Shown: one piece after another, positions 1 to 64,000 of the stretch
Layout: every line of letters starts with the position of its first letter
Numbering within the stretch: the stretch's first letter is position 1
Assembly: GCA_050290185.1 (NCBI GenBank)
Contig: JBNKHE010000008.1
Coordinates: 148,647-212,646 of the forward strand
Source: Pontiella sp.
Lineage (GTDB): Bacteria > Verrucomicrobiota > Kiritimatiellia > Kiritimatiellales > Pontiellaceae
Length of the DNA: 64,000 nt
Direction of reading: 5' to 3'
Program-made: the position numbers and the translations under genes
Notes under the pieces: generated by a model
Told to the model about the DNA's origin: nothing
Seen by the model: the letters and a program-made list of their open reading frames with translations, nothing else
Database searches by the model: none

Positions 1-1
1 T

Positions 2-112
2 TTCGAGCGGATCATCCTCGCGCATGGTGATCTGGTTGAAACGAACGCAAAGTCTGTTGCGCAGTCGGCTTGGCGGAAGGTTTTAACGGGAACGAACCTT
101 CCGCACGAATAA
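2..112 (+). CDS. 3' end of a CDS cut by the window edge, DUF4336-like
   Basis: Frame 2 reads FERIILAHGDLVETNAKSVAQSAWRKVLTGTNLPHE*; the FERII.AHG motif resembles DUF4336 C-termini (from memory). Confidence 0.55.
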   Translation, partial: FERIILAHGDLVETNAKSVAQSAWRKVLTGTNLPHE

Positions 113-174
113 CTTGAGCCGTTTTGCGGCAAACGGTATACAGAACGCTCATTTTTTTCATTCGGAGCGTGTTT

Positions 175-2580
175 ATGAAAGTACCGGTCAGTTGGCTGAA
201 GGAATATGTTGATTTTGAGGACACCATCGAGGGGTTGGCGGACAAGCTGACCTTTGCGGGGCTGGAGGTCGAGGCGATCGAAGCGATCGGCTCCGATTTT
301 GCCGGCGTGGTGGTGGGCGAGGTGCTGGCTATCGAGCCGCATCCCGGTGCCGACAAGCTGCGTCTCTGCACCGTCAATTATGGCGCCGAAGAAACCATGC
401 AGGTCGTTTGCGGTGCGCCGAACGTCGAGGTTGGCGGCAAGTATCCCTTCGCGCCGGTTGGTACGACACTCCCTTGCGGTATTACACTCAAGAAGGCCAA
501 GATCCGCGGCGTACAATCCATGGGCATGCTTTGCGCCAAGGACGAGCTGGGGCTGGGCGAAGACCACTCCGGCCTGCTGGTGCTCGATGCCTCCCTCGAG
601 CCGGGAACGCTGTTTGTTCAAGTGTGGGGCGAGCCGGAAACGGTCATCGAACTCGAGATTACCCCGAACCGTCCAGACTGCCTTTCCATGATCGGTGTCG
701 CCCGCGAAATGGCAGTGCTCTACGGTTCCGAACTGAAGGTTCCCGCTTATGGGATTCTTGAAACCGAAGGCGATGTTAACGAAGAGATCTCCGTTGTTGT
801 GGAGGACTCGGAAAAGTGTCCGCGCTACACGGCTCGTGTGCTGAAGGATGCCAAAATCGGCCCGTCACCGGAATGGATGCAGAAGCGCCTCGAAGCAGCC
901 GGTCTGCGGCCGATCAACAACGTCGTGGATATCACCAACTATGTCATGCTCGAAACCGGTCATCCGCTGCACGCGTTCGATAAGAACCTGGTTGCTGGGA
1001 ACCAGATCATTGTCCGTGCCGCCAAACCGGGTGAAAAAATGCATACACTCGACGATGTCGAGCGTACCTTGACCGACGAGATGCTTGTGATTGCCGACGC
1101 TGATAAGCCCTCCGCCATTGCCGGTGTGATGGGCGGCAATGTTAGCGAAATCAATGACGAGACGACGACCATTCTGCTCGAAGCTGCCGCCTTCGAAACC
1201 TCGTCCATTCGTCACACTGCCAAGAAGCTGGGATTGTCCACCGACTCTTCCTACCGCTTTCAGCGCGGCGTCAATGCCGACTCCGTCGAATGGGCAAGCC
1301 GCCGGGCGGCGGAGCTCATGTGCGAACTGGCCGGAGCCACGGTCTGCCATGGCATCGTGGACCTCTATCCGCACCGGAAGCCGCATCTTGAAATCCCGTT
1401 CAGCTGGTCGCGTATCGAAGGCATGATTGGCTCGGGCATATCCGCCGAGGAAATGAAGAAAATCTTTACGTCGTTGGAAATCGAAATTGAGCACGACAAC
1501 GGTGAAACCGCGACTGCGTTCATCCCTAGTTTCCGCCTCGACCTCGAACGCGAAGTGGATCTCGTCGAGGAAATCGCCCGCATCCACGGCGTCGACAATG
1601 TGCCGGCCAAAATGCCGCTGGCCAAAGTGATTCCAACAGCCGACGACTCGCGGGTACGAGCAATTGGCGGACTGCGCAGCGGTCTGCAAGGGCTCGGTGT
1701 CAGCGAAATCATGAACTATACGTTGGTCAATCATCCCTTGCTCGACCTCTTCAACAAGGAAAACCGCGAAAGCCGCGAGGAGCTGCCGCATCCGATCAGC
1801 ATGGACCAGTCGGTGATGCGCACCTCGCTGATTCCGCAACTGGTCGAAAGCCTTGGCCGCAACCATTCGCGCCAGATCAGCGAGGCCTGCTTCTACGAAC
1901 TCGGCCGCGTCTTCAACCGCGTCGATGGCGCACCGGTCCAGACCGAAATGGTCTCGCTTGGCATGATGGGCCCGGTGGGCCGTTCACTGCTTGAAAAGCG
2001 CGCGCCGGTTTCCGATGAGGAAATGTTTGTCTGGATGAAGGGGCTGATTGAACAGTTGCTGGCGGCACAGAAGCTGGATAACGTTTCATTCAAAGCCGAA
2101 GACCGACCGGAATTCGAAAGCGGCACGGCCGTTTCCGTGTTAGTGGACGGCAATGTGGTCGGCTGCATGGGACTGGTGAACAAGACCGCGCGGGCCGAAT
2201 GGCGTCTGAACGGACCGGTGGCGGCCGCCGAGCTGCAACTGGAAGCATTGCTGAAAAATGCATTTGTCATCACCAAGACCGAGGATTTGGCGCAGTTCCC
2301 ATCCATGAGCCGCGATATCGCGCTGGTGGTCGATCAGTCGGTCAAGCACGAGGATGTGGTAACTTTTATCCAGAAAGCCAACCCCAAGGATCTCGAAAGT
2401 TTTGGCCTGTTCGACATCTATCAGGGCAAAGGCATCGAGCAAGGCAAGAAGAGCCTGGCGTATAACTTTGTCTACCGTTCCGGCAAGCAGACGCTGACCG
2501 ACAAGAAGGTGAATAAAGTTCACCAAAAGCTGAGCGACTTCCTTTGCCAAAAGCTAGGGGCTTCCTTGCGCGAGGGCTAA
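175..2580 (+). CDS. pheT: Phenylalanine-tRNA ligase beta subunit
   Basis: MKVPVSWLKEY start, tRNA-binding HPGADKL...VVCGAPN, ITPNRPDCLS, B3/4 NNVVDITNYVMLETGHPLHAFD, B5 and C-terminal FDX-ACB (RDIALVV...FDIYQG...KKSLA). Confidence 0.98.
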   Translation: MKVPVSWLKEYVDFEDTIEGLADKLTFAGLEVEAIEAIGSDFAGVVVGEVLAIEPHPGADKLRLCTVNYGAEETMQVVCGAPNVEVGGKYPFAPVGTTLPCGITLKKAKIRGVQSMGMLCAKDELGLGEDHSGLLVLDASLEPGTLFVQVWGEPETVIELEITPNRPDCLSMIGVAREMAVLYGSELKVPAYGILETEGDVNEEISVVVEDSEKCPRYTARVLKDAKIGPSPEWMQKRLEAAGLRPINNVVDITNYVMLETGHPLHAFDKNLVAGNQIIVRAAKPGEKMHTLDDVERTLTDEMLVIADADKPSAIAGVMGGNVSEINDETTTILLEAAAFETSSIRHTAKKLGLSTDSSYRFQRGVNADSVEWASRRAAELMCELAGATVCHGIVDLYPHRKPHLEIPFSWSRIEGMIGSGISAEEMKKIFTSLEIEIEHDNGETATAFIPSFRLDLEREVDLVEEIARIHGVDNVPAKMPLAKVIPTADDSRVRAIGGLRSGLQGLGVSEIMNYTLVNHPLLDLFNKENRESREELPHPISMDQSVMRTSLIPQLVESLGRNHSRQISEACFYELGRVFNRVDGAPVQTEMVSLGMMGPVGRSLLEKRAPVSDEEMFVWMKGLIEQLLAAQKLDNVSFKAEDRPEFESGTAVSVLVDGNVVGCMGLVNKTARAEWRLNGPVAAAELQLEALLKNAFVITKTEDLAQFPSMSRDIALVVDQSVKHEDVVTFIQKANPKDLESFGLFDIYQGKGIEQGKKSLAYNFVYRSGKQTLTDKKVNKVHQKLSDFLCQKLGASLREG

Positions 2581-2630
2581 CCGCTTTACAAAACAAGGGC
2601 ATTCGGTTATTCCTCTGAGCAAGGATTTTC

Positions 2631-2918
2631 ATGAAAGCTGTCAGCATAGCCCTAGCCGTGGTTTCGGTTGCCGTTGCGTCAACCGCCTATGTCTTGCGGC
2701 GCTCCGCGCCGCAACCCGTAGCGCATCCCGTGCCGGTTGAGGTTCCGGTTGTGGCCGAACATCCCGTTTTTCCCGAACCCGTACCAACCAATGCGGTGAA
2801 GGTCAACGATGACGGGCCGGTTCAGTCTCTAGAGGATCGGGGGGATGCCATGCTGTTCGAGATCGATGCCCTTCAGAGCATGCCGTTTGACGAGCCCATC
2901 GTCCGGCCATTCGATTAA
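2631..2918 (+). CDS. Small hypothetical protein with N-terminal membrane anchor and Pro-rich linker
   Basis: 95 aa ORF, AAGGA RBS-like sequence upstream, hydrophobic N-terminus. Confidence 0.55.
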   Translation: MKAVSIALAVVSVAVASTAYVLRRSAPQPVAHPVPVEVPVVAEHPVFPEPVPTNAVKVNDDGPVQSLEDRGDAMLFEIDALQSMPFDEPIVRPFD

Positions 2919-3026
2919 ACATCGACGTCTGGTTGCAATACCGGTGCCGACGAGTGCGATGCTCAATCAGTCAAAATCGGCTGTTTAAGCTTGTTGTTGA
3001 TCACGTGATCGCGCTTTTATCGGATC

Positions 3027-5189
3027 ATGAAATACTTGATCACATCCGTTGCCATCCTTTTGTTGTTTCTCGCGACTCTACCTGTTTCGGCCCAGAAGCA
3101 TGAAACCTTTGCTGAAAATCCCGGCAAGCGACAGGAGACCGTAAAAAAGACCCACGATAGGGCCCATCGCGAAAAGGAGCAGGCTCGGCAATGGGCGGAA
3201 GCCCACGGGATGTCGATGCGGGATGATAACGGAGTGCGGACCATGCAGCTTATGGGTATCCGGGGTAATCGGCATATCTGGTACACGACGGAAAACTATA
3301 ACGCCGCGATTTCGACCGCCGCCAATCAGGTGCGCAATACTGCACCATTTAATGCCGACGGTTCAGGGCTGACGGTCGGGGTGTGGGATACGGGCTCGGT
3401 GATGACCAGCCATCAGGAGTTCGGTGGTCGCGTATCCAATATGGATAGTGTGGCCTCCTATTACCATTCAACCCACGTTGGCGGAACCATTGGCGCCGCC
3501 GGGGTTGCCCTTGGCCGGCAGGGTATGGCACCTGCTGTCAACATTGATTCCTACGACTGGAACGATGATATTGCTGAAATGAACGGTCGGGCAGCGGCAT
3601 CGCCTGGCGAATCAGGAGCACTCTATCTGTCCAATCACTCCTATGGAACCATTTGTGGCTGGCACTACCTCAGTGATGGAAATAGCTGGTCGGGGAATGC
3701 CGGTTGGCACTGGCCCTACTGGTTGAATTGGGGGGCGGGTGAGGTTGACCCCTTGTATGGTCAATACGATTCAGGGGCCATGGATTATGATCAGGCCGTC
3801 TATGATGCACCGTATTTCCTGCCCTTTGTGGCAGCCGGCAACGACCGTAATGATGGTCCCTCGAATGGCGACACCGTCTATTATAATCAGGGATCATGGC
3901 AATCCGCAATCTACAACAGTTCGATGCATCCGCTAGCGGAGAAGTCGTATAAGGGCGGCTACGATACCATCAAGGGTGAGGCATGTGCCAAAAACATCAT
4001 GACAGTTGGCGCAGTGAAGGATGCCGTGTCCGGTATCAACCGTTCACTGGACAACGCCGACATGACTTCCTTTAGCGGATGGGGACCTGCAGACGATGGC
4101 CGGATCAAGCCCGATATCGTGGCCAATGGATGGGATGTATGGTCGTGCGATGATGACAGCACCAATGATTATATCAACCTGTCGGGGACCAGTATGGCAA
4201 CCCCCAATGCCTGTGGGTCGGCAGCCCTCCTGATTGATTACTACAACCAGCAGTTTCCCGGGCAGTATATGCGAGCCAGCACGCTTAAAGGGCTCATCAT
4301 CCATACGGCGGATGATCTGGGGAACCCGGGGCCCGACTATGCGTATGGTTGGGGGTTGATGAACACAAAGGCTGCGGCCGAGTTGATCCAGGGCGTTGCA
4401 AACGGCCATGTCATGTCCATGACGGAGGACCATCTGGGCCGCAATGACAGCATGGACAACTGGGAGGTCTACAGCGATGGCTATGAACCATTGCGCATAA
4501 CACTTTGCTGGACCGATCCCCCAGCTGCTGGACAGACGGATAACGATGTACGTCTGGCGATGTTGGTTAATGATCTCGATCTGACGGTTACCGGCCCGGA
4601 TGGTCTTCATTATCCTTATTCTTTGGACTATACGAACCCAGCGTCCAACGCCACGGCAAGCGCGAAAAACAATGTCGACAATGTCGAGCAGGTCTATATC
4701 AATGCGCCCATCGCAGGGTTCTACACGATTACAGTGGATTACGATGGCTCGCTCATGGGGAGCACCCAGTGGTATTCGCTGCTGGTCAGTGGTGATATCT
4801 TTGACTCGGACGGCGATGGCCTGGCGGATGGTTGGGAATACACCTATTTCTCGAGTACCACCGGAGCCATTGCAACGGCCGATAGTGACGGCGACGGGCA
4901 GGATAATCTGTCTGAGTATATTTCGGGACACAATCCCCTGCTGACCGGTTCCCGGTTTGGTGTCTCGGAAATCATTCCGCCGCAGTCGGGCTATGAATCC
5001 CCCTTCATCCTTTCGTGGGATCCGGTTACGGGACGGGTGTACCGCGTCAGCTGGTCCACATCTATGGGCTACTCTACCTTTACGAATATTTCCGGCGACC
5101 TGCCATATCCGGCGAACAGCTACACGGATACGGTTGAGCGGGCCGGCCCGAATCAATTCTACAAGCTACAGGTACGGCTGGCGCCTTAG
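3027..5189 (+). CDS. Secreted S8 (subtilisin-like) serine peptidase with DxDxDG Ca-binding repeats and C-terminal sorting-like domain
   Basis: Signal peptide; catalytic VGVWD, HSTHVGGT, SGTSMATP; DGRIKPDIVA; P-domain-like LVNDLDL...DNVEQV; DSDGDGLADGWE repeats; ends FYKLQVRLAP. Confidence 0.92.
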   Translation: MKYLITSVAILLLFLATLPVSAQKHETFAENPGKRQETVKKTHDRAHREKEQARQWAEAHGMSMRDDNGVRTMQLMGIRGNRHIWYTTENYNAAISTAANQVRNTAPFNADGSGLTVGVWDTGSVMTSHQEFGGRVSNMDSVASYYHSTHVGGTIGAAGVALGRQGMAPAVNIDSYDWNDDIAEMNGRAAASPGESGALYLSNHSYGTICGWHYLSDGNSWSGNAGWHWPYWLNWGAGEVDPLYGQYDSGAMDYDQAVYDAPYFLPFVAAGNDRNDGPSNGDTVYYNQGSWQSAIYNSSMHPLAEKSYKGGYDTIKGEACAKNIMTVGAVKDAVSGINRSLDNADMTSFSGWGPADDGRIKPDIVANGWDVWSCDDDSTNDYINLSGTSMATPNACGSAALLIDYYNQQFPGQYMRASTLKGLIIHTADDLGNPGPDYAYGWGLMNTKAAAELIQGVANGHVMSMTEDHLGRNDSMDNWEVYSDGYEPLRITLCWTDPPAAGQTDNDVRLAMLVNDLDLTVTGPDGLHYPYSLDYTNPASNATASAKNNVDNVEQVYINAPIAGFYTITVDYDGSLMGSTQWYSLLVSGDIFDSDGDGLADGWEYTYFSSTTGAIATADSDGDGQDNLSEYISGHNPLLTGSRFGVSEIIPPQSGYESPFILSWDPVTGRVYRVSWSTSMGYSTFTNISGDLPYPANSYTDTVERAGPNQFYKLQVRLAP

Positions 5190-5204
5190 GCTTCTACTCC
5201 CCGG

Positions 5205-7211
5205 CTAGCATTCCAGGTCGGGAATTTCAGTAAACTCAACCGGACATTCCTCCAGCGATTCAAGAAAAAGGCGTCCATACCACTGGTTTTGCACACGGCT
5301 GTCGAGGATGGTAACCGTTCCGCTATCGCGTGAACTACGGATGAGGCGTCCCACACCCTGCCGAAACTTCAGCACGGCTTCGGGCAGGGAATATTCCTTG
5401 AATGGATTGCCTCCCTGCGCTTCGATGGTTTCGAACCGCGCCTGGATCAACGGATGGTCCGGCACGGCAAAGGGGAGGCGGGTGATGATGACATTGCTCA
5501 ACGCATCGCCCTGCACATCGACCCCCATCCAGAAACGGTCGAGTCCGAACAGCACGCCGGCCTCGTGATTGCGGAATTTTTCAAGCATGCGCTGGGGCGG
5601 CATGCCGGTGCCCTGGACCAGAAACTCGAACCCGTCCAGCTCGAAGTCGAAACGCAGCTCATCGGCCACCTTTTTCATGAAGCGCGCGTTGGTAAAGAGC
5701 ACAAAGGCGCGCCCGCGGCTTTCGCGCACGAGATGGCGAATGGCCGCGCTGGCTGCCTGCTCGAACTTCTCCGAGGAAGGGGGGGGCATATTGGCCGGAA
5801 TCTGGATGCACATCTGCCGGGCATAGTCGAACGGCGAGCCGACGCGCAGTTCTGAGCAGTCCATGGCGCCCACCCGGTGGCGGAAGTATTCAAGGTTGTC
5901 GCCGACCGCCAGCGTGGCGCTGGTCATCACGACGCATGGAATTTCCTCGAACAGCATTTCGCGCAGGATCGGGCCGACATCGATAGGGGCCGAGTACAGG
6001 ACCGGCACGCGCCGCCGTCCCTGGACTTCCGTCCAATAAACCTGTCCTTCCAGCGATTGCTTCAGAAAGGCCTCCACGGTATCGCGCAGTTCCAGACCCT
6101 TGTTTCGCAGGCTCTTGATTTCGGCCTGAATCCCGTCGTCTTCCGTGGTCTGTGTCAGGGTTTTCAGGTGTTCGCACAGGTTGGTGATCTTCAGTGGCAG
6201 GTCGGTTTCGATGGGTGGGGGGGCCAGTACGCGTTGCTGGGTCTTTTGCGGTCCGAGCTTGAAGTGGCTGCGTACCGCCTCGAAAAAGGCTTCGGCCGCC
6301 TCGCGGGTTTGGTCGGCCATGAAGGTGCCTTTTCCGTCCTTAAGCATCGCGCATAGACCGCGCCGTTTTTCGCCGTGGATGCGCCGGAGCCAGTATTCGA
6401 TCATGTAGAGCGATAGGCGGATGCCGAGATGCGAAGAGGCGACCTGCTCCATCTGATGCGCCTCGTCGAAGACGACATAGCCGTAGGGCGGGAGCATCGC
6501 CGCACCTTCGGCGCGCAGGGCCAGCTCGGCAAAGAAGAGCGAATGGTTGACCACCAGCACCTGTGCGTCCTGCATCTGCTGGCGGGCAATCATGAAATAG
6601 CATTCCTTATAAAACGGGCAGCGCTTTCCGGTGCAGTTGCCGTGTTCGGCGCAAATCGAGCCCCATACATCGTGGTCGGGTTGCTCGGCCAGATTCTGAT
6701 AGCTGCCATCGCCCAGTTGCCTGCTGCTGGCCAAGGCGTGGATATCGTCGAGCTGTCGCGCTTTCGTGTCGTCAAACAGGTCGCCGGATGCCCGGCGCGC
6801 GCGCTGGAGACGCAGCAGGCAGAGATAATTGGACCGGCCTTTGACCATTACGGCCTTGAAATCGAGGCCAAGCGTTTTGCGCACAAATGGGATGTCCTTG
6901 TCTATTAACTGTTCCTGGAGCGTGATCGTATAGGTAGCAATGACGCAACGGGTCTCGTGCTCCAATGCGGTCAGGATCTGGGGCACCAGATAGGCAAAGC
7001 TCTTGCCGACCCCGGTTCCCGCCTCCACGGCCAGATGATGCCCTATGCCGGCCGCGTCGGCTAAAGCTCGCGCCATGGTCTGCTGCTGCGGACGAAGCTC
7101 GAAATCGATTCCTCCTTCGATGCAATGCTGCTCAAACAGGCCGCCCGGCTCAAAAAAGCGGTCCGTGGCATTGGCTGCCGTGGTAGCAGGCGTTGGATCT
7201 GGAAATATCAT
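5205..7211 (-). CDS. dinG: DinG/YoaA-family ATP-dependent DNA helicase with Fe-S cluster
   Basis: VEAGTGVGKS Walker A, KGRSNYLC, Cys cluster C..C....C.....C, VVNHSL, FDEAH, TSATL, SPFDY, QGVGRLIRS. Confidence 0.93.
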   Translation of the reverse strand: MIFPDPTPATTAANATDRFFEPGGLFEQHCIEGGIDFELRPQQQTMARALADAAGIGHHLAVEAGTGVGKSFAYLVPQILTALEHETRCVIATYTITLQEQLIDKDIPFVRKTLGLDFKAVMVKGRSNYLCLLRLQRARRASGDLFDDTKARQLDDIHALASSRQLGDGSYQNLAEQPDHDVWGSICAEHGNCTGKRCPFYKECYFMIARQQMQDAQVLVVNHSLFFAELALRAEGAAMLPPYGYVVFDEAHQMEQVASSHLGIRLSLYMIEYWLRRIHGEKRRGLCAMLKDGKGTFMADQTREAAEAFFEAVRSHFKLGPQKTQQRVLAPPPIETDLPLKITNLCEHLKTLTQTTEDDGIQAEIKSLRNKGLELRDTVEAFLKQSLEGQVYWTEVQGRRRVPVLYSAPIDVGPILREMLFEEIPCVVMTSATLAVGDNLEYFRHRVGAMDCSELRVGSPFDYARQMCIQIPANMPPPSSEKFEQAASAAIRHLVRESRGRAFVLFTNARFMKKVADELRFDFELDGFEFLVQGTGMPPQRMLEKFRNHEAGVLFGLDRFWMGVDVQGDALSNVIITRLPFAVPDHPLIQARFETIEAQGGNPFKEYSLPEAVLKFRQGVGRLIRSSRDSGTVTILDSRVQNQWYGRLFLESLEECPVEFTEIPDLEC

Positions 7212-7424
7212 GGGTCGACTGTAGCTGAAGCCGGGAAGGTCTGGAATCGATTTAACGTGAATTCAATGCAAAATGTGCGTTACCCGAAACAGGAGTCAGA
7301 TAGATGTCATCGGAAAAATAAGCGTCATAATCGATGATATTCAAGAAAACGCTGGCTAATCCGGATTGATCGGCGTAGAAAAGTCGGTGCATTTCGAACA
7401 ATTAGCGTTTGTGTAAGGGTATAT

Positions 7425-8099
7425 ATGTTAAGAACGAAGGCCTTTTTAGTACTGGCAGGCATGGTTGCCGTTGCTTCCGCACAGCAAGGAACGACCATGG
7501 GAATCGTAGGCGTATCCCACGTTCAGGAACCCATGGGCTTTCACATTGCGGGTATGCAATACAACGCTGATTCGACCAACACACCTGCAACTATTTACGG
7601 CGACGCGCTTCCCCTGGGTTCCAGGATATATAAGTGGAATGGAGCAACTTACGTTTCATCTGAGTATCATGAGTATTTCGATTTCGATCTCTTAGCCAAC
7701 GTCATAGGATGGGATACAGAATTCAGTATTGATAATGGCGAAGGCTATTGGGTCTCTGCTCCTAGCGCTGTGGATACCTTTCTTAATGGGAATGTTCCCG
7801 TCGACGATGCCATAACTAATTCTATCATGGCAGGATTTCAGATCTGCTCATATCCTTATCCAGTGGATTGTAGTATTACAAATTTGGGTTTTACGCCATC
7901 GTTGGGTGATAGGATATATGCCTGGAATGGAACCACTTACGTTTTGTCCGAGTATCACGAGTATTTTGATTTCGATCTCCTTTCCAACGTCATAGGATGG
8001 GACAACAAAGCGATTCAGGTCAGCGTTGGGCAGGGTTTCTGGTATATGTCGACCGTAGAAACGAACTGGGTTGTTTCGCGGCCTTTCAACTTGAACTAA
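7425..8099 (+). CDS. Secreted hypothetical protein with internal two-fold repeat
   Basis: Signal peptide; repeated LG.RIY.WNG.TYV.SEYHEYFDFDLL.NVIGWD...G.G(Y/F)W unit with 96 aa period. Confidence 0.8.
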   Translation: MLRTKAFLVLAGMVAVASAQQGTTMGIVGVSHVQEPMGFHIAGMQYNADSTNTPATIYGDALPLGSRIYKWNGATYVSSEYHEYFDFDLLANVIGWDTEFSIDNGEGYWVSAPSAVDTFLNGNVPVDDAITNSIMAGFQICSYPYPVDCSITNLGFTPSLGDRIYAWNGTTYVLSEYHEYFDFDLLSNVIGWDNKAIQVSVGQGFWYMSTVETNWVVSRPFNLN

Positions 8100-8127
8100 A
8101 CCCGTATTTATATTGATTGAGGTATGA

Positions 8128-8739
8128 ATGATGAAGAAAACAACTGCATTTCTGGTTGCCGCGCTGGCGTCGAGCTCTGTTTTTGCGGATATAGACGTAG
8201 AGCTGAAAAACATTGATAGTTCCGGCAGTGTTTATAAATCTGGCGGCGGCACAATCGCTGTTAATCAGGCATACGTTCAGTTGGTTTGGTCACCGACAAA
8301 TACGGCTCAGGCGAATATCACTGATTCCCAGTTGCTTGGAGCAGGCGAATATCTTCTGAATGAGGTGTATTCCAGCGCCGGGGCAGCAGGGCGTTTTCCA
8401 AGTCAAGGGATCCTCACATATACCGATGCCGATGTCGGGAATAACAATATTAATGCCGGGTTTTTCTTTGTACGAATCTATGACTACGATGCTGCTGTTA
8501 TAAGTGAAGGAGACTTCTACCTGCAACAGTATGTACAAGGACCGACCCTGACTGAATACGATACCGCTCCAGCCCCGAGGCCGATAGCATACAATACAGA
8601 TGGATCTCTTGGCGGTGCGCTTGATGACACTAACGTGGGCGGTGGCAATGTCGTGATTCCGGAACCGGCGGTGGCCAGTTTGATCGGCATCTTTGGCGTA
8701 GGGTTGCTGTTTGGACGCCGCATTTTCGGCAAGAACTGA
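8128..8739 (+). CDS. PEP-CTERM sorting domain surface protein
   Basis: Signal peptide; C-terminal VIPEPAVASLIGIFGVGLLFGRRIFGKN (PEP motif, TM helix, basic tail); GAGG RBS. Confidence 0.93.
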   Translation: MMKKTTAFLVAALASSSVFADIDVELKNIDSSGSVYKSGGGTIAVNQAYVQLVWSPTNTAQANITDSQLLGAGEYLLNEVYSSAGAAGRFPSQGILTYTDADVGNNNINAGFFFVRIYDYDAAVISEGDFYLQQYVQGPTLTEYDTAPAPRPIAYNTDGSLGGALDDTNVGGGNVVIPEPAVASLIGIFGVGLLFGRRIFGKN

Positions 8740-8764
8740 TTTCTTCCCGCACCAACGTGAAGCA

Positions 8765-8793
8765 GGCTCCGGTTGATCCGGAGCTTTTTTTTC
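8765..8793 (+). terminator. Intrinsic terminator after PEP-CTERM gene
   Basis: GCTCCGG-TTGAT-CCGGAGC followed by a T8 tract. Confidence 0.75.
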
Positions 8794-10911
8794 TTAGCCG
8801 CCGATGATGCGGTGGGCAACGAGATGTTCGGCGAGGGATTCAATGGCGCGGGGAACGGTGGCTTCCCTGGCGATGACATCGGGCTGGAGGCCAAGGAGTT
8901 CCAGGGCGTCGGCCGTGGGTTTACCGATCACGACGATCGATTTTCCGGCGAGGGCATCTACCCCCCATTGGCCGACCAGCGATTCCACGCCGGAGGCACT
9001 GGCAAAGAATACAGCGTCGAACGGCGGAAGCTCTTCGTATTCAACCCGCACGTTGTCATAGATGACGGAGTCCTCGACTTCTGCACCGTTTTCCCTAAGG
9101 GCAATGGCGAGATCCGGTCCGGCCTTGTCGGAGCGGACGCGCAGGATCTTTTCGCCGGGCTTGATCACTTCGCTGGCCAGTGCAATGAGCGAGTCGGCGC
9201 TGAAACCGGCTTCGGGCTGGGCATCGACGCAGATGCCGTACTCCGCGAATTCGGCGGCGGTTCCGCGACCGCAGACCATGATTCTGGGGATCCTGCGGAA
9301 ATCGATCTTCTGGTAGCGGACAATTTCCATGAAGGCGCGGACGGATGACGGCGAGGTGATCGCCAGCCAGTCGAATGACGCACATTGCAACGGCACATGG
9401 TGCCTGCATTTCAATTTGATCAGAGGAAACTGCACGGGCTGACCGCCAAAATCGCGAACGAGGTCGGCGGCCTTTTGCTGGATGGCATCGGAGCAGGAGA
9501 GCAGGATCCGCTTTCCCTGCAGTGCTCCGAGATCGGTCTTGTAGGCGTAGGCGGTGGTGTCGCCCACGATGATAAGTCCGGGTTGCTTAAGGCAGTGGGT
9601 TTTCGCCTGGTCTAAAAGTGCGCCCAGCGTGGTTTTGAAAATCCGTTCGTCTTCGCCGCCAGCATTGAAGACCAGGGCGGCGGGGGTGTCGGGCGAATGG
9701 CCGTCTTCCAGCATTTGACGGGTAACGGGTTCAATGGCTTTGATCGACATGTAGTAGATGACCGGCAGTTGATCTTTCATTTTGCCGTCGCAACGTGCCA
9801 GTCCGCCGCCGTGCATTCTTGGCGTGAGCGCCACAAAACCACGAGAAACATCGCGGCGGGTCAAGAGCATGCCGGTGCCGGTGGTTGCGGCCTGCAGGGC
9901 ACTGATGCCTGGAATGACACGGAAAGGGATGCCGAGTTTTTCGAGTGCTTCGGTTTCTTCGGCCAAGCGGCCGAAAATACCGGGGTCGCCGCCCTTGAGG
10001 CGCACGACCTTTTTGCTTTGCCGTGCACATTCGCAAATAAGTTTGGTGGTTTCGTGCTGTTCTTTGCTATGGGCGCCGCATCGCTTGCCGACGTCGATGG
10101 CTTCGGCGTGAGGGGGAAGTTCATCCAGCAGGCTTTTATCAATGAGCGAGTCATAGAGGCAGGTGTCGCACTGCTGCAGCGCTCGCAGGGTGGCGATGGT
10201 GCAAAGTTCTTTGTTGCTGACGCCGGCGCCGGCAAATGTGACGGCGTGCGTGAAGAGACTGCGCAGTGCCATCATGCGTTCGTCGCCTTCGCGGAAGGTG
10301 ATGGCCAGATAGCCCTGGGCTTCTGGAACTTCCAGCTCATCGAGAGGAATCCATTCGGTTACGCGTTCTTCAAGCCCCAGTCGCACGAGGGCCGCTCCGG
10401 CCATGACCATCACATCGAAATCGCCGGCATCGACCTGGGCAATCCGTTCTTCGATGTTGCCGCGGATGGTTTTTTGGATGCCGTGGGGGAATTTTTGGGT
10501 GCAGTAGGCTTCGCGCCGTTCGGAGCTGACGCCGATCACAGGATGGTCCGGCAAATCGGTCACCGCGTGGTTCGGAGCGAGAATCAGTGCGTCACGCGGT
10601 TCCTCGCGCCATGGCAACCAGAACCAGTCGATCCCCTCGGGCATAGGCGCGGGCAGATCCTTGGCACTGTGAACCGCAAAGTCGACTTCGCCGCGCAGCA
10701 GGGCATCGTCGAGTTCCTTGGTGAAAAAATTCGCCGGGCTGTTGCGCAGGTCGGTGGTGCGGTCGGTATCGCCCACGGACGTGATGGGCACCGACTCGAA
10801 AACGATGTCGTCGAGCATGCGCTCGATGCGGTTAAGGGCGGCACGCGACTGGGTCAGCGCCAGGCTACTCGGTCGAGTACCCGCCTTTAAAACTTTTGGT
10901 GATCTTTTCAT
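8794..10911 (-). CDS. hemC: HemC-CobA(SUMT)-HemD triple fusion (hydroxymethylbilane synthase / uroporphyrinogen-III methyltransferase / uroporphyrinogen-III synthase)
   Basis: AGTRPSSLALTQ, FTKELD, AVHSAKDLP, IRGNIEER (HemC); VRLKGGDPGIFGR..EE, VIPGISA (CobA); ITSPSSVRAF, FASASGVE (HemD). ATG at 10911 overlaps the upstream gene by 47 nt. Confidence 0.9.
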   Translation of the reverse strand: MKRSPKVLKAGTRPSSLALTQSRAALNRIERMLDDIVFESVPITSVGDTDRTTDLRNSPANFFTKELDDALLRGEVDFAVHSAKDLPAPMPEGIDWFWLPWREEPRDALILAPNHAVTDLPDHPVIGVSSERREAYCTQKFPHGIQKTIRGNIEERIAQVDAGDFDVMVMAGAALVRLGLEERVTEWIPLDELEVPEAQGYLAITFREGDERMMALRSLFTHAVTFAGAGVSNKELCTIATLRALQQCDTCLYDSLIDKSLLDELPPHAEAIDVGKRCGAHSKEQHETTKLICECARQSKKVVRLKGGDPGIFGRLAEETEALEKLGIPFRVIPGISALQAATTGTGMLLTRRDVSRGFVALTPRMHGGGLARCDGKMKDQLPVIYYMSIKAIEPVTRQMLEDGHSPDTPAALVFNAGGEDERIFKTTLGALLDQAKTHCLKQPGLIIVGDTTAYAYKTDLGALQGKRILLSCSDAIQQKAADLVRDFGGQPVQFPLIKLKCRHHVPLQCASFDWLAITSPSSVRAFMEIVRYQKIDFRRIPRIMVCGRGTAAEFAEYGICVDAQPEAGFSADSLIALASEVIKPGEKILRVRSDKAGPDLAIALRENGAEVEDSVIYDNVRVEYEELPPFDAVFFASASGVESLVGQWGVDALAGKSIVVIGKPTADALELLGLQPDVIAREATVPRAIESLAEHLVAHRIIGG

Positions 10912-12361
10912 ATAGATCCTGATTGTCGGCAACGATGGCGCGGCTTTGCGCCAGGATTTCGGTCATATCAGCCAATTCGCGGCGGTACCAGTATTTGAGT
11001 CCGTCCAGGTCAACCACGGTAACATCGGACGAGAGGTCGTCCAGTTCGGGGTCGACATTGCGCGGCATGCCAAGGTCGATCACGGTTACCGGGCGTTCCT
11101 GATTGAAGAAGGGCTCATGCCCGAGGTGCAAAAGATGGCCCGGAGCATCCGCGGCACTGACGATAACGTCGGCATCCGTTATCTGGTTTTTCATGTCGTT
11201 AAAGGTGCAGAGTTCCACTTTTCCATTCCAGTCTGCGGGGACGTCGGGCCGGTTTACATGATAGCACCAGACAATCCGACCCACCTTGGGCAGCGCATCC
11301 TTGACGAGGCCCTTGCCGACCATGCCGGCTCCCAGCACCATCAGGGTGGTATTTTCGTGGATCTTGCCCTCGGCTTCAAGATAGCGCAGGGAGAGGTCTT
11401 CGATTTCGTAGCTGTGCAGCAGCGGAGCAACTTTGTTCTTGATGGCTTTTGATATGTACAGCGCCGTGGAGATCCACTCCTGAATCATATTGCTCGACCA
11501 GCCCCGCCCTTTGGATTGCTCGAGTGCTTCTTTCATTTGGGCTGTAATGTGGTTTTCGCCGGGGGTTTGCGAAAGCATGCCGGCCGTAACCAGGCAGAGG
11601 TGTTCGTAGGCGGCCTTGCCGGTTTTGAGGTAGTATTTGTCTTCCTTCAGGTTCGTAAAGCCCATGACGTGGCGCAGAATGCCGTTTTGCATGGTTTCTT
11701 CGGAGACCACCGCGATGACCTCGACGCGGTTGCAGGTGTTGAGAATCATGAATTCGTGAATGCCCCAAAGCTGCATGATCATGAAGCCGGCTCGTTCCAG
11801 GCGGTGTCCCGTAAGGTGAAAGGGTTCGCGCTCTTCGACGGTGAGGTGGTTGTGTGAGGTTCCCACAATGACGAGATGGGCCGATTCCATCATCTTCAGA
11901 TGGCGCGACAGGCTGTTCTTGACCATCTTGGACTGACGACAGTCGTTGCCGCCGGAGGAGACGGAGACGGTCAGCTGGTTATGTCGGGTAATCGCCGGAG
12001 TGCTGAAATCGCTGTCGGCCCAGTTTCCGTCCACGCAGCAGCAAAGAACATGCTGTTCGCGGCAACATTCGAGTACATGGCGATTGACTCCGCGGCTATT
12101 GGTGGCTGCGTATACGAGTATTGCACCCTCGATATCGTGGTCCTCGAAGCGGCGGACCGTGTGGGTGACAAGACCCTGTTCGATCAATGTGCCGAGCTCG
12201 TCGCAGACGTCGGGACTGACCACGGCCACCTGTGCGCCCGCTTTTTGCAGTAGCTGAATCTTGCGCAGGGCGACTTTTCCGCCACCGACGACCAGGCAGG
12301 GGCGCCCTGCCAGAAACAGGTTGATGGGAATGCCATTATAGATTGGTTTTTCTTCGCTCAT
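10865..12361 (-). CDS. hemA: SirC/Met8 (precorrin-2 dehydrogenase) fused to glutamyl-tRNA reductase
   Basis: N-terminal PINLFLAGRPCLVVGGGKVALRK...AATNSRGVN...DFSTPA (CysG N-terminal/SirC); then VGTSH, LNTCNRVE, S..PGENHI, VLGAGMVG, IDLGMPRNVDP (HemA). Confidence 0.88.
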   Translation of the reverse strand: MSEEKPIYNGIPINLFLAGRPCLVVGGGKVALRKIQLLQKAGAQVAVVSPDVCDELGTLIEQGLVTHTVRRFEDHDIEGAILVYAATNSRGVNRHVLECCREQHVLCCCVDGNWADSDFSTPAITRHNQLTVSVSSGGNDCRQSKMVKNSLSRHLKMMESAHLVIVGTSHNHLTVEEREPFHLTGHRLERAGFMIMQLWGIHEFMILNTCNRVEVIAVVSEETMQNGILRHVMGFTNLKEDKYYLKTGKAAYEHLCLVTAGMLSQTPGENHITAQMKEALEQSKGRGWSSNMIQEWISTALYISKAIKNKVAPLLHSYEIEDLSLRYLEAEGKIHENTTLMVLGAGMVGKGLVKDALPKVGRIVWCYHVNRPDVPADWNGKVELCTFNDMKNQITDADVIVSAADAPGHLLHLGHEPFFNQERPVTVIDLGMPRNVDPELDDLSSDVTVVDLDGLKYWYRRELADMTEILAQSRAIVADNQDLYEKITKSFKGGYSTE

Positions 12362-12799
12362 AGTCCAGTCGTTTGTTGGAAAGTAGACCAAAGCCAAAAC
12401 GCTTTGGCTAGGTCTCATTTCTTAATAGACAGAAAGGCGAGAACGATAGTGTTCCCGTACAGGGGTGTAAAGCGGCGAACACCGCAAAACCTTTCGTTTT
12501 GATAGAAGTCAAGGTTGGCTCGAACATACGTGCCCCGTTCTCTAGATCTCGCGGTTAGCATTGGAACGAATAAAATGGTGAAAATGGGATCAAAACAGTA
12601 ATAAAATATTGTAAGTAGTTTGTGGGCAATAATATGAGTATTTTATGTTAGACGAAATCCTATTTTGGGGAGGTGCCGGTTTCGTCCTTGAAATGTGGTT
12701 TTGCATGCATAGGGTGCGGCATTGGAAGAACTGCGTCTTTCAACTGGAGAGGGTGATATCGACCCTGCTTCAGCCGCGGAACCCAAATGAAGGGAATAC

Positions 12800-13606
12800 A
12801 TGAACGCAACAAGATCAAAACAAAAGATGACGGGCTCGCATCGGGCCGTACTCACAGGAGCAATGATTCTGTTCTTGATCGGGACAAACACCAGCTTTGC
12901 ATATGACCGCTACAATGATGGGTGTGTTGATTGCCACGGTGCATTTAACGATTCGACTACCACAAAAGGATCCACTTTCGCCCTTGGGAATAAACACGAC
13001 ATGCACCGCTATACGATGGGTACGGATTGTGATCTATGCCATCTGAGTGGGGATCAAAAAAATCCATACATGTGGAAGTCGAATGGTACGGCTAACAATT
13101 CCGGATTAGGGTGCACGGGATGCCACGTGGGCAATGGTTTGCGCGCGCATCACGATGCAAATGGAGTGGTGGAATGTTATGATTGCCATGATCCCGCTGC
13201 ATCGTCCGCAGAGAACGTTGATCCACCCTATTATGGAACGGTGGATACGTTCGCGAACAATGCGTGCAACGATATTTTGGCATCGAACACCAACGAAAAC
13301 TGGACGGTTGGTGATTTTCTTGGGTTAGACAACGATGGCGATGGCCTTTACGACTTGGCGGATTATTCCTGCGGTCCATTGCGGTTGGTGGAAATTGTTC
13401 CCGAGGGCAACAACATACGTGTCCGCTGGGAAACAGCCGGTGGCCGCGCGGAGCGAATTCAGGCAACGTCGGTCCTTACCAATGGGTTTTCGAATATTGG
13501 GACAACCGTTACGATTCCTGGCGTTGGCATCGTGACCCAGGAAGTGGTTGAGGTAAGCGGTGCTGTAGACCCGGTGCGCTTCTATCGGATTCGTTCTATA
13601 CCCTGA
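12800..13606 (+). CDS. Exported tetraheme c-type cytochrome with DNDGDG motif and C-terminal sorting-like domain
   Basis: Signal peptide; CVDCH, CDLCH, CTGCH, CYDCH; LDNDGDGLYD; ends RFYRIRSIP. Confidence 0.85.
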   Translation: MNATRSKQKMTGSHRAVLTGAMILFLIGTNTSFAYDRYNDGCVDCHGAFNDSTTTKGSTFALGNKHDMHRYTMGTDCDLCHLSGDQKNPYMWKSNGTANNSGLGCTGCHVGNGLRAHHDANGVVECYDCHDPAASSAENVDPPYYGTVDTFANNACNDILASNTNENWTVGDFLGLDNDGDGLYDLADYSCGPLRLVEIVPEGNNIRVRWETAGGRAERIQATSVLTNGFSNIGTTVTIPGVGIVTQEVVEVSGAVDPVRFYRIRSIP

Positions 13607-13954
13607 TCACCGACATAGCCCGGAGATTGAAAGCGCCGTTGCGGTAGGCATGACCGTAGCGGCGTTTTTTTCTTTTCCGGCAAAAAAGCAAATTGGCATC
13701 CACCGAGGCATCCTGAAGCAGGACGTCGTATTGGTAGCCATATCTCCAAAATCAAGATCGGGTGTGAGGGTGCCGGGGGCGGCATACCATGCGGATTCGC
13801 CATCAAGGGCGATTTGGACACAGGTGTAACCGCCACTGTCTACCTTTTCCACCACGGTTCCAACGGATCCGGGCATCGGTTCCGCCCATGCCGTTCCAGG
13901 GAAAAGCAGCAGGGACGCAAAAAGAGACGGGATGATTCGTTTCGTTGCAGACAT
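13607..13954 (-). pseudogene. Truncated/degenerate paralog of the NrfJ-like protein at 23270-23770
   Basis: Signal peptide and GTVVEKVDSGGYTCVQIALDGESAWYAAP align with GTVVSTEDSGSYTYVQLAIEGSNVWYAVP; similarity is lost after ~60 aa and the ORF runs through the opposing terminator. Confidence 0.6.
13633..13672 (+). terminator. Intrinsic terminator after tetraheme cytochrome
   Basis: CGCCGTTGCGGT-AGGCATG-ACCGTAGCGGCG then a T run. Confidence 0.7.
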
Positions 13955-14034
13955 GGCGGTTTCCTTTTTCCTTCAGGGATTAAAAGTCCTACAGCATGCA
14001 GGTCCTGAAAAGCTTGAAGTCAAGGCCGGTTTCG

Positions 14035-14134
14035 GAAGTCACGCATGCTTCTCCGAGGCCTACTTACCGTTGGATTTCTTGTGCTTCTTGCGGCCGATCT
14101 GGCTTTCCTCGGGGGAGAGACGTTCACGATCTGG
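14035..14134 (-). repeat. Orphan diverged copy of the 3' end and downstream flank of the cytochrome gene at 18208-20112
   Basis: Minus strand encodes DRERLSPEESQIGRKKHKKSNGK* versus DRERLSPEESQVGRKKHKKSNDK* at 18208-18280; flanking GAAG.CACGC.TGCTTCTCCGA.GC also shared. Confidence 0.9.
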
Positions 14135-14454
14135 CCTCGTTTCATTGGGTCTTCCGTTGTGTTGCTGGTTTTATCAGTTAGACCAACTCTCTATAAACAT
14201 GAGAAAAGTATGCTTTAAACGAAAAGATATAGGTGGAAATACATGAAGGTACTGTAACAAGAAATCAAAATAATATAAATGTATGTAAAATAAAAACTTA
14301 CGCAATACTGATGGTAGATGTTGCGCTTTTATTGTGTGTGAGACCGTTGGGGTACGCACCGTTGGAAAGCGCTTTTCCGCCGCTCTTCGCATTTGTTTTT
14401 TCGGTTGTCGAGGTGGTGGCTGTAGAGAAATAAACCAAATACAAGGAGGTAAAA

Positions 14455-17400
14455 GTGAGATTCAAAAGCACCAATGGTATATGTGCGGCTTTGTGCGCAC
14501 TGGTCTGCTTGGCCGCAGTTCCGGCCCTGGCCCAGTCCAATCACACTGCAAAGGTGGATTTTACCAAAATTGACCCCAATGCCGAATTCAAAGAAGGGCG
14601 GTTATTGGTGCGTTTCAGGCCAGGCAATGAAAAAGCCAGAGCCACACGCCAGAACAAAATGGCTGCGTTAGGCGGAAACATCAGTAAACAGTTTAAGTCG
14701 TTTCCTGATCTATGCGTTGTTGAATTGAATCCCGGTATGAATGTTAAAGCGGCGCTGAAATCGTTTAACGGGAGCTCCGAAGTTCTTTATGCCCAGCCTG
14801 ATTATGCTTGTCAGGCATGCAACATTCCCAATGACCCGTTGCTCTCGTACCTGTGGGGCATGGACAATACCGGCCAAACCGGAGGCACACCCGACGCCGA
14901 TATCGATGCACCGGAGGCCTGGGATATGTCCACCGGGGACGGCAGCGTCGTAGTGGCCGTCATTGACACAGGAGTGGACTACACCCATCCGGATTTGGAT
15001 GACAATATGTGGGTCAACAGCGGTGAAATAGCCGATAACGGAGTGGACGACGACGGCAACGGCTACATAGATGACGTATACGGCTATGATTTCCGCAATG
15101 GCGACGCCGATCCAATGGACGACAATTCCTACTACGGAATTTACCATGGCACTCATTGTGCAGGCACTGTTGGTGCCGAAGGCAACAACGGCGAGGGCGT
15201 GGCCGGTGTTTGCTGGGATGTACGTATCATGGCTCTCAAATTTTTGAATTGGCAAGGAAGTGGTTGGAACTCCGACGCAATAGATTGTATCGACTATGCC
15301 ATACAGAATGGAGCTAATGTGATAAGCGCCTCCTGGGGGGGGGGAGGATACAGCCAGGCGTTGAAAGACGCCATTGACGACGCAGGTGCGAACGGCATTG
15401 TGTTCGTCGTAGCCGCGGGCAACTCTTCTTTGAACGCCGATAGCATCCCGTTCTATCCTGCCTGCTATGACTCAGACAACATCATTTCCGTGATTAGCAC
15501 CGACGACAACGATGCCCTGTCGTCGTTCTCCAACTATGGATTGCTCTCCACCGATTTGGGGGCGCCGGGAAGCGACATTTACAGTTGCGAGCCTGGTGGA
15601 GGATATCATTATCTCGATGGGACATCGATGGCAGCCCCCTGTGTTGCGGGGGCTTGTGCACTGTTGCTTTCCGTCAACCCCGACCTTTCCGTCGCTGAAA
15701 TCAAACAGACTCTGATGGACACGGTTGATCCGACATTGACAGGCGTATGTGCCTCGGGCGGCCGACTCAACCTCGCCAGCGCAGTTGCTTTGAGTTCATT
15801 CAGCTACACCGTCAATCCGAACTACACCATCACCATCACCCAATACAACGGCGTTGGCGGCAACGTGGTCATTCCCAGCGAGATTGGTGGCCGTCCCGTG
15901 ACCACCATTGGCGTTGGCGCGTTCGCAGATTGTTCCGGTCTGACGAGTGTGGATATCCCCGGCTCCGTTACGACCATTGACGATGGCGCGTTCGCTGGTT
16001 GTTCCGGTCTGATAGGCGTGGGCATACCCAGCTCTGTTACGACCATTGGCGATGGGGTGTTCTCAGGTTGTTCCGGTCTGACAAGCGTGGGCATACCCTA
16101 CACTGTTACGAGCCTTGGCGATGGGGTGTTCGCAGGTTGTTCCGGTCTGACGAGCGTGGGTATACTCGGCCCCGTTACAACCATTGGCGACGGGACGTTC
16201 GCAGGTTGTTCCGGTCTGACGAGCGTGTATATGCCCGGTACCGTTACGAGCATTGGCTATGGGGCGTTCTCAGGTTGTTCTGCTCTGACGAGCGTGGATA
16301 TTCCCGATGCCGTTACAACCCTTGGCAATGGGGCGTTCGCGGGTTGTTCTGCTCTGACGAGCGTGGTTATACCTGATAATGTTACCGTTATCGGTGATCA
16401 GGCGTTTGCTGGTTGTTCCGGTCTGACGAGTGTGGATATACCCGACGGTGTCACTACCATTGGCAGCGCTGCGTTCGGAAGTTGTTCTAGCCTGTCCGAC
16501 ATACTGATCGGTAGTGGGGTTGCCTCCATTGGTGATTATGCGTTCGCAGGTTGTTCCAGTCTGACGAATGCGGTATTTTCTGGAGATGCGCCTTCGTTGG
16601 GTTCGAACGTCTTTATCAGTGATAACTCCTGTACGGTTTACTATTATGCAGGTACGTCGGGCTGGGGGACCACGTTCGGTGGGCGTCCGACGGTTCAGTG
16701 GGCTAATCCCTCCCACTTCAATTATACCGTAGATTCGGGCAGCACCATTACCATCACCGGGTACACTGGTTCCGGAGGTCATGTGGTTATTCCCGGGTAT
16801 ATTGAAGGACTGCCCGTGAGCACCATTGGCGGTGGGGCGTTCTTTCAGTGTAGCAACCTGACGAGCGTGAACATACCCGGCAGTGTCACCATCATTGGCG
16901 GTGGGGCGTTCGCAAATTGTCCCAATCTAGCGAGCGTGGATATACCCAACAGCGTCACCTCCATTGGTGATGCGGCATTCGCAGGTGGTTCCAGTCTAAC
17001 GAGCGTGCATATACCCGACGGCGTTACCGCTATTGCCGGTTCGACGTTCGTAGCTTGTTCCAGCCTGACGAGCGCGGATATTCCCGACAGTGTCACCACC
17101 ATTGGTGATTATGCGTTCGCCGGTTGTTCCAGCCTGCACGACATAAATATCGGCAGTGGGGTTAACTCCATTGGTGATTATGGGTTCGCAAGTTGTTCCT
17201 CCCTGACGGCTGCGGTATTTTTGGGACATGAGCCTTCATCGGGTTCGAACGCCTTTATCGGTGCTAACTCCTGTACGGTTTACTATTATGCAGGTGCGTC
17301 GGGCTGGGGGGCCACGTTCGCTGGGCGTCCGACGGTGCCGTTGGATAATCCCTCTCTGTTCAACTACACAACAAACACGGACAACACCATTACCATCACC

Positions 17401-17991
17401 GGGTACATCGGTTCCGGAGGTGATGTGGTCATTTCCAGGTACATTGACGGCCTGCCCGTGAGCACCATTGGCGGTGGGGCGTTCTTTCAGTGTAGCAACC
17501 TGACGAGCGCGAACATACCCGGCAGTGTCACCATCATTGGCGCTGGAGCGTTTGCAAATTGTCCCAATCTAGCGAGCGTGGATGTGCCCAACAGCGTCAC
17601 CTCCATTGGCAGCGCGGCGTTCGCAGGTTGTGGCAGTCTAATGAGCGTGCATATACCCGATGGCGTCACCGCCATTGCCGGTTCGACGTTCGTAGCTTGT
17701 TCCAGCCTGACGAGCGCGGATATTCCCGACAGTGTCACCACCATTGGTGATTACGCGTTCGCAGGTTGTTCCAGCCTGCCCGACATAATGATCGGCAGTG
17801 GGGTTAACTCCATTGGTGATTATGGGTTCGCAAGTTGTTCCTCCCTGACGGGTGCGGAATTTTTTGGGGATGCACCTGCATTGGGAGGTTCGAATGTCTT
17901 TATCGGGGCTAACTCCTGTACGGTTTACTATCATGCAGGTACGTCGGGCTGGGGGCCCGTATACGGTGGCCGTCCGACGCAAGAGCTTTAG
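14455..17991 (+). CDS. Secreted S8 peptidase fused to three blocks of BspA-type leucine-rich repeats (LRR_5)
   Basis: GTG start after AAGGAGG; signal peptide; I9-like prodomain; VAVIDTGVD, HGTHCAGT, DGTSMAAP; then 23-aa repeats LTSVDIP.SVTTIGD.AFAGCS. Confidence 0.92.
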   Translation: MRFKSTNGICAALCALVCLAAVPALAQSNHTAKVDFTKIDPNAEFKEGRLLVRFRPGNEKARATRQNKMAALGGNISKQFKSFPDLCVVELNPGMNVKAALKSFNGSSEVLYAQPDYACQACNIPNDPLLSYLWGMDNTGQTGGTPDADIDAPEAWDMSTGDGSVVVAVIDTGVDYTHPDLDDNMWVNSGEIADNGVDDDGNGYIDDVYGYDFRNGDADPMDDNSYYGIYHGTHCAGTVGAEGNNGEGVAGVCWDVRIMALKFLNWQGSGWNSDAIDCIDYAIQNGANVISASWGGGGYSQALKDAIDDAGANGIVFVVAAGNSSLNADSIPFYPACYDSDNIISVISTDDNDALSSFSNYGLLSTDLGAPGSDIYSCEPGGGYHYLDGTSMAAPCVAGACALLLSVNPDLSVAEIKQTLMDTVDPTLTGVCASGGRLNLASAVALSSFSYTVNPNYTITITQYNGVGGNVVIPSEIGGRPVTTIGVGAFADCSGLTSVDIPGSVTTIDDGAFAGCSGLIGVGIPSSVTTIGDGVFSGCSGLTSVGIPYTVTSLGDGVFAGCSGLTSVGILGPVTTIGDGTFAGCSGLTSVYMPGTVTSIGYGAFSGCSALTSVDIPDAVTTLGNGAFAGCSALTSVVIPDNVTVIGDQAFAGCSGLTSVDIPDGVTTIGSAAFGSCSSLSDILIGSGVASIGDYAFAGCSSLTNAVFSGDAPSLGSNVFISDNSCTVYYYAGTSGWGTTFGGRPTVQWANPSHFNYTVDSGSTITITGYTGSGGHVVIPGYIEGLPVSTIGGGAFFQCSNLTSVNIPGSVTIIGGGAFANCPNLASVDIPNSVTSIGDAAFAGGSSLTSVHIPDGVTAIAGSTFVACSSLTSADIPDSVTTIGDYAFAGCSSLHDINIGSGVNSIGDYGFASCSSLTAAVFLGHEPSSGSNAFIGANSCTVYYYAGASGWGATFAGRPTVPLDNPSLFNYTTNTDNTITITGYIGSGGDVVISRYIDGLPVSTIGGGAFFQCSNLTSANIPGSVTIIGAGAFANCPNLASVDVPNSVTSIGSAAFAGCGSLMSVHIPDGVTAIAGSTFVACSSLTSADIPDSVTTIGDYAFAGCSSLPDIMIGSGVNSIGDYGFASCSSLTGAEFFGDAPALGGSNVFIGANSCTVYYHAGTSGWGPVYGGRPTQEL
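15895..16580 (+). repeat. 69-bp tandem coding repeats (LRR block 1)
   Basis: Recurrent ACCATTGGCGATGGGG.GTTC.CAGGTTGTTC.G.TCTGACGAGCGTGG at 69-nt spacing. Confidence 0.85.
16705..17980 (+). repeat. Tandem ~642-bp internal duplication (LRR blocks 2 and 3)
   Basis: Near-identical blocks at 642-nt offset, e.g. CTGCCCGTGAGCACCATTGGCGGTGGGGCGTTCTTTCAGTGTAGCAACCTG at ~16810 and ~17452. Confidence 0.9.
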
Positions 17992-17999
17992 TCATCCGG

Positions 18000-18065
18000 A
18001 GGCCTCCCTGGTGGAGGCCTGTTAGGCTGTTGATAAACCCCGTCGTTCGACGGGGTTTATCTTTT
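18000..18065 (+). terminator. Tandem hairpins/terminator between convergent genes
   Basis: AGGCCTCC-CTGGT-GGAGGCCT and GATAAACCCCGTC-GTTC-GACGGGGTTTATC followed by TTTT. Confidence 0.75.
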
Positions 18066-18182
18066 CCCGGATGGATGCAGTCTGTCACCGCCGGTCGGTT
18101 TTCCGAAGTGATGTAACCCGAGTGTACTGGGCTCCCGTCCGCGGATCACTCTTCCTCTGCCAGCGGGAACATTGATGGAGTC

Positions 18183-18280
18183 GAAGCCACGCTTGCTTCT
18201 CCGAAGCCTACTTGTCGTTGGATTTCTTGTGCTTCTTGCGGCCGACCTGGCTTTCCTCGGGGGAGAGCCTTTCTCGGTCG
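18183..18280 (-). repeat. Second copy of the ~100 bp direct repeat (functional 3' end of cytochrome gene)
   Basis: Matches 14035-14134 in the same orientation. Confidence 0.9.
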
Positions 18281-20112
18281 GCGGGGCTTTCGCGGCCGGT
18301 GAAAGCGGTCCACTTGACGGGATATTCCTCTGGATCGAACATCACGAAGTAGAAGTGCCAGATCACAATGGCGGCGCAGGCGAGAATGGCTTCGTAGTAG
18401 TGGATGGCCGTGCAGACATCGTAGAACCATTTCGGGAAGTGGGCGAGGGTCCACTCCTCGTAGGTCATGAGCGTGCCGGTAAGCACCATGACGATCGAAC
18501 CCCAGACGAGCGCCCAGTATTCGGCCTTTTCGATGTAGCTGTAGTGTTCGAAGCGGGCGCGTTCCTTGCGCAGACCGAGGTAGAAACCGAACATCTGGAA
18601 GGCATGAACCACGTCCGACCAGCGCGGGGCAAGCTGTTTGATCTGCCAGCGACCGCGTTTGGTAAAGATGATGTAGCCGATGTGGTAGATGCTCAGGGCG
18701 ATGAAGATGATGGCCATCAATTTGTGTCCATATCCGCGCCAATCGGTCTGGCCAACGAAGGGGCTGGCCCACCAGGCATCCGGATTCACCAGCGCGAAGC
18801 CGGTGTAGCCGAGCACAATGAAGGTGATGGCAAGAATGGCATGCTGGATACGCTCGCTGATGGTCATGCGGTGCGGTGCACCCTCTTCTTCGAGTTTATG
18901 AAGGTGCTCACGAATTTTTCTGAATAGATCAAATCCGTTATGCACCAGCATGCCGCCCAGTACGACGATGAACAACCAAACGTAAATAGTGCGGACGATG
19001 CCGGTGGCCTTGTGCTCGACTCCGGGCCGAGTGCCGGAATGAATCTGGCCGCGGGCCACCTGGTCCGTCACGCCGGCATGGCAGACACTGCAGGTTTTCT
19101 TCAGGTTGTTGGGGTTGATAGAGGAACGTGGGTCGCTGGAGGGTAGGATGTCGTGCTTTCCGTGACAGGAGGCGCAGTTGGCCGCCGTGAGGGAGCCGAG
19201 TCGCATGGAGAGACCGTGGTAGCTTTCCATGTAGGTTTCGACGGCAAATTCAGGCAATCGGTATTTGGTGACGATGCGTTCGGCTGCATGGCACTCTGCG
19301 CAGGTGGCCGATATGTGTGCGGCCGAGACTTTGGAGTCATCGGAGTCGGTCGATGAAATGGTATGTTCACCATGGCAGTCGGTACAGGTGGGCGCATCAT
19401 GGACGCCTTCGCTCACGGCTATTCCATGCACGCTCCGCTGGTAGGTGTTGGCGATGTTTTCGTGGCATTTCCCGCAGGTGGTGGGAATGTTTTGCCAGTA
19501 CAGTTTCGATTTTGAGTCGGTGGATTTCAGCAGGTTGTGCGAGCCGTGGCAGTCGGTACAAACGGGGGCGGTCGATCCATCATGCCGTCCCATGGCCAAT
19601 CCATGGACGCTGTTTTCGTAACTGGAGATCGGTTCGAGCTGGTGAAGATTGAATTTCTTCATCTGCTCCACGTCGCCATGGCAACGGGCGCAGGTCGCTG
19701 CGATATTCTTCCGGTTGATGGTCGAGGCTTCATTTCTGGAGGAGATGATATAGTGCGAGTCGCCGTGGCAGTCCTTGCAGGTGGCCGCCTGATCGCGCCC
19801 TTTTCGCAAGGCGATGCCGTGGGAGCTTTGCAGGTAGATTTCCGATTCGATATCGTGGCATTCCGCACAGTCGACTTTTTTCAGCGGAGTGTCGTGCATG
19901 GGGTCTTCAATGTCGTCGTGGCAACTGGTGCATTCGTTGTCGGCATGGACGGATTGCCGGAAGCGTTCGCTGTCCACAGGACGGTCGGCATCGTCTTCTC
20001 CGTGGCATTCAAGGCAGTCGGCGTTGCTGATTTGTGCGCAGGTTGTGGAAACCGTTGAAAACAGTCCGATGGCGCAAAGCAGAAGAAGCAACGATGGGTA
20101 AGCTTTTTTCAT
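18208..20112 (-). CDS. CbcL-like inner-membrane protein: 11-heme periplasmic domain fused to FdnI/HydC-type cytochrome b
   Basis: Signal peptide; 11 CxxCH counted; C-terminal ERIQH..L.ITF..L.YTG, YSYIEKAEYWALVWG, IHYYEAILA...WHFY (four conserved His). Confidence 0.88.
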   Translation of the reverse strand: MKKAYPSLLLLLCAIGLFSTVSTTCAQISNADCLECHGEDDADRPVDSERFRQSVHADNECTSCHDDIEDPMHDTPLKKVDCAECHDIESEIYLQSSHGIALRKGRDQAATCKDCHGDSHYIISSRNEASTINRKNIAATCARCHGDVEQMKKFNLHQLEPISSYENSVHGLAMGRHDGSTAPVCTDCHGSHNLLKSTDSKSKLYWQNIPTTCGKCHENIANTYQRSVHGIAVSEGVHDAPTCTDCHGEHTISSTDSDDSKVSAAHISATCAECHAAERIVTKYRLPEFAVETYMESYHGLSMRLGSLTAANCASCHGKHDILPSSDPRSSINPNNLKKTCSVCHAGVTDQVARGQIHSGTRPGVEHKATGIVRTIYVWLFIVVLGGMLVHNGFDLFRKIREHLHKLEEEGAPHRMTISERIQHAILAITFIVLGYTGFALVNPDAWWASPFVGQTDWRGYGHKLMAIIFIALSIYHIGYIIFTKRGRWQIKQLAPRWSDVVHAFQMFGFYLGLRKERARFEHYSYIEKAEYWALVWGSIVMVLTGTLMTYEEWTLAHFPKWFYDVCTAIHYYEAILACAAIVIWHFYFVMFDPEEYPVKWTAFTGRESPADRERLSPEESQVGRKKHKKSNDK

Positions 20113-20208
20113 AGTGTAAAGGTAGTTATAGGGCGACGCCAACGCAAATATAATCCGTACACATTGTGTGTGTATTTATCCCTGCGCGCCGAGCGCTAGT
20201 CTTCAAAC

Positions 20209-20245
20209 AAAAAAAAAATAGCGGCGGATTTGATTCCGCCGCCAT
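20209..20245 (-). terminator. Intrinsic terminator after the 19-heme gene
   Basis: Minus strand TGGCGGCGGA-ATCAAA-TCCGCCGCTA followed by a long T tract. Confidence 0.8.
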
Positions 20246-20266
20246 CGAGGTCAAAGGCATAAAACC

Positions 20267-23140
20267 TTATTTATAAACGAAAATCATCGAATAGATAATG
20301 CCGATGATCAGCGCGATTCCGATGGCCAGCGCGCACCAGGCAAAGAACGTGATGACCTTGACCTTGTGCTCCGGCATTGGATCGGCGAGACGCTCCTCCA
20401 GTTTTCCGGTGCGCACCATCTCTTCATATTCACCCGGCTTTTCATGCTTGAGATCTTCAAGAGGCATGCGGCCGGTGAAGATGACCTTGTCCATCGGGAA
20501 CTTCTCTGGACGGAAGTGCGTGTTAAAGAAGTGGATGCTGAAGATGAACCCGGCGGCCAGCAATGCTTCATCGCTGTGGATAATAGTTGCCACATTGATG
20601 GCCCAGCCCGGCAGGAAGTGGGAGAAGAATACCGGGAACCAGAGGATGAGCCCGGACATACCGATGACAGCAATCCCCCAGAATACGGCGAGATAGTCAA
20701 ATTTTTCCCAGTAGGTCCAGCGGCCGTATTGCGGGCGCGGGCCCTTGTGGAAATACCATTTGATGGTTTCGGCGAATTCCCGGAAGTCGCGCAGGGTTGG
20801 GAGCATGGTGTTCGGACCCAATAGCAATTCCTTCCAGGTTCCAAATTCGGTTTTCTTGCGGCGCGCCAGATCGTACAGATGAACAACGAAGATGACGACC
20901 ATGACGAGCGCCGCGGAACGATGCAGTACACCTGTCACCGTGAACCCGCCGAGCGCCTTGGAAACGGCGACCGCCCAGGGCGTATAGGCAAATTTCAGCG
21001 TCATGCCGGTGGTGGCGAGCGTGAGGAAGCAGCAGATCATGGTGGCGTGCAGGATGCGGTAGAGGAAGGTGAACCGTACGTAGAGCTTCTCGCCCGGCGC
21101 GGGTTTGTGGGCCAGACGTTCGCGGCGGGCATGCAGCGAGCGCGGCAACCACAGCAGGGTATGGATTCCGAAGAAGGTAAAGGTGCCCACGAGCAGAGCG
21201 GTCATGGCCCAGAAACTCCAGAAGATCCAGGGATACTTTTGCGGATCGTGGTGGGTGGCGTGGGTCAGATAGCCGGCAAACTTGCGGGTGGCTCCCGGAT
21301 GGCATTGCTGGCAGGTCTGTACGATGTTCTCATGGCTTAGCGAGGAGTGTGGATCGCTGATCGGCAGGATAGAGTGTGCGCCGTGGCAGTTATAGCACTT
21401 GGCGGCTTTGTCGAATCCAAGCTTGTTGGCCTTGCCGTGGAAGGTGTCAAAATAGGTTTTCGTGATTTCCTCGTGGCATTTGCCGCAACGGTCCATGATC
21501 ACGAACTTGAAGTCGTCCATATCGGTGCGCTGGATGGTGTGGGCCGTATGGCAGTCGCTACAGACCGGAAGGCCGGCTTTATCCTCGGCAGATGCCTTGT
21601 CAATGGAGTGGATGCTGGCCGAGTATTGCTCATAAATGCCCTTGTGGCACTTGGCGCAGGTGGCCGCGATGTTTCCGCGGTTTACGCTCGAGTCGGGATT
21701 GGATGCAGGGAGTTCGCCATGGGCCGTATGGCAGCTCGTGCACATGGCCGTCACAGACAAGCCGCTTTCAAGCAGGCCCTTGCCGTGGATGCTTTGCACG
21801 TAGTTGTTGACGATTTCGTGTTCTTTCCCTTGGTAGCGCACGGCAGCCTGTCCATCTTCGCGATGGCACTGGGCGCACAGGGAGGGCACGCTGGTCGGGT
21901 ACGTGGGCGAGGTGATATCGGTCTTGCCCAGTACGCCATGGGTTCCATGGCAATCCGTACAGACGGGCGCGTTTGGATTGTTTTCGGCATGGAGCTGACC
22001 GTGTGTGCTCTTCTGATACTGTTCCACCTGATCGTTGTGGCAAACCGCGCAGTCAACCTTTTCGGTGACCGTGTCGCAGGCGCGCTCGTGGCTGGGTGTG
22101 ACGCCGGTATGGCACTGGGCGCAGGCCACTTCGTTGTGCATGGAATGATCCAGTTGATCGCCGGCCACATACATCGACCGTCCGTCTGCTGCTTTCAGGT
22201 CCTCATGACTGTGGCACATGAGGCAGTCGGCATTGGCGACTCCCTGTTCGTAGAAGACCTTGCGGGCCTTGTGCGGCTGGTGACATTCGACGCAGACCGG
22301 AACGGTTTCCGGTTGTTCTTCCCACCGCTGGCCGTTGATGATCTTGCGGTGCACCCTTTCGATTTCCGAGTGGCATTGCAGGCAGGTGGATACGACGTTG
22401 TTCTGAGCAATCGATGATTTTGGGTCGGTATGGGGGAGAATGTCGTGTGCCGTGTGGCAGGAAATGCAGGTGGCGCTGCCGCTCAGCCCTTTTTTGAACA
22501 GGCCTTCACCGTGGATGCTCAGGGAATAGTTTTCAAGGATGTGGTCTTCGGGAATGTCCCGCTGCTCCATAACCTCCGTGCCTTCGCTATGGCAGGAACC
22601 GCAGAGAAAGGGGATCTTGAGCGGGGATACCGAGGATTTTCGATCGTCCACCGGCAGGATATTGTGCGATCCGTGGCAGTTTTGGCAGCGCGGGGCCAGT
22701 GGATCGCCCTTGGCCAGAGCCTGTCCATGGATACTGGCGACGAAGGATTTTTCCTGATCGTCATGGCAGCTCAGGCAGTTGACGCGCTCCAGCGGGGTGT
22801 CGTGCGGAAGCTCCACGCCATCGAGATCCGTATGGCAATCAATACAATCCAGCCCGCCGTGAACCGAGTCATCGAAGACCACTTCATCGACATAAACCGG
22901 AACTTCAACGCCGTTGCGATCCATCGTCAACGAGTCGTCTTCGTGGCAGTCGAGACAGTCGCTGTTATCCGCGATGGCTCGTGGTGCAACGCTCATGGCA
23001 ACTGTGCAACACAGCAATAGTGAAAAAGCCCGCCCTAAAATATTGAGTTTAGAAATCACACCCGTCCCCCCGGTTCCTGTATCCGTATTTCCATGATTCA
23101 TCATGCGCCCCGTTGCATTTGAAGCAAACCTCCCGTTCAT
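20267..23140 (-). CDS. Large CbcL-like protein: 19-heme domain fused to cytochrome b (start may be 23104)
   Basis: 19 CxxCH counted; YLTHATHHD; RFT..YRILH, LHRSAA, YGRWTYWEKFDYLAVFWG, IIHSDEALLA..FIF.IHFFNTHFRPEKFPMD. Confidence 0.9.
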   Translation of the reverse strand: MNGRFASNATGRMMNHGNTDTGTGGTGVISKLNILGRAFSLLLCCTVAMSVAPRAIADNSDCLDCHEDDSLTMDRNGVEVPVYVDEVVFDDSVHGGLDCIDCHTDLDGVELPHDTPLERVNCLSCHDDQEKSFVASIHGQALAKGDPLAPRCQNCHGSHNILPVDDRKSSVSPLKIPFLCGSCHSEGTEVMEQRDIPEDHILENYSLSIHGEGLFKKGLSGSATCISCHTAHDILPHTDPKSSIAQNNVVSTCLQCHSEIERVHRKIINGQRWEEQPETVPVCVECHQPHKARKVFYEQGVANADCLMCHSHEDLKAADGRSMYVAGDQLDHSMHNEVACAQCHTGVTPSHERACDTVTEKVDCAVCHNDQVEQYQKSTHGQLHAENNPNAPVCTDCHGTHGVLGKTDITSPTYPTSVPSLCAQCHREDGQAAVRYQGKEHEIVNNYVQSIHGKGLLESGLSVTAMCTSCHTAHGELPASNPDSSVNRGNIAATCAKCHKGIYEQYSASIHSIDKASAEDKAGLPVCSDCHTAHTIQRTDMDDFKFVIMDRCGKCHEEITKTYFDTFHGKANKLGFDKAAKCYNCHGAHSILPISDPHSSLSHENIVQTCQQCHPGATRKFAGYLTHATHHDPQKYPWIFWSFWAMTALLVGTFTFFGIHTLLWLPRSLHARRERLAHKPAPGEKLYVRFTFLYRILHATMICCFLTLATTGMTLKFAYTPWAVAVSKALGGFTVTGVLHRSAALVMVVIFVVHLYDLARRKKTEFGTWKELLLGPNTMLPTLRDFREFAETIKWYFHKGPRPQYGRWTYWEKFDYLAVFWGIAVIGMSGLILWFPVFFSHFLPGWAINVATIIHSDEALLAAGFIFSIHFFNTHFRPEKFPMDKVIFTGRMPLEDLKHEKPGEYEEMVRTGKLEERLADPMPEHKVKVITFFAWCALAIGIALIIGIIYSMIFVYK

Positions 23141-23146
23141 ACGTGG

Positions 23147-23170
23147 CCTCGATATGGTTGTCTATATAAT
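23147..23170 (-). promoter_or_regulatory. Candidate Rrf2 operator
   Basis: Minus strand ATATAGAC-AACCAT-ATCGA, same pattern as sites at 25403 and 26055. Confidence 0.4.
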
Positions 23171-23269
23171 CTGAGATAATATTAAGAATTTATAATGTGT
23201 ATAAATATAGAGGATAAAAATCCTTAACGTTTGCGGTTATTAGCTCCTGTACACGTCATGGTGGAGCAC

Positions 23270-23770
23270 TTATGGAGCGGCTGAATTTGTGCTTCCGCAG
23301 CAAGCGTTCGTTGCATTTTGCAACGGGCAGCACGCGCTGTTCGTTGACGTGCAAACCGGAGGATGACCCGGAGGAAGCGTGGTTTGAATCGACGGATGTC
23401 CGGGAGGCAGGGTGGCTTGGACGGGGGGATGTCCGGCAGGGAGGTTGCCCGTCGTTGATTCCGCTCCGATCGTGTTGATGCCGTCGGCGAAATAGACGGT
23501 CTCGAAGGTACGGTCGAGTGTCTTGCTGTAGAAGTTTTTCATCGGCAGTCCGGGCGGTGCAACGACCTTTTCTCCCGCCTTGAATTCGCTGGCGGGAACG
23601 GCATACCAAACGTTGCTGCCTTCGATCGCAAGCTGGACGTATGTATAGGAGCCACTGTCTTCTGTGGAGACCACCGTTCCTATAGTCGGGGATGTTGCGT
23701 CTTCGGCTGCGGCATAGCCCGAAAAACCGGCTATGAGTGCAAGAATGATCCATTTTCGAAGGTCTGGCAT
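23270..23770 (-). CDS. NrfJ-like periplasmic protein with three LP(A/P)GHP motifs and a Cys-rich tail
   Basis: Signal peptide; GTVV..EDSGSYTYV, MKNFYSKTLDRTFETVYFA; LPAGHP, LPPGHP, LPPGHP; CC...CC tail. Confidence 0.75.
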   Translation of the reverse strand: MPDLRKWIILALIAGFSGYAAAEDATSPTIGTVVSTEDSGSYTYVQLAIEGSNVWYAVPASEFKAGEKVVAPPGLPMKNFYSKTLDRTFETVYFADGINTIGAESTTGNLPAGHPPVQATLPPGHPSIQTTLPPGHPPVCTSTNSACCPLQNATNACCGSTNSAAP

Positions 23771-23789
23771 GGGTATCTTTTCCTTTTTG

Positions 23790-25280
23790 CTACATCACGG
23801 GAACGCCGGTGTGGCATTCATCGCAACTGGTTTCTTTCCATTCCTCGTCGATATCCTCGGGATGTTTGAATTCCAGCCCGCCGGTATTGATGCTTGAAAC
23901 ATCGCGACCCGGTCCCTGTGCAATGATGGTGTGGCATAGATTGCAGTCGCGGGAGATGACCTGTCCCTGTTCGCTTTCGTGGTCGCCATTATGGCAGCGG
24001 AAGCAGCCGGGCGTGATCATATGGCCGATGTGGTCGGGGTATACCTGCCAGCTGACATTCATTTCCGGGAACATGTTTTGCCGGTAGATCTGCTGTATGG
24101 CATGAATGGCGTTGAGCACATTTTCGCCGCCCTCGGGGTAGGCTTCGGTTAAGGTTTCGTCGATCGTCTGGAGGGCTTCTCCCTCGGTTTCGTATTTCCC
24201 CGTGAGCACTTCGATTCCGTTGGCCTTGATTTCCGGTATGGAAGGATCAAGTCGGCCATTTGCCAGCGCATCGTTGAGCGCCCGTTCCGGCGAATGATAC
24301 TGGTGGGTGGGGCGGTTGTGGCAGTCGATGCAGTCCATCGTGCGTATTTCCGCACTGGCGATCTGCTCGGGTGTCAGTTGCTTGCTCTTTTCCGAGGTCT
24401 GGAAAATCGTTTCATTGCCCTGGTCGTCAGTCATTCGCACCCATGGGATTTCGAGCCGTTTTTCATCGGCGGCAATATACTCGATTTTATTGTTTCCGGA
24501 AACGTGCCAGTGAATGCCCTGGGGTCGGCCGTGGGCCGGATCGCCGCCGCCCACCTTGAGTAGCATCTGGATAGTCCAGGGGCTGTTGTCCTCATCGGCA
24601 CGGAAGTAGGTGCGCTTCAGTTCCTGGGCACCAAAGAACTTTTCAGGCCAGTGGCACTCGTAGCAGGTTTCCTTGGCCGGGCGCAGGTTATGCACCGGGG
24701 TTTCGATCGGCCGGTGGTACTTATCGAAAATGACGGAGTAGACCTGATATAACCCGTTGATCTTCGATTTTACGAAAAAGTCGGCGCCCGGGCCAATATG
24801 GCATTTCACGCAACCCGCATTCGCATGCGGTGAGTTTTGGTAGGCGGTGTATTCGGGCTTCATGACCTCGTGGCAGGTTTTTCCGCAGAACTCGACCGAT
24901 TCCGTAAAATGATAGGCCCGGTAGCCGCCTACCACACTGAGGCAGATAAACATCAAGGTAACGATGACGATGATGGCAAAGTTGCGGAATTGATAGCCAT
25001 CATTAAGGTTGATGATCGGCATTCGGGTCGGCTCTCCGTGTCCTTTTAATCTGCGCTTACGCTCAAAAATAACGCCAATAAGAATCAGGAGCAGGCCCGT
25101 GATGAGGAATATGGGAACCACCATATAGGTAAAGATGCCCGTGTAGGGGTTCTCGAAATGGGTTTGCATGTCGATCACGATCAGCGTGGTGCCGGTAATA
25201 AATCCGAATGCGGCCATCACAATACCAACAAGGCTGAGAATGTTGCGGACCAGGCTGTGTTTTGATGGGTTTCGTTTCAT
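23790..25280 (-). CDS. ImcH-like NapC/NirT-family heptaheme inner-membrane cytochrome (quinol oxidase)
   Basis: Three N-terminal TM helices, NPYTGI; FCGKTCH (CX3CH) plus CVKCH, CYECH, CIDCH, CFRCH, CNLCH, CDECH; NLRPAKETC; GIHWH. Confidence 0.85.
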   Translation of the reverse strand: MKRNPSKHSLVRNILSLVGIVMAAFGFITGTTLIVIDMQTHFENPYTGIFTYMVVPIFLITGLLLILIGVIFERKRRLKGHGEPTRMPIINLNDGYQFRNFAIIVIVTLMFICLSVVGGYRAYHFTESVEFCGKTCHEVMKPEYTAYQNSPHANAGCVKCHIGPGADFFVKSKINGLYQVYSVIFDKYHRPIETPVHNLRPAKETCYECHWPEKFFGAQELKRTYFRADEDNSPWTIQMLLKVGGGDPAHGRPQGIHWHVSGNNKIEYIAADEKRLEIPWVRMTDDQGNETIFQTSEKSKQLTPEQIASAEIRTMDCIDCHNRPTHQYHSPERALNDALANGRLDPSIPEIKANGIEVLTGKYETEGEALQTIDETLTEAYPEGGENVLNAIHAIQQIYRQNMFPEMNVSWQVYPDHIGHMITPGCFRCHNGDHESEQGQVISRDCNLCHTIIAQGPGRDVSSINTGGLEFKHPEDIDEEWKETSCDECHTGVPVM

Positions 25281-25360
25281 GGCTGTATCCTGCTGTAGTT
25301 TAATCGCTTCCTATTCCTAGGCGCCTTGAAAATGAGTTTGGTGAGCAGGATAGTCAAGTT

Positions 25361-25425
25361 AAATGTGGATATATGGGTATGTTTATAATGTATTGCAATT
25401 TAATATAGACGTCGAGATCCATAAT
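25361..25425. promoter_or_regulatory. Divergent promoter region with two candidate Rrf2 operators
   Basis: ATGTGGAT-ATATGG-GTATG and ATATAGAC-GTCGAG-ATCCATAAT; TATAAT at 25384. Confidence 0.45.
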
Positions 25426-25488
25426 ATGCTTGTCTGTGCTCAGTCTGAGGAATAGAATTTAAACCGAGTTAAAGGGAAGAGCTTTATA

Positions 25489-25926
25489 ATGATGTCGTTA
25501 TCGCAAACTACAGGGCATGCAATTCGGGCCCTGGCCTGTCTGGCGGGGTGTGCAAATCCACCGGCAAACATCAAGGATGTAGCCTCGTGCGCCGGGGTTC
25601 CCTCGGCCTATCTGGCTAAAATCGTAAAGAAACTTAATGATGCCGGCATTGTTGCCTCCAAGCGTGGCAGTACGGGCGGGATATGGCTGGCACGGCCCGC
25701 CAAGCTGATCAGCCTGTACGAAGTGTCCTGTGCAGTGGAGGGGCCTGATTTTCTGAGTCCTTGCCTGTTCGGGCCGGAACCCTGTGGCAGTGAGCGCGAA
25801 TGCCCCAATCATGAATTCTGGGTGAAAAACCGCGAAATGATCCGTAGGGAGCTGGAGCGTACCAAGCTTTCCGATGTGCTCGAATTCTATCGGGGCCGGG
25901 GCAGGCATCAAATGCCTGCGGAGTGA
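25489..25926 (+). CDS. Rrf2-family transcriptional regulator with Fe-S ligand Cys residues
   Basis: LSQTTGHAIRAL, VPSAYLAKIVKKL..AGIVASKRG..GG..LARP; C-X6-C-X5-C-PNH. Confidence 0.92.
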   Translation: MMSLSQTTGHAIRALACLAGCANPPANIKDVASCAGVPSAYLAKIVKKLNDAGIVASKRGSTGGIWLARPAKLISLYEVSCAVEGPDFLSPCLFGPEPCGSERECPNHEFWVKNREMIRRELERTKLSDVLEFYRGRGRHQMPAE

Positions 25927-26054
25927 ATCGGGTTCGAGAAGGTAGAGTGTGATCTTTCTGCAGGCCCCGTTTGTTTCCCTTTTTTTTTACAGGCGCTTCG
26001 CCTGATTCTTGCACGTTTTAACGCCGGCGAGGCTGTCGTCCTGAGATTGAATTT

Positions 26055-26078
26055 AAAGTAGACATCGGGATCTTTTTA
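26055..26078 (+). promoter_or_regulatory. Candidate Rrf2 operator upstream of the c554-like gene
   Basis: AAAGTAGAC-ATCGGG-ATCTTTTT. Confidence 0.4.
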
Positions 26079-26165
26079 TCTGGATGTTGTGTGGCGGGTT
26101 TATTATTACTGACCTGATAACCATTATCAGCGGAAAACGTTGGAGCCATAAACCGGGAGCAGAAA

Positions 26166-26744
26166 ATGAAAAAGTGGATAGTTTTCAGTAGTATCGGTCT
26201 TTCAATGATGTTTGTTTCATTCGCTTCGGGGCAGTCCGAAGACGTGTCCAAGCTGGTGGGTACCAAGAAATGCGCGATGTGCCACAAAAAGGATGATGGC
26301 GGAAACCAATATGGAAAGTGGATGGAAGCAAGCCACTCCAAGGCCTATGAAGTGCTCGCTTCCGACGAGGCCAAGGCGGTTGGCACCAAGCTGGGAATCG
26401 ACAATCCGCAAACCAGCGGCGCGTGTCTGAAGTGCCATTCCACGGCCTATTACTTTACCGAAGAGCTCAAAAGCGACGCCGTTGCGGTCGAAGATGGCGT
26501 TTCCTGCGAGTCGTGCCATGGCCCCGGCGCCGACTATAAGAAAAAATCGATCATGCAAAACCACGACGATGCGGTGGCCAACGGAATGGTTGCCGACGCG
26601 AAGACGCGTTGTGTAGTCTGTCACAACGATACGGGCCCGACCTGGAATCCCGAGCGCTACACCTTGCCTGATGGCACAACCACCGGATTCGATCTGACTC
26701 AAGCCTACGAAAAGATCAAACACGAAAAGCCTGCGGCAGAATAG
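26166..26744 (+). CDS. Periplasmic tetraheme cytochrome, c554 family
   Basis: Signal peptide; VGTKKCAMCH, QYGKW..SH.KAY, CLKCH, GVSCESCHGPG, CVVCH. Confidence 0.88.
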   Translation: MKKWIVFSSIGLSMMFVSFASGQSEDVSKLVGTKKCAMCHKKDDGGNQYGKWMEASHSKAYEVLASDEAKAVGTKLGIDNPQTSGACLKCHSTAYYFTEELKSDAVAVEDGVSCESCHGPGADYKKKSIMQNHDDAVANGMVADAKTRCVVCHNDTGPTWNPERYTLPDGTTTGFDLTQAYEKIKHEKPAAE

Positions 26745-26750
26745 CGATCC

Positions 26751-26772
26751 AAGGGGCCGCGAATGGCCCTTT
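26751..26772 (+). terminator. Hairpin after c554-like gene
   Basis: AAGGGGCC-GCGAAT-GGCCCCTT. Confidence 0.5.
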
Positions 26773-26816
26773 GGTACGCTGTGAAACATGGCTAAAAGCA
26801 TCAGTATACTGTCAGA

Positions 26817-27911
26817 ATGAAAGATCCTTTTGAAAAGCTAAAGAAGGCCTTCTTTGTCGCCGGCGTGAACTACCGTACGGCACCGGTCGAGGTTCGTGAG
26901 CGGATGGCGGTGGCGCATCCGGATCGTGAAGAGGTCAGTCGCTTGCTTCAGCTCAAGGCAGGGCTTTCCGAGGTAGTGGTGCTCTGGACCTGCAACCGGG
27001 TCGAAATCTATGGCGTGACTGCCCGGGGTGGCGAGGTTGATGTCGCTGCCATTTTCGAATGTATGGGAAGGGAAGCCCCAAGCCTGTCTTCTCATGTCTA
27101 TTGTCTCTACGGGCAGGATGCGCTGACCCACCTGTTCAAGGTTTCCTGTGGTCTGGATTCCATGGTTTTGGGTGAAACCCAGATTACCGGACAGGTTCGC
27201 GATGCCTACGAAGCCGCCCGCAAGGTGACGCTGGCCGGAAAAATCCTCAACAGCGTATTCCAGAAAGCATTGCAGACGGCTAAGGCGGTCCGTACGCAGA
27301 CGTCGCTCGGGCAGGGGGCCCGATCCGTTGGCGGTGCCGCAGTTGCCCATGCGCGCGAGGTTCTTGGTTCGGATGGTCTGGGTCGGCACAAGGTTTTGAT
27401 GATCGGTGCGGGTGAAATGGCTGCCTGCTGCCTGCTCCACCTTCAGAAAAAAGGGGAATGCGAAGTGGTTGTGGCCAACCGTTCGCAGGATCGTGCACGG
27501 CGTTTGGCAGAAGAGTTCGAGGGAACGGCGATCCCTTTCCGTGAACGTTATGAGGCCATGGTAGATGCTGATGTGGTGATCAGTTCAACCGGCAGTACCT
27601 CAACGGTGATTCATCGTGCCGAATTGGAGCAGGTCATGCAGCTCCGCTCGCAGCGACCGCTGATGATTATCGATATTGCGGTGCCTCGCGACGTGGATCC
27701 CGATGTTGTGGAAGTGGGCGGGGTTCATCTTCACGATATCGATGCCTTGGAGTCCACGGTGCGGCAGACGCTGGGCCGTTGGGAAAAAGATCTGGAATTC
27801 TGCGAAGAAATCATGGCGCAGGAGATTGAAAATCTAAAGGAGCAGTTCCGCAGCCGGGCTGCCGCCCGCAAGCGGGCCCAGCAACAACAACGGTTACAGC
27901 AGGCGGGCTAG
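26817..27911 (+). CDS. hemA: Glutamyl-tRNA reductase (second copy)
   Basis: GVNYRTAPVEVRE, TCNRVE, HLFKV..GLDSMVLGETQITGQV, IGAGEM, IDIAVPRDVDP; short C-terminus. Confidence 0.93.
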   Translation: MKDPFEKLKKAFFVAGVNYRTAPVEVRERMAVAHPDREEVSRLLQLKAGLSEVVVLWTCNRVEIYGVTARGGEVDVAAIFECMGREAPSLSSHVYCLYGQDALTHLFKVSCGLDSMVLGETQITGQVRDAYEAARKVTLAGKILNSVFQKALQTAKAVRTQTSLGQGARSVGGAAVAHAREVLGSDGLGRHKVLMIGAGEMAACCLLHLQKKGECEVVVANRSQDRARRLAEEFEGTAIPFRERYEAMVDADVVISSTGSTSTVIHRAELEQVMQLRSQRPLMIIDIAVPRDVDPDVVEVGGVHLHDIDALESTVRQTLGRWEKDLEFCEEIMAQEIENLKEQFRSRAAARKRAQQQQRLQQAG

Positions 27912-27975
27912 AGACAATTGGGACAGGTAGACAGTTAACTAAGCAGTGGCGATATCGCCATGGAGGGGAAATAAA

Positions 27976-30195
27976 ATGAAAAGTAAACGGGTACAACTCA
28001 TGGCAATCGCTGCAATGGCGATAGCCATGCTTGGGATTCACTGCGTTCAGGCGCAGGAGTTACGGATCGACACGCGGCCTCTTACGCCGGCCGAAATTAG
28101 CAATTATGGATTGCCTGGCACGACGCAAATCGCCAACGGCACCCATGTGGTGGGTCTCGGGCAACCAGTCTACCTCGACTTGCTGGCCGACGCTGGTACG
28201 GTAGTTACTCAGGTGGTCTGGACACTGAATGACGTGGTAGATGTAGACGGATATTCCGTCACCTCGTCCGCGACACTTACCAACAGCCCGCTCCCGATGT
28301 CCATGCCGACCTACGATTCCGTTGACCGGGTGGCTTTCGACCTTATCGACCGATCCATGATTGTTCCGGATGTCAAGGGTACCTATCAGATTTCGGTCCA
28401 GGCCTTTACCTCGAATGGTGTACTGAATGCCGATATCGAAGTGGTAGGCTCCGTGTTCATCGGTCAGGATTCAGCCGCCTGTTCGCTTTGTCATGCCAGC
28501 AAGCAGGAGCCATTCATGACCACGCTCCATTCCGTTGCCCTGAAGGACAATATCAACGATCCGAACGGCCATTTTCAGGCATTCTGCATCAAGTGCCACG
28601 CACTGGGATATGACACGACACCGGGTGCTGTCAATATGGGCTTTGACGATGTCGCCGACGATCTGGGATGGACCTTCCCTGCCGTATTGGGAACCAACAA
28701 CTGGGATGATCTACCGGATGCGCTGAAACTGAAATCCAATGTACAGTGCGAAAACTGCCATGGTCCGGCCCAGGAACATCTGCGTTCCGGTGGCGATCCG
28801 AGCAAGATTGGCATCAGCATGAGTGCCGGTACCTGCGGGCAATGCCACGATGCGCCTTCGCATCATACCAAGAACTTTGAATGGGGAACTTCCGTTCACG
28901 GCCAGACTACAGTCGACCGTTCGGGTAGTTGCCGCAACTGCCACACGTCCGCCGGCTTTGTGGATGCGAACGATCCCGGCATGAATGAATACGGCGAAGA
29001 AGTCGCAGTTACAGCCACCTTCAAGGAAGGAATCACTTGCGCCGCATGCCATGATCCGCATGCGAAGGGCGGACAGATTCATCAGTTGCGTGACCTGCAA
29101 AGCGTCGAGCTCGAAAATGGTAGTGTCATCACCAATGGCGGAGCCGGCATCGTGTGCATGAGTTGTCATAAATCGCGTCGCGAGGCCGAGACCTATGTCT
29201 ATGGCAATGCCAGCAAGCACTTTGGGCCGCACCATGGACCGCAGGGCGATATGATGGCTGGCGAAAATGCCGTTGAATATGGACAGGATATGCCCTCGTC
29301 CAAGCACTTGACCGTGGTTGAAGAGTCTTGTGCCGAGTGCCACATGCAGGAAATTCCTGCCGGTCTTCCGGCCTATGCTGCCGGCAAAGTGGGTGGGCAC
29401 TCTTTCGCACTGGCCTACGAAGACGGTACCAATGCTCCGATCTATCTGGTTGACGCCTGCTCCAGTTGCCACGGCGAAATCGAAGACTTCAATTTCGGTG
29501 GCGAGGACTACGACCTCGATGGCGTGGTTGAAGGTGTACAGGAAGAAATCGAAGGTCTGTTGCATGATCTGGCGATGCTGCTGCCTCCGGTAGGTGATCC
29601 GGAAATCGGCCTGCATACCAGCACCGATGGCTACGACACGCTGCCGATCAAACGCGGGGTGTACAACTATCTGTTCGTTGAAGAAGACGGCAGCCATGGG
29701 GTGCATAACCCGAAGTATGCGGCCGCTATCCTGCGGGCCTCCATTGAAGACCTCAAGGGCGGTATCGATATCGACCATGACGGTCTGGTCGATGCATGGG
29801 AAATTGCCAACTTTGGTGATTTGACCAGCCAGTCCGGCATGGGCGACTACGATGGCGATGGCCTGACCAACGATCAGGAAGAAAATCTCGGAACCGATCC
29901 TCTGCTCGTTGACAGCGATGGTGACGGGATCTCCGACCTGGCCGAAGTTCAGGGCGGAAGCAACCCGCTGGATATCGACAGCGTTCCGACCAGCGATATG
30001 GTCATCCTGCCGGCGGCCGAAGTCGGCTACCTTCCGCAGGGTACGGGAACCGTGGTTCGTATCCAGTCTACCGATGCTCTCGGTGGTGGGTGGCAGGATC
30101 TCGGTCCGGCCCAGACCAATACCGGCAGTATGGTCTATGGTCTCGATTCCCTGCGGGGGACGACCAACCGCTTCTATCGCGCAATCGAGGAATAA
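27976..30195 (+). CDS. Exported nonaheme c-type cytochrome with N-terminal Ig-like region, DxDxDG repeats and C-terminal sorting-like domain
   Basis: Signal peptide; 9 CxxCH (CSLCH to CSSCH); HFGPHHGPQGDM, EEDGSHGVHNP; DIDHDGLVDAWE...DYDGDGLTN...DSDGDG; ends RFYRAIEE. Confidence 0.9.
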   Translation: MKSKRVQLMAIAAMAIAMLGIHCVQAQELRIDTRPLTPAEISNYGLPGTTQIANGTHVVGLGQPVYLDLLADAGTVVTQVVWTLNDVVDVDGYSVTSSATLTNSPLPMSMPTYDSVDRVAFDLIDRSMIVPDVKGTYQISVQAFTSNGVLNADIEVVGSVFIGQDSAACSLCHASKQEPFMTTLHSVALKDNINDPNGHFQAFCIKCHALGYDTTPGAVNMGFDDVADDLGWTFPAVLGTNNWDDLPDALKLKSNVQCENCHGPAQEHLRSGGDPSKIGISMSAGTCGQCHDAPSHHTKNFEWGTSVHGQTTVDRSGSCRNCHTSAGFVDANDPGMNEYGEEVAVTATFKEGITCAACHDPHAKGGQIHQLRDLQSVELENGSVITNGGAGIVCMSCHKSRREAETYVYGNASKHFGPHHGPQGDMMAGENAVEYGQDMPSSKHLTVVEESCAECHMQEIPAGLPAYAAGKVGGHSFALAYEDGTNAPIYLVDACSSCHGEIEDFNFGGEDYDLDGVVEGVQEEIEGLLHDLAMLLPPVGDPEIGLHTSTDGYDTLPIKRGVYNYLFVEEDGSHGVHNPKYAAAILRASIEDLKGGIDIDHDGLVDAWEIANFGDLTSQSGMGDYDGDGLTNDQEENLGTDPLLVDSDGDGISDLAEVQGGSNPLDIDSVPTSDMVILPAAEVGYLPQGTGTVVRIQSTDALGGGWQDLGPAQTNTGSMVYGLDSLRGTTNRFYRAIEE

Positions 30196-30202
30196 TGATA
30201 AC

Positions 30203-30236
30203 GGGATCGGCCCATCAATGGGCCGATCCCTCTTTC
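30203..30236 (+). terminator. Strong intercistronic hairpin
   Basis: GGGATCGGCCCA-TCAA-TGGGCCGATCCC then TCTTT. Confidence 0.6.
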
Positions 30237-30252
30237 CCTTGGAAGGGTGTAA

Positions 30253-31623
30253 ATGAAGGATCTTTCCAGAATCAGCCTTAACGTGACCTTGCTCGGCGCA
30301 GGGCTTTTTTTATTTGGGGCTTCGGCCTTTGGCAAAGAGGCGGCGTCCCCGGCCTATTCGGGTTCGTTACGCGCCACATACGACTATCGCGGGATGGGCG
30401 ATTACGAAGACCATGATGCCTATAGCTACTGGTATTTTCGTGGACGCGATCTTGGCGATGAGCTTGTGGATATCTATACCTCCGGCCGGTTTCACTCCGA
30501 CCTGGATGGCACCACCTCTACCGCATACGATCCCTTCGGAAGTATAAGCGATGGCTCACAGGGTGATTTTCGGTTGCTTCAGTTTTATGTGGATATTCAC
30601 AACCGCGAGCAGAGCATGGCCATGCGCTACGGTCGTCAGTATGTAGACATCGCGGATTATATTCAACTGGATGGCGCGCAGGTCATGCTGTTTGAAAAGC
30701 AGGCGATTGGCGGCCGGGTATTTATCGGTCAGCCGGCCAGTGACTATTCCGCGACAGACGGGGACGTCTTTTTGGGAGCATCTCTAGTCGGAAGACCATG
30801 GAGTGGCAATCAAAGCCGGGCCACCTATGCACGATATCGCGATGACAGCAAAGCTGTTGCGGATGATCATGTTTTTCTGAATATGAAACAAACCCTGGGG
30901 GACGAACTCAGGACGCACGCTTACCTTTCCGTCATGAATAATGATGTTCGCATGGGCGGGGCCGATCTGTTTTATGTCTCTATGTCGGATTATGTATTTG
31001 ATGCGGTTTTGGGGGTTAAGCGCTGGGGGGATTACACTGCCGATACGCGGGCCTATTCTCCTTTGTCGGAAGCCTTGAACGGTCTGGAGCCCTACACTAT
31101 GGGATACGGCCGCTTTACCGCGGAACTGTTGCCCTGGCTATATCTTTCTCCGGGGGCCACGCTCCGTGAACCCGACGACGAAAACTTTACCAACCGCCGT
31201 TTTGAGCGGTACGACCTCAGTTTCATTCTGGAGCCGACTGACGGGCTCAGTTCCACTGTTGCCCTGGAATACTGGGATGTGGACGACGACAGTGAATTTT
31301 TCGGTGTGAGTGGAGATATCCGCTACCGCTACCGGAAGCTCTGGGAGCTGTCGCTGGGGGCGGCCTACGTGGATTATACCTATCTGCAGTTAAGCGATCA
31401 GTCGGTGTTTAACAACGACGAAGCGATCCTTCCCGAACTTCCAATCAATCCGCAGGATGGTTCTCGCGTAGAGGCCTCCCCCAACGCGTTTACGTATTAT
31501 CTGCGTGGACGGTGGAGCATCACCGAGAAAGCGGCGTTGCGGCTTTCGGGCGAACTTGAAGACGATAGCGACGAGGAAGATCTGAGCTATCGGATTCGCA
31601 CATCATTTGAGGTACGGCTGTGA
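30253..31623 (+). CDS. Outer-membrane beta-barrel protein (putative porin of a porin-cytochrome complex)
   Basis: Signal peptide; Tyr/Gly/Asp-rich alternating beta strands (RLLQFYVD, RYGRQYV, LDGAQV); terminal strand YRIRTSFEVRL; lies between two multiheme genes. Confidence 0.75.
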   Translation: MKDLSRISLNVTLLGAGLFLFGASAFGKEAASPAYSGSLRATYDYRGMGDYEDHDAYSYWYFRGRDLGDELVDIYTSGRFHSDLDGTTSTAYDPFGSISDGSQGDFRLLQFYVDIHNREQSMAMRYGRQYVDIADYIQLDGAQVMLFEKQAIGGRVFIGQPASDYSATDGDVFLGASLVGRPWSGNQSRATYARYRDDSKAVADDHVFLNMKQTLGDELRTHAYLSVMNNDVRMGGADLFYVSMSDYVFDAVLGVKRWGDYTADTRAYSPLSEALNGLEPYTMGYGRFTAELLPWLYLSPGATLREPDDENFTNRRFERYDLSFILEPTDGLSSTVALEYWDVDDDSEFFGVSGDIRYRYRKLWELSLGAAYVDYTYLQLSDQSVFNNDEAILPELPINPQDGSRVEASPNAFTYYLRGRWSITEKAALRLSGELEDDSDEEDLSYRIRTSFEVRL

Positions 31624-32621
31624 AAATGAATCGCATAATCCAGTTCACGACGATGGCTGTATTCCTTGTCCTGCTGTCCGGATGCAAGGAAGAAGAGAAA
31701 TACCAGCTGCGCTTCAGTCACTATCTTCATGTAACCGAAAATGAAATGGGTTGCGATGAATGCCACGGTGAACCGGGACAACCCTCGTTCAGCGCCATTT
31801 CGCACGAAACCTGCCTCGACTGCCATGACGAGCCGGAGGCGGAAGAGATTGCCGCTGAAACCTGCGGAATGTGCCATCAGGAAAAACAGCTGGCTGTTTT
31901 TGCGCTGCCGGAAACCGAAGAAGCGGATGCCGCGTACGAGGTAGACAAAGTACCGGCCCGGAATATTTTCGTACACACTGAAGCCCTTGCAGGTCAATGC
32001 ACGGACTGCCATGAATACTTGCTGGACGAAAATCTGGACGCTGTGCCTATGCTGGAGCGTAGCGATGTGCTGGCTATACGCCAGAAAGCCCATGCGTCGG
32101 GGCAGGAGTGTATCACTTGCCATGTAGATATGGATCCAGGGATTCCGCCGGCCAGTCATGATGTGGCATGGACCAAACGGCATGGCCGGTTTTCCATGCA
32201 GGATGATGCCTCGTGCAGCGTCTGCCATACACAGGACAGTTGCATGGATTGCCATAATGTCATGCAGCCGGTTTCGCATAACACCATGTTCCGGACGCGC
32301 ACGCACGGTACGCTTGCCGCGTGGAACCGCGACAGCTGCCAGGTATGCCATGAAGAAGACTCGTGCACGTCATGTCATGCCATGACGCGGCCAAGATCGC
32401 ACAATGCCCGCTGGGGTGCTGCGGGTTTCAAACCGACACACTGTATTGGCTGCCACGATACATCAACGCCGGGCGATGGTTGCGCAACCTGTCATGAGAA
32501 TGGCAACGATGTCATGTTGCATGAACGCTACTGGGGAGGTGCTCCTATCAACCATAACCAACCGGGCATTGAAAACTGCTACATCTGCCACTGGACGCAA
32601 GCCCCGCAAGGGACTCTCTAG
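31620..32621 (+). CDS. Dodecaheme c-type cytochrome lipoprotein
   Basis: Lipobox LLSG-C; LRFSH..H (c7-like); 12 CxxCH counted; paired CxxCH-X4-CxxCH with PxSH motifs; start overlaps porin stop. Confidence 0.9.
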   Translation: MKMNRIIQFTTMAVFLVLLSGCKEEEKYQLRFSHYLHVTENEMGCDECHGEPGQPSFSAISHETCLDCHDEPEAEEIAAETCGMCHQEKQLAVFALPETEEADAAYEVDKVPARNIFVHTEALAGQCTDCHEYLLDENLDAVPMLERSDVLAIRQKAHASGQECITCHVDMDPGIPPASHDVAWTKRHGRFSMQDDASCSVCHTQDSCMDCHNVMQPVSHNTMFRTRTHGTLAAWNRDSCQVCHEEDSCTSCHAMTRPRSHNARWGAAGFKPTHCIGCHDTSTPGDGCATCHENGNDVMLHERYWGGAPINHNQPGIENCYICHWTQAPQGTL

Positions 32622-32632
32622 TCTAGGGAGAA

Positions 32633-33304
32633 CTACAGTTTGCGAACGGTGCATCCGTCAGGCGCGATGTCGATTTCAAAGTCGATGATGCCTTCCGAAC
32701 CGCGGATCGTGGCCTTGACGGGCTCGGTAACCGTAAGTGCGAATGCCAGCGTATTCAGTTCGGATGGCGAGCATTGAATAATGCCAAGACTGCCGGTCGC
32801 GTTGACGATACCTTCTGCGCTGGCCTCATTCGCTGCAGATGCGGGATGCAGAGATACGATTTTAGATGAAGAGTTTCCCGGTACACGCACAACGAGTGTG
32901 ATGTCTTCGGGCAGGTTGAGGCCTTCACCCACATTGAATTCCAAATGAACGGCCAGTCCTGCAGAGGTTTGCTGTACTGTAGCTTCCTGCAAGAACAGCG
33001 TTTCAACCTCTTCTTTGACGGGGTTGACGGGGAGGGAGGTGCGGTTTGTGCGCATCGTTGAGAGCCGTTCCCGGGTCTCTTTCGATGAATCTCCGCTGTT
33101 TAAATCATTAATTTCCGCTTTGGCAGTGGTAAGTTCCTGCTGCAGTTTGCTGTTTTGAACGGTAAGCTGCTGCACGCGGTCAGTTGCTTCCGTATGATTG
33201 CGCCACAGCATCGCAATGGCGAGGAGCAGGATCACGGTGGGCGCCAGATAGAGTGCAACGATGAGAGGATTGCGGGGCCGGTTTGGAGAGGTTGATTTAT
33301 TCAT
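32633..33304 (-). CDS. Hypothetical membrane-anchored protein with coiled coil
   Basis: 223 aa ORF, one TM helix, coiled-coil segment, beta-rich C-terminal domain. Confidence 0.7.
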   Translation of the reverse strand: MNKSTSPNRPRNPLIVALYLAPTVILLLAIAMLWRNHTEATDRVQQLTVQNSKLQQELTTAKAEINDLNSGDSSKETRERLSTMRTNRTSLPVNPVKEEVETLFLQEATVQQTSAGLAVHLEFNVGEGLNLPEDITLVVRVPGNSSSKIVSLHPASAANEASAEGIVNATGSLGIIQCSPSELNTLAFALTVTEPVKATIRGSEGIIDFEIDIAPDGCTVRKL

Positions 33305-33473
33305 GATTTGAGTATGCGGTTCCAGTGTTCAAGGGTCAAGGTCATCATCGCGATCCCGGGCTCTTGTTGAGGCTTTTTTCCTTTTCTTACGGGATATTCA
33401 GGATCATATGGGTCGACATCAGCAGGCTCAAATCCTAGAGTACGCACCAATTACTAAAAACAGGGATTTGCTT

Positions 33474-34079
33474 ATGAAACAGATTGTTATTGCCTCCTCA
33501 CTTTTGGTTTTGATCGCCGGTTGCAAACGCTCGGAGCCAACGTCCTATGAAGTTCCGAAGGAGCCGGCTACGCCGGCTTCCCAGCAGGCGGCTCAGCCGT
33601 CGATGGGCTCCATGGGTTCCGATACGGATATGCAAATGGTACAGGCTGCGCATGCCTCCATGATGCAAAACACCGCTTCGCCGGCATTCACCGCCGATCT
33701 GCCCGAAGGTTGGGCGGAAGCTCCAGGTACCGGTATGCGTATGGTGAGTTACACGATCCCGGAAACCTCCATTGACTTCTACATGATTCCGCTTTCGATG
33801 GGCGATGTGCCGAGCAACGTCAACCGTTGGCGCGGTCAGGTGGACCTGCAGGACGCCTCCCCGGAGGAAATCGCAGGTCAGGTGGAAACCTTCCAGGTCG
33901 ACTGCCACGCCGTTAACTACATTGAAATCTACAATGAAGAAGGCGGCAAGGGCATCATTGCCGCCATAGTCGATCTCGCTCCGAGCTACTGGTACTTCAC
34001 GGCCAAGGGGTCTGTTGACGAACTGAAGTCCAACGCCGCCGATATCCGTAAAGTCATCGAAAGCATAAAAATCAAGTAG
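33474..34079 (+). CDS. Lipoprotein encoded upstream of resB/ccsA
   Basis: Lipobox LIAG-C; LPEGW...GMR; NVNRWRGQ motif; WYF..KG. Confidence 0.75.
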   Translation: MKQIVIASSLLVLIAGCKRSEPTSYEVPKEPATPASQQAAQPSMGSMGSDTDMQMVQAAHASMMQNTASPAFTADLPEGWAEAPGTGMRMVSYTIPETSIDFYMIPLSMGDVPSNVNRWRGQVDLQDASPEEIAGQVETFQVDCHAVNYIEIYNEEGGKGIIAAIVDLAPSYWYFTAKGSVDELKSNAADIRKVIESIKIK

Positions 34080-34148
34080 TCCCGGCGACGCTCGTTCGTC
34101 ACGGAATCCGTGCGGAAACGGGGTTGTTTGCGGCTCGATTGCAACATT

Positions 34149-35570
34149 ATGAAAAAAATCATCGATTTCTTCCTGTCGCTTAAGCTGACGGTGGCATTGC
34201 TGGCCCTCAGTATGGTGCTGGTGCTCGCCGGAACGCTGGCCCAGATCGACAAGGATATCTGGGCGGTCATGGAGCAGTATTTCCGCTGCTATATGGCTCA
34301 GATCGACCTGTTTGTCTTCTTCCCGCGTTCCTGGGACATTCCCCGCAATATATGGATTCCGTTCCCAGGCGGTTTTCTGATTGGCTTCCTGTTGACGGTC
34401 AACCTGCTGATGGTGCATTCCGCCAGTTTCAGGGTGGTGGCCAAGGGCAACCGTCGGCTCGCCGGGTTCTTGGTCCTGTTGCTGGGGATTCTGGTTGTGG
34501 TGGGCGTCATGTTCGGCTGGGGCACAACGGCGGTGGCGGCCACGGAAGACGATGCGTTTTGGCGCGTATTCCTGCGTCTTGGACGTGGAACATTGGCGGC
34601 CGTGGTCTTGTTCTGGGCCTGCCATTTGCTCTACTACAAACGCGCGGGCATGGTTTTGCTGCACGGTGGGATTCTGTTTCTGCTGATAGGCGAATTCATT
34701 ACCGCCCAGTTTGCGGTGGAAGCCAACATGACCATCAAAGAGGGCGAAACGGTCAACTATATCGACCGCACCCAGCAACTTGAACTCTCCTTTACCGACA
34801 CCTCGGATCCCCAGCATGACATAGTGACCGTGATCCCGCAGGAAAAACTAAAGGACGACGCTCTGATCCAGCCCGACACCCTACCTTTCGATATCAAGAT
34901 TAATCACTACATGCTCAACTCGAACAATCCGCAACCCCTGACCAACGTGTCCGAGCGGCAGCGCAACAGTTACCCGAAATACGAAGGCTACGGATCCCGT
35001 CTCTATGTAGCCGAACAGCGCGAGGTCAGCGGAACCATGAGCGCCCGCAATGCGCCGGCAGTCGATGTGGAATTGTTTGACCGGCAGTCCGGTGCATCGC
35101 TGGGCCGCTACATCCTGAGTCTGTGGTTCTACCCCAACTTCGTCAACCAGGCATGGGATATGCCTACCCGGATCAAGGTTGATGGCAAGGAATATATCGT
35201 TTACTACCGTTTTGCGCGGGAATATCTGCGCTCCCCGAGCGGAAGTCCCTTTTCGATCACGCTGCTCGACTTTAATCATGAGAATTATGAAGGCACCCAG
35301 ATGCCCAAGGATTTCTCCAGCCATATCCGGCTGGTCAATCCGGGGGATGATGTAGATCGAGAACTGCGTATCTGGATGAACAATCCCTTGCGCTATGCCC
35401 GCCGGACCTTCTATCAGTCCGGCTTTTTGCCTAATGACAGTGGAACCGTGCTGCAGGTGGTTCGCAACGATGTGTGGATGATTCCCTATCTCTCCTGCAT
35501 GATCGTGTTCGTGGGCATGGTCGGACAGTTTTCCCAGTCGTTTAAACGCTATCTTCGGAGGGACGCCTGA
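34149..35570 (+). CDS. resB: ResB/CcsB-like cytochrome c biogenesis protein (system II)
   Basis: SLKLTV.LL....VLV..GTL.Q, LLHGG, PKDFSS, IWMNNPLRY...TFYQS, PYLSC; coupled to ccsA. Confidence 0.85.
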   Translation: MKKIIDFFLSLKLTVALLALSMVLVLAGTLAQIDKDIWAVMEQYFRCYMAQIDLFVFFPRSWDIPRNIWIPFPGGFLIGFLLTVNLLMVHSASFRVVAKGNRRLAGFLVLLLGILVVVGVMFGWGTTAVAATEDDAFWRVFLRLGRGTLAAVVLFWACHLLYYKRAGMVLLHGGILFLLIGEFITAQFAVEANMTIKEGETVNYIDRTQQLELSFTDTSDPQHDIVTVIPQEKLKDDALIQPDTLPFDIKINHYMLNSNNPQPLTNVSERQRNSYPKYEGYGSRLYVAEQREVSGTMSARNAPAVDVELFDRQSGASLGRYILSLWFYPNFVNQAWDMPTRIKVDGKEYIVYYRFAREYLRSPSGSPFSITLLDFNHENYEGTQMPKDFSSHIRLVNPGDDVDRELRIWMNNPLRYARRTFYQSGFLPNDSGTVLQVVRNDVWMIPYLSCMIVFVGMVGQFSQSFKRYLRRDA

Positions 35571-37318
35571 TGCGCCGCACCATTACCAACATGATCGTTG
35601 TTCTGTTTGCGCTCTGGTTCTTTGCGGCCGGAGTACGGCCCGCAAAGGAAGGCGCGTCCGACTTCCAGCTCAGCGCCTTCGCGCATTTGCCGGTAAAATA
35701 CGATGGCCGCATAAAACCGATCGACACTCTGGCGCGCAACCTGTTGACGATTCTTTCCGGCAAGCAGTCGTTGAGCACCGATGACGGCGAGCGGCTGAGT
35801 GCGGTGGAATGGTTTCTCGACACGGTGTCCGGGCGGGAAGAAGCGTTCGACTACAAGGTCATCCGCATCGAAAACCTCGATGTGCTGTCCAGCCTTGGGC
35901 TGGAAGAGCGTCATGGGTTGCGCTACTCCTACCGCGAGCTGGCGCCGAGTCTCGGCAGGCTCAACATGGCCGCGCGGTCGGCCTATGCCAAGGACACCCG
36001 CGACCGCGACGTGTACGACCGGCAGATCGTCAAGCTGGCCAACAAGCTCTATACCTTTGACAACGTGCTATCTTCGTTCGAGGATCCGTCGACCTTTCCC
36101 AAGGACCAGCTGATGGCCACTGCGCAGCGCTATATGCAGCTGGAGGGCTACTCGCTTCCGCTCGTGATTCCGCCGCACGACGCCACGAAACGCTGGCGAC
36201 CGCTCATGAGTTCATTGCTGGCCGGGCCCATGACGACGCCCGATCCGCTGGCCGTCAAGTTCGCTGCCATGCTGCACGATTACCGGGATGGAAGTACCGC
36301 CGGATTCAATCATAATCTGATGGATTACGGCACGGCTGTGAGCCGTGCCAATCCGGAAGTCTTTAGGAAGCTTGGCTTCGAAGTGTTCTACAACCGGCTC
36401 GGCGCCTTTATGAAATCGGCCGAACTTTACCTGCTCGTCTTTGTCCTCAGTTGTATCGGCTGGCTGTTCCGCAAGCAGGGCCTGCTGGATGCCGCCCGCA
36501 CCCTGATGATCTTCGCCTTTATTCCGCACACGTTCGCCATCGTGGCCCGCGTTTTCCTCTCGGGCTATCCTCCGGTAACCAACCTCTACTCCTCCGCCAT
36601 CTTCATCGGATGGGCGGCGGTAGCGGTCGGTATCCTGATGGAAACCGTCTTTCGCAAGAAGGCTGACGGTATCGGCAATCTGGTCGGCGGCATTGCCGGT
36701 TTCACCACCTTGCTTATTGCCCATTTTCTTGCAGGCGACGGCGACACCATGGAGCAGATGCGCGCTGTGCTTGATACCCGCTTCTGGCTGGCCACGCATG
36801 TGACCATAGTAACACTCGGTTATATGGCTACATTTGTCGCCGGTACCATCGGCATGTTCTATGTCTTTGCCGGACTGTTCACCCGGCGGCTCGACACCGA
36901 GACCGAAGACGGCATGTACCGCATGCTTTACGGGACCGTCTGTTTCGCGCTGCTCCTCAGTTTTGTTGGAACAGTGCTCGGGGGCCTGTGGGCCGACGAT
37001 TCATGGGGGCGGTTCTGGGGCTGGGATCCCAAAGAAAACGGAGCGCTACTGATCGTGCTCTGGAACGCCATCATGCTCCATGCCCGCTACGGAAAAATGG
37101 TCAAGCACCGCGGTTTTGCCATCATGTCCATATTCGGCAACATCGTCACGGCCTGGTCGTGGTTTGGGGTCAACCAGCTCAACGTCGGTCTGCATTCCTA
37201 TGGCTTTACGGACTCGGCCGGCTTTTGGTTGATGGTTTTCATCCTTTCTCAGATGGCCATTTGCATGGCATGCCTTATTCCGCCGCGGTTTTGGAGAAGC
37301 GGTGCCACCCAAGGCTAG
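35570..37318 (+). CDS. ccsA: Cytochrome c biogenesis protein CcsA/ResC (system II)
   Basis: GRIKPIDT.AR, PPVTNLYSS, VLDTRFWLATHV, WWD motif LGGLWADDSWGRFWGWDPKEN, GLHSYG. Confidence 0.93.
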   Translation: MRRTITNMIVVLFALWFFAAGVRPAKEGASDFQLSAFAHLPVKYDGRIKPIDTLARNLLTILSGKQSLSTDDGERLSAVEWFLDTVSGREEAFDYKVIRIENLDVLSSLGLEERHGLRYSYRELAPSLGRLNMAARSAYAKDTRDRDVYDRQIVKLANKLYTFDNVLSSFEDPSTFPKDQLMATAQRYMQLEGYSLPLVIPPHDATKRWRPLMSSLLAGPMTTPDPLAVKFAAMLHDYRDGSTAGFNHNLMDYGTAVSRANPEVFRKLGFEVFYNRLGAFMKSAELYLLVFVLSCIGWLFRKQGLLDAARTLMIFAFIPHTFAIVARVFLSGYPPVTNLYSSAIFIGWAAVAVGILMETVFRKKADGIGNLVGGIAGFTTLLIAHFLAGDGDTMEQMRAVLDTRFWLATHVTIVTLGYMATFVAGTIGMFYVFAGLFTRRLDTETEDGMYRMLYGTVCFALLLSFVGTVLGGLWADDSWGRFWGWDPKENGALLIVLWNAIMLHARYGKMVKHRGFAIMSIFGNIVTAWSWFGVNQLNVGLHSYGFTDSAGFWLMVFILSQMAICMACLIPPRFWRSGATQG

Positions 37319-37639
37319 ATGTAAACAGGATTGCAAGGCCATTTCCTGAGCGGTCCTGCGTATCGGTAAAGATACGGTATTTCTCTGTTGCTCCTGCACT
37401 GAGTGCTACGAATAAACAGACCAATAGAACCCCGGGCCCAATCTTCATCGTATTTATCCCATCTATATCGACGCCTTATTAATTATGGGAAGAGTTATCC
37501 GATTTGAACCATCAACAAAGCTCCCTGACGGGGAAGGGTTGGATTGCAAAGGTTGTAGGGAAAAAGAGACATATAGACTCATGTATTGGTTGAAGGATTA
37601 TAGTTGTTTATTTTGTGCCGTTATGGCACATGTGTAGGC

Positions 37640-38824
37640 ATGAAACCGGGATTCTTTGATAAGCTGGTTGATCGGCTGGACCATTTGGACAAAGGTAGCC
37701 TTCAATCCTATTTCCTGCATTTGGCCAGGGAAAAGGGATTGATGGAGACCATCTTTCAGGCGCTGGAGGAGGGGATCATCGTGCTGGATCCCGACGCGCA
37801 GATCAGCTATGCGAACCGCGCCGCAGAACAGTTTCTCGGTTTCAAGCTCGAAACCGCCCTGGGAGTATCGATCCAGCGCTACCTCAAAGGGATCCACTGG
37901 GATCTGGTACTTGACCTCGACGAATACGAATGGAGCAAGCTGGTACGCCGGGAAATCGAGATCACCTATCCTCAGCACCGCTTCATGGAGTTCTACGTCG
38001 TTCCGCTGGCTGCCGTGGATGAAAAGGAGGAGGGGGCTGTCGTGATTTTTCGCGATGTCACCCGCGAACGGGAAAGTACCGCCGAGTCGATTGAATCCGA
38101 ACGGTTGCACGCCCTGAGCCTGCTGGCCGCCGGTGTGGCGCATGAAATTGGAAACCCGCTCAACTCCATCAATATCCATTTGCAGCTGCTGGATCGGGAA
38201 CTCGGCTTTATTGAAGATGAGCAGACCAGGAGTGATCTCCGTGAACTGGTCGATGTTTCACGTAAGGAAGTGGCCCGGCTGGATACCATCATTCGCCAGT
38301 TCCTCAAGGCGCTGCGCCCGTCGATGCCCGAGCGCAAGCCGCAACAGCTCTCCGGTTTGCTAGCCGAAACGCTGGATGTGATGAAACACGAGATCAAGGA
38401 TCGGCGCATGCTGGTTGAAACCGATTTTCCGGATAGGATTCCGGCGGTGGCGGTGGATGAAACGCAAGTTAAACAGGTGTTTTTCAACGTCATTAAGAAT
38501 GCTCTGCAGGCCATGGAGGACGGCGGCATACTGAAGGTCGAGACACAGCAGTCGGACCGGTTCGTAAGCGTGGTGGTCGAGGATAACGGGCCGGGCATCG
38601 ATCCCGAGAAGATGGGCGCGATTTACGAACCGTACCATACTACCAAGGCCGAAGGCACAGGCCTTGGCATGATGATTGTCCAGCGCATTATGCGCGACCA
38701 CGGCGGCGAGATCGAAATCAACTCCGGGCCGGGCAGGGGAACGAGGTTGATCCTTCGCTTCCCGCGCGAGGATGCCCGGATGAACCTTCTGGTCGCACCG
38801 GAAAAGGAGCATGAAAATGTCTAA
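37640..38824 (+). CDS. PAS-domain sensor histidine kinase (NtrB-like)
   Basis: PAS (EGIIVLD...YANRAA), AGVAHEIGNPL, NVIKNA, DNGPGI, GTGLG. Confidence 0.92.
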   Translation: MKPGFFDKLVDRLDHLDKGSLQSYFLHLAREKGLMETIFQALEEGIIVLDPDAQISYANRAAEQFLGFKLETALGVSIQRYLKGIHWDLVLDLDEYEWSKLVRREIEITYPQHRFMEFYVVPLAAVDEKEEGAVVIFRDVTRERESTAESIESERLHALSLLAAGVAHEIGNPLNSINIHLQLLDRELGFIEDEQTRSDLRELVDVSRKEVARLDTIIRQFLKALRPSMPERKPQQLSGLLAETLDVMKHEIKDRRMLVETDFPDRIPAVAVDETQVKQVFFNVIKNALQAMEDGGILKVETQQSDRFVSVVVEDNGPGIDPEKMGAIYEPYHTTKAEGTGLGMMIVQRIMRDHGGEIEINSGPGRGTRLILRFPREDARMNLLVAPEKEHENV

Positions 38825-40163
38825 ACCCACGGTGTTAATTGTCGACGACGAAAAGAGTGCCCGTGATGGGCTGGTTCGGGCGTTGCGGCGCGACTACAAC
38901 GTGCTGGCTGCGGAAAATGGCAATTCCGCCCTGGAGGTGCTTTCGGAGCGGAGCATTGATGTTCTGCTGAGCGATGTCCGTATGCCGGGGATGGATGGGA
39001 TTGCGCTGATGCAGCGCGCGCTGGTGAACCACCCTGAACTCACCTGCATCATTCTGACGGCTTACGGTGATGTGGATATCGCGGTCGAGGCCATGAAGCA
39101 GGGGGCCACGGATTTCATGACCAAGCCGATTAACCTCGATAAGCTGGAGCTGGTGCTGGGTCGGGTACTGAAAGCCAAGAAGATCGAATTGGAAAACGAG
39201 CAGCTCAAGGTGCAGCTCGACAGCAAATACGGACTTGAAAACATTATTGGCCGCTCCGAGCCCATGCAGGAGGTATTCGATACCATCCGTCAGGTGGCTG
39301 CGTCGCGCGCAACCGTGTTGATTCAGGGTGAAAGCGGAACCGGCAAGGAGCTGGTGGCGAAGGCTATTCATCAGCTGAGCCCGCGCAGCAAGGGTCCGTT
39401 TGTGGCGGTACACTGCGCGGCACTTTCGGAGAATCTGCTGGAGAGTGAGCTGTTCGGCCATGAAAAGGGGGCCTTTACCGGTGCGATGGAGCGGCGCATC
39501 GGACGGTTCGAAAAAGCAGACGGCGGTTCGCTTTTCCTCGATGAAATCAGCGAGATCGACGCGGCGGTGCAGGTTAAGATCCTGCGGGCGCTGGAAGAAC
39601 GGCAGATTGAGCGCGTGGGCGGAGATACGCCGGTTGATGTTGATACCCGCCTGATTGCGGCAACCAACCGGGACCTGAAGGAAATGGTGGCAAACGGCGA
39701 TTTCCGCGAAGACTTGTTTTATCGTCTCTATGTGGTGGTCATAACCCTGCCTCCACTGCGCGAGCGGCAGGACGATGTTCTGTTGCTGCTTAGCCACTAT
39801 CTGGCGGTTTTCAATCAGGAAAACGGCAAGCAGATCGAGGGATTCACTCCAGCTGCGTGTGACATGCTTTCGGCCTACGGTTGGCCGGGCAACATCCGTG
39901 AACTGCGCAATCTTGTGGAGCGGATGGTGGTGTTGGCTCGCGGCAAGGTGTTGGATGTGAAGGATATTCCCGCGCAAGTCCGGGACAGCATCGGAGGAGG
40001 GGAGGTGCGGGTTGATGCCGAGCTGACCGTCGATGAAATGGAAAAGCGGATGATTATCCAGGCCTTGGAGAAAACCGGAGGAAACCGGACCAAGGCCGCG
40101 GAAAAACTAGGGATCAGCCGCCGAACCCTGCACCGCAAGCTGAATCAGTATGGAGTCGGTTGA
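38811..40163 (+). CDS. Sigma-54-dependent response regulator (NtrC family)
   Basis: REC (IVDDE, DVRMPG), GESGTGKE, ESELFGHEKGAFTGA, WPGNIREL, Fis-type HTH. Confidence 0.95.
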   Translation: MKMSKPTVLIVDDEKSARDGLVRALRRDYNVLAAENGNSALEVLSERSIDVLLSDVRMPGMDGIALMQRALVNHPELTCIILTAYGDVDIAVEAMKQGATDFMTKPINLDKLELVLGRVLKAKKIELENEQLKVQLDSKYGLENIIGRSEPMQEVFDTIRQVAASRATVLIQGESGTGKELVAKAIHQLSPRSKGPFVAVHCAALSENLLESELFGHEKGAFTGAMERRIGRFEKADGGSLFLDEISEIDAAVQVKILRALEERQIERVGGDTPVDVDTRLIAATNRDLKEMVANGDFREDLFYRLYVVVITLPPLRERQDDVLLLLSHYLAVFNQENGKQIEGFTPAACDMLSAYGWPGNIRELRNLVERMVVLARGKVLDVKDIPAQVRDSIGGGEVRVDAELTVDEMEKRMIIQALEKTGGNRTKAAEKLGISRRTLHRKLNQYGVG

Positions 40164-40261
40164 TCCGCCAGGAAAAAACGAAGTCCCCAATGGTTGGCGG
40201 TGCCGGGTGGCATTGCGCGTTACGTTGATTCTTTGGGCAAGTCCTGTTTTACCCGTTCGGG

Positions 40262-40579
40262 TTAGAAGGCACCTCATTCCTGCTTGCCCGGAATATAATA
40301 ACTGGGGCAGATGTAGTTAAACATGTTGGCGATGTGGCGGGCTCGTTTGAGCGTCTGCGCGTCTTCCGCTCGCAGCTTGGCACGATCATCGCCAAAGTCC
40401 GCGTCAAAATATTCATTAGCCGCCTGTTTCCGGTCGGCTTCGGTTTCAAACTGATCACGTATTTTCCGGAGCTCGCCGGCATCCAGCAAGATTCCTCCGC
40501 AACCATTTTTACATACATCAACTGTGAGGTTTCCAACCGTCATTGTTTCCAACTCATTACTATACGCCGGACAGTTCAT
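40262..40579 (-). pseudogene. Degenerate zf-TFIIB-like zinc-ribbon protein
   Basis: MNCPAY (Tyr at the expected second Cys), VDVC..GCGG..LDAGEL; in-frame TGA four codons before TAA (GKQE*GAF*); AGGAG RBS. Confidence 0.55.
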
Positions 40580-40673
40580 TGTAGACTCCTTTTCTGCATG
40601 GTTAATGATATTGCTAACGATGACAGCCGCTGTTAAAGAAGGGCGTGAGGATATCCTAGAAAAGGAGACTGCA

Positions 40674-41213
40674 ATGCTGAAGCGCGACGAAGTGATCTTG
40701 CTGTTTATCGATGTACAGGGCCGGCTGCACGAAGTCATGCACGACAAGAGTGTGCTCGACGCCAATCTGGAACGGTTGATCCGGTGTGCCCGGTTGCTGG
40801 AGGTTCCGATTCTGGCGACCGAGCAGATTCCCGAAAAACTTGGTCCGACGAATGAACCGTTCAAATCATTGATGGGCGACGCAAAAACGATCGCGAAGAC
40901 CACGTTCAGTTGTTGCGGCGATCTGGTCTTCCTGACGGAGCTGCGGGCGCTCGGCAAGGAACAGGTAATCCTGACGGGTATCGAGGCTCACGTCTGTGTA
41001 TATCAAACGGCGATGGATTTGCTGGAGGCCGGGTACGAAGTGTTTGTGGCGGCCGATGCGGTGTCGTCCAGAGCGGCAGAGAATAAAGAGCTGGCCCTGC
41101 AGGCCATGCGCGATGCCGGTGCAAGAATTCTGCCGACGGAAACCATGCTGTTTTCCCTGCTGAGAGATGCGGCCGATCCCCGTTTTAAGGAACTTCTCAA
41201 GCTGATCAAATAG
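40674..41213 (+). CDS. Isochorismatase-family hydrolase (YcaC/ISOC-like)
   Basis: IDVQGRL, TEQ.PEKLGPT, KTTFSCC, GIEAHVCVYQT, DAVSSR. Confidence 0.92.
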   Translation: MLKRDEVILLFIDVQGRLHEVMHDKSVLDANLERLIRCARLLEVPILATEQIPEKLGPTNEPFKSLMGDAKTIAKTTFSCCGDLVFLTELRALGKEQVILTGIEAHVCVYQTAMDLLEAGYEVFVAADAVSSRAAENKELALQAMRDAGARILPTETMLFSLLRDAADPRFKELLKLIK

Positions 41214-41248
41214 CGCTATTCTTTCGTCGTTGAACGGAGGGAATCGCG

Positions 41249-41584
41249 ATGAGTGATGAATTAACCAATAAACGTTGTGTGCCTTGCGAGGGTGATGTCC
41301 AGCCCTTGGCGCCCGAAGCCGCAGATGCCTTGATGAAGCAGTTGGATGGCTGGGTCCGCACGGGGAACGAAATTTCGAAGACCTACAGTTTCAAGAACTA
41401 CTATCAAACCATGGCTTTTGTGAATGCAGCGGCCTATGTTTCGCATCAGGAAGATCATCATCCCGATATGTTGATCGGCTACAAGACCTGTGCTGTGACC
41501 TATACCACCCACGCGATCGGCGGCCTGTCGGAAAACGACTTTATCTGCGCCGCCAAACTCGATGCCCTAGTCAGTCGTGACTGA
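41249..41584 (+). CDS. phhB: Pterin-4-alpha-carbinolamine dehydratase
   Basis: C.PCEG, EDHHPD, THAIGGLSENDFICAAK. Confidence 0.93.
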   Translation: MSDELTNKRCVPCEGDVQPLAPEAADALMKQLDGWVRTGNEISKTYSFKNYYQTMAFVNAAAYVSHQEDHHPDMLIGYKTCAVTYTTHAIGGLSENDFICAAKLDALVSRD

Positions 41585-41770
41585 GGAGCCGGGAGAGAAC
41601 TTCTTCTGGAGCGGTTTTCCGGGCCGCGGCAGCGTGTGCACTCTGCACGAGCGCTAAAGATAAAACCGTTTTGCGCAATGTATTCATGGTCATGATCTAT
41701 CCATGGAAATTTCTGCGCGGCGATCGGTTTTCGAGTATACCTTGCGTCAACAGCTCTGTTCCCGCGGGGA

Positions 41771-42199
41771 TCAGCCGATGATGTATTTTTCGAGGCGTTC
41801 TTCGTCGGCAAGGAATTCCGGGATAAGTTTTTTGCGGGCGGAGGCGCCGTGGGCATGGACGGATGCAGGGTCGCCGGTGATAAGCGGGTGCCAGTCGGGC
41901 AGGGGCTTTCCTTCATGCATCAGCCGATAGGCGCAGGTTTCGGGCATCCATGCGAAGTATTCGGGATGGTCGACCGATAGGTGGGCGCAGTCGGGAACCA
42001 GTTCGTGGCGGTTTGCATAGTTGGTGCAGCGGCAGGTATTGACATCGAGCAGGCGGCAGGCCACGCAGGTGTAGTGTATTTCTCCGGTTTTATCGTCTTC
42101 AAGCTTGTGTACGCAGCATTTGGCGCATCCATCGCAGAGGGATTCCCATTCGGCTTCGCTAAGCTCGTGCAGTTTTTTTGTTTTCCAGAATGGTTGCAT
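41771..42199 (-). CDS. YcgN-family cysteine cluster protein
   Basis: EWESLCDGCAKCC, CTNY..R...VPDC, WMPETCAYR, WHPL. Confidence 0.92.
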   Translation of the reverse strand: MQPFWKTKKLHELSEAEWESLCDGCAKCCVHKLEDDKTGEIHYTCVACRLLDVNTCRCTNYANRHELVPDCAHLSVDHPEYFAWMPETCAYRLMHEGKPLPDWHPLITGDPASVHAHGASARKKLIPEFLADEERLEKYIIG

Positions 42200-42201
42200 G
42201 G

Positions 42202-44700
42202 CTACGAGGTGTATTTGTTGATCATATCGATCAGATCCTGCCGGCTGACCGGTTTGGAGATATAGTCATTCATGCCGATTTCAATACACTTGTCCTTATC
42301 TTCTTTCAGGGCATGGGCGGTGATGGCAATGATGGGAAGGTTGCAGTGGGGCTCACGCATTTCGCGAATGCGTGTAGTGGCTTCGAAGCCATCCATGACC
42401 GGCATCTGACAGTCCATGAGGACGACATCGTATCGTTTCTTGCGGATCTGCTGTATGGCATCCTGTCCGTTGTCCACGGTGTCAACGGCGCATCCGGCCT
42501 TTTGCAGGATGGCGATGGCGACCTTCTGGTTGACCTTGTTGTCTTCGACCAGAAGCACGGTGACGTTGGGTTTGGTGATGGTTTTGATGCGATCGGATTC
42601 GGCGGGCTTGATCGCTGCGGCATGGTTCGCTTGCGGCAGGGTGAGGTTGAAGAAGAACGTCGATCCCTGTCCTTTGGAGCTGATCAGTCCAATGGTTCCA
42701 CCCATGAGTTCGATGAGTTGCTTGCATATCGCGAGACCGAGGCCGGTTCCGCCATACATGCGCTTTTTGGAGCCGTCGACCTGGATGAATTTTTCAAAGA
42801 TGCTGGCCTGCTTTTCCTTGTCGATGCCGATGCCGGTATCGATGACCTGAAAGTAAAGTTCTGCGCCGTTAGCTCCCTTGGCATGGCATTCGATATTAAG
42901 CGATACCGCCCCTTTGTGGGTGAATTTAATGGCATTGCCGACCAGGTTGACCAGGACTTGTTCGATCAGCCCTTCATCGCCGATTACGTAGAGCGGAACG
43001 CTGTCCTGGCATTCGCAGGTGAAGCGAATGCCGTTCTGGCTGGCGGTCGGCTGGAACGTGTGTTGAAGGTTTTCGCACATAACGCGCAGGTCGATGACCG
43101 AGGTGTGTACATCCATCTGGCCGGCTTCGATTTTGGAGATATCCAGCACGTGGCTTATGATTTTGATCAGACCGGAGGAGGATTGCATGATGGTGTCGAC
43201 GCAGTTCTTCTGTTCGGCGGTGAGCTCGGTGTCGCTGAGCAACTGCACCATGCCGAGAATGCCGTTGAGCGGAGTCCGGATTTCATGACTCATGTTGGCT
43301 AGGAATTCGCTTTTAGCCTGGCTGGATTTTTCCGCCATCTGGCGGGCGTTTTCCGCCAGTTCCTTGGCTTCCTCGGCCATCCATTTGGCCGTGACCATCT
43401 GCTCTTCGGCCTCCTTGCGCAGGCTGATGTCGCGGGCGTGGAGCTGCAGCATTTCGCGGCCGGAGATTTTATGCAGGTTGCCGGTCATTTCAATGGGGGT
43501 AACCGTGCCATCGGAGGCTTGGCTGAACCCTTCGCAGGCTTCCATTTTCCTGGAAAACCACAGATCCAGGTTGGATTTAACCTCGTCATGGTACTGTTCG
43601 GGAGCCAGATCGTAGATGGTCTTGGACAGTAGTTCCTGCTTGGCCATTTTTACCAGGTTGCAGGCCTCGGTGTTGGCCGTGGTGATGTGCCCGGCACGGT
43701 CCAGGACAAAGACGGCATCGGGGGAGTTTTCGAAGATGTCCCGCAGGCGGTTTTCGCTTTCCGCATAGAGCTGGGTCTGTTTTTCCACGGAGCGGTGCAG
43801 CTTGCGGTTCCAGAGGAAGCTGAACAATAGAATGGTTCCAACTATGCCGGAGACCGTGACGGTCGCGATGATGATGGTGCGTATCGGCAGTGGTTTCCTG
43901 GCGTATTCGGAGCCCAGCCATTTAGCCTGTATTTTCGAAAGGGTACCGCTCTCCTGAGCATTGGCCACCCCCTTGTTGAGGATATCCCGCAGGATGTTGT
44001 TCCCGTGGTTCACCGCCATGCATATCCGGGCGCTGAACAAGGGGTCCCCTTCTGGCTTAAGGTTACCTTTTCCACTCGAGTAGAGGTAGTGCTGTATAAC
44101 CAATTCATTCCCGATAATCGCATCGACCGAACCATTTTCGACGAGTGCAACACCGTTCTGTGGGGTCGCAACAAATTTGATGCCGCATTGGATCTTTCTG
44201 CTGACCAATTCGTCCAGAATGCGGCTGGTACCCAGAATGGCGACATTGCCTTGTGAAAGGTCGTCGAAATCGGAAATATCGTTTCGGTCGGTTCGCACAA
44301 ACAGGGCAACAGGGGCGTTCTTGGTGGGGGTGGTAAAGTCGAACTCGGCATCGCGCGCTTCGGAATAGGAGAGGCTCAGCAGGGCGTCGACCTCGTCTGA
44401 GCGAAGCCGGTTCATGGCATCTTCCAGCGGCATGGCTTCAAACCGGGCCTTGAATCCCAGTTCAGCAGCGATCCAGCGCACCAGCTCGACATCCATGCCG
44501 ATGACCTGTTCCTTATTGACGAATGAAAAGGGCACAAAGGACGGTTGAACCGCAAAGACAATCTCTTTTTTCCCGGCAAGGAATTCCTCCTCGCGCGAGC
44601 TCAGCGGCAAGGCCCATGTTGAGAGGGCCAGGGCGGCAATGGTGCCGGTCAAGAGAATCCGTTGGATGGAAGATGTCATAAGATAAAATACTTCGGGCAC
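42202..44700 (-). CDS. Hybrid sensor kinase (periplasmic solute-binding domain, PAS, HisKA, HATPase, REC)
   Basis: PBPb domain, TM helix, PAS, KSEFLANMSHEIRTPLNG, NLVGNAIKFT, GGTGLGL, VEDNKVN, MDCQMP. Confidence 0.93.
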   Translation of the reverse strand: MPEVFYLMTSSIQRILLTGTIAALALSTWALPLSSREEEFLAGKKEIVFAVQPSFVPFSFVNKEQVIGMDVELVRWIAAELGFKARFEAMPLEDAMNRLRSDEVDALLSLSYSEARDAEFDFTTPTKNAPVALFVRTDRNDISDFDDLSQGNVAILGTSRILDELVSRKIQCGIKFVATPQNGVALVENGSVDAIIGNELVIQHYLYSSGKGNLKPEGDPLFSARICMAVNHGNNILRDILNKGVANAQESGTLSKIQAKWLGSEYARKPLPIRTIIIATVTVSGIVGTILLFSFLWNRKLHRSVEKQTQLYAESENRLRDIFENSPDAVFVLDRAGHITTANTEACNLVKMAKQELLSKTIYDLAPEQYHDEVKSNLDLWFSRKMEACEGFSQASDGTVTPIEMTGNLHKISGREMLQLHARDISLRKEAEEQMVTAKWMAEEAKELAENARQMAEKSSQAKSEFLANMSHEIRTPLNGILGMVQLLSDTELTAEQKNCVDTIMQSSSGLIKIISHVLDISKIEAGQMDVHTSVIDLRVMCENLQHTFQPTASQNGIRFTCECQDSVPLYVIGDEGLIEQVLVNLVGNAIKFTHKGAVSLNIECHAKGANGAELYFQVIDTGIGIDKEKQASIFEKFIQVDGSKKRMYGGTGLGLAICKQLIELMGGTIGLISSKGQGSTFFFNLTLPQANHAAAIKPAESDRIKTITKPNVTVLLVEDNKVNQKVAIAILQKAGCAVDTVDNGQDAIQQIRKKRYDVVLMDCQMPVMDGFEATTRIREMREPHCNLPIIAITAHALKEDKDKCIEIGMNDYISKPVSRQDLIDMINKYTS

Positions 44701-44805
44701 TATAGGCCGCGATCTAGAATATGGTAAACAAAAACTACGGAGAATCCCTCTGGATGAACTAGAGCTTCCACGCAGATACCCTTTTGATTTATAGTAGCAG
44801 ACAAT

Positions 44806-46050
44806 ATGCCGGAATTACGAAAAGTGGTGCATGTGATGCGCCGGTTTGTTCCTGAAAAATGGGGCGGTACCGAAAGCGTGGTTTTCCATGTTTCCCGGGC
44901 ACTGGTGCGACAGGGGATTGACAGCCCGATCCATTGCACCGACATGTTTTCTTCGCCGGGGTTCGATGCGATGGATTCTGTAACCCTCTGCCGTCATCCG
45001 TACGTTTTGCCCTGGTTCGGGTTGTCCGAGGGGGCAAAACAGTCCTTGCGGTTGAAGGGGGGCAGCCCGTTGTCGTTTTCGCTGTTCAAGGGACTGTTGC
45101 TCGAACGAGGAGTCTCCATTATTCATACCCATGTGCAGCATCGGCTGGGGGGAATGGCCCGCACGGCTGCACGGCTCCGCGGGATTCCCTATGTCGTCAG
45201 CCTGCATGGTGGCTACTTTACTTTACCACAGGAACAGATCGACTCCATGTCCCGGCCCTTTGCCGGAAGGCTGGAGTGGGGGAAGGTGTTCGGCGCGCTT
45301 TTTGGATCCCGCCGGGTGTTGGAGGATTCGGACGGCATCATATGCGTCGGGCAGTCTGAATACGAAGCGGTTCGGCAACGGTTCCCCGGGAAACCGGTTT
45401 TCTGCGTATCAAACGGGGTGGATGTCCAACGCTTCGCCGATGCCGACGGGACATTGTTTCGGGAGACCTATGGATTCCATGGCCATGAAAAAATCGTTCT
45501 TTGCGTGTCCCGCATCGATAGTCAGAAAAACCAGTTGGGCCTGATTCGGGCCTTTGCCCGGTTTTCCGAAAGCCATCCCGACCATCGTCTGGTGCTGATT
45601 GGACCGGTTTCCGTGGAGGACTACCGCCGTGCAATCGCCGATGAAATCGAGCAGCGGTCTTTGCAGGAAAAGGTTCGGATTATTGATGGACTGGCACCTC
45701 ACGACCCCTTGCTGCCATCGGCCTACAAGGCCGCCGAAATGTTTGTGTTGCCTTCCATTCATGAACCGTTCGGGATTGTCATCCTCGAAGCGTGGGCCGC
45801 CGGAGTCCCCGTTCTGGCCAGTCGCGTTGGCGGCATTCCCGGATTTTCCGTCGACCGCGAAACGGCCTTGCTGGTGGAGCCGGGGGCCGTCGATGAACTG
45901 GTTTCCGGTATGGATGAACTTGCGGCCGACACCGCCCTGTGCGCCGATCTTTCCCGACGGGCGTTGGAGGTGGTCAAGGCAGACTACGACTGGTCGGTGG
46001 TGGCGGTGCGGATGCAGGAAATCTATGAACAACTGATTCGCAGATCATGA
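44806..46050 (+). CDS. GT4-family glycosyltransferase
   Basis: GGTE, NGVD, RIDSQKN, LPSIHEPFGIVILEAWAAGVPV. Confidence 0.92.
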   Translation: MPELRKVVHVMRRFVPEKWGGTESVVFHVSRALVRQGIDSPIHCTDMFSSPGFDAMDSVTLCRHPYVLPWFGLSEGAKQSLRLKGGSPLSFSLFKGLLLERGVSIIHTHVQHRLGGMARTAARLRGIPYVVSLHGGYFTLPQEQIDSMSRPFAGRLEWGKVFGALFGSRRVLEDSDGIICVGQSEYEAVRQRFPGKPVFCVSNGVDVQRFADADGTLFRETYGFHGHEKIVLCVSRIDSQKNQLGLIRAFARFSESHPDHRLVLIGPVSVEDYRRAIADEIEQRSLQEKVRIIDGLAPHDPLLPSAYKAAEMFVLPSIHEPFGIVILEAWAAGVPVLASRVGGIPGFSVDRETALLVEPGAVDELVSGMDELAADTALCADLSRRALEVVKADYDWSVVAVRMQEIYEQLIRRS

Positions 46051-46140
46051 ACTTCGGTTATTTTGCTTATAAATTCTGGTGCATTACCGCGAAGTAACGC
46101 ATATTTTCGGGCTCAATTCGGAATCAATAAAGGGGGCGGA

Positions 46141-46392
46141 ATGCCACATAACGACATTAAGAAAAGTATCGGCGAACTGAAACGGGAGCTGGAACAATCG
46201 CCGGCGGAAACCGGCCAGTTCGAGGAAATGCTTGAACATGCCAGAAGCGGCATTGAGCGGTACACCCCGGATGCGATTCAGGAGCTGGTTCAGACTTTGC
46301 AGCGCGAGGCGGAGGAGTTCGAGGTGGAGCACCCCCGAATCACGGCGCTGATCAACCAGGTCATGACCTCGTTGAGCAATCTTGGCATTTAA
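46141..46392 (+). CDS. DUF4404-like small protein
   Basis: FEVEHP.....IN.V...LSNLGI C-terminus. Confidence 0.8.
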
Positions 46393-46405
46393 AAAGAGGA
46401 ACCCG

Positions 46406-47776
46406 ATGATAAAGATATGTTGTATTGGTGCCGGATATGTGGGCGGACCTACCATGGCAATGATCGCCAGGAAATGTCCCGATGTTCAGGTTACGGTGGT
46501 CGATATCAATGCCGACCGCATTGCCGCGTGGCAGACCGACGAGCTGCCCATCTATGAGCCCGGCCTGCTTGAAGTCGTCAAGGAAGCACGTGGCCGCAAT
46601 CTCTTTTTCTCCACGGAGGTCGATCAGGGTATCCGCGATGCCGACATTGTTTTCGTCAGTGTCAACACGCCCACGAAAACCTTTGGTGAAGGGGCGGGAT
46701 GCGCCTCGGACCTGCAGTACTGGGAACTGTGTGCCCGCCGGATTAAGGAGGTTTCCACCTCCGACAAGATCATTGTTGAAAAGAGCACGTTGCCGGTGCG
46801 CACGGCCGAAGCGATGGAGCGCGTACTGCATGCCGGCGACAATCCAGTCCATTTTGAGGTTCTTTCTAATCCCGAATTCCTGGCCGAGGGAACCGCGATT
46901 GAAGATCTTGAATGTCCCGACCGCGTGCTGATCGGCGGCCATGAAACTCCTTCGGGCCAAAAGGCCCTGCAGACGCTGGTCGACATCTACGCCACCTGGA
47001 TCCCGCGTGAGCGTGTTTTGACGACCAATGTCTGGTCAGCCGAACTGTCTAAACTCACAGCCAACGCATTTCTTGCGCAGCGCGTGAGTTCCATCAATGC
47101 CATCTCCGCGCTGTGTGAAGCCACCGAGGCGGATGTCGCGGAGGTTTCCCGTGCAATTGGCACCGACAGCCGTATCGGCCCCAAGTTCCTCAAGGCGAGT
47201 ATTGGATTCGGCGGTTCGTGTTTTAAGAAGGACATCCTGAATCTGGTCTATCTGTGCGAGAGCTATGGGTTAAAGGAACCGGCTGATTACTGGCGACAGG
47301 TTGTTGCGATGAACGAATATCAGGAAACGCGTTTTGTGAAGACCATGCTGCACAGTATGTTCAATACCATCGCCAACAAACGTATTGCTGTTTTGGGATT
47401 CGCCTTCAAGGCGGATACCGGCGATACGCGCGAAAGCCCGGCGATCAAGGTCTGCCGCGAGCTGGCGGCCGAACGTGCCAGCATTGTGATTTCCGACCCG
47501 AAGGCGATGGAAAACGCCAAACTCGACCTGCCGGAGCTGGTGGATCAGATTGAATTCGAGGCGGATCCCTACAAGGCCACGGAAGGCGCCCATGCCGTGG
47601 CGGTCCTCACCGACTGGAAGCTCTACAAGGAACTCGACTACCAGCGCATCTTTGACGGCATGCAAAAGCCGGCCTTTCTTTTCGATGGCCGCAACATGCT
47701 CGACCATGATGCCTTGTTTGAAATGGGCTTCGAGGTGTATTCGATTGGCAAGGGACGCAAAACGCACCTGAAATAG
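46406..47776 (+). CDS. ugd: UDP-glucose 6-dehydrogenase
   Basis: [56 protein letters not shown]. Confidence 0.96.
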
Positions 47777-47797
47777 GGTTTTGTGCTAATGCTTGCC

Positions 47798-47830
47798 GAG
47801 GGGGCTTCCGTGAGCGGGGGCCCTTTTTTT
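47798..47830. terminator. Terminator between convergent genes
   Basis: GAGGGGGCTTCCG-TGAG-CGGGGGCCCTTTTTTT. Confidence 0.7.
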
Positions 47831-48044
47831 ATGCGTCGGCTGCTGCGACGGTGATGAGGTTGCCCTCGAATCCGACCACTTGACCCGGTCGGATCTTGCA
47901 CCGTTTACGCGTTTCCAGCTGACCGTCGACCGTGACGAGTCCTTGCGCCACGACTTCCTTGCCTTCGCCGCCGGACATGACGAGATTGGCCGCCTTGAGC
48001 AGGCTGCACAGTTCGATGTAATCACCTTTGATGCAGAATTCCAT
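47829..48044 (-). CDS. S4-domain RNA-binding protein (YbcJ/YaaA-like)
   Basis: YIEL..LLK...L..SGGE.K....G.V.VDG..ETRKR.KIR.G. Confidence 0.9.
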   Translation of the reverse strand: MEFCIKGDYIELCSLLKAANLVMSGGEGKEVVAQGLVTVDGQLETRKRCKIRPGQVVGFEGNLITVAAADA

Positions 48045-48047
48045 GGA

Positions 48048-48305
48048 TTATTGTGAGGCCTCGCGTTTGAGTTTCTTAACCAGTTCGACGTGTTTGTAGG
48101 GGGCACGTCGACGGTGGTAGAGGGCATCGATTTTCAGGTCCAGCGTTTCCCAGTCCTCAGCGCTAGGCGGGGTGTCGTAGTCCCAGAACTCTTCGTCGGA
48201 TCGCTTGAACTGCCACTTGATCTTATCGTGTCCCACGAAGGTGATGCGAACTTTGCGTTTAATGCGGTTTTCGAGTTTTTCAACCCATTCAATATCAGCT
48301 TTCAA
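48048..48305 (-). CDS. Small hypothetical protein
   Basis: 85 aa ORF co-oriented and tightly packed with neighbour; W-rich basic sequence. Confidence 0.7.
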   Translation of the reverse strand: MKADIEWVEKLENRIKRKVRITFVGHDKIKWQFKRSDEEFWDYDTPPSAEDWETLDLKIDALYHRRRAPYKHVELVKKLKREASQ

Positions 48306-48371
48306 AGCACGACTCCATTTTCAGTCATTGGAAAAATGCCAAGCCACTTCCAATGAGCGGCAGGGAGGCTG

Positions 48372-48593
48372 CTATTTTGGATAGAACCAGCGGCTGGCTG
48401 TGCCCCAAATCAGGCATACCCCGGCAATGATAATGCCGATCATGGGAAATACGATGCGTTGCTGGCGTATATGGACATCGACCTCCGCCTGATTGCCCAG
48501 CATGAAGTACAACACACCGGAAACTACCAGAGAGATAATCGCCACCCACCAGAGTAACGCGCTTGGATTAAAGGGACCTTTATTCGATTTCAT
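48372..48593 (-). CDS. Small two-TM membrane protein
   Basis: Two hydrophobic segments in 73 aa. Confidence 0.65.
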   Translation of the reverse strand: MKSNKGPFNPSALLWWVAIISLVVSGVLYFMLGNQAEVDVHIRQQRIVFPMIGIIIAGVCLIWGTASRWFYPK

Positions 48594-48629
48594 ACGTACT
48601 AGATATAAGACGCCTATATCGGTTTCTGT

Positions 48630-49364
48630 TCAAGGATAAAGGGGGAGTAAGTGGCCCTGATTTATCCACCCTTTTTTGCCGTCGTGTTCAACTTCCACCC
48701 AGCCCTTTGAATCCGTGCTGTTCTGCCTGACCAAAGCACCTTGCGGTATTTTGTAGTGGGCGGTTGCGCCTTCCATGGGAGCGAAAAGCGCTGTCGTTCC
48801 GGATTTTACCACGACCGCTTCCGGATGGGGGCGGAACTGCTTCCATTGCCACCAAGCCCCCAATGCAACCAGAAGAATAATGGCCGGGAGCAGGCTGAGT
48901 TTAAGCAGGGCAGGCCTGACCGTTCGCAGCCACAGGGCCAGCAGCATTAGAGCGCAAATGGTTAAATAACTCCCGCCGGCAATCCAGAGCCATTCCTTCT
49001 GGGATGCATTGGCCATCACACGCTCCGGCAATGAAGGCGAGGGTTCAACGGCGCCGGCGGCATTCAGTGCAAAATGCAGGTTGGCCAGGATGTCGGGATC
49101 CCGCGGGGCACCGTACCATGCCTTGCGGTAGTGCCAGATCGCATGGGGAAGGTCGCCCTGCTTGAATTGTGCATCCGCCAGATTGTAATGCACTTCAATA
49201 TTGTTCACCCCGTTGCTTAGCATGCCTTCATACAGAAGGGCAGCTTCGGCGTAATGTCCCTGATCGTATGCGGTTTGCGCCTGGTCAAAGACATGATCCA
49301 AGGTGTCGGCGAATCCCAATGCCGGGAAAAGCATCATGAATAAAGCGAGGCGAAACGGTTTCAT
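48630..49364 (-). CDS. BatE-like TPR + SH3 protein
   Basis: Signal peptide, TPR (YNL..A.FK.G....AIW.YRKA), two TM helices, SH3-like ..GWI. Confidence 0.85.
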   Translation of the reverse strand: MKPFRLALFMMLFPALGFADTLDHVFDQAQTAYDQGHYAEAALLYEGMLSNGVNNIEVHYNLADAQFKQGDLPHAIWHYRKAWYGAPRDPDILANLHFALNAAGAVEPSPSLPERVMANASQKEWLWIAGGSYLTICALMLLALWLRTVRPALLKLSLLPAIILLVALGAWWQWKQFRPHPEAVVVKSGTTALFAPMEGATAHYKIPQGALVRQNSTDSKGWVEVEHDGKKGWINQGHLLPLYP

Positions 49365-51133
49365 ATTTTCATCCTTTCGCTTTTCTTCAGTAACTCACCC
49401 AGTTGATTTAGCACGTCGTTCATCTCCTCCCGTGAATGTTCTTTTCCGGATTGGATGCCATAGCGTCTTTGTTCAATCCTGCTGAACAGCTGTTCTATGG
49501 TTTCGTCCCAATCCGGGATGCGCTGCATAAGGATATCCAATGTAACCTGGCCGGGAGCGAGGTTGAGGCGGTGTCCGAAATATTCGGCCAAGGCATTCCA
49601 TATGGCCTCGTAGAAGGCGGGAGCATCATTTTTCTTCATGGCGTTTTCCGCGAGCTTGATATTGTGCCGTGCGGCCTTGGGGGCTTTTTGCCGGCGCGCG
49701 CGCGCGACATCGCTTGCCAGATGGTCCCGGCGGCGAACGACCAGCCCGGCTATGGCCACGAGTAGGGCCGGCAGCGTCATTGCAATCCGGGACAACGGGG
49801 TTTGAAGGAATGTTGATTCGCCCATCGTATGCCATTTGGCCGGTCTGGATTTGAGATACGCGATATCGTGTCCGAGCACTTCGGTTTTCTGCTGGCCCGC
49901 GCCGGACATCGCGGTCAGCATCGTGGCCGACTGTTGCGCCGCCGCTTCGACGGTAATGGGAAACGGCCCTTGGGTGATGGTGCGAAAGTCGACGGTTTGG
50001 GTGTTGAAGTAGGTAAAGGAGATGGCCGGGACTTCCTTAATGGAATCCGATGTCGGAATCACCACCTGCTCAAAAAGGGCCTCGCCGGGATTTTCGGTTG
50101 GAACCGAGCGTGCCTCATACAGCTTGAGTCCCGGTTGCTCCTCAAGGTGCGGTGGCGTAATTTTTTCCAGGTTTCCGGTTCCGGTAATCTGCATCTTGAG
50201 CGTCACCGGTTCACCGGCCTTGAGCTGGGTCGGGCCCACGTCGACATCGAAGTTCATTTTTCCGACGCCGCCGGTGAAGGAGCTAGGCCGTCCCTCCAGA
50301 GGGATCGGTTGCACATCGACATTCAGGTGGTTGCAATCCAGTATAATCGGGCGTGTTTCCTGCCGTCCGAAAAAGTCTCCGAAGAACGGGTCGTCAAAGC
50401 CCCATGACCGGCGTTGCTGCCGGGGAACGACGACATTGAGCTGGACTTCGGGGGCGAACATGAACGGCCCGGCTGTCAGGGCCTTCGCCGTGGCATGCAA
50501 GGTGTACACATTGAAGATGGTTCCCTTGAGTTCCTCGCGTTTCTGCTGAGTGATATCCCAGTTCAGCTCTCCATCCATGCCGCTTTCCGGCAAGCCGCCG
50601 CGGATGCCGAAATTTCCATCCAGCTGCACGCCATCCCGCACATAGACCTTCAGGTCGAGGTTGAAGGGTTCATGGACGTAGGGTGCTGGATGATCGGTCG
50701 AAATCCGGGAAAACATGATTTCCGAGATCTTCTGGGCCTCGGCATCGTCCTTGGGTTTGATGACGCGCAGTTTGGCGGACAGGACTTTTTCCCCGCCCTT
50801 GTATTTTATCCGCACGGGTCCGATGGTGTAGTCGCCCACCTTGGTCGGCGTAACGAGGTAGGTGTGGGTAATGCTGGATGAGGATCGTCCATTAACAAAA
50901 CTATATTGCGTTTGCGGTCCCCGGTAGTCGATTTTAAGGCCATCCACATCCGGGATGTCTGCGGCTTCGCCCTTGGTGTCGATAAACTCGATTTTTAAGA
51001 CGGCTCGGTCAAGCAGGCTGATCAGCTCGGGCTCGAGCGTCATCTGGACATCGGCGGCAAATGCGCCGGTGGCCAGGAGCAGTCCAACGGCCCCCGCTGT
51101 GATGAATTTCAGGTTTCGGATTTCAAGTTTCAA
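49361..51133 (-). CDS. BatD-family protein
   Basis: BatD Ig-like repeats (G.YTIGP, V.PIP..GRP..F.GGVG, GEPVTL...I.G.GN, FTYFN); likely TTG start 8 nt after AGGAG. Confidence 0.87.
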   Translation of the reverse strand: MKLEIRNLKFITAGAVGLLLATGAFAADVQMTLEPELISLLDRAVLKIEFIDTKGEAADIPDVDGLKIDYRGPQTQYSFVNGRSSSSITHTYLVTPTKVGDYTIGPVRIKYKGGEKVLSAKLRVIKPKDDAEAQKISEIMFSRISTDHPAPYVHEPFNLDLKVYVRDGVQLDGNFGIRGGLPESGMDGELNWDITQQKREELKGTIFNVYTLHATAKALTAGPFMFAPEVQLNVVVPRQQRRSWGFDDPFFGDFFGRQETRPIILDCNHLNVDVQPIPLEGRPSSFTGGVGKMNFDVDVGPTQLKAGEPVTLKMQITGTGNLEKITPPHLEEQPGLKLYEARSVPTENPGEALFEQVVIPTSDSIKEVPAISFTYFNTQTVDFRTITQGPFPITVEAAAQQSATMLTAMSGAGQQKTEVLGHDIAYLKSRPAKWHTMGESTFLQTPLSRIAMTLPALLVAIAGLVVRRRDHLASDVARARRQKAPKAARHNIKLAENAMKKNDAPAFYEAIWNALAEYFGHRLNLAPGQVTLDILMQRIPDWDETIEQLFSRIEQRRYGIQSGKEHSREEMNDVLNQLGELLKKSERMKI

Positions 51134-51141
51134 GTTTCCGT
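51107..51141. repeat. Five tandem TTTCNNN heptamers at batD start
   Basis: TTTCAGG TTTCGGA TTTCAAG TTTCAAG TTTCCGT. Confidence 0.8.
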
Positions 51142-51144
51142 CTC

Positions 51145-51705
51145 CTACCAATCCTTATCGACCTTAACCGGGCTTCCTGCCGGGCGCTGCAGCAGCAGGC
51201 GTTCGTTTTTCTCTTCCTGCTCCATGGCGTCTAGCAGTTGCTTCGCTTCATCAGCGCTCATTTGTTCCGCTCGCTGGTCTCCCTGCTGCTGGTTCTGCTG
51301 ATTTTGTTGATCCTGATCCTGCTGGTTCTGCTGGTCGTCCTGCTTCTGCTGGTCGTCCTGCTTCTGCTGATCGTCCTGTTTTTGCTGGTCGTCTTGCTTC
51401 TGCTGATCGTCTTGCTTCTGCTGATCGTCTTGCTTCTGCTGATCGTCTTTCTTTTTCTGATCCTTGTCCTGCTGGTCTTGTTGCTGTTGTTTCTGTTGCT
51501 GCTGATCGATCAGTTCTTTCAGGCTTTGCAGTTTTGTATCATCTGGATACAGCGCAAGTCCGCGGACAACCAGATTGCTGGCCCCATTCGAATTACCTTG
51601 TATATACATGCTGGCTGCCGGATGGAAATATTCACTGTCCACGTTTGCGTTCGCAGCCGCAACCATGCTCAATCCCAAAAGGGCGATGGATGTAATGAAT
51701 TTCAT
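51145..51705 (-). CDS. BatC-C-terminus-like secreted protein with Gln/Asp-rich linker
   Basis: Signal peptide; Q-rich; MS..EA.QLLDAM...E...V.KDW ending. Confidence 0.8.
   Translation of the reverse strand: MKFITSIALLGLSMVAAANANVDSEYFHPAASMYIQGNSNGASNLVVRGLALYPDDTKLQSLKELIDQQQQKQQQQDQQDKDQKKKDDQQKQDDQQKQDDQQKQDDQQKQDDQQKQDDQQKQDDQQNQQDQDQQNQQNQQQGDQRAEQMSADEAKQLLDAMEQEEKNERLLLQRPAGSPVKVDKDW
51322..51447 (-). repeat. 18-bp coding tandem repeat, 7 copies (DDQQKQ)
   Basis: TCGTC recurs every 18 nt from 51335 to 51443. Confidence 0.9.
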
Positions 51706-52745
51706 TGTGCAATATTCAGGTTGTTATCGTGTTGTAGAATTTCCCATATGTCGGAGTTTTTCTGGGTAGTCTCCTCATATTTCTTCTTCAAACCGGGTTT
51801 GATATCAAACGCATATTTGCGTGCATCCGATTCTACGGTTAACTGTTTTGCCGCCATGAGATACTGGTAATCCCTGATATACTGAAGCGCCGTCTCTAAA
51901 TCCTGCTCCGTATCCTCGACCGCCTGTTTCAGCATCTGAAGCCGTGCTTCGACTTTCGGCAAATACTGTCTGGATTCTGCATTGCTTGGATCAATATCCG
52001 CGAGAATGTGTTCAAACTGCTTCTTGGCCTTCCGGTAGTCGGACTGGGCATCCTTGGCCTTGTATTGCGGCAACAACGATTCCGCTTCGTCGTAGTACCA
52101 CTTGCCCAGATTGAATTCCAGTTGCAACCGCAACTGCCAGGCGCGCTCGTAGTTCTGCTTTGAGGGAAGATCATCCGGGGCCAGCTGGATCGCCTTTTCA
52201 TACATGTCCATCGCCTTGAACGCGCATTCAATGGCCATGCCAATCTGCTCGTTGCCGGTCATGGTGGTCGTACGGGCCAGCAGGGCGTTGCCGCAGTTGA
52301 AATAGGCTTGTGCCTGTAATTCCAGATCGGTCGTACGCAGGGCTTCGGTATAGTGGTCTTCCGCCTGCTCGTACTCGCCCAGGCGGTAATAGGAGTTTCC
52401 GAGGTTGTAGTTGCCGATGCCGGGAAATTCCAACACGGTTTTTTCAAGGAGTGAAACCGCATTGGTGTACTCGCCTGCCTTGTAGGCCTTCAGCCCTTTG
52501 CGCATGGCCGAGTGCGGCGTGTCTTCGGCGTGGGCCGTTAGCGTGCCGCAGACGAAAATGACGATGAAAAAAACGTGCCGAGCCATTTTTGATGGTTGAT
52601 CGCCGATGGACGAATGGGGGATCCCGGACTTCGTTGGCCTGCTTGCAGTAAGAGGCTGTTGCAGACCCGGCCATCTGAAATCAAAAAGCGAAAAACGGAA
52701 ATGAAGGTTCATCGCTGGCCTCCTTTTTTCATCGGGCGGACGCAT
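51702..52745 (-). CDS. TPR protein (BatC-like N-terminal part); start uncertain
   Basis: YNLGNSYYRLG.Y..A, AYFN.GN.L, YEKAI.L.P.D...K.NYE. Confidence 0.8.
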   Translation of the reverse strand: MRPPDEKRRPAMNLHFRFSLFDFRWPGLQQPLTASRPTKSGIPHSSIGDQPSKMARHVFFIVIFVCGTLTAHAEDTPHSAMRKGLKAYKAGEYTNAVSLLEKTVLEFPGIGNYNLGNSYYRLGEYEQAEDHYTEALRTTDLELQAQAYFNCGNALLARTTTMTGNEQIGMAIECAFKAMDMYEKAIQLAPDDLPSKQNYERAWQLRLQLEFNLGKWYYDEAESLLPQYKAKDAQSDYRKAKKQFEHILADIDPSNAESRQYLPKVEARLQMLKQAVEDTEQDLETALQYIRDYQYLMAAKQLTVESDARKYAFDIKPGLKKKYEETTQKNSDIWEILQHDNNLNIAQ

Positions 52746-53710
52746 GCTTCAACGATAAGGAACAAGATGGATGCGGCCAAAAACCATTGGAAGCGCTCGG
52801 TCCAGGTTTTGGACATGCGTTCTTCGCGCTTTTCCCGCTGAAGCTGGGCCAACCCCTGCTCATAGATGCGCTCAAGCCCGAAATCGCCCGGGGCGGAGCG
52901 GACGTAGAAGCCTCCGGTTTCCATGGCGATACGTTCAAGGGTATCTTCGTTCAAGGCACTCTTGACGGCGTTGCCGTTCTTGTCCTTCACAAAGCCATCG
53001 GATGTCTGGATCAGTTCGCCCTCCTTTGTCCCGACCCCGATGGTGAACACGCGGATGCCCTCTTTCTTCAAACGCGGCACCAGGGAAAGGGGATCGCCGG
53101 TATGGCCCTCCCCGTCGGAAATCAGGATGATCACCTTATCCGCCTGACTCTCCTCCGATTTTTCGAAGCTCTCTATGGTCGTGTCCAATGCCTCATAGAG
53201 GTCGGTGCCGCCGACCGGGACAATGCCGGCGTACACATCGTCGAGCATCATCGTGAAGGCGGCATAGTCGACCGTTGCTGGGCACTGGAGGAAGGCATCG
53301 CCGGAAAAAGCTACGAGGCCGATCCGGTCGCCCCGGAGTTCCTTCAACAGGTCGCGTATGCCCCATTTGGCCTGCTGCAGCCGGTTGGGTTTGATGTCCT
53401 GCGCCAGCATGCTCTTGGAGGTGTCCAGCGCGACCAGGATGCTCAGCCCACGTTGCTGGACCTTTTCCCATTTGAACCCCCATTGAGGACGGGCGAGCGC
53501 GACGATGGCCAGGACCAGTGCGAGCAGGCGAAGCAGATTTTTCATGCGCTGTCGTTTGGGGGAATAGCCGGCGAGCATGGTCGACCACAATCCCTGCTCC
53601 GCAATCCGGGACAGCAGTACCCCGCGCCGGCGGATCAGCAGGCCGGTTACGGCCAGCAACGGGATCAGCGCCAGCAGCCACAACAGCATATCTGGATTAT
53701 TCCATTTCAT
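52709..53710 (-). CDS. BatB-like VWA domain protein
   Basis: ALARPQWG, LDTSKSMLAQD.KPNRL, DRIGLVAF, ISDGE. Confidence 0.92.
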   Translation of the reverse strand: MKWNNPDMLLWLLALIPLLAVTGLLIRRRGVLLSRIAEQGLWSTMLAGYSPKRQRMKNLLRLLALVLAIVALARPQWGFKWEKVQQRGLSILVALDTSKSMLAQDIKPNRLQQAKWGIRDLLKELRGDRIGLVAFSGDAFLQCPATVDYAAFTMMLDDVYAGIVPVGGTDLYEALDTTIESFEKSEESQADKVIILISDGEGHTGDPLSLVPRLKKEGIRVFTIGVGTKEGELIQTSDGFVKDKNGNAVKSALNEDTLERIAMETGGFYVRSAPGDFGLERIYEQGLAQLQREKREERMSKTWTERFQWFLAASILFLIVEACVRPMKKGGQR

Positions 53711-53753
53711 ATTCTTTGACGAGTGAGCCGCGAGGCGTGACCATCTTCACGTT

Positions 53754-54719
53754 TCATGGCAACCTTCCCAACTTTGTTAATGCCAATACCTGTTCGAGTC
53801 CCAGCAACACAATGCCCGCAATGATCCATCCCATCGCGGTTTCTTCGTAGCGGGTGTAGCTTTCGACTTCGATTTCCGTTTTTTCAAGCTGGTCGATCTG
53901 TGCATAGACAGCCTCCAGCGTCTTGAGATCGCGTGCCCGGAAGAATTGCCCGCCGGTTGTGTTCGCGATTTTTTTCAACGATGCTTCGTCCACCTGATTA
54001 CGCTGAAGCATGAAGCCCGCGCCCGCTCCGCCGGCTCCGATCGTGTATATTTTTACGCCGAGAGCTTCCGCGGCGGTGGCCGCGTTGTCCGGAGAAAGGG
54101 TTCCCCAGTTATTGGCGCCGTCGGTGAGCATAATGATGATCTTGCTTTTGGCTTCGCTATCACGCAAACGGTTGACGGCCGATGCAATACCGTCGCCGAT
54201 CGCGGTACGGCGGCCGTCGAGCATGCCGGTGTGCAACCCTTCCATGCGTTTCACCAACCAACCGTGGTCGAGGGTCAGGGGCGCAACCGCATAGGGGAGC
54301 GAGGCAAAGCCCACCATGCCGATGCGGTCGTCCGGGCGTTTTTCCAGAAAACGTTTGATCACATCCTTCGATGCCTCAAGGCGGCTGATGCGACGGTTGA
54401 ATTCCACAAAGTCGCGCGTATCCATCGACTCCGACAAGTCGAGCAGGAGGATCATGTCGACGGCTTCCGTTCGAATCCGGCTGTTCGATAGTCCGCGTTG
54501 CGGACGGGCGAGTGCCACCACCCAGCAGACGAGCCCCAGCGCAAAGCAAAGGGGGATCAGCGGCTGCAGGCGCATCCGCCAGGTTTTCGGCAATCCCTGC
54601 AAGGCCTCCGTGTTGCTGAACTGCATCGATTGTTTTTGCATGACGCCATAGCGCAGCCAAACCAGTACTGGAACCAGTAGCAGCAACAACAATAGGATGG
54701 GGTGGGCAAAGTGCATCAC
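53754..54719 (-). CDS. BatA-like VWA domain protein
   Basis: FAHP, ALARPQ, LDLSESM, DRIGMVGF, PLTLDH, TAIGD, LTDGANN. Confidence 0.93.
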   Translation of the reverse strand: MMHFAHPILLLLLLLVPVLVWLRYGVMQKQSMQFSNTEALQGLPKTWRMRLQPLIPLCFALGLVCWVVALARPQRGLSNSRIRTEAVDMILLLDLSESMDTRDFVEFNRRISRLEASKDVIKRFLEKRPDDRIGMVGFASLPYAVAPLTLDHGWLVKRMEGLHTGMLDGRRTAIGDGIASAVNRLRDSEAKSKIIIMLTDGANNWGTLSPDNAATAAEALGVKIYTIGAGGAGAGFMLQRNQVDEASLKKIANTTGGQFFRARDLKTLEAVYAQIDQLEKTEIEVESYTRYEETAMGWIIAGIVLLGLEQVLALTKLGRLP

Positions 54720-55750
54720 GGATTTTCAATTCCAGGTTTTTGATTTTCGATTTGCGGAACGGCTTCGTCGACGATTCTGGTTTCCTGAACAAATTGTTTG
54801 GTGGTGTCAAAGGCGGTTTCCATGGTGTTGCGGTCGGGGTGGCCTTTGGCAAATTTGACCATATCGGCCTGGCGCATGAATTCCTGAAGGATGTTGCGCT
54901 GTGTGCCGTTGAGTTCGGGCGACCGGCTCATTTCCTCCACGATCTCCTCCGTGGTTTCGTCTGGGGCATTGAGGTGGAACCGCCCTTCCAGATAGGTGCG
55001 GAGGATCAGCGAGAGTTCCGTATAGAACGGCTCGCACTCATCCTTCTCCAGCAGCGCTTTGTTTTTCAGGGCCTGCAACGCATTCAGGGCGATCACGTCC
55101 GGAGGTACGGGCGGGGTTGCCGGGATCAGTATTTCTCTGTTCCGCCAAAGCTTGGAGACAATCAGCCCGACCAGAAAAGCAACGAAGGCCGATCCCAATA
55201 CAATCCAGATCCACCGCGGAATCCGGCCCGGCAGTTTCCGGCTCGGCTTGATGTCTGCGATCTCGGAGGAGGCATCGGCCGGCAGGGAGGATTCGATATG
55301 TAATACGATGGACGGGAAGTTGGTGGTAAACACCTGTTCGCCGACCGTGCAGGTGATGGCGTTGGTGGAAACCGTGTAGTCGCCAAGCCGGAACGAAGTG
55401 AGCGAATAGCGGGATTCGGATTGTGCCAGACCATCTTCGCGCGGAATCTGTTCCCAATCCCGCCGGAGCACGACGATGTCTTTTTCCTTCCCGATTTCGG
55501 GAAGTTCCAGCGTGCCGTTGGTCGGGTAGTAGGCGGTCACGACCAGTTCAACGGGATCGCCCACCATGATGGTCTCGCGATCGATGGCATATTCCACCGT
55601 CAACCGGTCCTGCGGATAGGGTTTGGCCTCTTCCTTTTTGCAACCGAAAAGCAGGAATGGAGCGAGCCACACAATTGCGACCAAGCGGAAGGAATTGCCT
55701 CGGATGAACGCGGATTTCAAGATTCTGGAGCTGTGTGTTTCGGTGTTCAT
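54716..55750 (-). CDS. Bat-operon membrane/lipoprotein (DUF4381-like)
   Basis: LLFG-C lipobox, Ig-like domain, IADIK, TM helix, FY.ELS.ILR.YLE.RF...A.D.TT.E, AD.VKFA. Confidence 0.82.
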   Translation of the reverse strand: MNTETHSSRILKSAFIRGNSFRLVAIVWLAPFLLFGCKKEEAKPYPQDRLTVEYAIDRETIMVGDPVELVVTAYYPTNGTLELPEIGKEKDIVVLRRDWEQIPREDGLAQSESRYSLTSFRLGDYTVSTNAITCTVGEQVFTTNFPSIVLHIESSLPADASSEIADIKPSRKLPGRIPRWIWIVLGSAFVAFLVGLIVSKLWRNREILIPATPPVPPDVIALNALQALKNKALLEKDECEPFYTELSLILRTYLEGRFHLNAPDETTEEIVEEMSRSPELNGTQRNILQEFMRQADMVKFAKGHPDRNTMETAFDTTKQFVQETRIVDEAVPQIENQKPGIENP

Positions 55751-55760
55751 CAGGGGCTGA

Positions 55761-56648
55761 CTATCTCCGTTGTGCACGTTGGCGGAAGAATTTGATGAAT
55801 TCCTTGTCGTAGGGTTCGCCGGCAAAGAGTCGTATGGTATCGATGCCGGCCTTGCGGTGCAGGTCATCGATATTGTTTGCCCGGCGGGTTTGTTCGAGAG
55901 CGAGATGTTCGCGAACATGGCGGCTGGATGTGTCGACGAGAATCTGTTCGCCGGTTTCGGCATCGTGCCAGTGCACCAGCCCGGCATCCGGCCATGCGAC
56001 TTCGCGCTTATCGCCGATGACGACACTGATCAAGTCGTGTCGGCGGGCGGTGACTTTCAGCAACCGTTCGTATTCATCGTTGAAGATAAAGTCGCTGATG
56101 AGGAAGGTCACATTCTTGCGGGAGCTGACATGGTTGAGGTAGTCGAGCGCCGGCACGATCTTCGTGCCTTTTCCCTGCGGCTGATGCGAAAGCATTTCAC
56201 GGACGAGCCGGAGTACGTGGCGGGTTCCCTTTTTCGGCGGAATGTACTTTTCAACCTCTTCGGAAAAGAGGATCAGTCCAATCCGGTCGTTATTGCGGAT
56301 GGCGGAAAAGGCGAGCACCGCCGCGACTTCCGCCGCGAGGTCGCGCTTCATTTGGGTGCCGCTGCCAAACAGGTTCGATGCGCTAACGTCGACGACGAGC
56401 ATCACCGTCATTTCGCGCTCTTCGACAAACTTCTTGATGTGCGGCAGGCCGGTGCGGGCGGTTACGTTCCAGTCGATGAAGCGGATGTCGTCGCCGGGTA
56501 CATATTCGCGCACCTCGTCGAACTCCATGCCACGCCCCTTGAAGGTGGAATGGTATTGCCCCGCAAACACGTCGTTGACGGCGTGCTTGGTGGTGATCTG
56601 GATCCGGCGGACCTTCTTCAGTAGCTCTTTGTGATCTAGTGTACTCAT
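55761..56648 (-). CDS. DUF58 / VWA protein
   Basis: G.Y.S.FKGRGMEFDEVREY.PGDD.R.IDWNVTAR, EERE, VDVSAS, ISDF. Confidence 0.95.
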   Translation of the reverse strand: MSTLDHKELLKKVRRIQITTKHAVNDVFAGQYHSTFKGRGMEFDEVREYVPGDDIRFIDWNVTARTGLPHIKKFVEEREMTVMLVVDVSASNLFGSGTQMKRDLAAEVAAVLAFSAIRNNDRIGLILFSEEVEKYIPPKKGTRHVLRLVREMLSHQPQGKGTKIVPALDYLNHVSSRKNVTFLISDFIFNDEYERLLKVTARRHDLISVVIGDKREVAWPDAGLVHWHDAETGEQILVDTSSRHVREHLALEQTRRANNIDDLHRKAGIDTIRLFAGEPYDKEFIKFFRQRAQRR

Positions 56649-56657
56649 GTTTTATTA

Positions 56658-56720
56658 ACCGCGAAAGAACGCAGAGACCGCAAAACGGAAACGGCTTTTA
56701 TCTTTGCGTTCCTTCGCGGT
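56658..56720. repeat. ~20-bp inverted repeat element between moxR and DUF58 gene
   Basis: ACCGCGAAAGAACGCAGAGA ... TCTTTGCGTTCCTTCGCGGT. Confidence 0.8.
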
Positions 56721-56726
56721 GAATCT

Positions 56727-57713
56727 CTACGGGACGGGGATTTCGGAGAGGATTTTTTCGATCAAATCTTCACTGGTTAGTTCCTCTGCTTCCGCTTCGT
56801 AGGAGACGATGATGCGGTGGCGGAGTACGTCGGGCGCGATGGATTTGACGTCCTGCGGCGTGACGTAGCCGCGGCCCTGCATGAAGGCGTGGGCGCGCGC
56901 ACCCATGGTCAGGAAGATCGTCGCCCGCGGCGAGGCGCCGTATTGCAGGTAGTCCTTGATATCAAGGTTGTACTTTGCGGGTTCGCGGGTAGCGAAAACG
57001 ATCGAGAGGATGTAGTCCTTGATTTTTTCGTCGATGTAGATCTCGTCGACAATTTCGCGCGCCTTGATGATTTCGTCTGGATGCAGTACAGGATTGATCG
57101 GAATCTCGGTGACGGAATGCGCCATGCGGTCAAGAATGCGGCGTTCTTCTTCTATGGTGGGATAGCCGACCTTGAGTTTGAGCATGAAGCGGTCGACCTG
57201 CGCCTCGGGCAGGGGATAGGTACCTTCCTGCTCGATCGGGTTTTCGGTGGCCATCACGAGGAAGGGGCGCGGTAGCTTGAAGGTTTCATCGCCGATCGTG
57301 ACCTGCTTTTCCTGCATGGCTTCGAGCAAGGCGCTCTGTACCTTGGCGGGGGCGCGGTTGATTTCGTCGGCCAGAATCACATTGGCGAAAACGGGTCCCT
57401 TCTTAATGACGAACGCGCCGTCTTTCTGGTTATAGATCAGGGTGCCGATGAGGTCGGCGGGAAGCAGGTCGGGGGTAAACTGGATGCGTTGGAACGAGGT
57501 GTCGAGCGCCTGGGCGAGGGTGTTGATCGTCAGGGTCTTGGCCAGACCCGGGACGCCTTCGAGCAGGACATGGCCGTTGGACAGCATACCGATAATCAAC
57601 CGGTCGATGAGATAGTCCTGGCCGACAATGACTTTTCCAATTTCCGTTTTCAGGGTAGGGATGAAGGCGCTCTGCTCACGTACCTTTTGATTGATCACTT
57701 CAATTCCTGCCAT
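56727..57713 (-). CDS. moxR: MoxR-family AAA+ ATPase
   Basis: LLEGVPGLAKT, RIQFTPDLLPAD, LADEINRAPAKVQSALLE, NPIEQEGTYPLPEAQ.DRF, GASPRA. Confidence 0.96.
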   Translation of the reverse strand: MAGIEVINQKVREQSAFIPTLKTEIGKVIVGQDYLIDRLIIGMLSNGHVLLEGVPGLAKTLTINTLAQALDTSFQRIQFTPDLLPADLIGTLIYNQKDGAFVIKKGPVFANVILADEINRAPAKVQSALLEAMQEKQVTIGDETFKLPRPFLVMATENPIEQEGTYPLPEAQVDRFMLKLKVGYPTIEEERRILDRMAHSVTEIPINPVLHPDEIIKAREIVDEIYIDEKIKDYILSIVFATREPAKYNLDIKDYLQYGASPRATIFLTMGARAHAFMQGRGYVTPQDVKSIAPDVLRHRIIVSYEAEAEELTSEDLIEKILSEIPVP

Positions 57714-57777
57714 CGAGATACCTCCTTGTTAAAATTGATGAGCTTTATGACCTGCCAATTTTAGGTGTGTTCAAAAT

Positions 57778-58302
57778 TCATGCATTTTTTTGTCGGAGGG
57801 CTTCGTACAAAACGATGGCCGCGCAATTAGACAGATTCAGAGAGCGAACATGATCGAGTTGGATGGGGATGTTGCAGACGTCTTGTGGATAGCATTCGAG
57901 TAGCTTGTCCGGCAATCCAACCGTTTCATTGCCGAAGATCAGATAGTCGCCCGGCTGATATTCCACATCGAAAAAATTCTGCGGTCCGCCGGTGCTGAAG
58001 AAGAATTTCCGACCGTCGGGGTTTTGCCGAAGGAATGCATCGAAGTCAGGCCAGGTATGCAGGCGGACCGATTCCCAGTAGTCGAGCCCGGCGCGGCGCA
58101 GCTGTTTTTCGGACAGGTCGAAACCCAACGGTTCAACGAGGTGCAGGATGGTTCCGGTTGCGGCGCACAGCCGCGAAATATTGCCCGTATTCGGTGGAAT
58201 CGACGGTTCCACCAGTACGATATTGAACGGAAGCTCCGGCCATTTAAAATCCAGCTCCAGGCGCTTCCGGGATGAGTGTTTCATCTGCTCGTTCTTCTTC
58301 AT
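57778..58302 (-). CDS. trmL: tRNA (cytidine/uridine-34 2'-O)-methyltransferase
   Basis: IVL.EP.IPPNTGNI.RLCA, RRAGLDYW, FG.E..GLP, RSLNLSN. Confidence 0.93.
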   Translation of the reverse strand: MKKNEQMKHSSRKRLELDFKWPELPFNIVLVEPSIPPNTGNISRLCAATGTILHLVEPLGFDLSEKQLRRAGLDYWESVRLHTWPDFDAFLRQNPDGRKFFFSTGGPQNFFDVEYQPGDYLIFGNETVGLPDKLLECYPQDVCNIPIQLDHVRSLNLSNCAAIVLYEALRQKNA

Positions 58303-58349
58303 GGGCCACAGAGTAATCGCGCCGCCCGTGCGTGTGAACAGAAAATGCG

Positions 58350-59036
58350 CTAGAATCCGGCGGTGAACGAGGCAAAGATGCCGATGCTCGCGAGATCGGA
58401 TTGTCCGCCGACGTCGCTGAAGTCAACATCGGACCAGGTGCCGCGGACGCCAAATCCCAGCATGCCGGCATCCGCTACCCGGAACTCAATGCCGGCGCGT
58501 GCATAAACCCCGAGCCCCATGGAGGATTCCGTGTAGACCTCGTTGTCGGTGTTGTCGCTGAACTCCTTGTCCGTTCGGTAGCTGACATACATAATCAGGG
58601 GTCCGCCTCCGGCGTAGAGCCGCACATTACGGTCGGGGTCGAGATAGAGGTTGGCGTAGGCGCCTCCGGCCAGATCGAACATCCACAGGGAGGTGGATAG
58701 GTTGACATATAGGCCGCCCCCTCCGATATAAAGGTAGTTGAGTTTGTCTGCCCGGAAACCCAGTAGAAGCGAGGACTCCAGTCCACATTGGAGGCGGTCG
58801 CCAAGAGGCCGGGTGTACCAGGCTCCACCGAGCTGCGGCAGGGTGGAGAGGTTTGCTTTTCGAGGCGTTGCACTGTCATCGATCCGAAACTTGAGATGGT
58901 CGAAGCGGGTGGCTCCGAGGAGCGCCTGTGCATTGTAATCCTCGCTCCACGTATCGTAGGTGCAGGAGCTCGCCCGTGTCGAAGCGCAAACCAGTCCGGC
59001 TGCCATAATGAGCAGTGCGACAGGATTCGGTTTCAT
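58350..59036 (-). CDS. Small outer-membrane beta-barrel protein
   Basis: Signal peptide, amphipathic strands (LYAGGGP, G.YARAGIEF), terminal Phe. Confidence 0.75.
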   Translation of the reverse strand: MKPNPVALLIMAAGLVCASTRASSCTYDTWSEDYNAQALLGATRFDHLKFRIDDSATPRKANLSTLPQLGGAWYTRPLGDRLQCGLESSLLLGFRADKLNYLYIGGGGLYVNLSTSLWMFDLAGGAYANLYLDPDRNVRLYAGGGPLIMYVSYRTDKEFSDNTDNEVYTESSMGLGVYARAGIEFRVADAGMLGFGVRGTWSDVDFSDVGGQSDLASIGIFASFTAGF

Positions 59037-59098
59037 GGTTATCCTCCGGATGAATCTGTAGTATAGGACGTTTATCGGAGAATTCAAACCGCGAAAAG

Positions 59099-60766
<1,668 letters not shown>

Positions 60767-60938
60767 GGAGATCTCCTGCGCTGCTCCGCAGCAATTTTCG
60801 AATGTTGGTTTTGGATTTTTGAAATGCGGGTCTGCGACCGCTTCTGCGTTTTAGTCGGGCGCAGGTTTTACCCGGTTGCGGTGCAAAGCGCAAGCCGGGT
60901 TTAATCGGTAGCGATGTAAAGAGGGGCGGTCGGAGCTT

Positions 60939-62633
60939 CTACCGTCCAAACAATTTGCTGGGACTCTCTTCGGTTTTTATTTTTTTTATGGGGTGCGCCT
61001 GTTTTTTTTGCTCCGCAGGTTGCTGCAATTGCTGGGGAGCGGATTTTTTCAATTGATAAGGAAGTGCAGGGCTGGGATACCAGCGCCCCTTTTTATCTTT
61101 CTTAAAGGTGACTTCCATCGAGCCGGACTGGTTGTTCTCGGTGTAACCGATATAGAACGTGATCGGTGCCTCGTTATCGGTTAAGGGGTCGGTCGTTGAT
61201 ATTCCGGTGACCTTCGCCTCACGATACCGCCTGCAGAACACCAGTTGGGCCCGCTCCGTGTTCGGGCGAACCTTAAGGATAAGCGGTTCGGCTTCGAGGT
61301 TGTTTTGTTTAATCAAGGCCGTATACAGCGGGGACCTGGACAGGGCTTCCCCGGCATCCACACGGGTTTGAACCGCGGTCATGAGCGGCTGGTAGGCCCG
61401 GGGGTCAGCCCGGTCGGAAAGGATCTCGGCAGCGGCTTCCGCGATGGGGGTATTGGTCGAGGTGATAGCGGCAATCAGGGGTAATAATGCCGCCGGCCCC
61501 GCTTCTTTCAGTTGGAGGATGGCCTGCTCCCGGCAGGCATCCTGGCTCAGAAGCTTGATCAATTCGGGGATGTCGGCCCGTTCCGGCCCTGCGTCGGAGG
61601 AAAGCAGGATGGCTTGGGGATCCCGGGGGGGCGGGAAGCTCGGATTGAGTGCTGAGACCGCAGCATATAGATCGAGCAGGGGAGAAGGGCTGCCAATCCA
61701 GTCCGAACGCGCAGTCATCCATTGTTGTGCCTCGGTCGAAGCCACCCGGCTTGCTGCGGCATTGACATCGTCAAGTGCGGGCTCGCCAATCCAGTCCAGC
61801 GCCTGCATTGCGGCTTCCCGGATATCATCCACATCCAGCGACGCCGCTTCGATCAGCGTGGGAATAACGTCGTCTTCGGTGGCCAGGGACTCGAGGGGGG
61901 CCGTCTTTGTCGTGGGATCATCATCCAATGATGAGCAAGCAAGCTGGAACCAAACCAGCCCGCTGCCTTTGCGCGGGACGGAACTGAGGCCGCGCAGAAG
62001 TTGTATAGAGGTCTTCCGGATCTCCAGATTGGCGCTCCGCAGCCCTTTGATCATGGCCGGGACGGCGGGCTCGCCGATCCGGATCAGGCCGTTTCTGGCT
62101 TCGTCGCGCAGACGGTCGTCCTGATCCTCCACTCGGTCGACCAGCGCATTCAGGGCCGTGGTCCCTCCGATGTGGGCCAGCGCTTTGCAGGCGGCCAGCC
62201 GGATGGCTTCGTCCGGATCGTCAAGAGCTTCCACCAGGATATCGGCCGAGGCCTCCGCCTTCAGTGTCCCGAGCGCCTTGGCCGCCTTGAGGCGGGCCTC
62301 CTGATTGTCCAGCTTGAACGCGGCGATCAATGGAGTGATGGTGTCTGGAGTGCCGATGGCGGCCAGGGCATCGATGGCGGCCAGCTTGACGCTCTCCTCC
62401 GGATCGTTCAGGCAGGCCGCAAGGGCATCAGCCGCGGACTCGGCCTTCAGGGTCCCCAATGATTCGGCGGCTGCCTGCCGGACTTCAAACTTGGGGTCGG
62501 CCAAGGCGCTTATAAGTTTTCCCGCATCTCCCTTGGATTCCCATTTGGAAACATCCTCAACCGTTCGACTGCAACCTGCGACGCCCATCATGATACTTAG
62601 TAGGGCAATACATCCTGCGATATTCCTCTTCAT
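60939..62633 (-). CDS. HEAT/PBS-lyase repeat lipoprotein
   Basis: Lipobox VAG-C; repeated L...L.D....VR..AA..LG.L. Confidence 0.85.
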   Translation of the reverse strand: MKRNIAGCIALLSIMMGVAGCSRTVEDVSKWESKGDAGKLISALADPKFEVRQAAAESLGTLKAESAADALAACLNDPEESVKLAAIDALAAIGTPDTITPLIAAFKLDNQEARLKAAKALGTLKAEASADILVEALDDPDEAIRLAACKALAHIGGTTALNALVDRVEDQDDRLRDEARNGLIRIGEPAVPAMIKGLRSANLEIRKTSIQLLRGLSSVPRKGSGLVWFQLACSSLDDDPTTKTAPLESLATEDDVIPTLIEAASLDVDDIREAAMQALDWIGEPALDDVNAAASRVASTEAQQWMTARSDWIGSPSPLLDLYAAVSALNPSFPPPRDPQAILLSSDAGPERADIPELIKLLSQDACREQAILQLKEAGPAALLPLIAAITSTNTPIAEAAAEILSDRADPRAYQPLMTAVQTRVDAGEALSRSPLYTALIKQNNLEAEPLILKVRPNTERAQLVFCRRYREAKVTGISTTDPLTDNEAPITFYIGYTENNQSGSMEVTFKKDKKGRWYPSPALPYQLKKSAPQQLQQPAEQKKQAHPIKKIKTEESPSKLFGR

Positions 62634-62776
62634 GGCATATTCTCCACTCGGCATTTCATTTGAGCGCACCCAGAGTGCGTAGACAAAAATGTTAGATGGA
62701 AAAGGTACGAACCCACGACGTTTAATTCAAGGTTGTTTCTCTTGGCCTGCTTCGCTGGGCGATTGAATAGCTCTGG

Positions 62777-63140
62777 CTATTCAGCCGATCGGAATCCGTT
62801 TCCGATGGAGGGTGCCACGTGTGTAAGCCGGGCTGAGTATTCGGCAATCTTTACCCAGTAGATAATCCAGCACACAAAGCCAGCCAGAGTGGCAAGTACA
62901 CCCAGATATGGAACGATGGAGCAGGCATTGAGGATGCACATAGCCATGCCGATGGATTTTCCGGGTTCGGGTTCAACCGTTTCTCCACATTCGGCAAATT
63001 CCCTGGCCAGCGAATTGGACATCCCGTTGACGATAAAAAAGTGCCAGATAATGTTGAAGAGCGGAATCAGCATCAGCCAGACCAGTCCGGGTTGCATGGA
63101 GCGGTTTTCCGGTCTGCACCGGCCGAGGGCCTTCTGCAGC
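62777..63140 (-). pseudogene. Probably 5'-truncated membrane protein gene (DUF4328-like)
   Basis: LQKAL.RC.PENR.M.PG.VWL.LIPLFN..W.F...SL..EF...CWIIYWVKI; the upstream part of the 158 aa ORF is hydrophilic and lacks the expected first TM helix. Confidence 0.5.
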
Positions 63141-63497
63141 GAATGGCTCGTTCGAAATGACTGGTTCCATATCCCTATCTCCATTTCATGTACATGCTTT
63201 GCATACTTCTCAAGTAAGTCGGGAAGTTCAAGGCCAAAGCGCGGTGGCTCCATCTAAAACCATGGTTCTGGGCATTGATCTTGTCTATGGAACTGAAAGG
63301 AGCGGTGATATGGGATTCAACATAACCGTTCCATAGAAAAGCCGTTTGCCAGTGTCCGGATCGTACGGCGGCAGCAGACGAAGCGGTCTTGCATACGCAA
63401 AACCGTTAAACGGTCGGGGCCGGACTGATTGAACTTTTAGATGGTGCGGATTGACGTTTGAACACTTTTCCTGTTCCCTGCGTCTGTTCTGATACAT

Positions 63498-63853
63498 GGG
63501 GATGACTGGTTTCGACGGGTAGGTTGAAGCTTCAGTGGCGTGTCGAGGTTGGTCTCCAGGCCTCGTAAAAAGGAGCCCAAAAAACATAAATGCTGACGAA
63601 AGTTACGCACTAGCGGCATAGTTCCGCTACGTCTCTACTCCGAAGTCTGCTAGGGGATAGAGGCGACGACAGCAGGCTAAGGCTTCAACCGGGAATCCGG
63701 GTTGCGGCTCGAAAACCATAACAGGATCCTAGCGACCAAAGTGGCCTTGTCGGGCGGCAGCGGAGGCGGCGAATCTATTAATGTCCGACTACACACGTAG
63801 AAGCTGCTGTGACTCTTATTCGGACGGGGGTTCGATTCCCCCCATCTCCACCA
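63498..63853 (+). ncRNA. ssrA: tmRNA; tag peptide (A)ADESYALAA* at 63592-63621
   Basis: 5' GGGGATGACTGGTTTCGAC; ATAAAT before resume codon GCT; 3' GACGGGGGTTCGATTCCCCCCATCTCCACCA; 356 nt. Confidence 0.97.
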
Positions 63854-63962
63854 TTCGACTCACTTCGTTCGCTCATGGCGGGCCACGCGAGTCGAATGGG
63901 CTCTGCTGAGCTTGTCGAAGCATGTCCTGAGTAAAGGAGCGCTAGCGACTGTATCGAAGGGC
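63851..63962. repeat. Palindromic REP-like element directly after tmRNA
   Basis: CCATTCGACTC...GAGTCGAATGG; CTGAGCTTGTCGAAG; CCTGAG...TCGAAGGG. Confidence 0.65.
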
Positions 63963-64000
63963 ATTCCGGATCAAGGTCAACGTTGGACAATTCCCTTGTC

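Follow-up and report, generated by a model that had tools for sequence, protein, structure and literature searches.

A ~20 kb accessory cassette (12.8-33.3 kb), carrying its own Rrf2 regulator and two conserved operator-like palindromes, lies within the 64,000-nucleotide stretch of Pontiella DNA analyzed here (the window; Table 1). We consider it probable that this cassette is a separately regulated accessory system for outward electron transfer, from menaquinol to iron, manganese or humics, which suggests that some members of the group are able to pass electrons to extracellular iron, manganese or humic matter. The genes, motifs, folds, synteny and distribution, and the presence of Na-NQR and menaquinone genes, come directly from the analyses; we infer the locations and partners of the proteins, the order and direction of transfer, the acceptor, the regulation, and whether the cassette supports growth or only drains fermentation electrons. 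Pontiella is a marine, sugar-fermenting bacterium; a first-pass annotation of the same DNA had judged the host to be probably PVC, Kiritimatiellota-like, and this was correct, as the host is Pontiella (Kiritimatiellia) and its relatives are Pontiella sp. That annotation had also counted seven multiheme cytochromes with 66 heme-binding motifs. All seven were recovered as intact reading frames where it had placed them, with 65 CxxCH motifs and one CxxxCH (in gene order 4, 11, 19, 6 CxxCH + 1 CxxxCH, 4, 9 and 12), while composition-shuffled copies of the seven together held a mean of 0.37 CxxCH (500 shuffles). Absent from it were the 1178-aa subtilase-BspA gene at 14455-17991 and four small non-cytochrome ORFs.

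Table 1. Features of the cassette and its flanks, in window coordinates.
Position	Strand	Feature	Evidence
8794..10932	-	hemC-cobA-hemD fusion, genus core, outside accessory cassette	Pfam PF01379/PF00590/PF02602
10865..12361	-	sirC/cysG N-terminal domain + short glutamyl-tRNA reductase fusion, genus core	PF13241 + PF05201
12800..13606	+	Tetraheme cytochrome with the lineage's C-terminal domain, cassette left edge	4 CxxCH
13607..13954	-	Remnant of small secreted accessory gene, paralog of 23270-23770	sequence similarity
14035..14131		97-nt direct repeat copy 1, duplicated 3' end of 11-heme cbcL-like gene	90% identical to 18183-18279
14455..17991	+	Subtilase S8 + BspA leucine-rich-repeat protein, 1178 aa	PF00082, PF13306
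18183..18279		97-nt direct repeat copy 2	90% identical to 14035-14131
18208..20142	-	CbcL-type bc cytochrome, 11 c-hemes + cytochrome b domain	11 CxxCH, PF01292 E 1e-15
20267..23140	-	CbcL-type bc cytochrome, 19 c-hemes + cytochrome b domain	19 CxxCH, PF01292 E 2e-7
23270..23770	-	Small secreted accessory protein	kept in cassette across class; homologs in related loci
23790..25280	-	ImcH-family inner-membrane heptaheme, putative menaquinol oxidase	496 aa, PF03264
25402..25425		Conserved palindrome, RGAY-N6-RTCY core, putative Rrf2 operator	between imcH and rrf2
25489..25926	+	Rrf2 regulator	PF02082, TIGR00738
26055..26078		Second palindrome copy, upstream of tetraheme-hemA-nonaheme-porin-dodecaheme arm	same core
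26166..26744	+	Periplasmic c554-like tetraheme, putative shuttle	4 CxxCH, PF13435 E 1.5e-15
26817..27911	+	Second glutamyl-tRNA reductase (hemA), cassette-borne	TIGR01035 331 bits
27946..30195	+	Nonaheme, OcwA/OmhA fold, putative surface terminal reductase	profile E 1.6e-22 to 6i5b
30253..31623	+	22-strand plugless outer-membrane beta-barrel, 456 aa	structure model pLDDT 85
31620..32621	+	Dodecaheme lipoprotein, putative wire	12 CxxCH
32633..33304	-	Membrane-anchored coiled-coil protein, cassette right edge	one hydrophobic helix
33408..34079	+	Lipoprotein upstream of resB, genus core	found in cassette-free genomes
34110..35570	+	ResB/CcsB-like cytochrome c maturation protein (system II), genus core	PF05140
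35570..37318	+	CcsA/ResC-like cytochrome c maturation protein (system II), genus core	PF01578

Pfam and NCBIfam searches agreed with the identities proposed earlier for HemC-CobA-HemD, SirC-HemA (TIGR01470 above cut-off), the second HemA, ResB, CcsA and Rrf2. The further claim of a self-contained island did not hold. The hem fusions and resB/ccsA belong to the genus core: in 4 of the 5 cassette-free genomes that were inspected, hemC-cobA-hemD and sirC-hemA adjoin the lipoprotein gene, resB and ccsA without an intervening cytochrome. Nor did the same scans detect hemL, hemB or any late gene of heme synthesis within the block. Copies of hemC-cobA-hemD 72-77% identical to this one occur in cassette-free genomes (G007, G032, G061 and G064), as does the sirC-hemA gene. 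The second hemA sits in a 1.2-kb tract 98-99% identical to the L010 locus by sliding identity, and homologs of the right-edge coiled-coil protein lie beside the dodecaheme gene in related loci.

The left edge is variable: the tetraheme there (C-terminal-domain HMM E 1.5e-4) has 3 hemes in relatives and is frequently missing. Similarity of the adjacent remnant to its intact paralog, for which Pfam and NCBIfam gave no family match, is confined to 13769-13924 (43%, E 1e-7), and the L013 locus has a full-length copy at this position; the remnant may be 'NrfJ-like'. No copy of the subtilase-BspA gene was found at the corresponding place in related loci, and the first repeat copy encodes the same C-terminal peptide as the 11-heme cbcL-like gene. 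The subtilase-BspA gene is a later insertion between the 97-nt repeats, outside the electron chain. Between the two arms, the Rrf2 protein has residues C92, C99, C105 and H108, putative Fe-S ligands following the IscR pattern. The palindrome between imcH and rrf2 is conserved in 9 aligned loci and was the best match in 3.42 Mb to a matrix trained without this genome's sites; the second palindrome was the second-best match genome-wide with the same matrix.

The inner-membrane half follows published descriptions closely, and the earlier recognition of ImcH- and CbcL-type proteins was borne out by Pfam domains, heme motifs and the ImcH criteria, namely three N-terminal transmembrane helices, CX3CH plus six CX2CH, and NapC/NirT homology (PMC6295460). 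The 496-aa protein has three N-terminal hydrophobic segments (10-28, 54-72 and 101-119), an atypical CX3CH by the membrane domain together with six CX2CH, a NapC/NirT region above cut-off (PF03264, E 8.5e-11), and a length within the ~495-519 aa range, so that by these criteria it can be placed in the ImcH family. It had no match in the PDB, and no Geobacter entry was among the 120 homologs listed of 7998. The CbcL/MtrH/MtoC family joins a multiheme c domain of 3-23 hemes to a membrane cytochrome b domain (PMC6295460), and both CbcL-type proteins fit this description, with 11 and 19 hemes and PF01292 above cut-off; they are paralogs 31% identical to one another, and relatives carry 9-30 hemes. 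Membrane histidines 434/473/581/596 (11-heme) and 698/740/855/870 (19-heme) presumably bind two b hemes, an assignment using the spacing rule of FdnI. ImcH and CbcL homologs have already been reported in PVC phyla (PMC4251993, PMC6295460). The label 'Geobacter-style' stands for the inner-membrane half (ImcH, CbcL) and fails beyond it: no PpcA-type triheme was found in the genome (no ORF of at least 70 aa with exactly three CxxCH), and the terminal cytochrome is OcwA/OmhA-like.

The 456-aa protein, previously annotated as a porin, proved to be a real barrel by its structure model, with 22 long strands and no plug, and every structural match listed was a membrane beta-barrel. It had no Pfam or NCBIfam match, and its family is unnamed. 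Assignment to MtrB/PioB was rejected, as PF11854 and TIGR03509 failed to match and the partner has 12 hemes rather than being a decaheme; among distant porin members, just 1-2 of 57 gave a weak match to that family. The dodecaheme has 27.8 aa per heme (12-26 hemes in relatives) and a lipobox whose Gly-Cys is invariant (36/36 aligned) and whose +2 residue varies (K, D, E, N), and the lipoprotein could lie on either membrane side. Consistent with the general porin-cytochrome criterion of a barrel beside a multiheme cytochrome gene, the porin adjoins a nonaheme and/or dodecaheme homolog in 35 of 37 metagenome loci, the remaining 2 being short or ending at the porin. A conduit call needs a multiheme cytochrome, a barrel and an outer redox protein (PMC6148476); these three elements appear to be encoded side by side here, with a putative surface location suggested by the dodecaheme lipobox and the nonaheme C-terminal domain. 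Other Pontiella have ImcH and the tetraheme alongside an unrelated barrel-like protein and other cytochromes, a substitution that fits the swapping of outer conduit components described in PMC6148476.

Support was likewise found for a predicted surface cytochrome. The nonaheme core is a nonaheme c554 + NrfA-type fold, as the OcwA/OmhA clade requires, and its best structural matches were OcwA (Z 12.3, rmsd 4.0, 325 aligned, 25% identity) and OmhA (Z 11.1), the next scoring 7.8. His dyads H306/H307 and H429/H430 lie at two five-coordinate hemes and are kept in 23, 25, 29 and 22 of 29 rows; the first aligns to OcwA and the second to OmhA, the match to published numbering being made via an inferred offset. 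To this core are added an N-terminal Ig-like domain, TSP3 repeats and the lineage's C-terminal domain (HMM E 3e-7), from which the surface location is putative. OcwA and OmhA are cell-surface Fe(III) reductases of Gram-positive bacteria, OmhA acting without a porin-cytochrome complex, and OcwA-like nonahemes in Gram-negative bacteria were noted previously (PMC7829351).

Membership of the nonaheme in the NrfA/ONR/MccA/OcwA superfamily, with both His dyads kept, also raises the question of whether the cassette reduces or detoxifies a soluble N or S compound (nitrite, NO, hydroxylamine or polysulfide), the nonaheme being the enzyme and the barrel a substrate channel or scaffold. Rrf2 proteins commonly sense NO or sulfur status, and the literature cited for the OcwA clade describes reduction of nitrite or NO as well in vitro. 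We nevertheless regard this function as unlikely. The nonaheme has no CxxCK or other CxxC-non-His motif, whereas NrfA/ONR nitrite reductases carry a Lys-ligated CxxCK heme, for which reason that identity was rejected; it is structurally nearer to OcwA and OmhA than to ONR, MccA and NrfA (Z 7.6, 7.4 and 6.5); the genome has a separate NrfAH; and a 12-26-heme lipoprotein beside a barrel, as found in most loci, would be needless for a soluble periplasmic substrate.

The direction of transfer was considered next. CbcL/MtrH/MtoC homologs occur in Fe(II) oxidizers as well as Fe(III) reducers (PMC6295460), the genome encodes a Rieske/cytochrome b unit with a cbb3-like oxidase in addition to NrfAH, and a second conduit, on contig C3, fits PCC3. 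PCC3 and PCC4 are marked by a ~300-aa membrane protein with two WX3HX13H motifs and by heme counts near 21/34 or 4/5/10 (PMC5566968); the block described here has neither, and this identity was rejected for it. Electrons might accordingly flow inward, or both ways, from reduced humics, Fe(II), sulfide minerals or a cathode to O2 or nitrite. This appears quite improbable, since ImcH has been reported solely as a quinol oxidase in reducers, its homologs among metal-cycling bacteria being confined to Fe(III) reducers in a 2018 survey (PMC6295460), OcwA and OmhA are reductases, and a weak motif search of the genome turned up neither RuBisCO nor CO-dehydrogenase. Transfer between species, with methanogens, cable bacteria or conductive particles taking the electrons instead of minerals, would use the same anatomy as mineral-reducing conduits, and a fermenter would presumably profit from any external electron sink; we give it little credence, as no partner-specific feature was seen and no polymer-forming cytochrome could be recognized among the genome's 15 ORFs with at least 4 hemes.

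Of 53 genus genomes, 13 encode the porin, as do 27 of the 401 genomes drawn from the class. ImcH occurs in 45 of those 401, including all but one of the 27 with the porin (26), counts in which kin are not independent. The porin's nearest relatives are other Pontiella proteins (52-74%), followed by proteins from further families of the class (~40-45%), its named distant homologs are 'Ca. Omnitrophica bacterium', and outside Kiritimatiellia the phylum draw gave one weak match only. Two clades seen in the core tree reappear in that of the cassette, and the trees favor long residence with losses in the lineage. The cassette was found at two different positions relative to resB-ccsA, and GC3 in the rrf2-to-32633 arm is 0.58-0.65 vs 0.69-0.75 in core genes. 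Such patchiness, the two positions and the lower GC3, along with one remnant gene and one insertion, are what speaks for reading the cassette as recently acquired by horizontal transfer from Desulfuromonadia/Geobacter, as a passenger in decay or as a chimera of the assembly. That reading is scarcely credible and already largely refuted by the relatives in genus and class, the two clades shared by the trees, the seven intact cytochrome frames and a contig with no chimera sign, a concern the first-pass annotation had allowed for, both junctions recurring in other assemblies and contamination being 0.09%.

For outward transfer, NADH from sugar breakdown would reach menaquinone via Na-NQR, of which five subunits were above cut-off in the genome. 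By analogy with Geobacter, the ImcH-type protein would oxidize menaquinol for high-potential acceptors and the two CbcL-type bc proteins would do so at lower potentials. Across the periplasm, electrons would travel through either the c554-like tetraheme or the extended heme tail of the 19-heme CbcL-type protein, and from there through an outer-membrane conduit made up of the dodecaheme lipoprotein and the 22-strand barrel. The OcwA-type nonaheme would be exported by way of a C-terminal domain common to the cell's large secreted proteins and would then reduce oxides of Fe(III)/Mn(IV), humic quinones or some other conductive acceptor, while the second HemA would boost heme supply and Rrf2 would control both arms through the two palindromes. 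The genome also has two mqnA/D-family genes, an SdhA-like gene and 10 GH2 matches. Complex I was not found in it (2 PF00361 matches only), and the energy gain may therefore be modest.

Pontiella and Kiritimatiella cultures reduced ferric citrate and AQDS/MnO2 during fermentation, K. glycovorans does so without quinones or c-type cytochromes, and H2 with AQDS/MnO2 gave no growth (PMC7356697). Since fermenting cultures, even of K. glycovorans, reduce metals, the cassette is not required for metal reduction in the group. More tentatively, and with doubt, we propose that about a tenth of Kiritimatiellia are facultative metal/humic respirers whose circuit is old and modular, combining ImcH with CbcL variants (9-30 hemes) and barrels that can replace one another. 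In it, an OcwA-type reductase that is not a lipoprotein would reach the surface through a so far undescribed export route that uses the C-terminal domain, and would dock on the porin-dodecaheme conduit. If this is true, polysaccharide breakdown would be coupled directly to Fe/Mn cycling in sediments.

An ImcH-CbcL-OcwA cassette of this kind was not found in the literature searched. Porin-cytochrome operons in Kiritimatiellaeota bins were noted in passing in 2020, in one sentence and a figure of bioRxiv 10.1101/2020.04.01.018762, and may or may not belong to the same porin family. Freshwater Verrucomicrobia clusters (PMC5615132) share the superphylum, the humics/metals hypothesis and barrels of at least 20 strands, but their periplasmic partner has 8 hemes; PCC3/PCC4 (PMC5566968) share a porin plus heme-rich cytochromes. 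The logic of porin, wire and surface cytochrome is that of Shewanella MtrCAB, and MtrB was a structural match (Z 16.1, rank 23), although the barrel here has 22 strands compared to the larger MtrB (649 residues) and decahemes are absent. The nonaheme resembles OcwA (Thermincola potens, 6I5B) and OmhA (Carboxydothermus ferrireducens, 6QVM) in its nine hemes, core fold and both His dyads; their hosts are Gram-positive, whereas here the protein has extra Ig-like, TSP3 and C-terminal domains and its gene lies beside a porin.

For the inner membrane, Geobacter offers a close comparison. By the criteria applied, the ImcH-type protein is like G. sulfurreducens ImcH (GSU3259) in length, three N-terminal helices, CxxxCH then six CxxCH, and NapC/NirT homology, and by architecture the CbcL-type proteins are like Geobacter CbcL in joining a multiheme c domain to a cytochrome b domain; with 11 and 19 c hemes vs nine, strict orthology to G. 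sulfurreducens CbcL was rejected. At the level of description, OmabcB, ExtABCD and ExtEFG have a barrel of similar size (ExtE 21 and ExtB 18 predicted strands), a dodecaheme and an outer cytochrome. In contrast to those conduits, here the dodecaheme, and not the presumed outer cytochrome, is the lipoprotein, and the latter is OcwA-like with a C-terminal domain. Finally, G. sulfurreducens has a monocistronic imcH, whereas the Pontiella gene shares a single block with two cbcL-like genes and the outer conduit.

The seven multiheme cytochromes proposed in the first-pass annotation were all recovered, with 4, 11, 19, 6+1, 4, 9 and 12 motifs (65 CxxCH and one CxxxCH); shuffled copies of the same seven proteins contained a mean of 0.37 CxxCH. 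HemC-CobA-HemD, SirC-HemA, the second HemA, ResB, CcsA and Rrf2 were likewise matched by Pfam and NCBIfam. The host genome (3.58 Mb) is 95.5% complete with 0.09% contamination. Neither an origin in Desulfobacterota nor a chimeric assembly was indicated by the taxonomy of relatives, the GC content of the block or the recurrence of its junctions. Porin-bearing loci in species genomes were from Pontiella in 4 of 5 cases (porin identity 59-74%), with a flanking kinase and response regulator that were 84-94% identical where present, and Pontiellaceae bacterium B1224 possesses homologs of both the porin and ImcH. NCBI places Pontiella in Kiritimatiellota. GC in 2-kb windows across the block was 0.51-0.59, compared to 0.55 for the whole window, and both cassette junctions were found again in other assemblies. 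No RNA run was among those listed with the cassette; one sequencing run of unspecified type contained low-depth, near-identical fragments along it, which we do not count as evidence of expression.

Features of the cytochrome cassette and of other loci discussed (window positions unless a contig or locus is named)
Feature	Position	Remark
Accessory part (cassette)	~12800-33304	
Left tetraheme	12800-13606	
11-heme CbcL-type	18208-20142	644 aa
19-heme CbcL-type	20267-23140	957 aa
ImcH-type	23790-25280	496 aa
Palindromes	25402-25425, 26055-26078	
rrf2	25489-25926	
c554-like tetraheme	26166-26744	
Second hemA	26817-27911	
Tract over second hemA	26800-28000	1.2 kb
Nonaheme	27946-30195	
Porin	30253-31623	456 aa
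Dodecaheme	31620-32621	
C-terminal domain	29953-30195, 13364-13606, tail of 3027-5189	
tmRNA	63498-63853	tag ADESYALAA
Second conduit	G000:C3:173634-181226 (L041:5635-13227)	PCC3 type
Rieske-oxidase run	G000:C7 (L044:7072-12060)	
10-heme cytochrome cluster	G000:C1 (L039:6637-16636)	
9-heme + Fe-S + NrfD unit	G000:C2 (L040:8523-11342)	
30-motif CbcL-type ORF	L095:1157-6193 (G229)	1678 aa as called

The region had been described as a self-contained island, a view that had to be narrowed. We compared the stretch beside dinG in five porin-free genomes (G007, G032, G061, G064 and G076). In the first four, dinG, hemC-cobA-hemD, sirC-hemA, the lipoprotein gene, resB, ccsA and the kinase gene followed one another in order with zero cytochromes between them, while the stretch fetched from G076 held dinG alone; ImcH matches in all five were weak (ORFs of 177-200 aa). 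Because the core genes run together without cytochromes in these four genomes, we restrict the accessory part to the cassette, and the hem fusions, resB and ccsA are not its own. The accessory part lies after ccsA, not before the lipoprotein gene, in G002, and abuts the kinase gene directly in G062. A subtilase-BspA gene sits between two 97-nt direct repeats, 90% identical, each of which copies the 3' end of the 11-heme gene, and is therefore a later insertion (window 14035-18279); on its far side only a remnant of a small gene is left. Neither an integrase nor a transposase ORF adjoins the insertion.

A palindrome with the core RGAY-N6-RTCY was conserved 5' of rrf2/imcH and 5' of the tetraheme gene (9 loci each). 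Using a matrix trained on 16 sites of other loci, the two palindromes of the host genome were the top-scoring sites in 3.42 Mb (24.8 and 22.7 bits, against 17.7 for the third), a ranking partly explained by descent since the training sites were orthologous. We infer that Rrf2 binds these two sites as putative operators. Beyond them, 22 matches were obtained, within the shuffled range of 3-23, and we therefore claim no wider Rrf2 regulon.

With respect to the inner membrane, the 496-aa protein combines three N-terminal helices and a NapC/NirT domain with one CxxxCH and six CxxCH motifs, and so matches the ImcH criteria published in PMC6295460 and PMC4251993. The family is large, with at least 7998 matches at E <= 1e-20 (7998 of 8000 scored candidates); a PDB sequence search with the protein gave no match. 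The two CbcL-type proteins have CbcL architecture: 11 and 19 c-type hemes are fused to a PF01292 domain, and each protein has four His in the membrane part; the 11-heme protein had a single weak match in a PDB sequence search. Both counts fall inside the heme range of 3-23 published for the CbcL family (PMC6295460, in part), which is exceeded by a CbcL-type ORF with 30 CxxCH in genome G229. A small periplasmic shuttle like that of Geobacter was not recovered, in that no triheme PpcA-like ORF was found in the genome; the c554-like tetraheme is a candidate for this role.

The claim that the 456-aa protein is a barrel agrees with its model, in which 22 long strands are predicted and a plug is absent (pLDDT 85). 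Structurally it comes closest to the barrels of TonB-dependent receptors, ushers and porins, the top match having Z 19.3 and rmsd 4.3 over 352 aligned residues. The porin profile matched 613 representatives at E <= 0.001, the distant members with names being 'Ca. Omnitrophica'; with 57 distant members as the query, a profile search recovered only 14 proteins, and look-alike clusters were commonest in Planctomycetota, Myxococcota and Nitrospirota. The family has no name yet. In the dodecaheme there are 27.8 residues for each heme, and its lipobox Gly-Cys is invariant in 36/36 aligned homologs; in the PDB it matched generic c7/ActA proteins only. Complex prediction for porin plus dodecaheme, run without folded controls, scored 0.17 relative to a mark of 0.32, a result that we weigh neither way.

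The nonaheme profile best matched OcwA (E 1.6e-22) and OmhA (E 8.8e-16), and its model (pLDDT 80) aligned with OcwA over 325 residues (Z 12.3, rmsd 4.0), followed by OmhA (Z 11.1) and a next match at 7.8. It retains both His dyads, whose significance in OcwA-type proteins is discussed in PMC9250108 (in part), and a CxxCK motif is absent. It ends in a domain of ~70 aa that terminates in [FY][FY]R and occurs genome-wide. An HMM trained on 37 motif-chosen tails, cytochromes excluded, matched 67 of 4743 ORF tails (33 seeds and 34 new), mostly of long proteins with hydrophobic N-termini, and these included the nonaheme (E 3e-7) and the left tetraheme (E 1.5e-4). A hexaheme on contig C3 has a similar terminal motif, yet was not among the 67. 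The domain had no match in NCBIfam, its Atlas clusters at 0.90 comprised solely TSP3-containing Verrucomicrobiota, and no report of it was found by title or abstract. We read it as a putative surface-export signal, possibly the lineage's export or anchoring signal.

We next consider distribution. The porin was found in 13/53 genomes of the genus (5/22 of high quality), in 0/24 genomes from other families of the order, and in 27/401 genomes (12/162 genera) of a class draw; outside the class, 401 phylum genomes yielded one weak match. ImcH occurred in 45/401 genomes of the same class draw, with an internal stop in three, and in 26 of the 27 porin carriers. The nonaheme and/or dodecaheme adjoined the porin in 35 of 37 metagenome loci. 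In the ImcH carriers G015 and G028, an unrelated 660-aa barrel-like protein and other cytochromes replace the porin set. ImcH and a tetraheme near a barrel-like protein of 657-664 aa without Pfam match were seen in L091 and L093 (G015, G028), L100 (G420) and L036 (G065); G420 and G065 have two conduits within one region.

FastTree trees with midpoint roots, built from seven core genes (13 genomes, some genes missing) and five cassette genes (15 rows, some from overlapping loci) and compared without a topology test, shared the groups G000-G072-G023-G011 and G016-G065. Cassette-free G032, G061, G064 and G007 clustered with carriers G002 and G062, while the position of G075 differed between the trees. 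This pattern favours long residence of the cassette with losses and some exchange. The tract over the second hemA was 98-99% identical to locus L010 within flanks mostly 60-85% identical, suggesting recent recombination, and the lower GC3 of the outer arm (0.58-0.65, compared to 0.69-0.75 in core genes) counts against pure vertical descent. Locus L014, from an uncultured bacterium (44% GC), shares the 11-/19-heme pair, placed divergently from an 8-heme, a porin and an 11-heme (identity 28-50%), and the module therefore extends beyond Pontiella-like genomes.

The host encodes Na-NQR, three NQR/Rnf-family membrane subunits, two mqnA/D-family genes and an SdhA-like gene, along with a Hox-like NiFe hydrogenase, NrfAH and nifH. 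Two PF00361 matches only argue against complex I, while Na-NQR and the menaquinone gene set imply that sugar electrons can reach menaquinone. The genome has 10 GH2 matches and one sulfatase match, as in 7/53 genus genomes at the low end; others have hundreds of candidates. The cassette does not mark sulfatase-poor Pontiella, as carriers have 1 to at least 35 sulfatase matches (up to 271 candidates). Separately, the second conduit on C3 consists of a flavin/Fe-S protein, a 299-aa membrane protein with two WX3HX13H, 20- and 24-heme cytochromes and a 603-aa barrel-like protein; its 24-heme protein was matched in 7/53 genus genomes. In one gene run on C7, a Rieske protein and cytochrome b are joined by a cytochrome c with 7 motifs and a cbb3-like heme-copper oxidase subunit; the genus has been characterised as anaerobic. 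The 10-heme cytochrome on C1 lies within a nitrate-assimilation-like cluster adjoining nifH, and the catalytic subunit of the C2 unit was absent from the scanned ORFs.

We consider it probable that the cassette carries electrons outward, with Fe(III), Mn(IV) or humic quinones as acceptors. NADH would reduce menaquinone via Na-NQR, and menaquinol would be oxidised by the ImcH- or CbcL-type protein according to acceptor potential, by analogy with Geobacter (10.1101/2022.08.31.506072, in part). Electrons might then cross the periplasm through the tetraheme or a long CbcL tail and the outer membrane through the dodecaheme and barrel, whereupon the nonaheme would reduce the acceptor. A soluble N or S substrate as acceptor is unlikely, inward electron flow slightly more so, and transfer between species the least credible of the three. 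The main evidence against a need for the cassette comes from culture: cultured Kiritimatiellales reduced ferric citrate and AQDS/MnO2 during fermentation, one of them lacking c-type cytochromes, whereas H2 plus these acceptors gave no growth (PMC7356697).

For 898 Kiritimatiellia genomes surveyed in 2026, a single fermentative strategy is described, in which H2 is the outlet for electrons (bioRxiv 10.64898/2026.10.06.756941, in part); 'cytochrome', 'heme', 'porin' and 'respir' had zero occurrences in a term search of its main text. The lineage did not come up in a term search of the accessible text of two broad surveys (bioRxiv 10.1101/2022.03.26.485925; PMC11475568). For Kiritimatiellaeota bins, 'PCC operons' receive one sentence and a figure (bioRxiv 10.1101/2020.04.01.018762, in part), and a few PVC genomes are reported with ImcH and CbcL homologs (PMC6295460, PMC4251993, in part). 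We found no description of the cassette in the literature outside subscription journals; Fig. S10 of 10.1101/2020.04.01.018762 and the 2026-survey supplements may bear on novelty. The cassette points to a second electron outlet in 7-11% of sampled class genomes, sulfatase-rich ones included. If the cassette is functional, Fe/Mn oxides or humics could be reduced by the primary polysaccharide degraders themselves, and H2 and acetate need not pass to specialist reducers. It also adds a porin family that has no name, and an OcwA-type reductase in a Gram-negative context.

Relevant known systems include PCC3/PCC4 (PMC5566968), the Geobacter conduits (PMC6148476), OmhA (PMC7829351) and porin-multiheme clusters of freshwater Verrucomicrobia with an 8-heme partner (PMC5615132; all four in part). 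No Geobacter porins were among the listed structural matches of the cassette porin, although kinship may still exist, and Shewanella MtrB ranked 23rd (Z 16.1). Whereas CbcL of G. sulfurreducens has nine hemes (bioRxiv 10.1101/2022.08.31.506072, in part), the cassette proteins have 11 and 19. Taken together, the cassette is real, intact and conserved, with an inferred function. Its parts are of known kinds, their arrangement is new and the lineage is unexpected.
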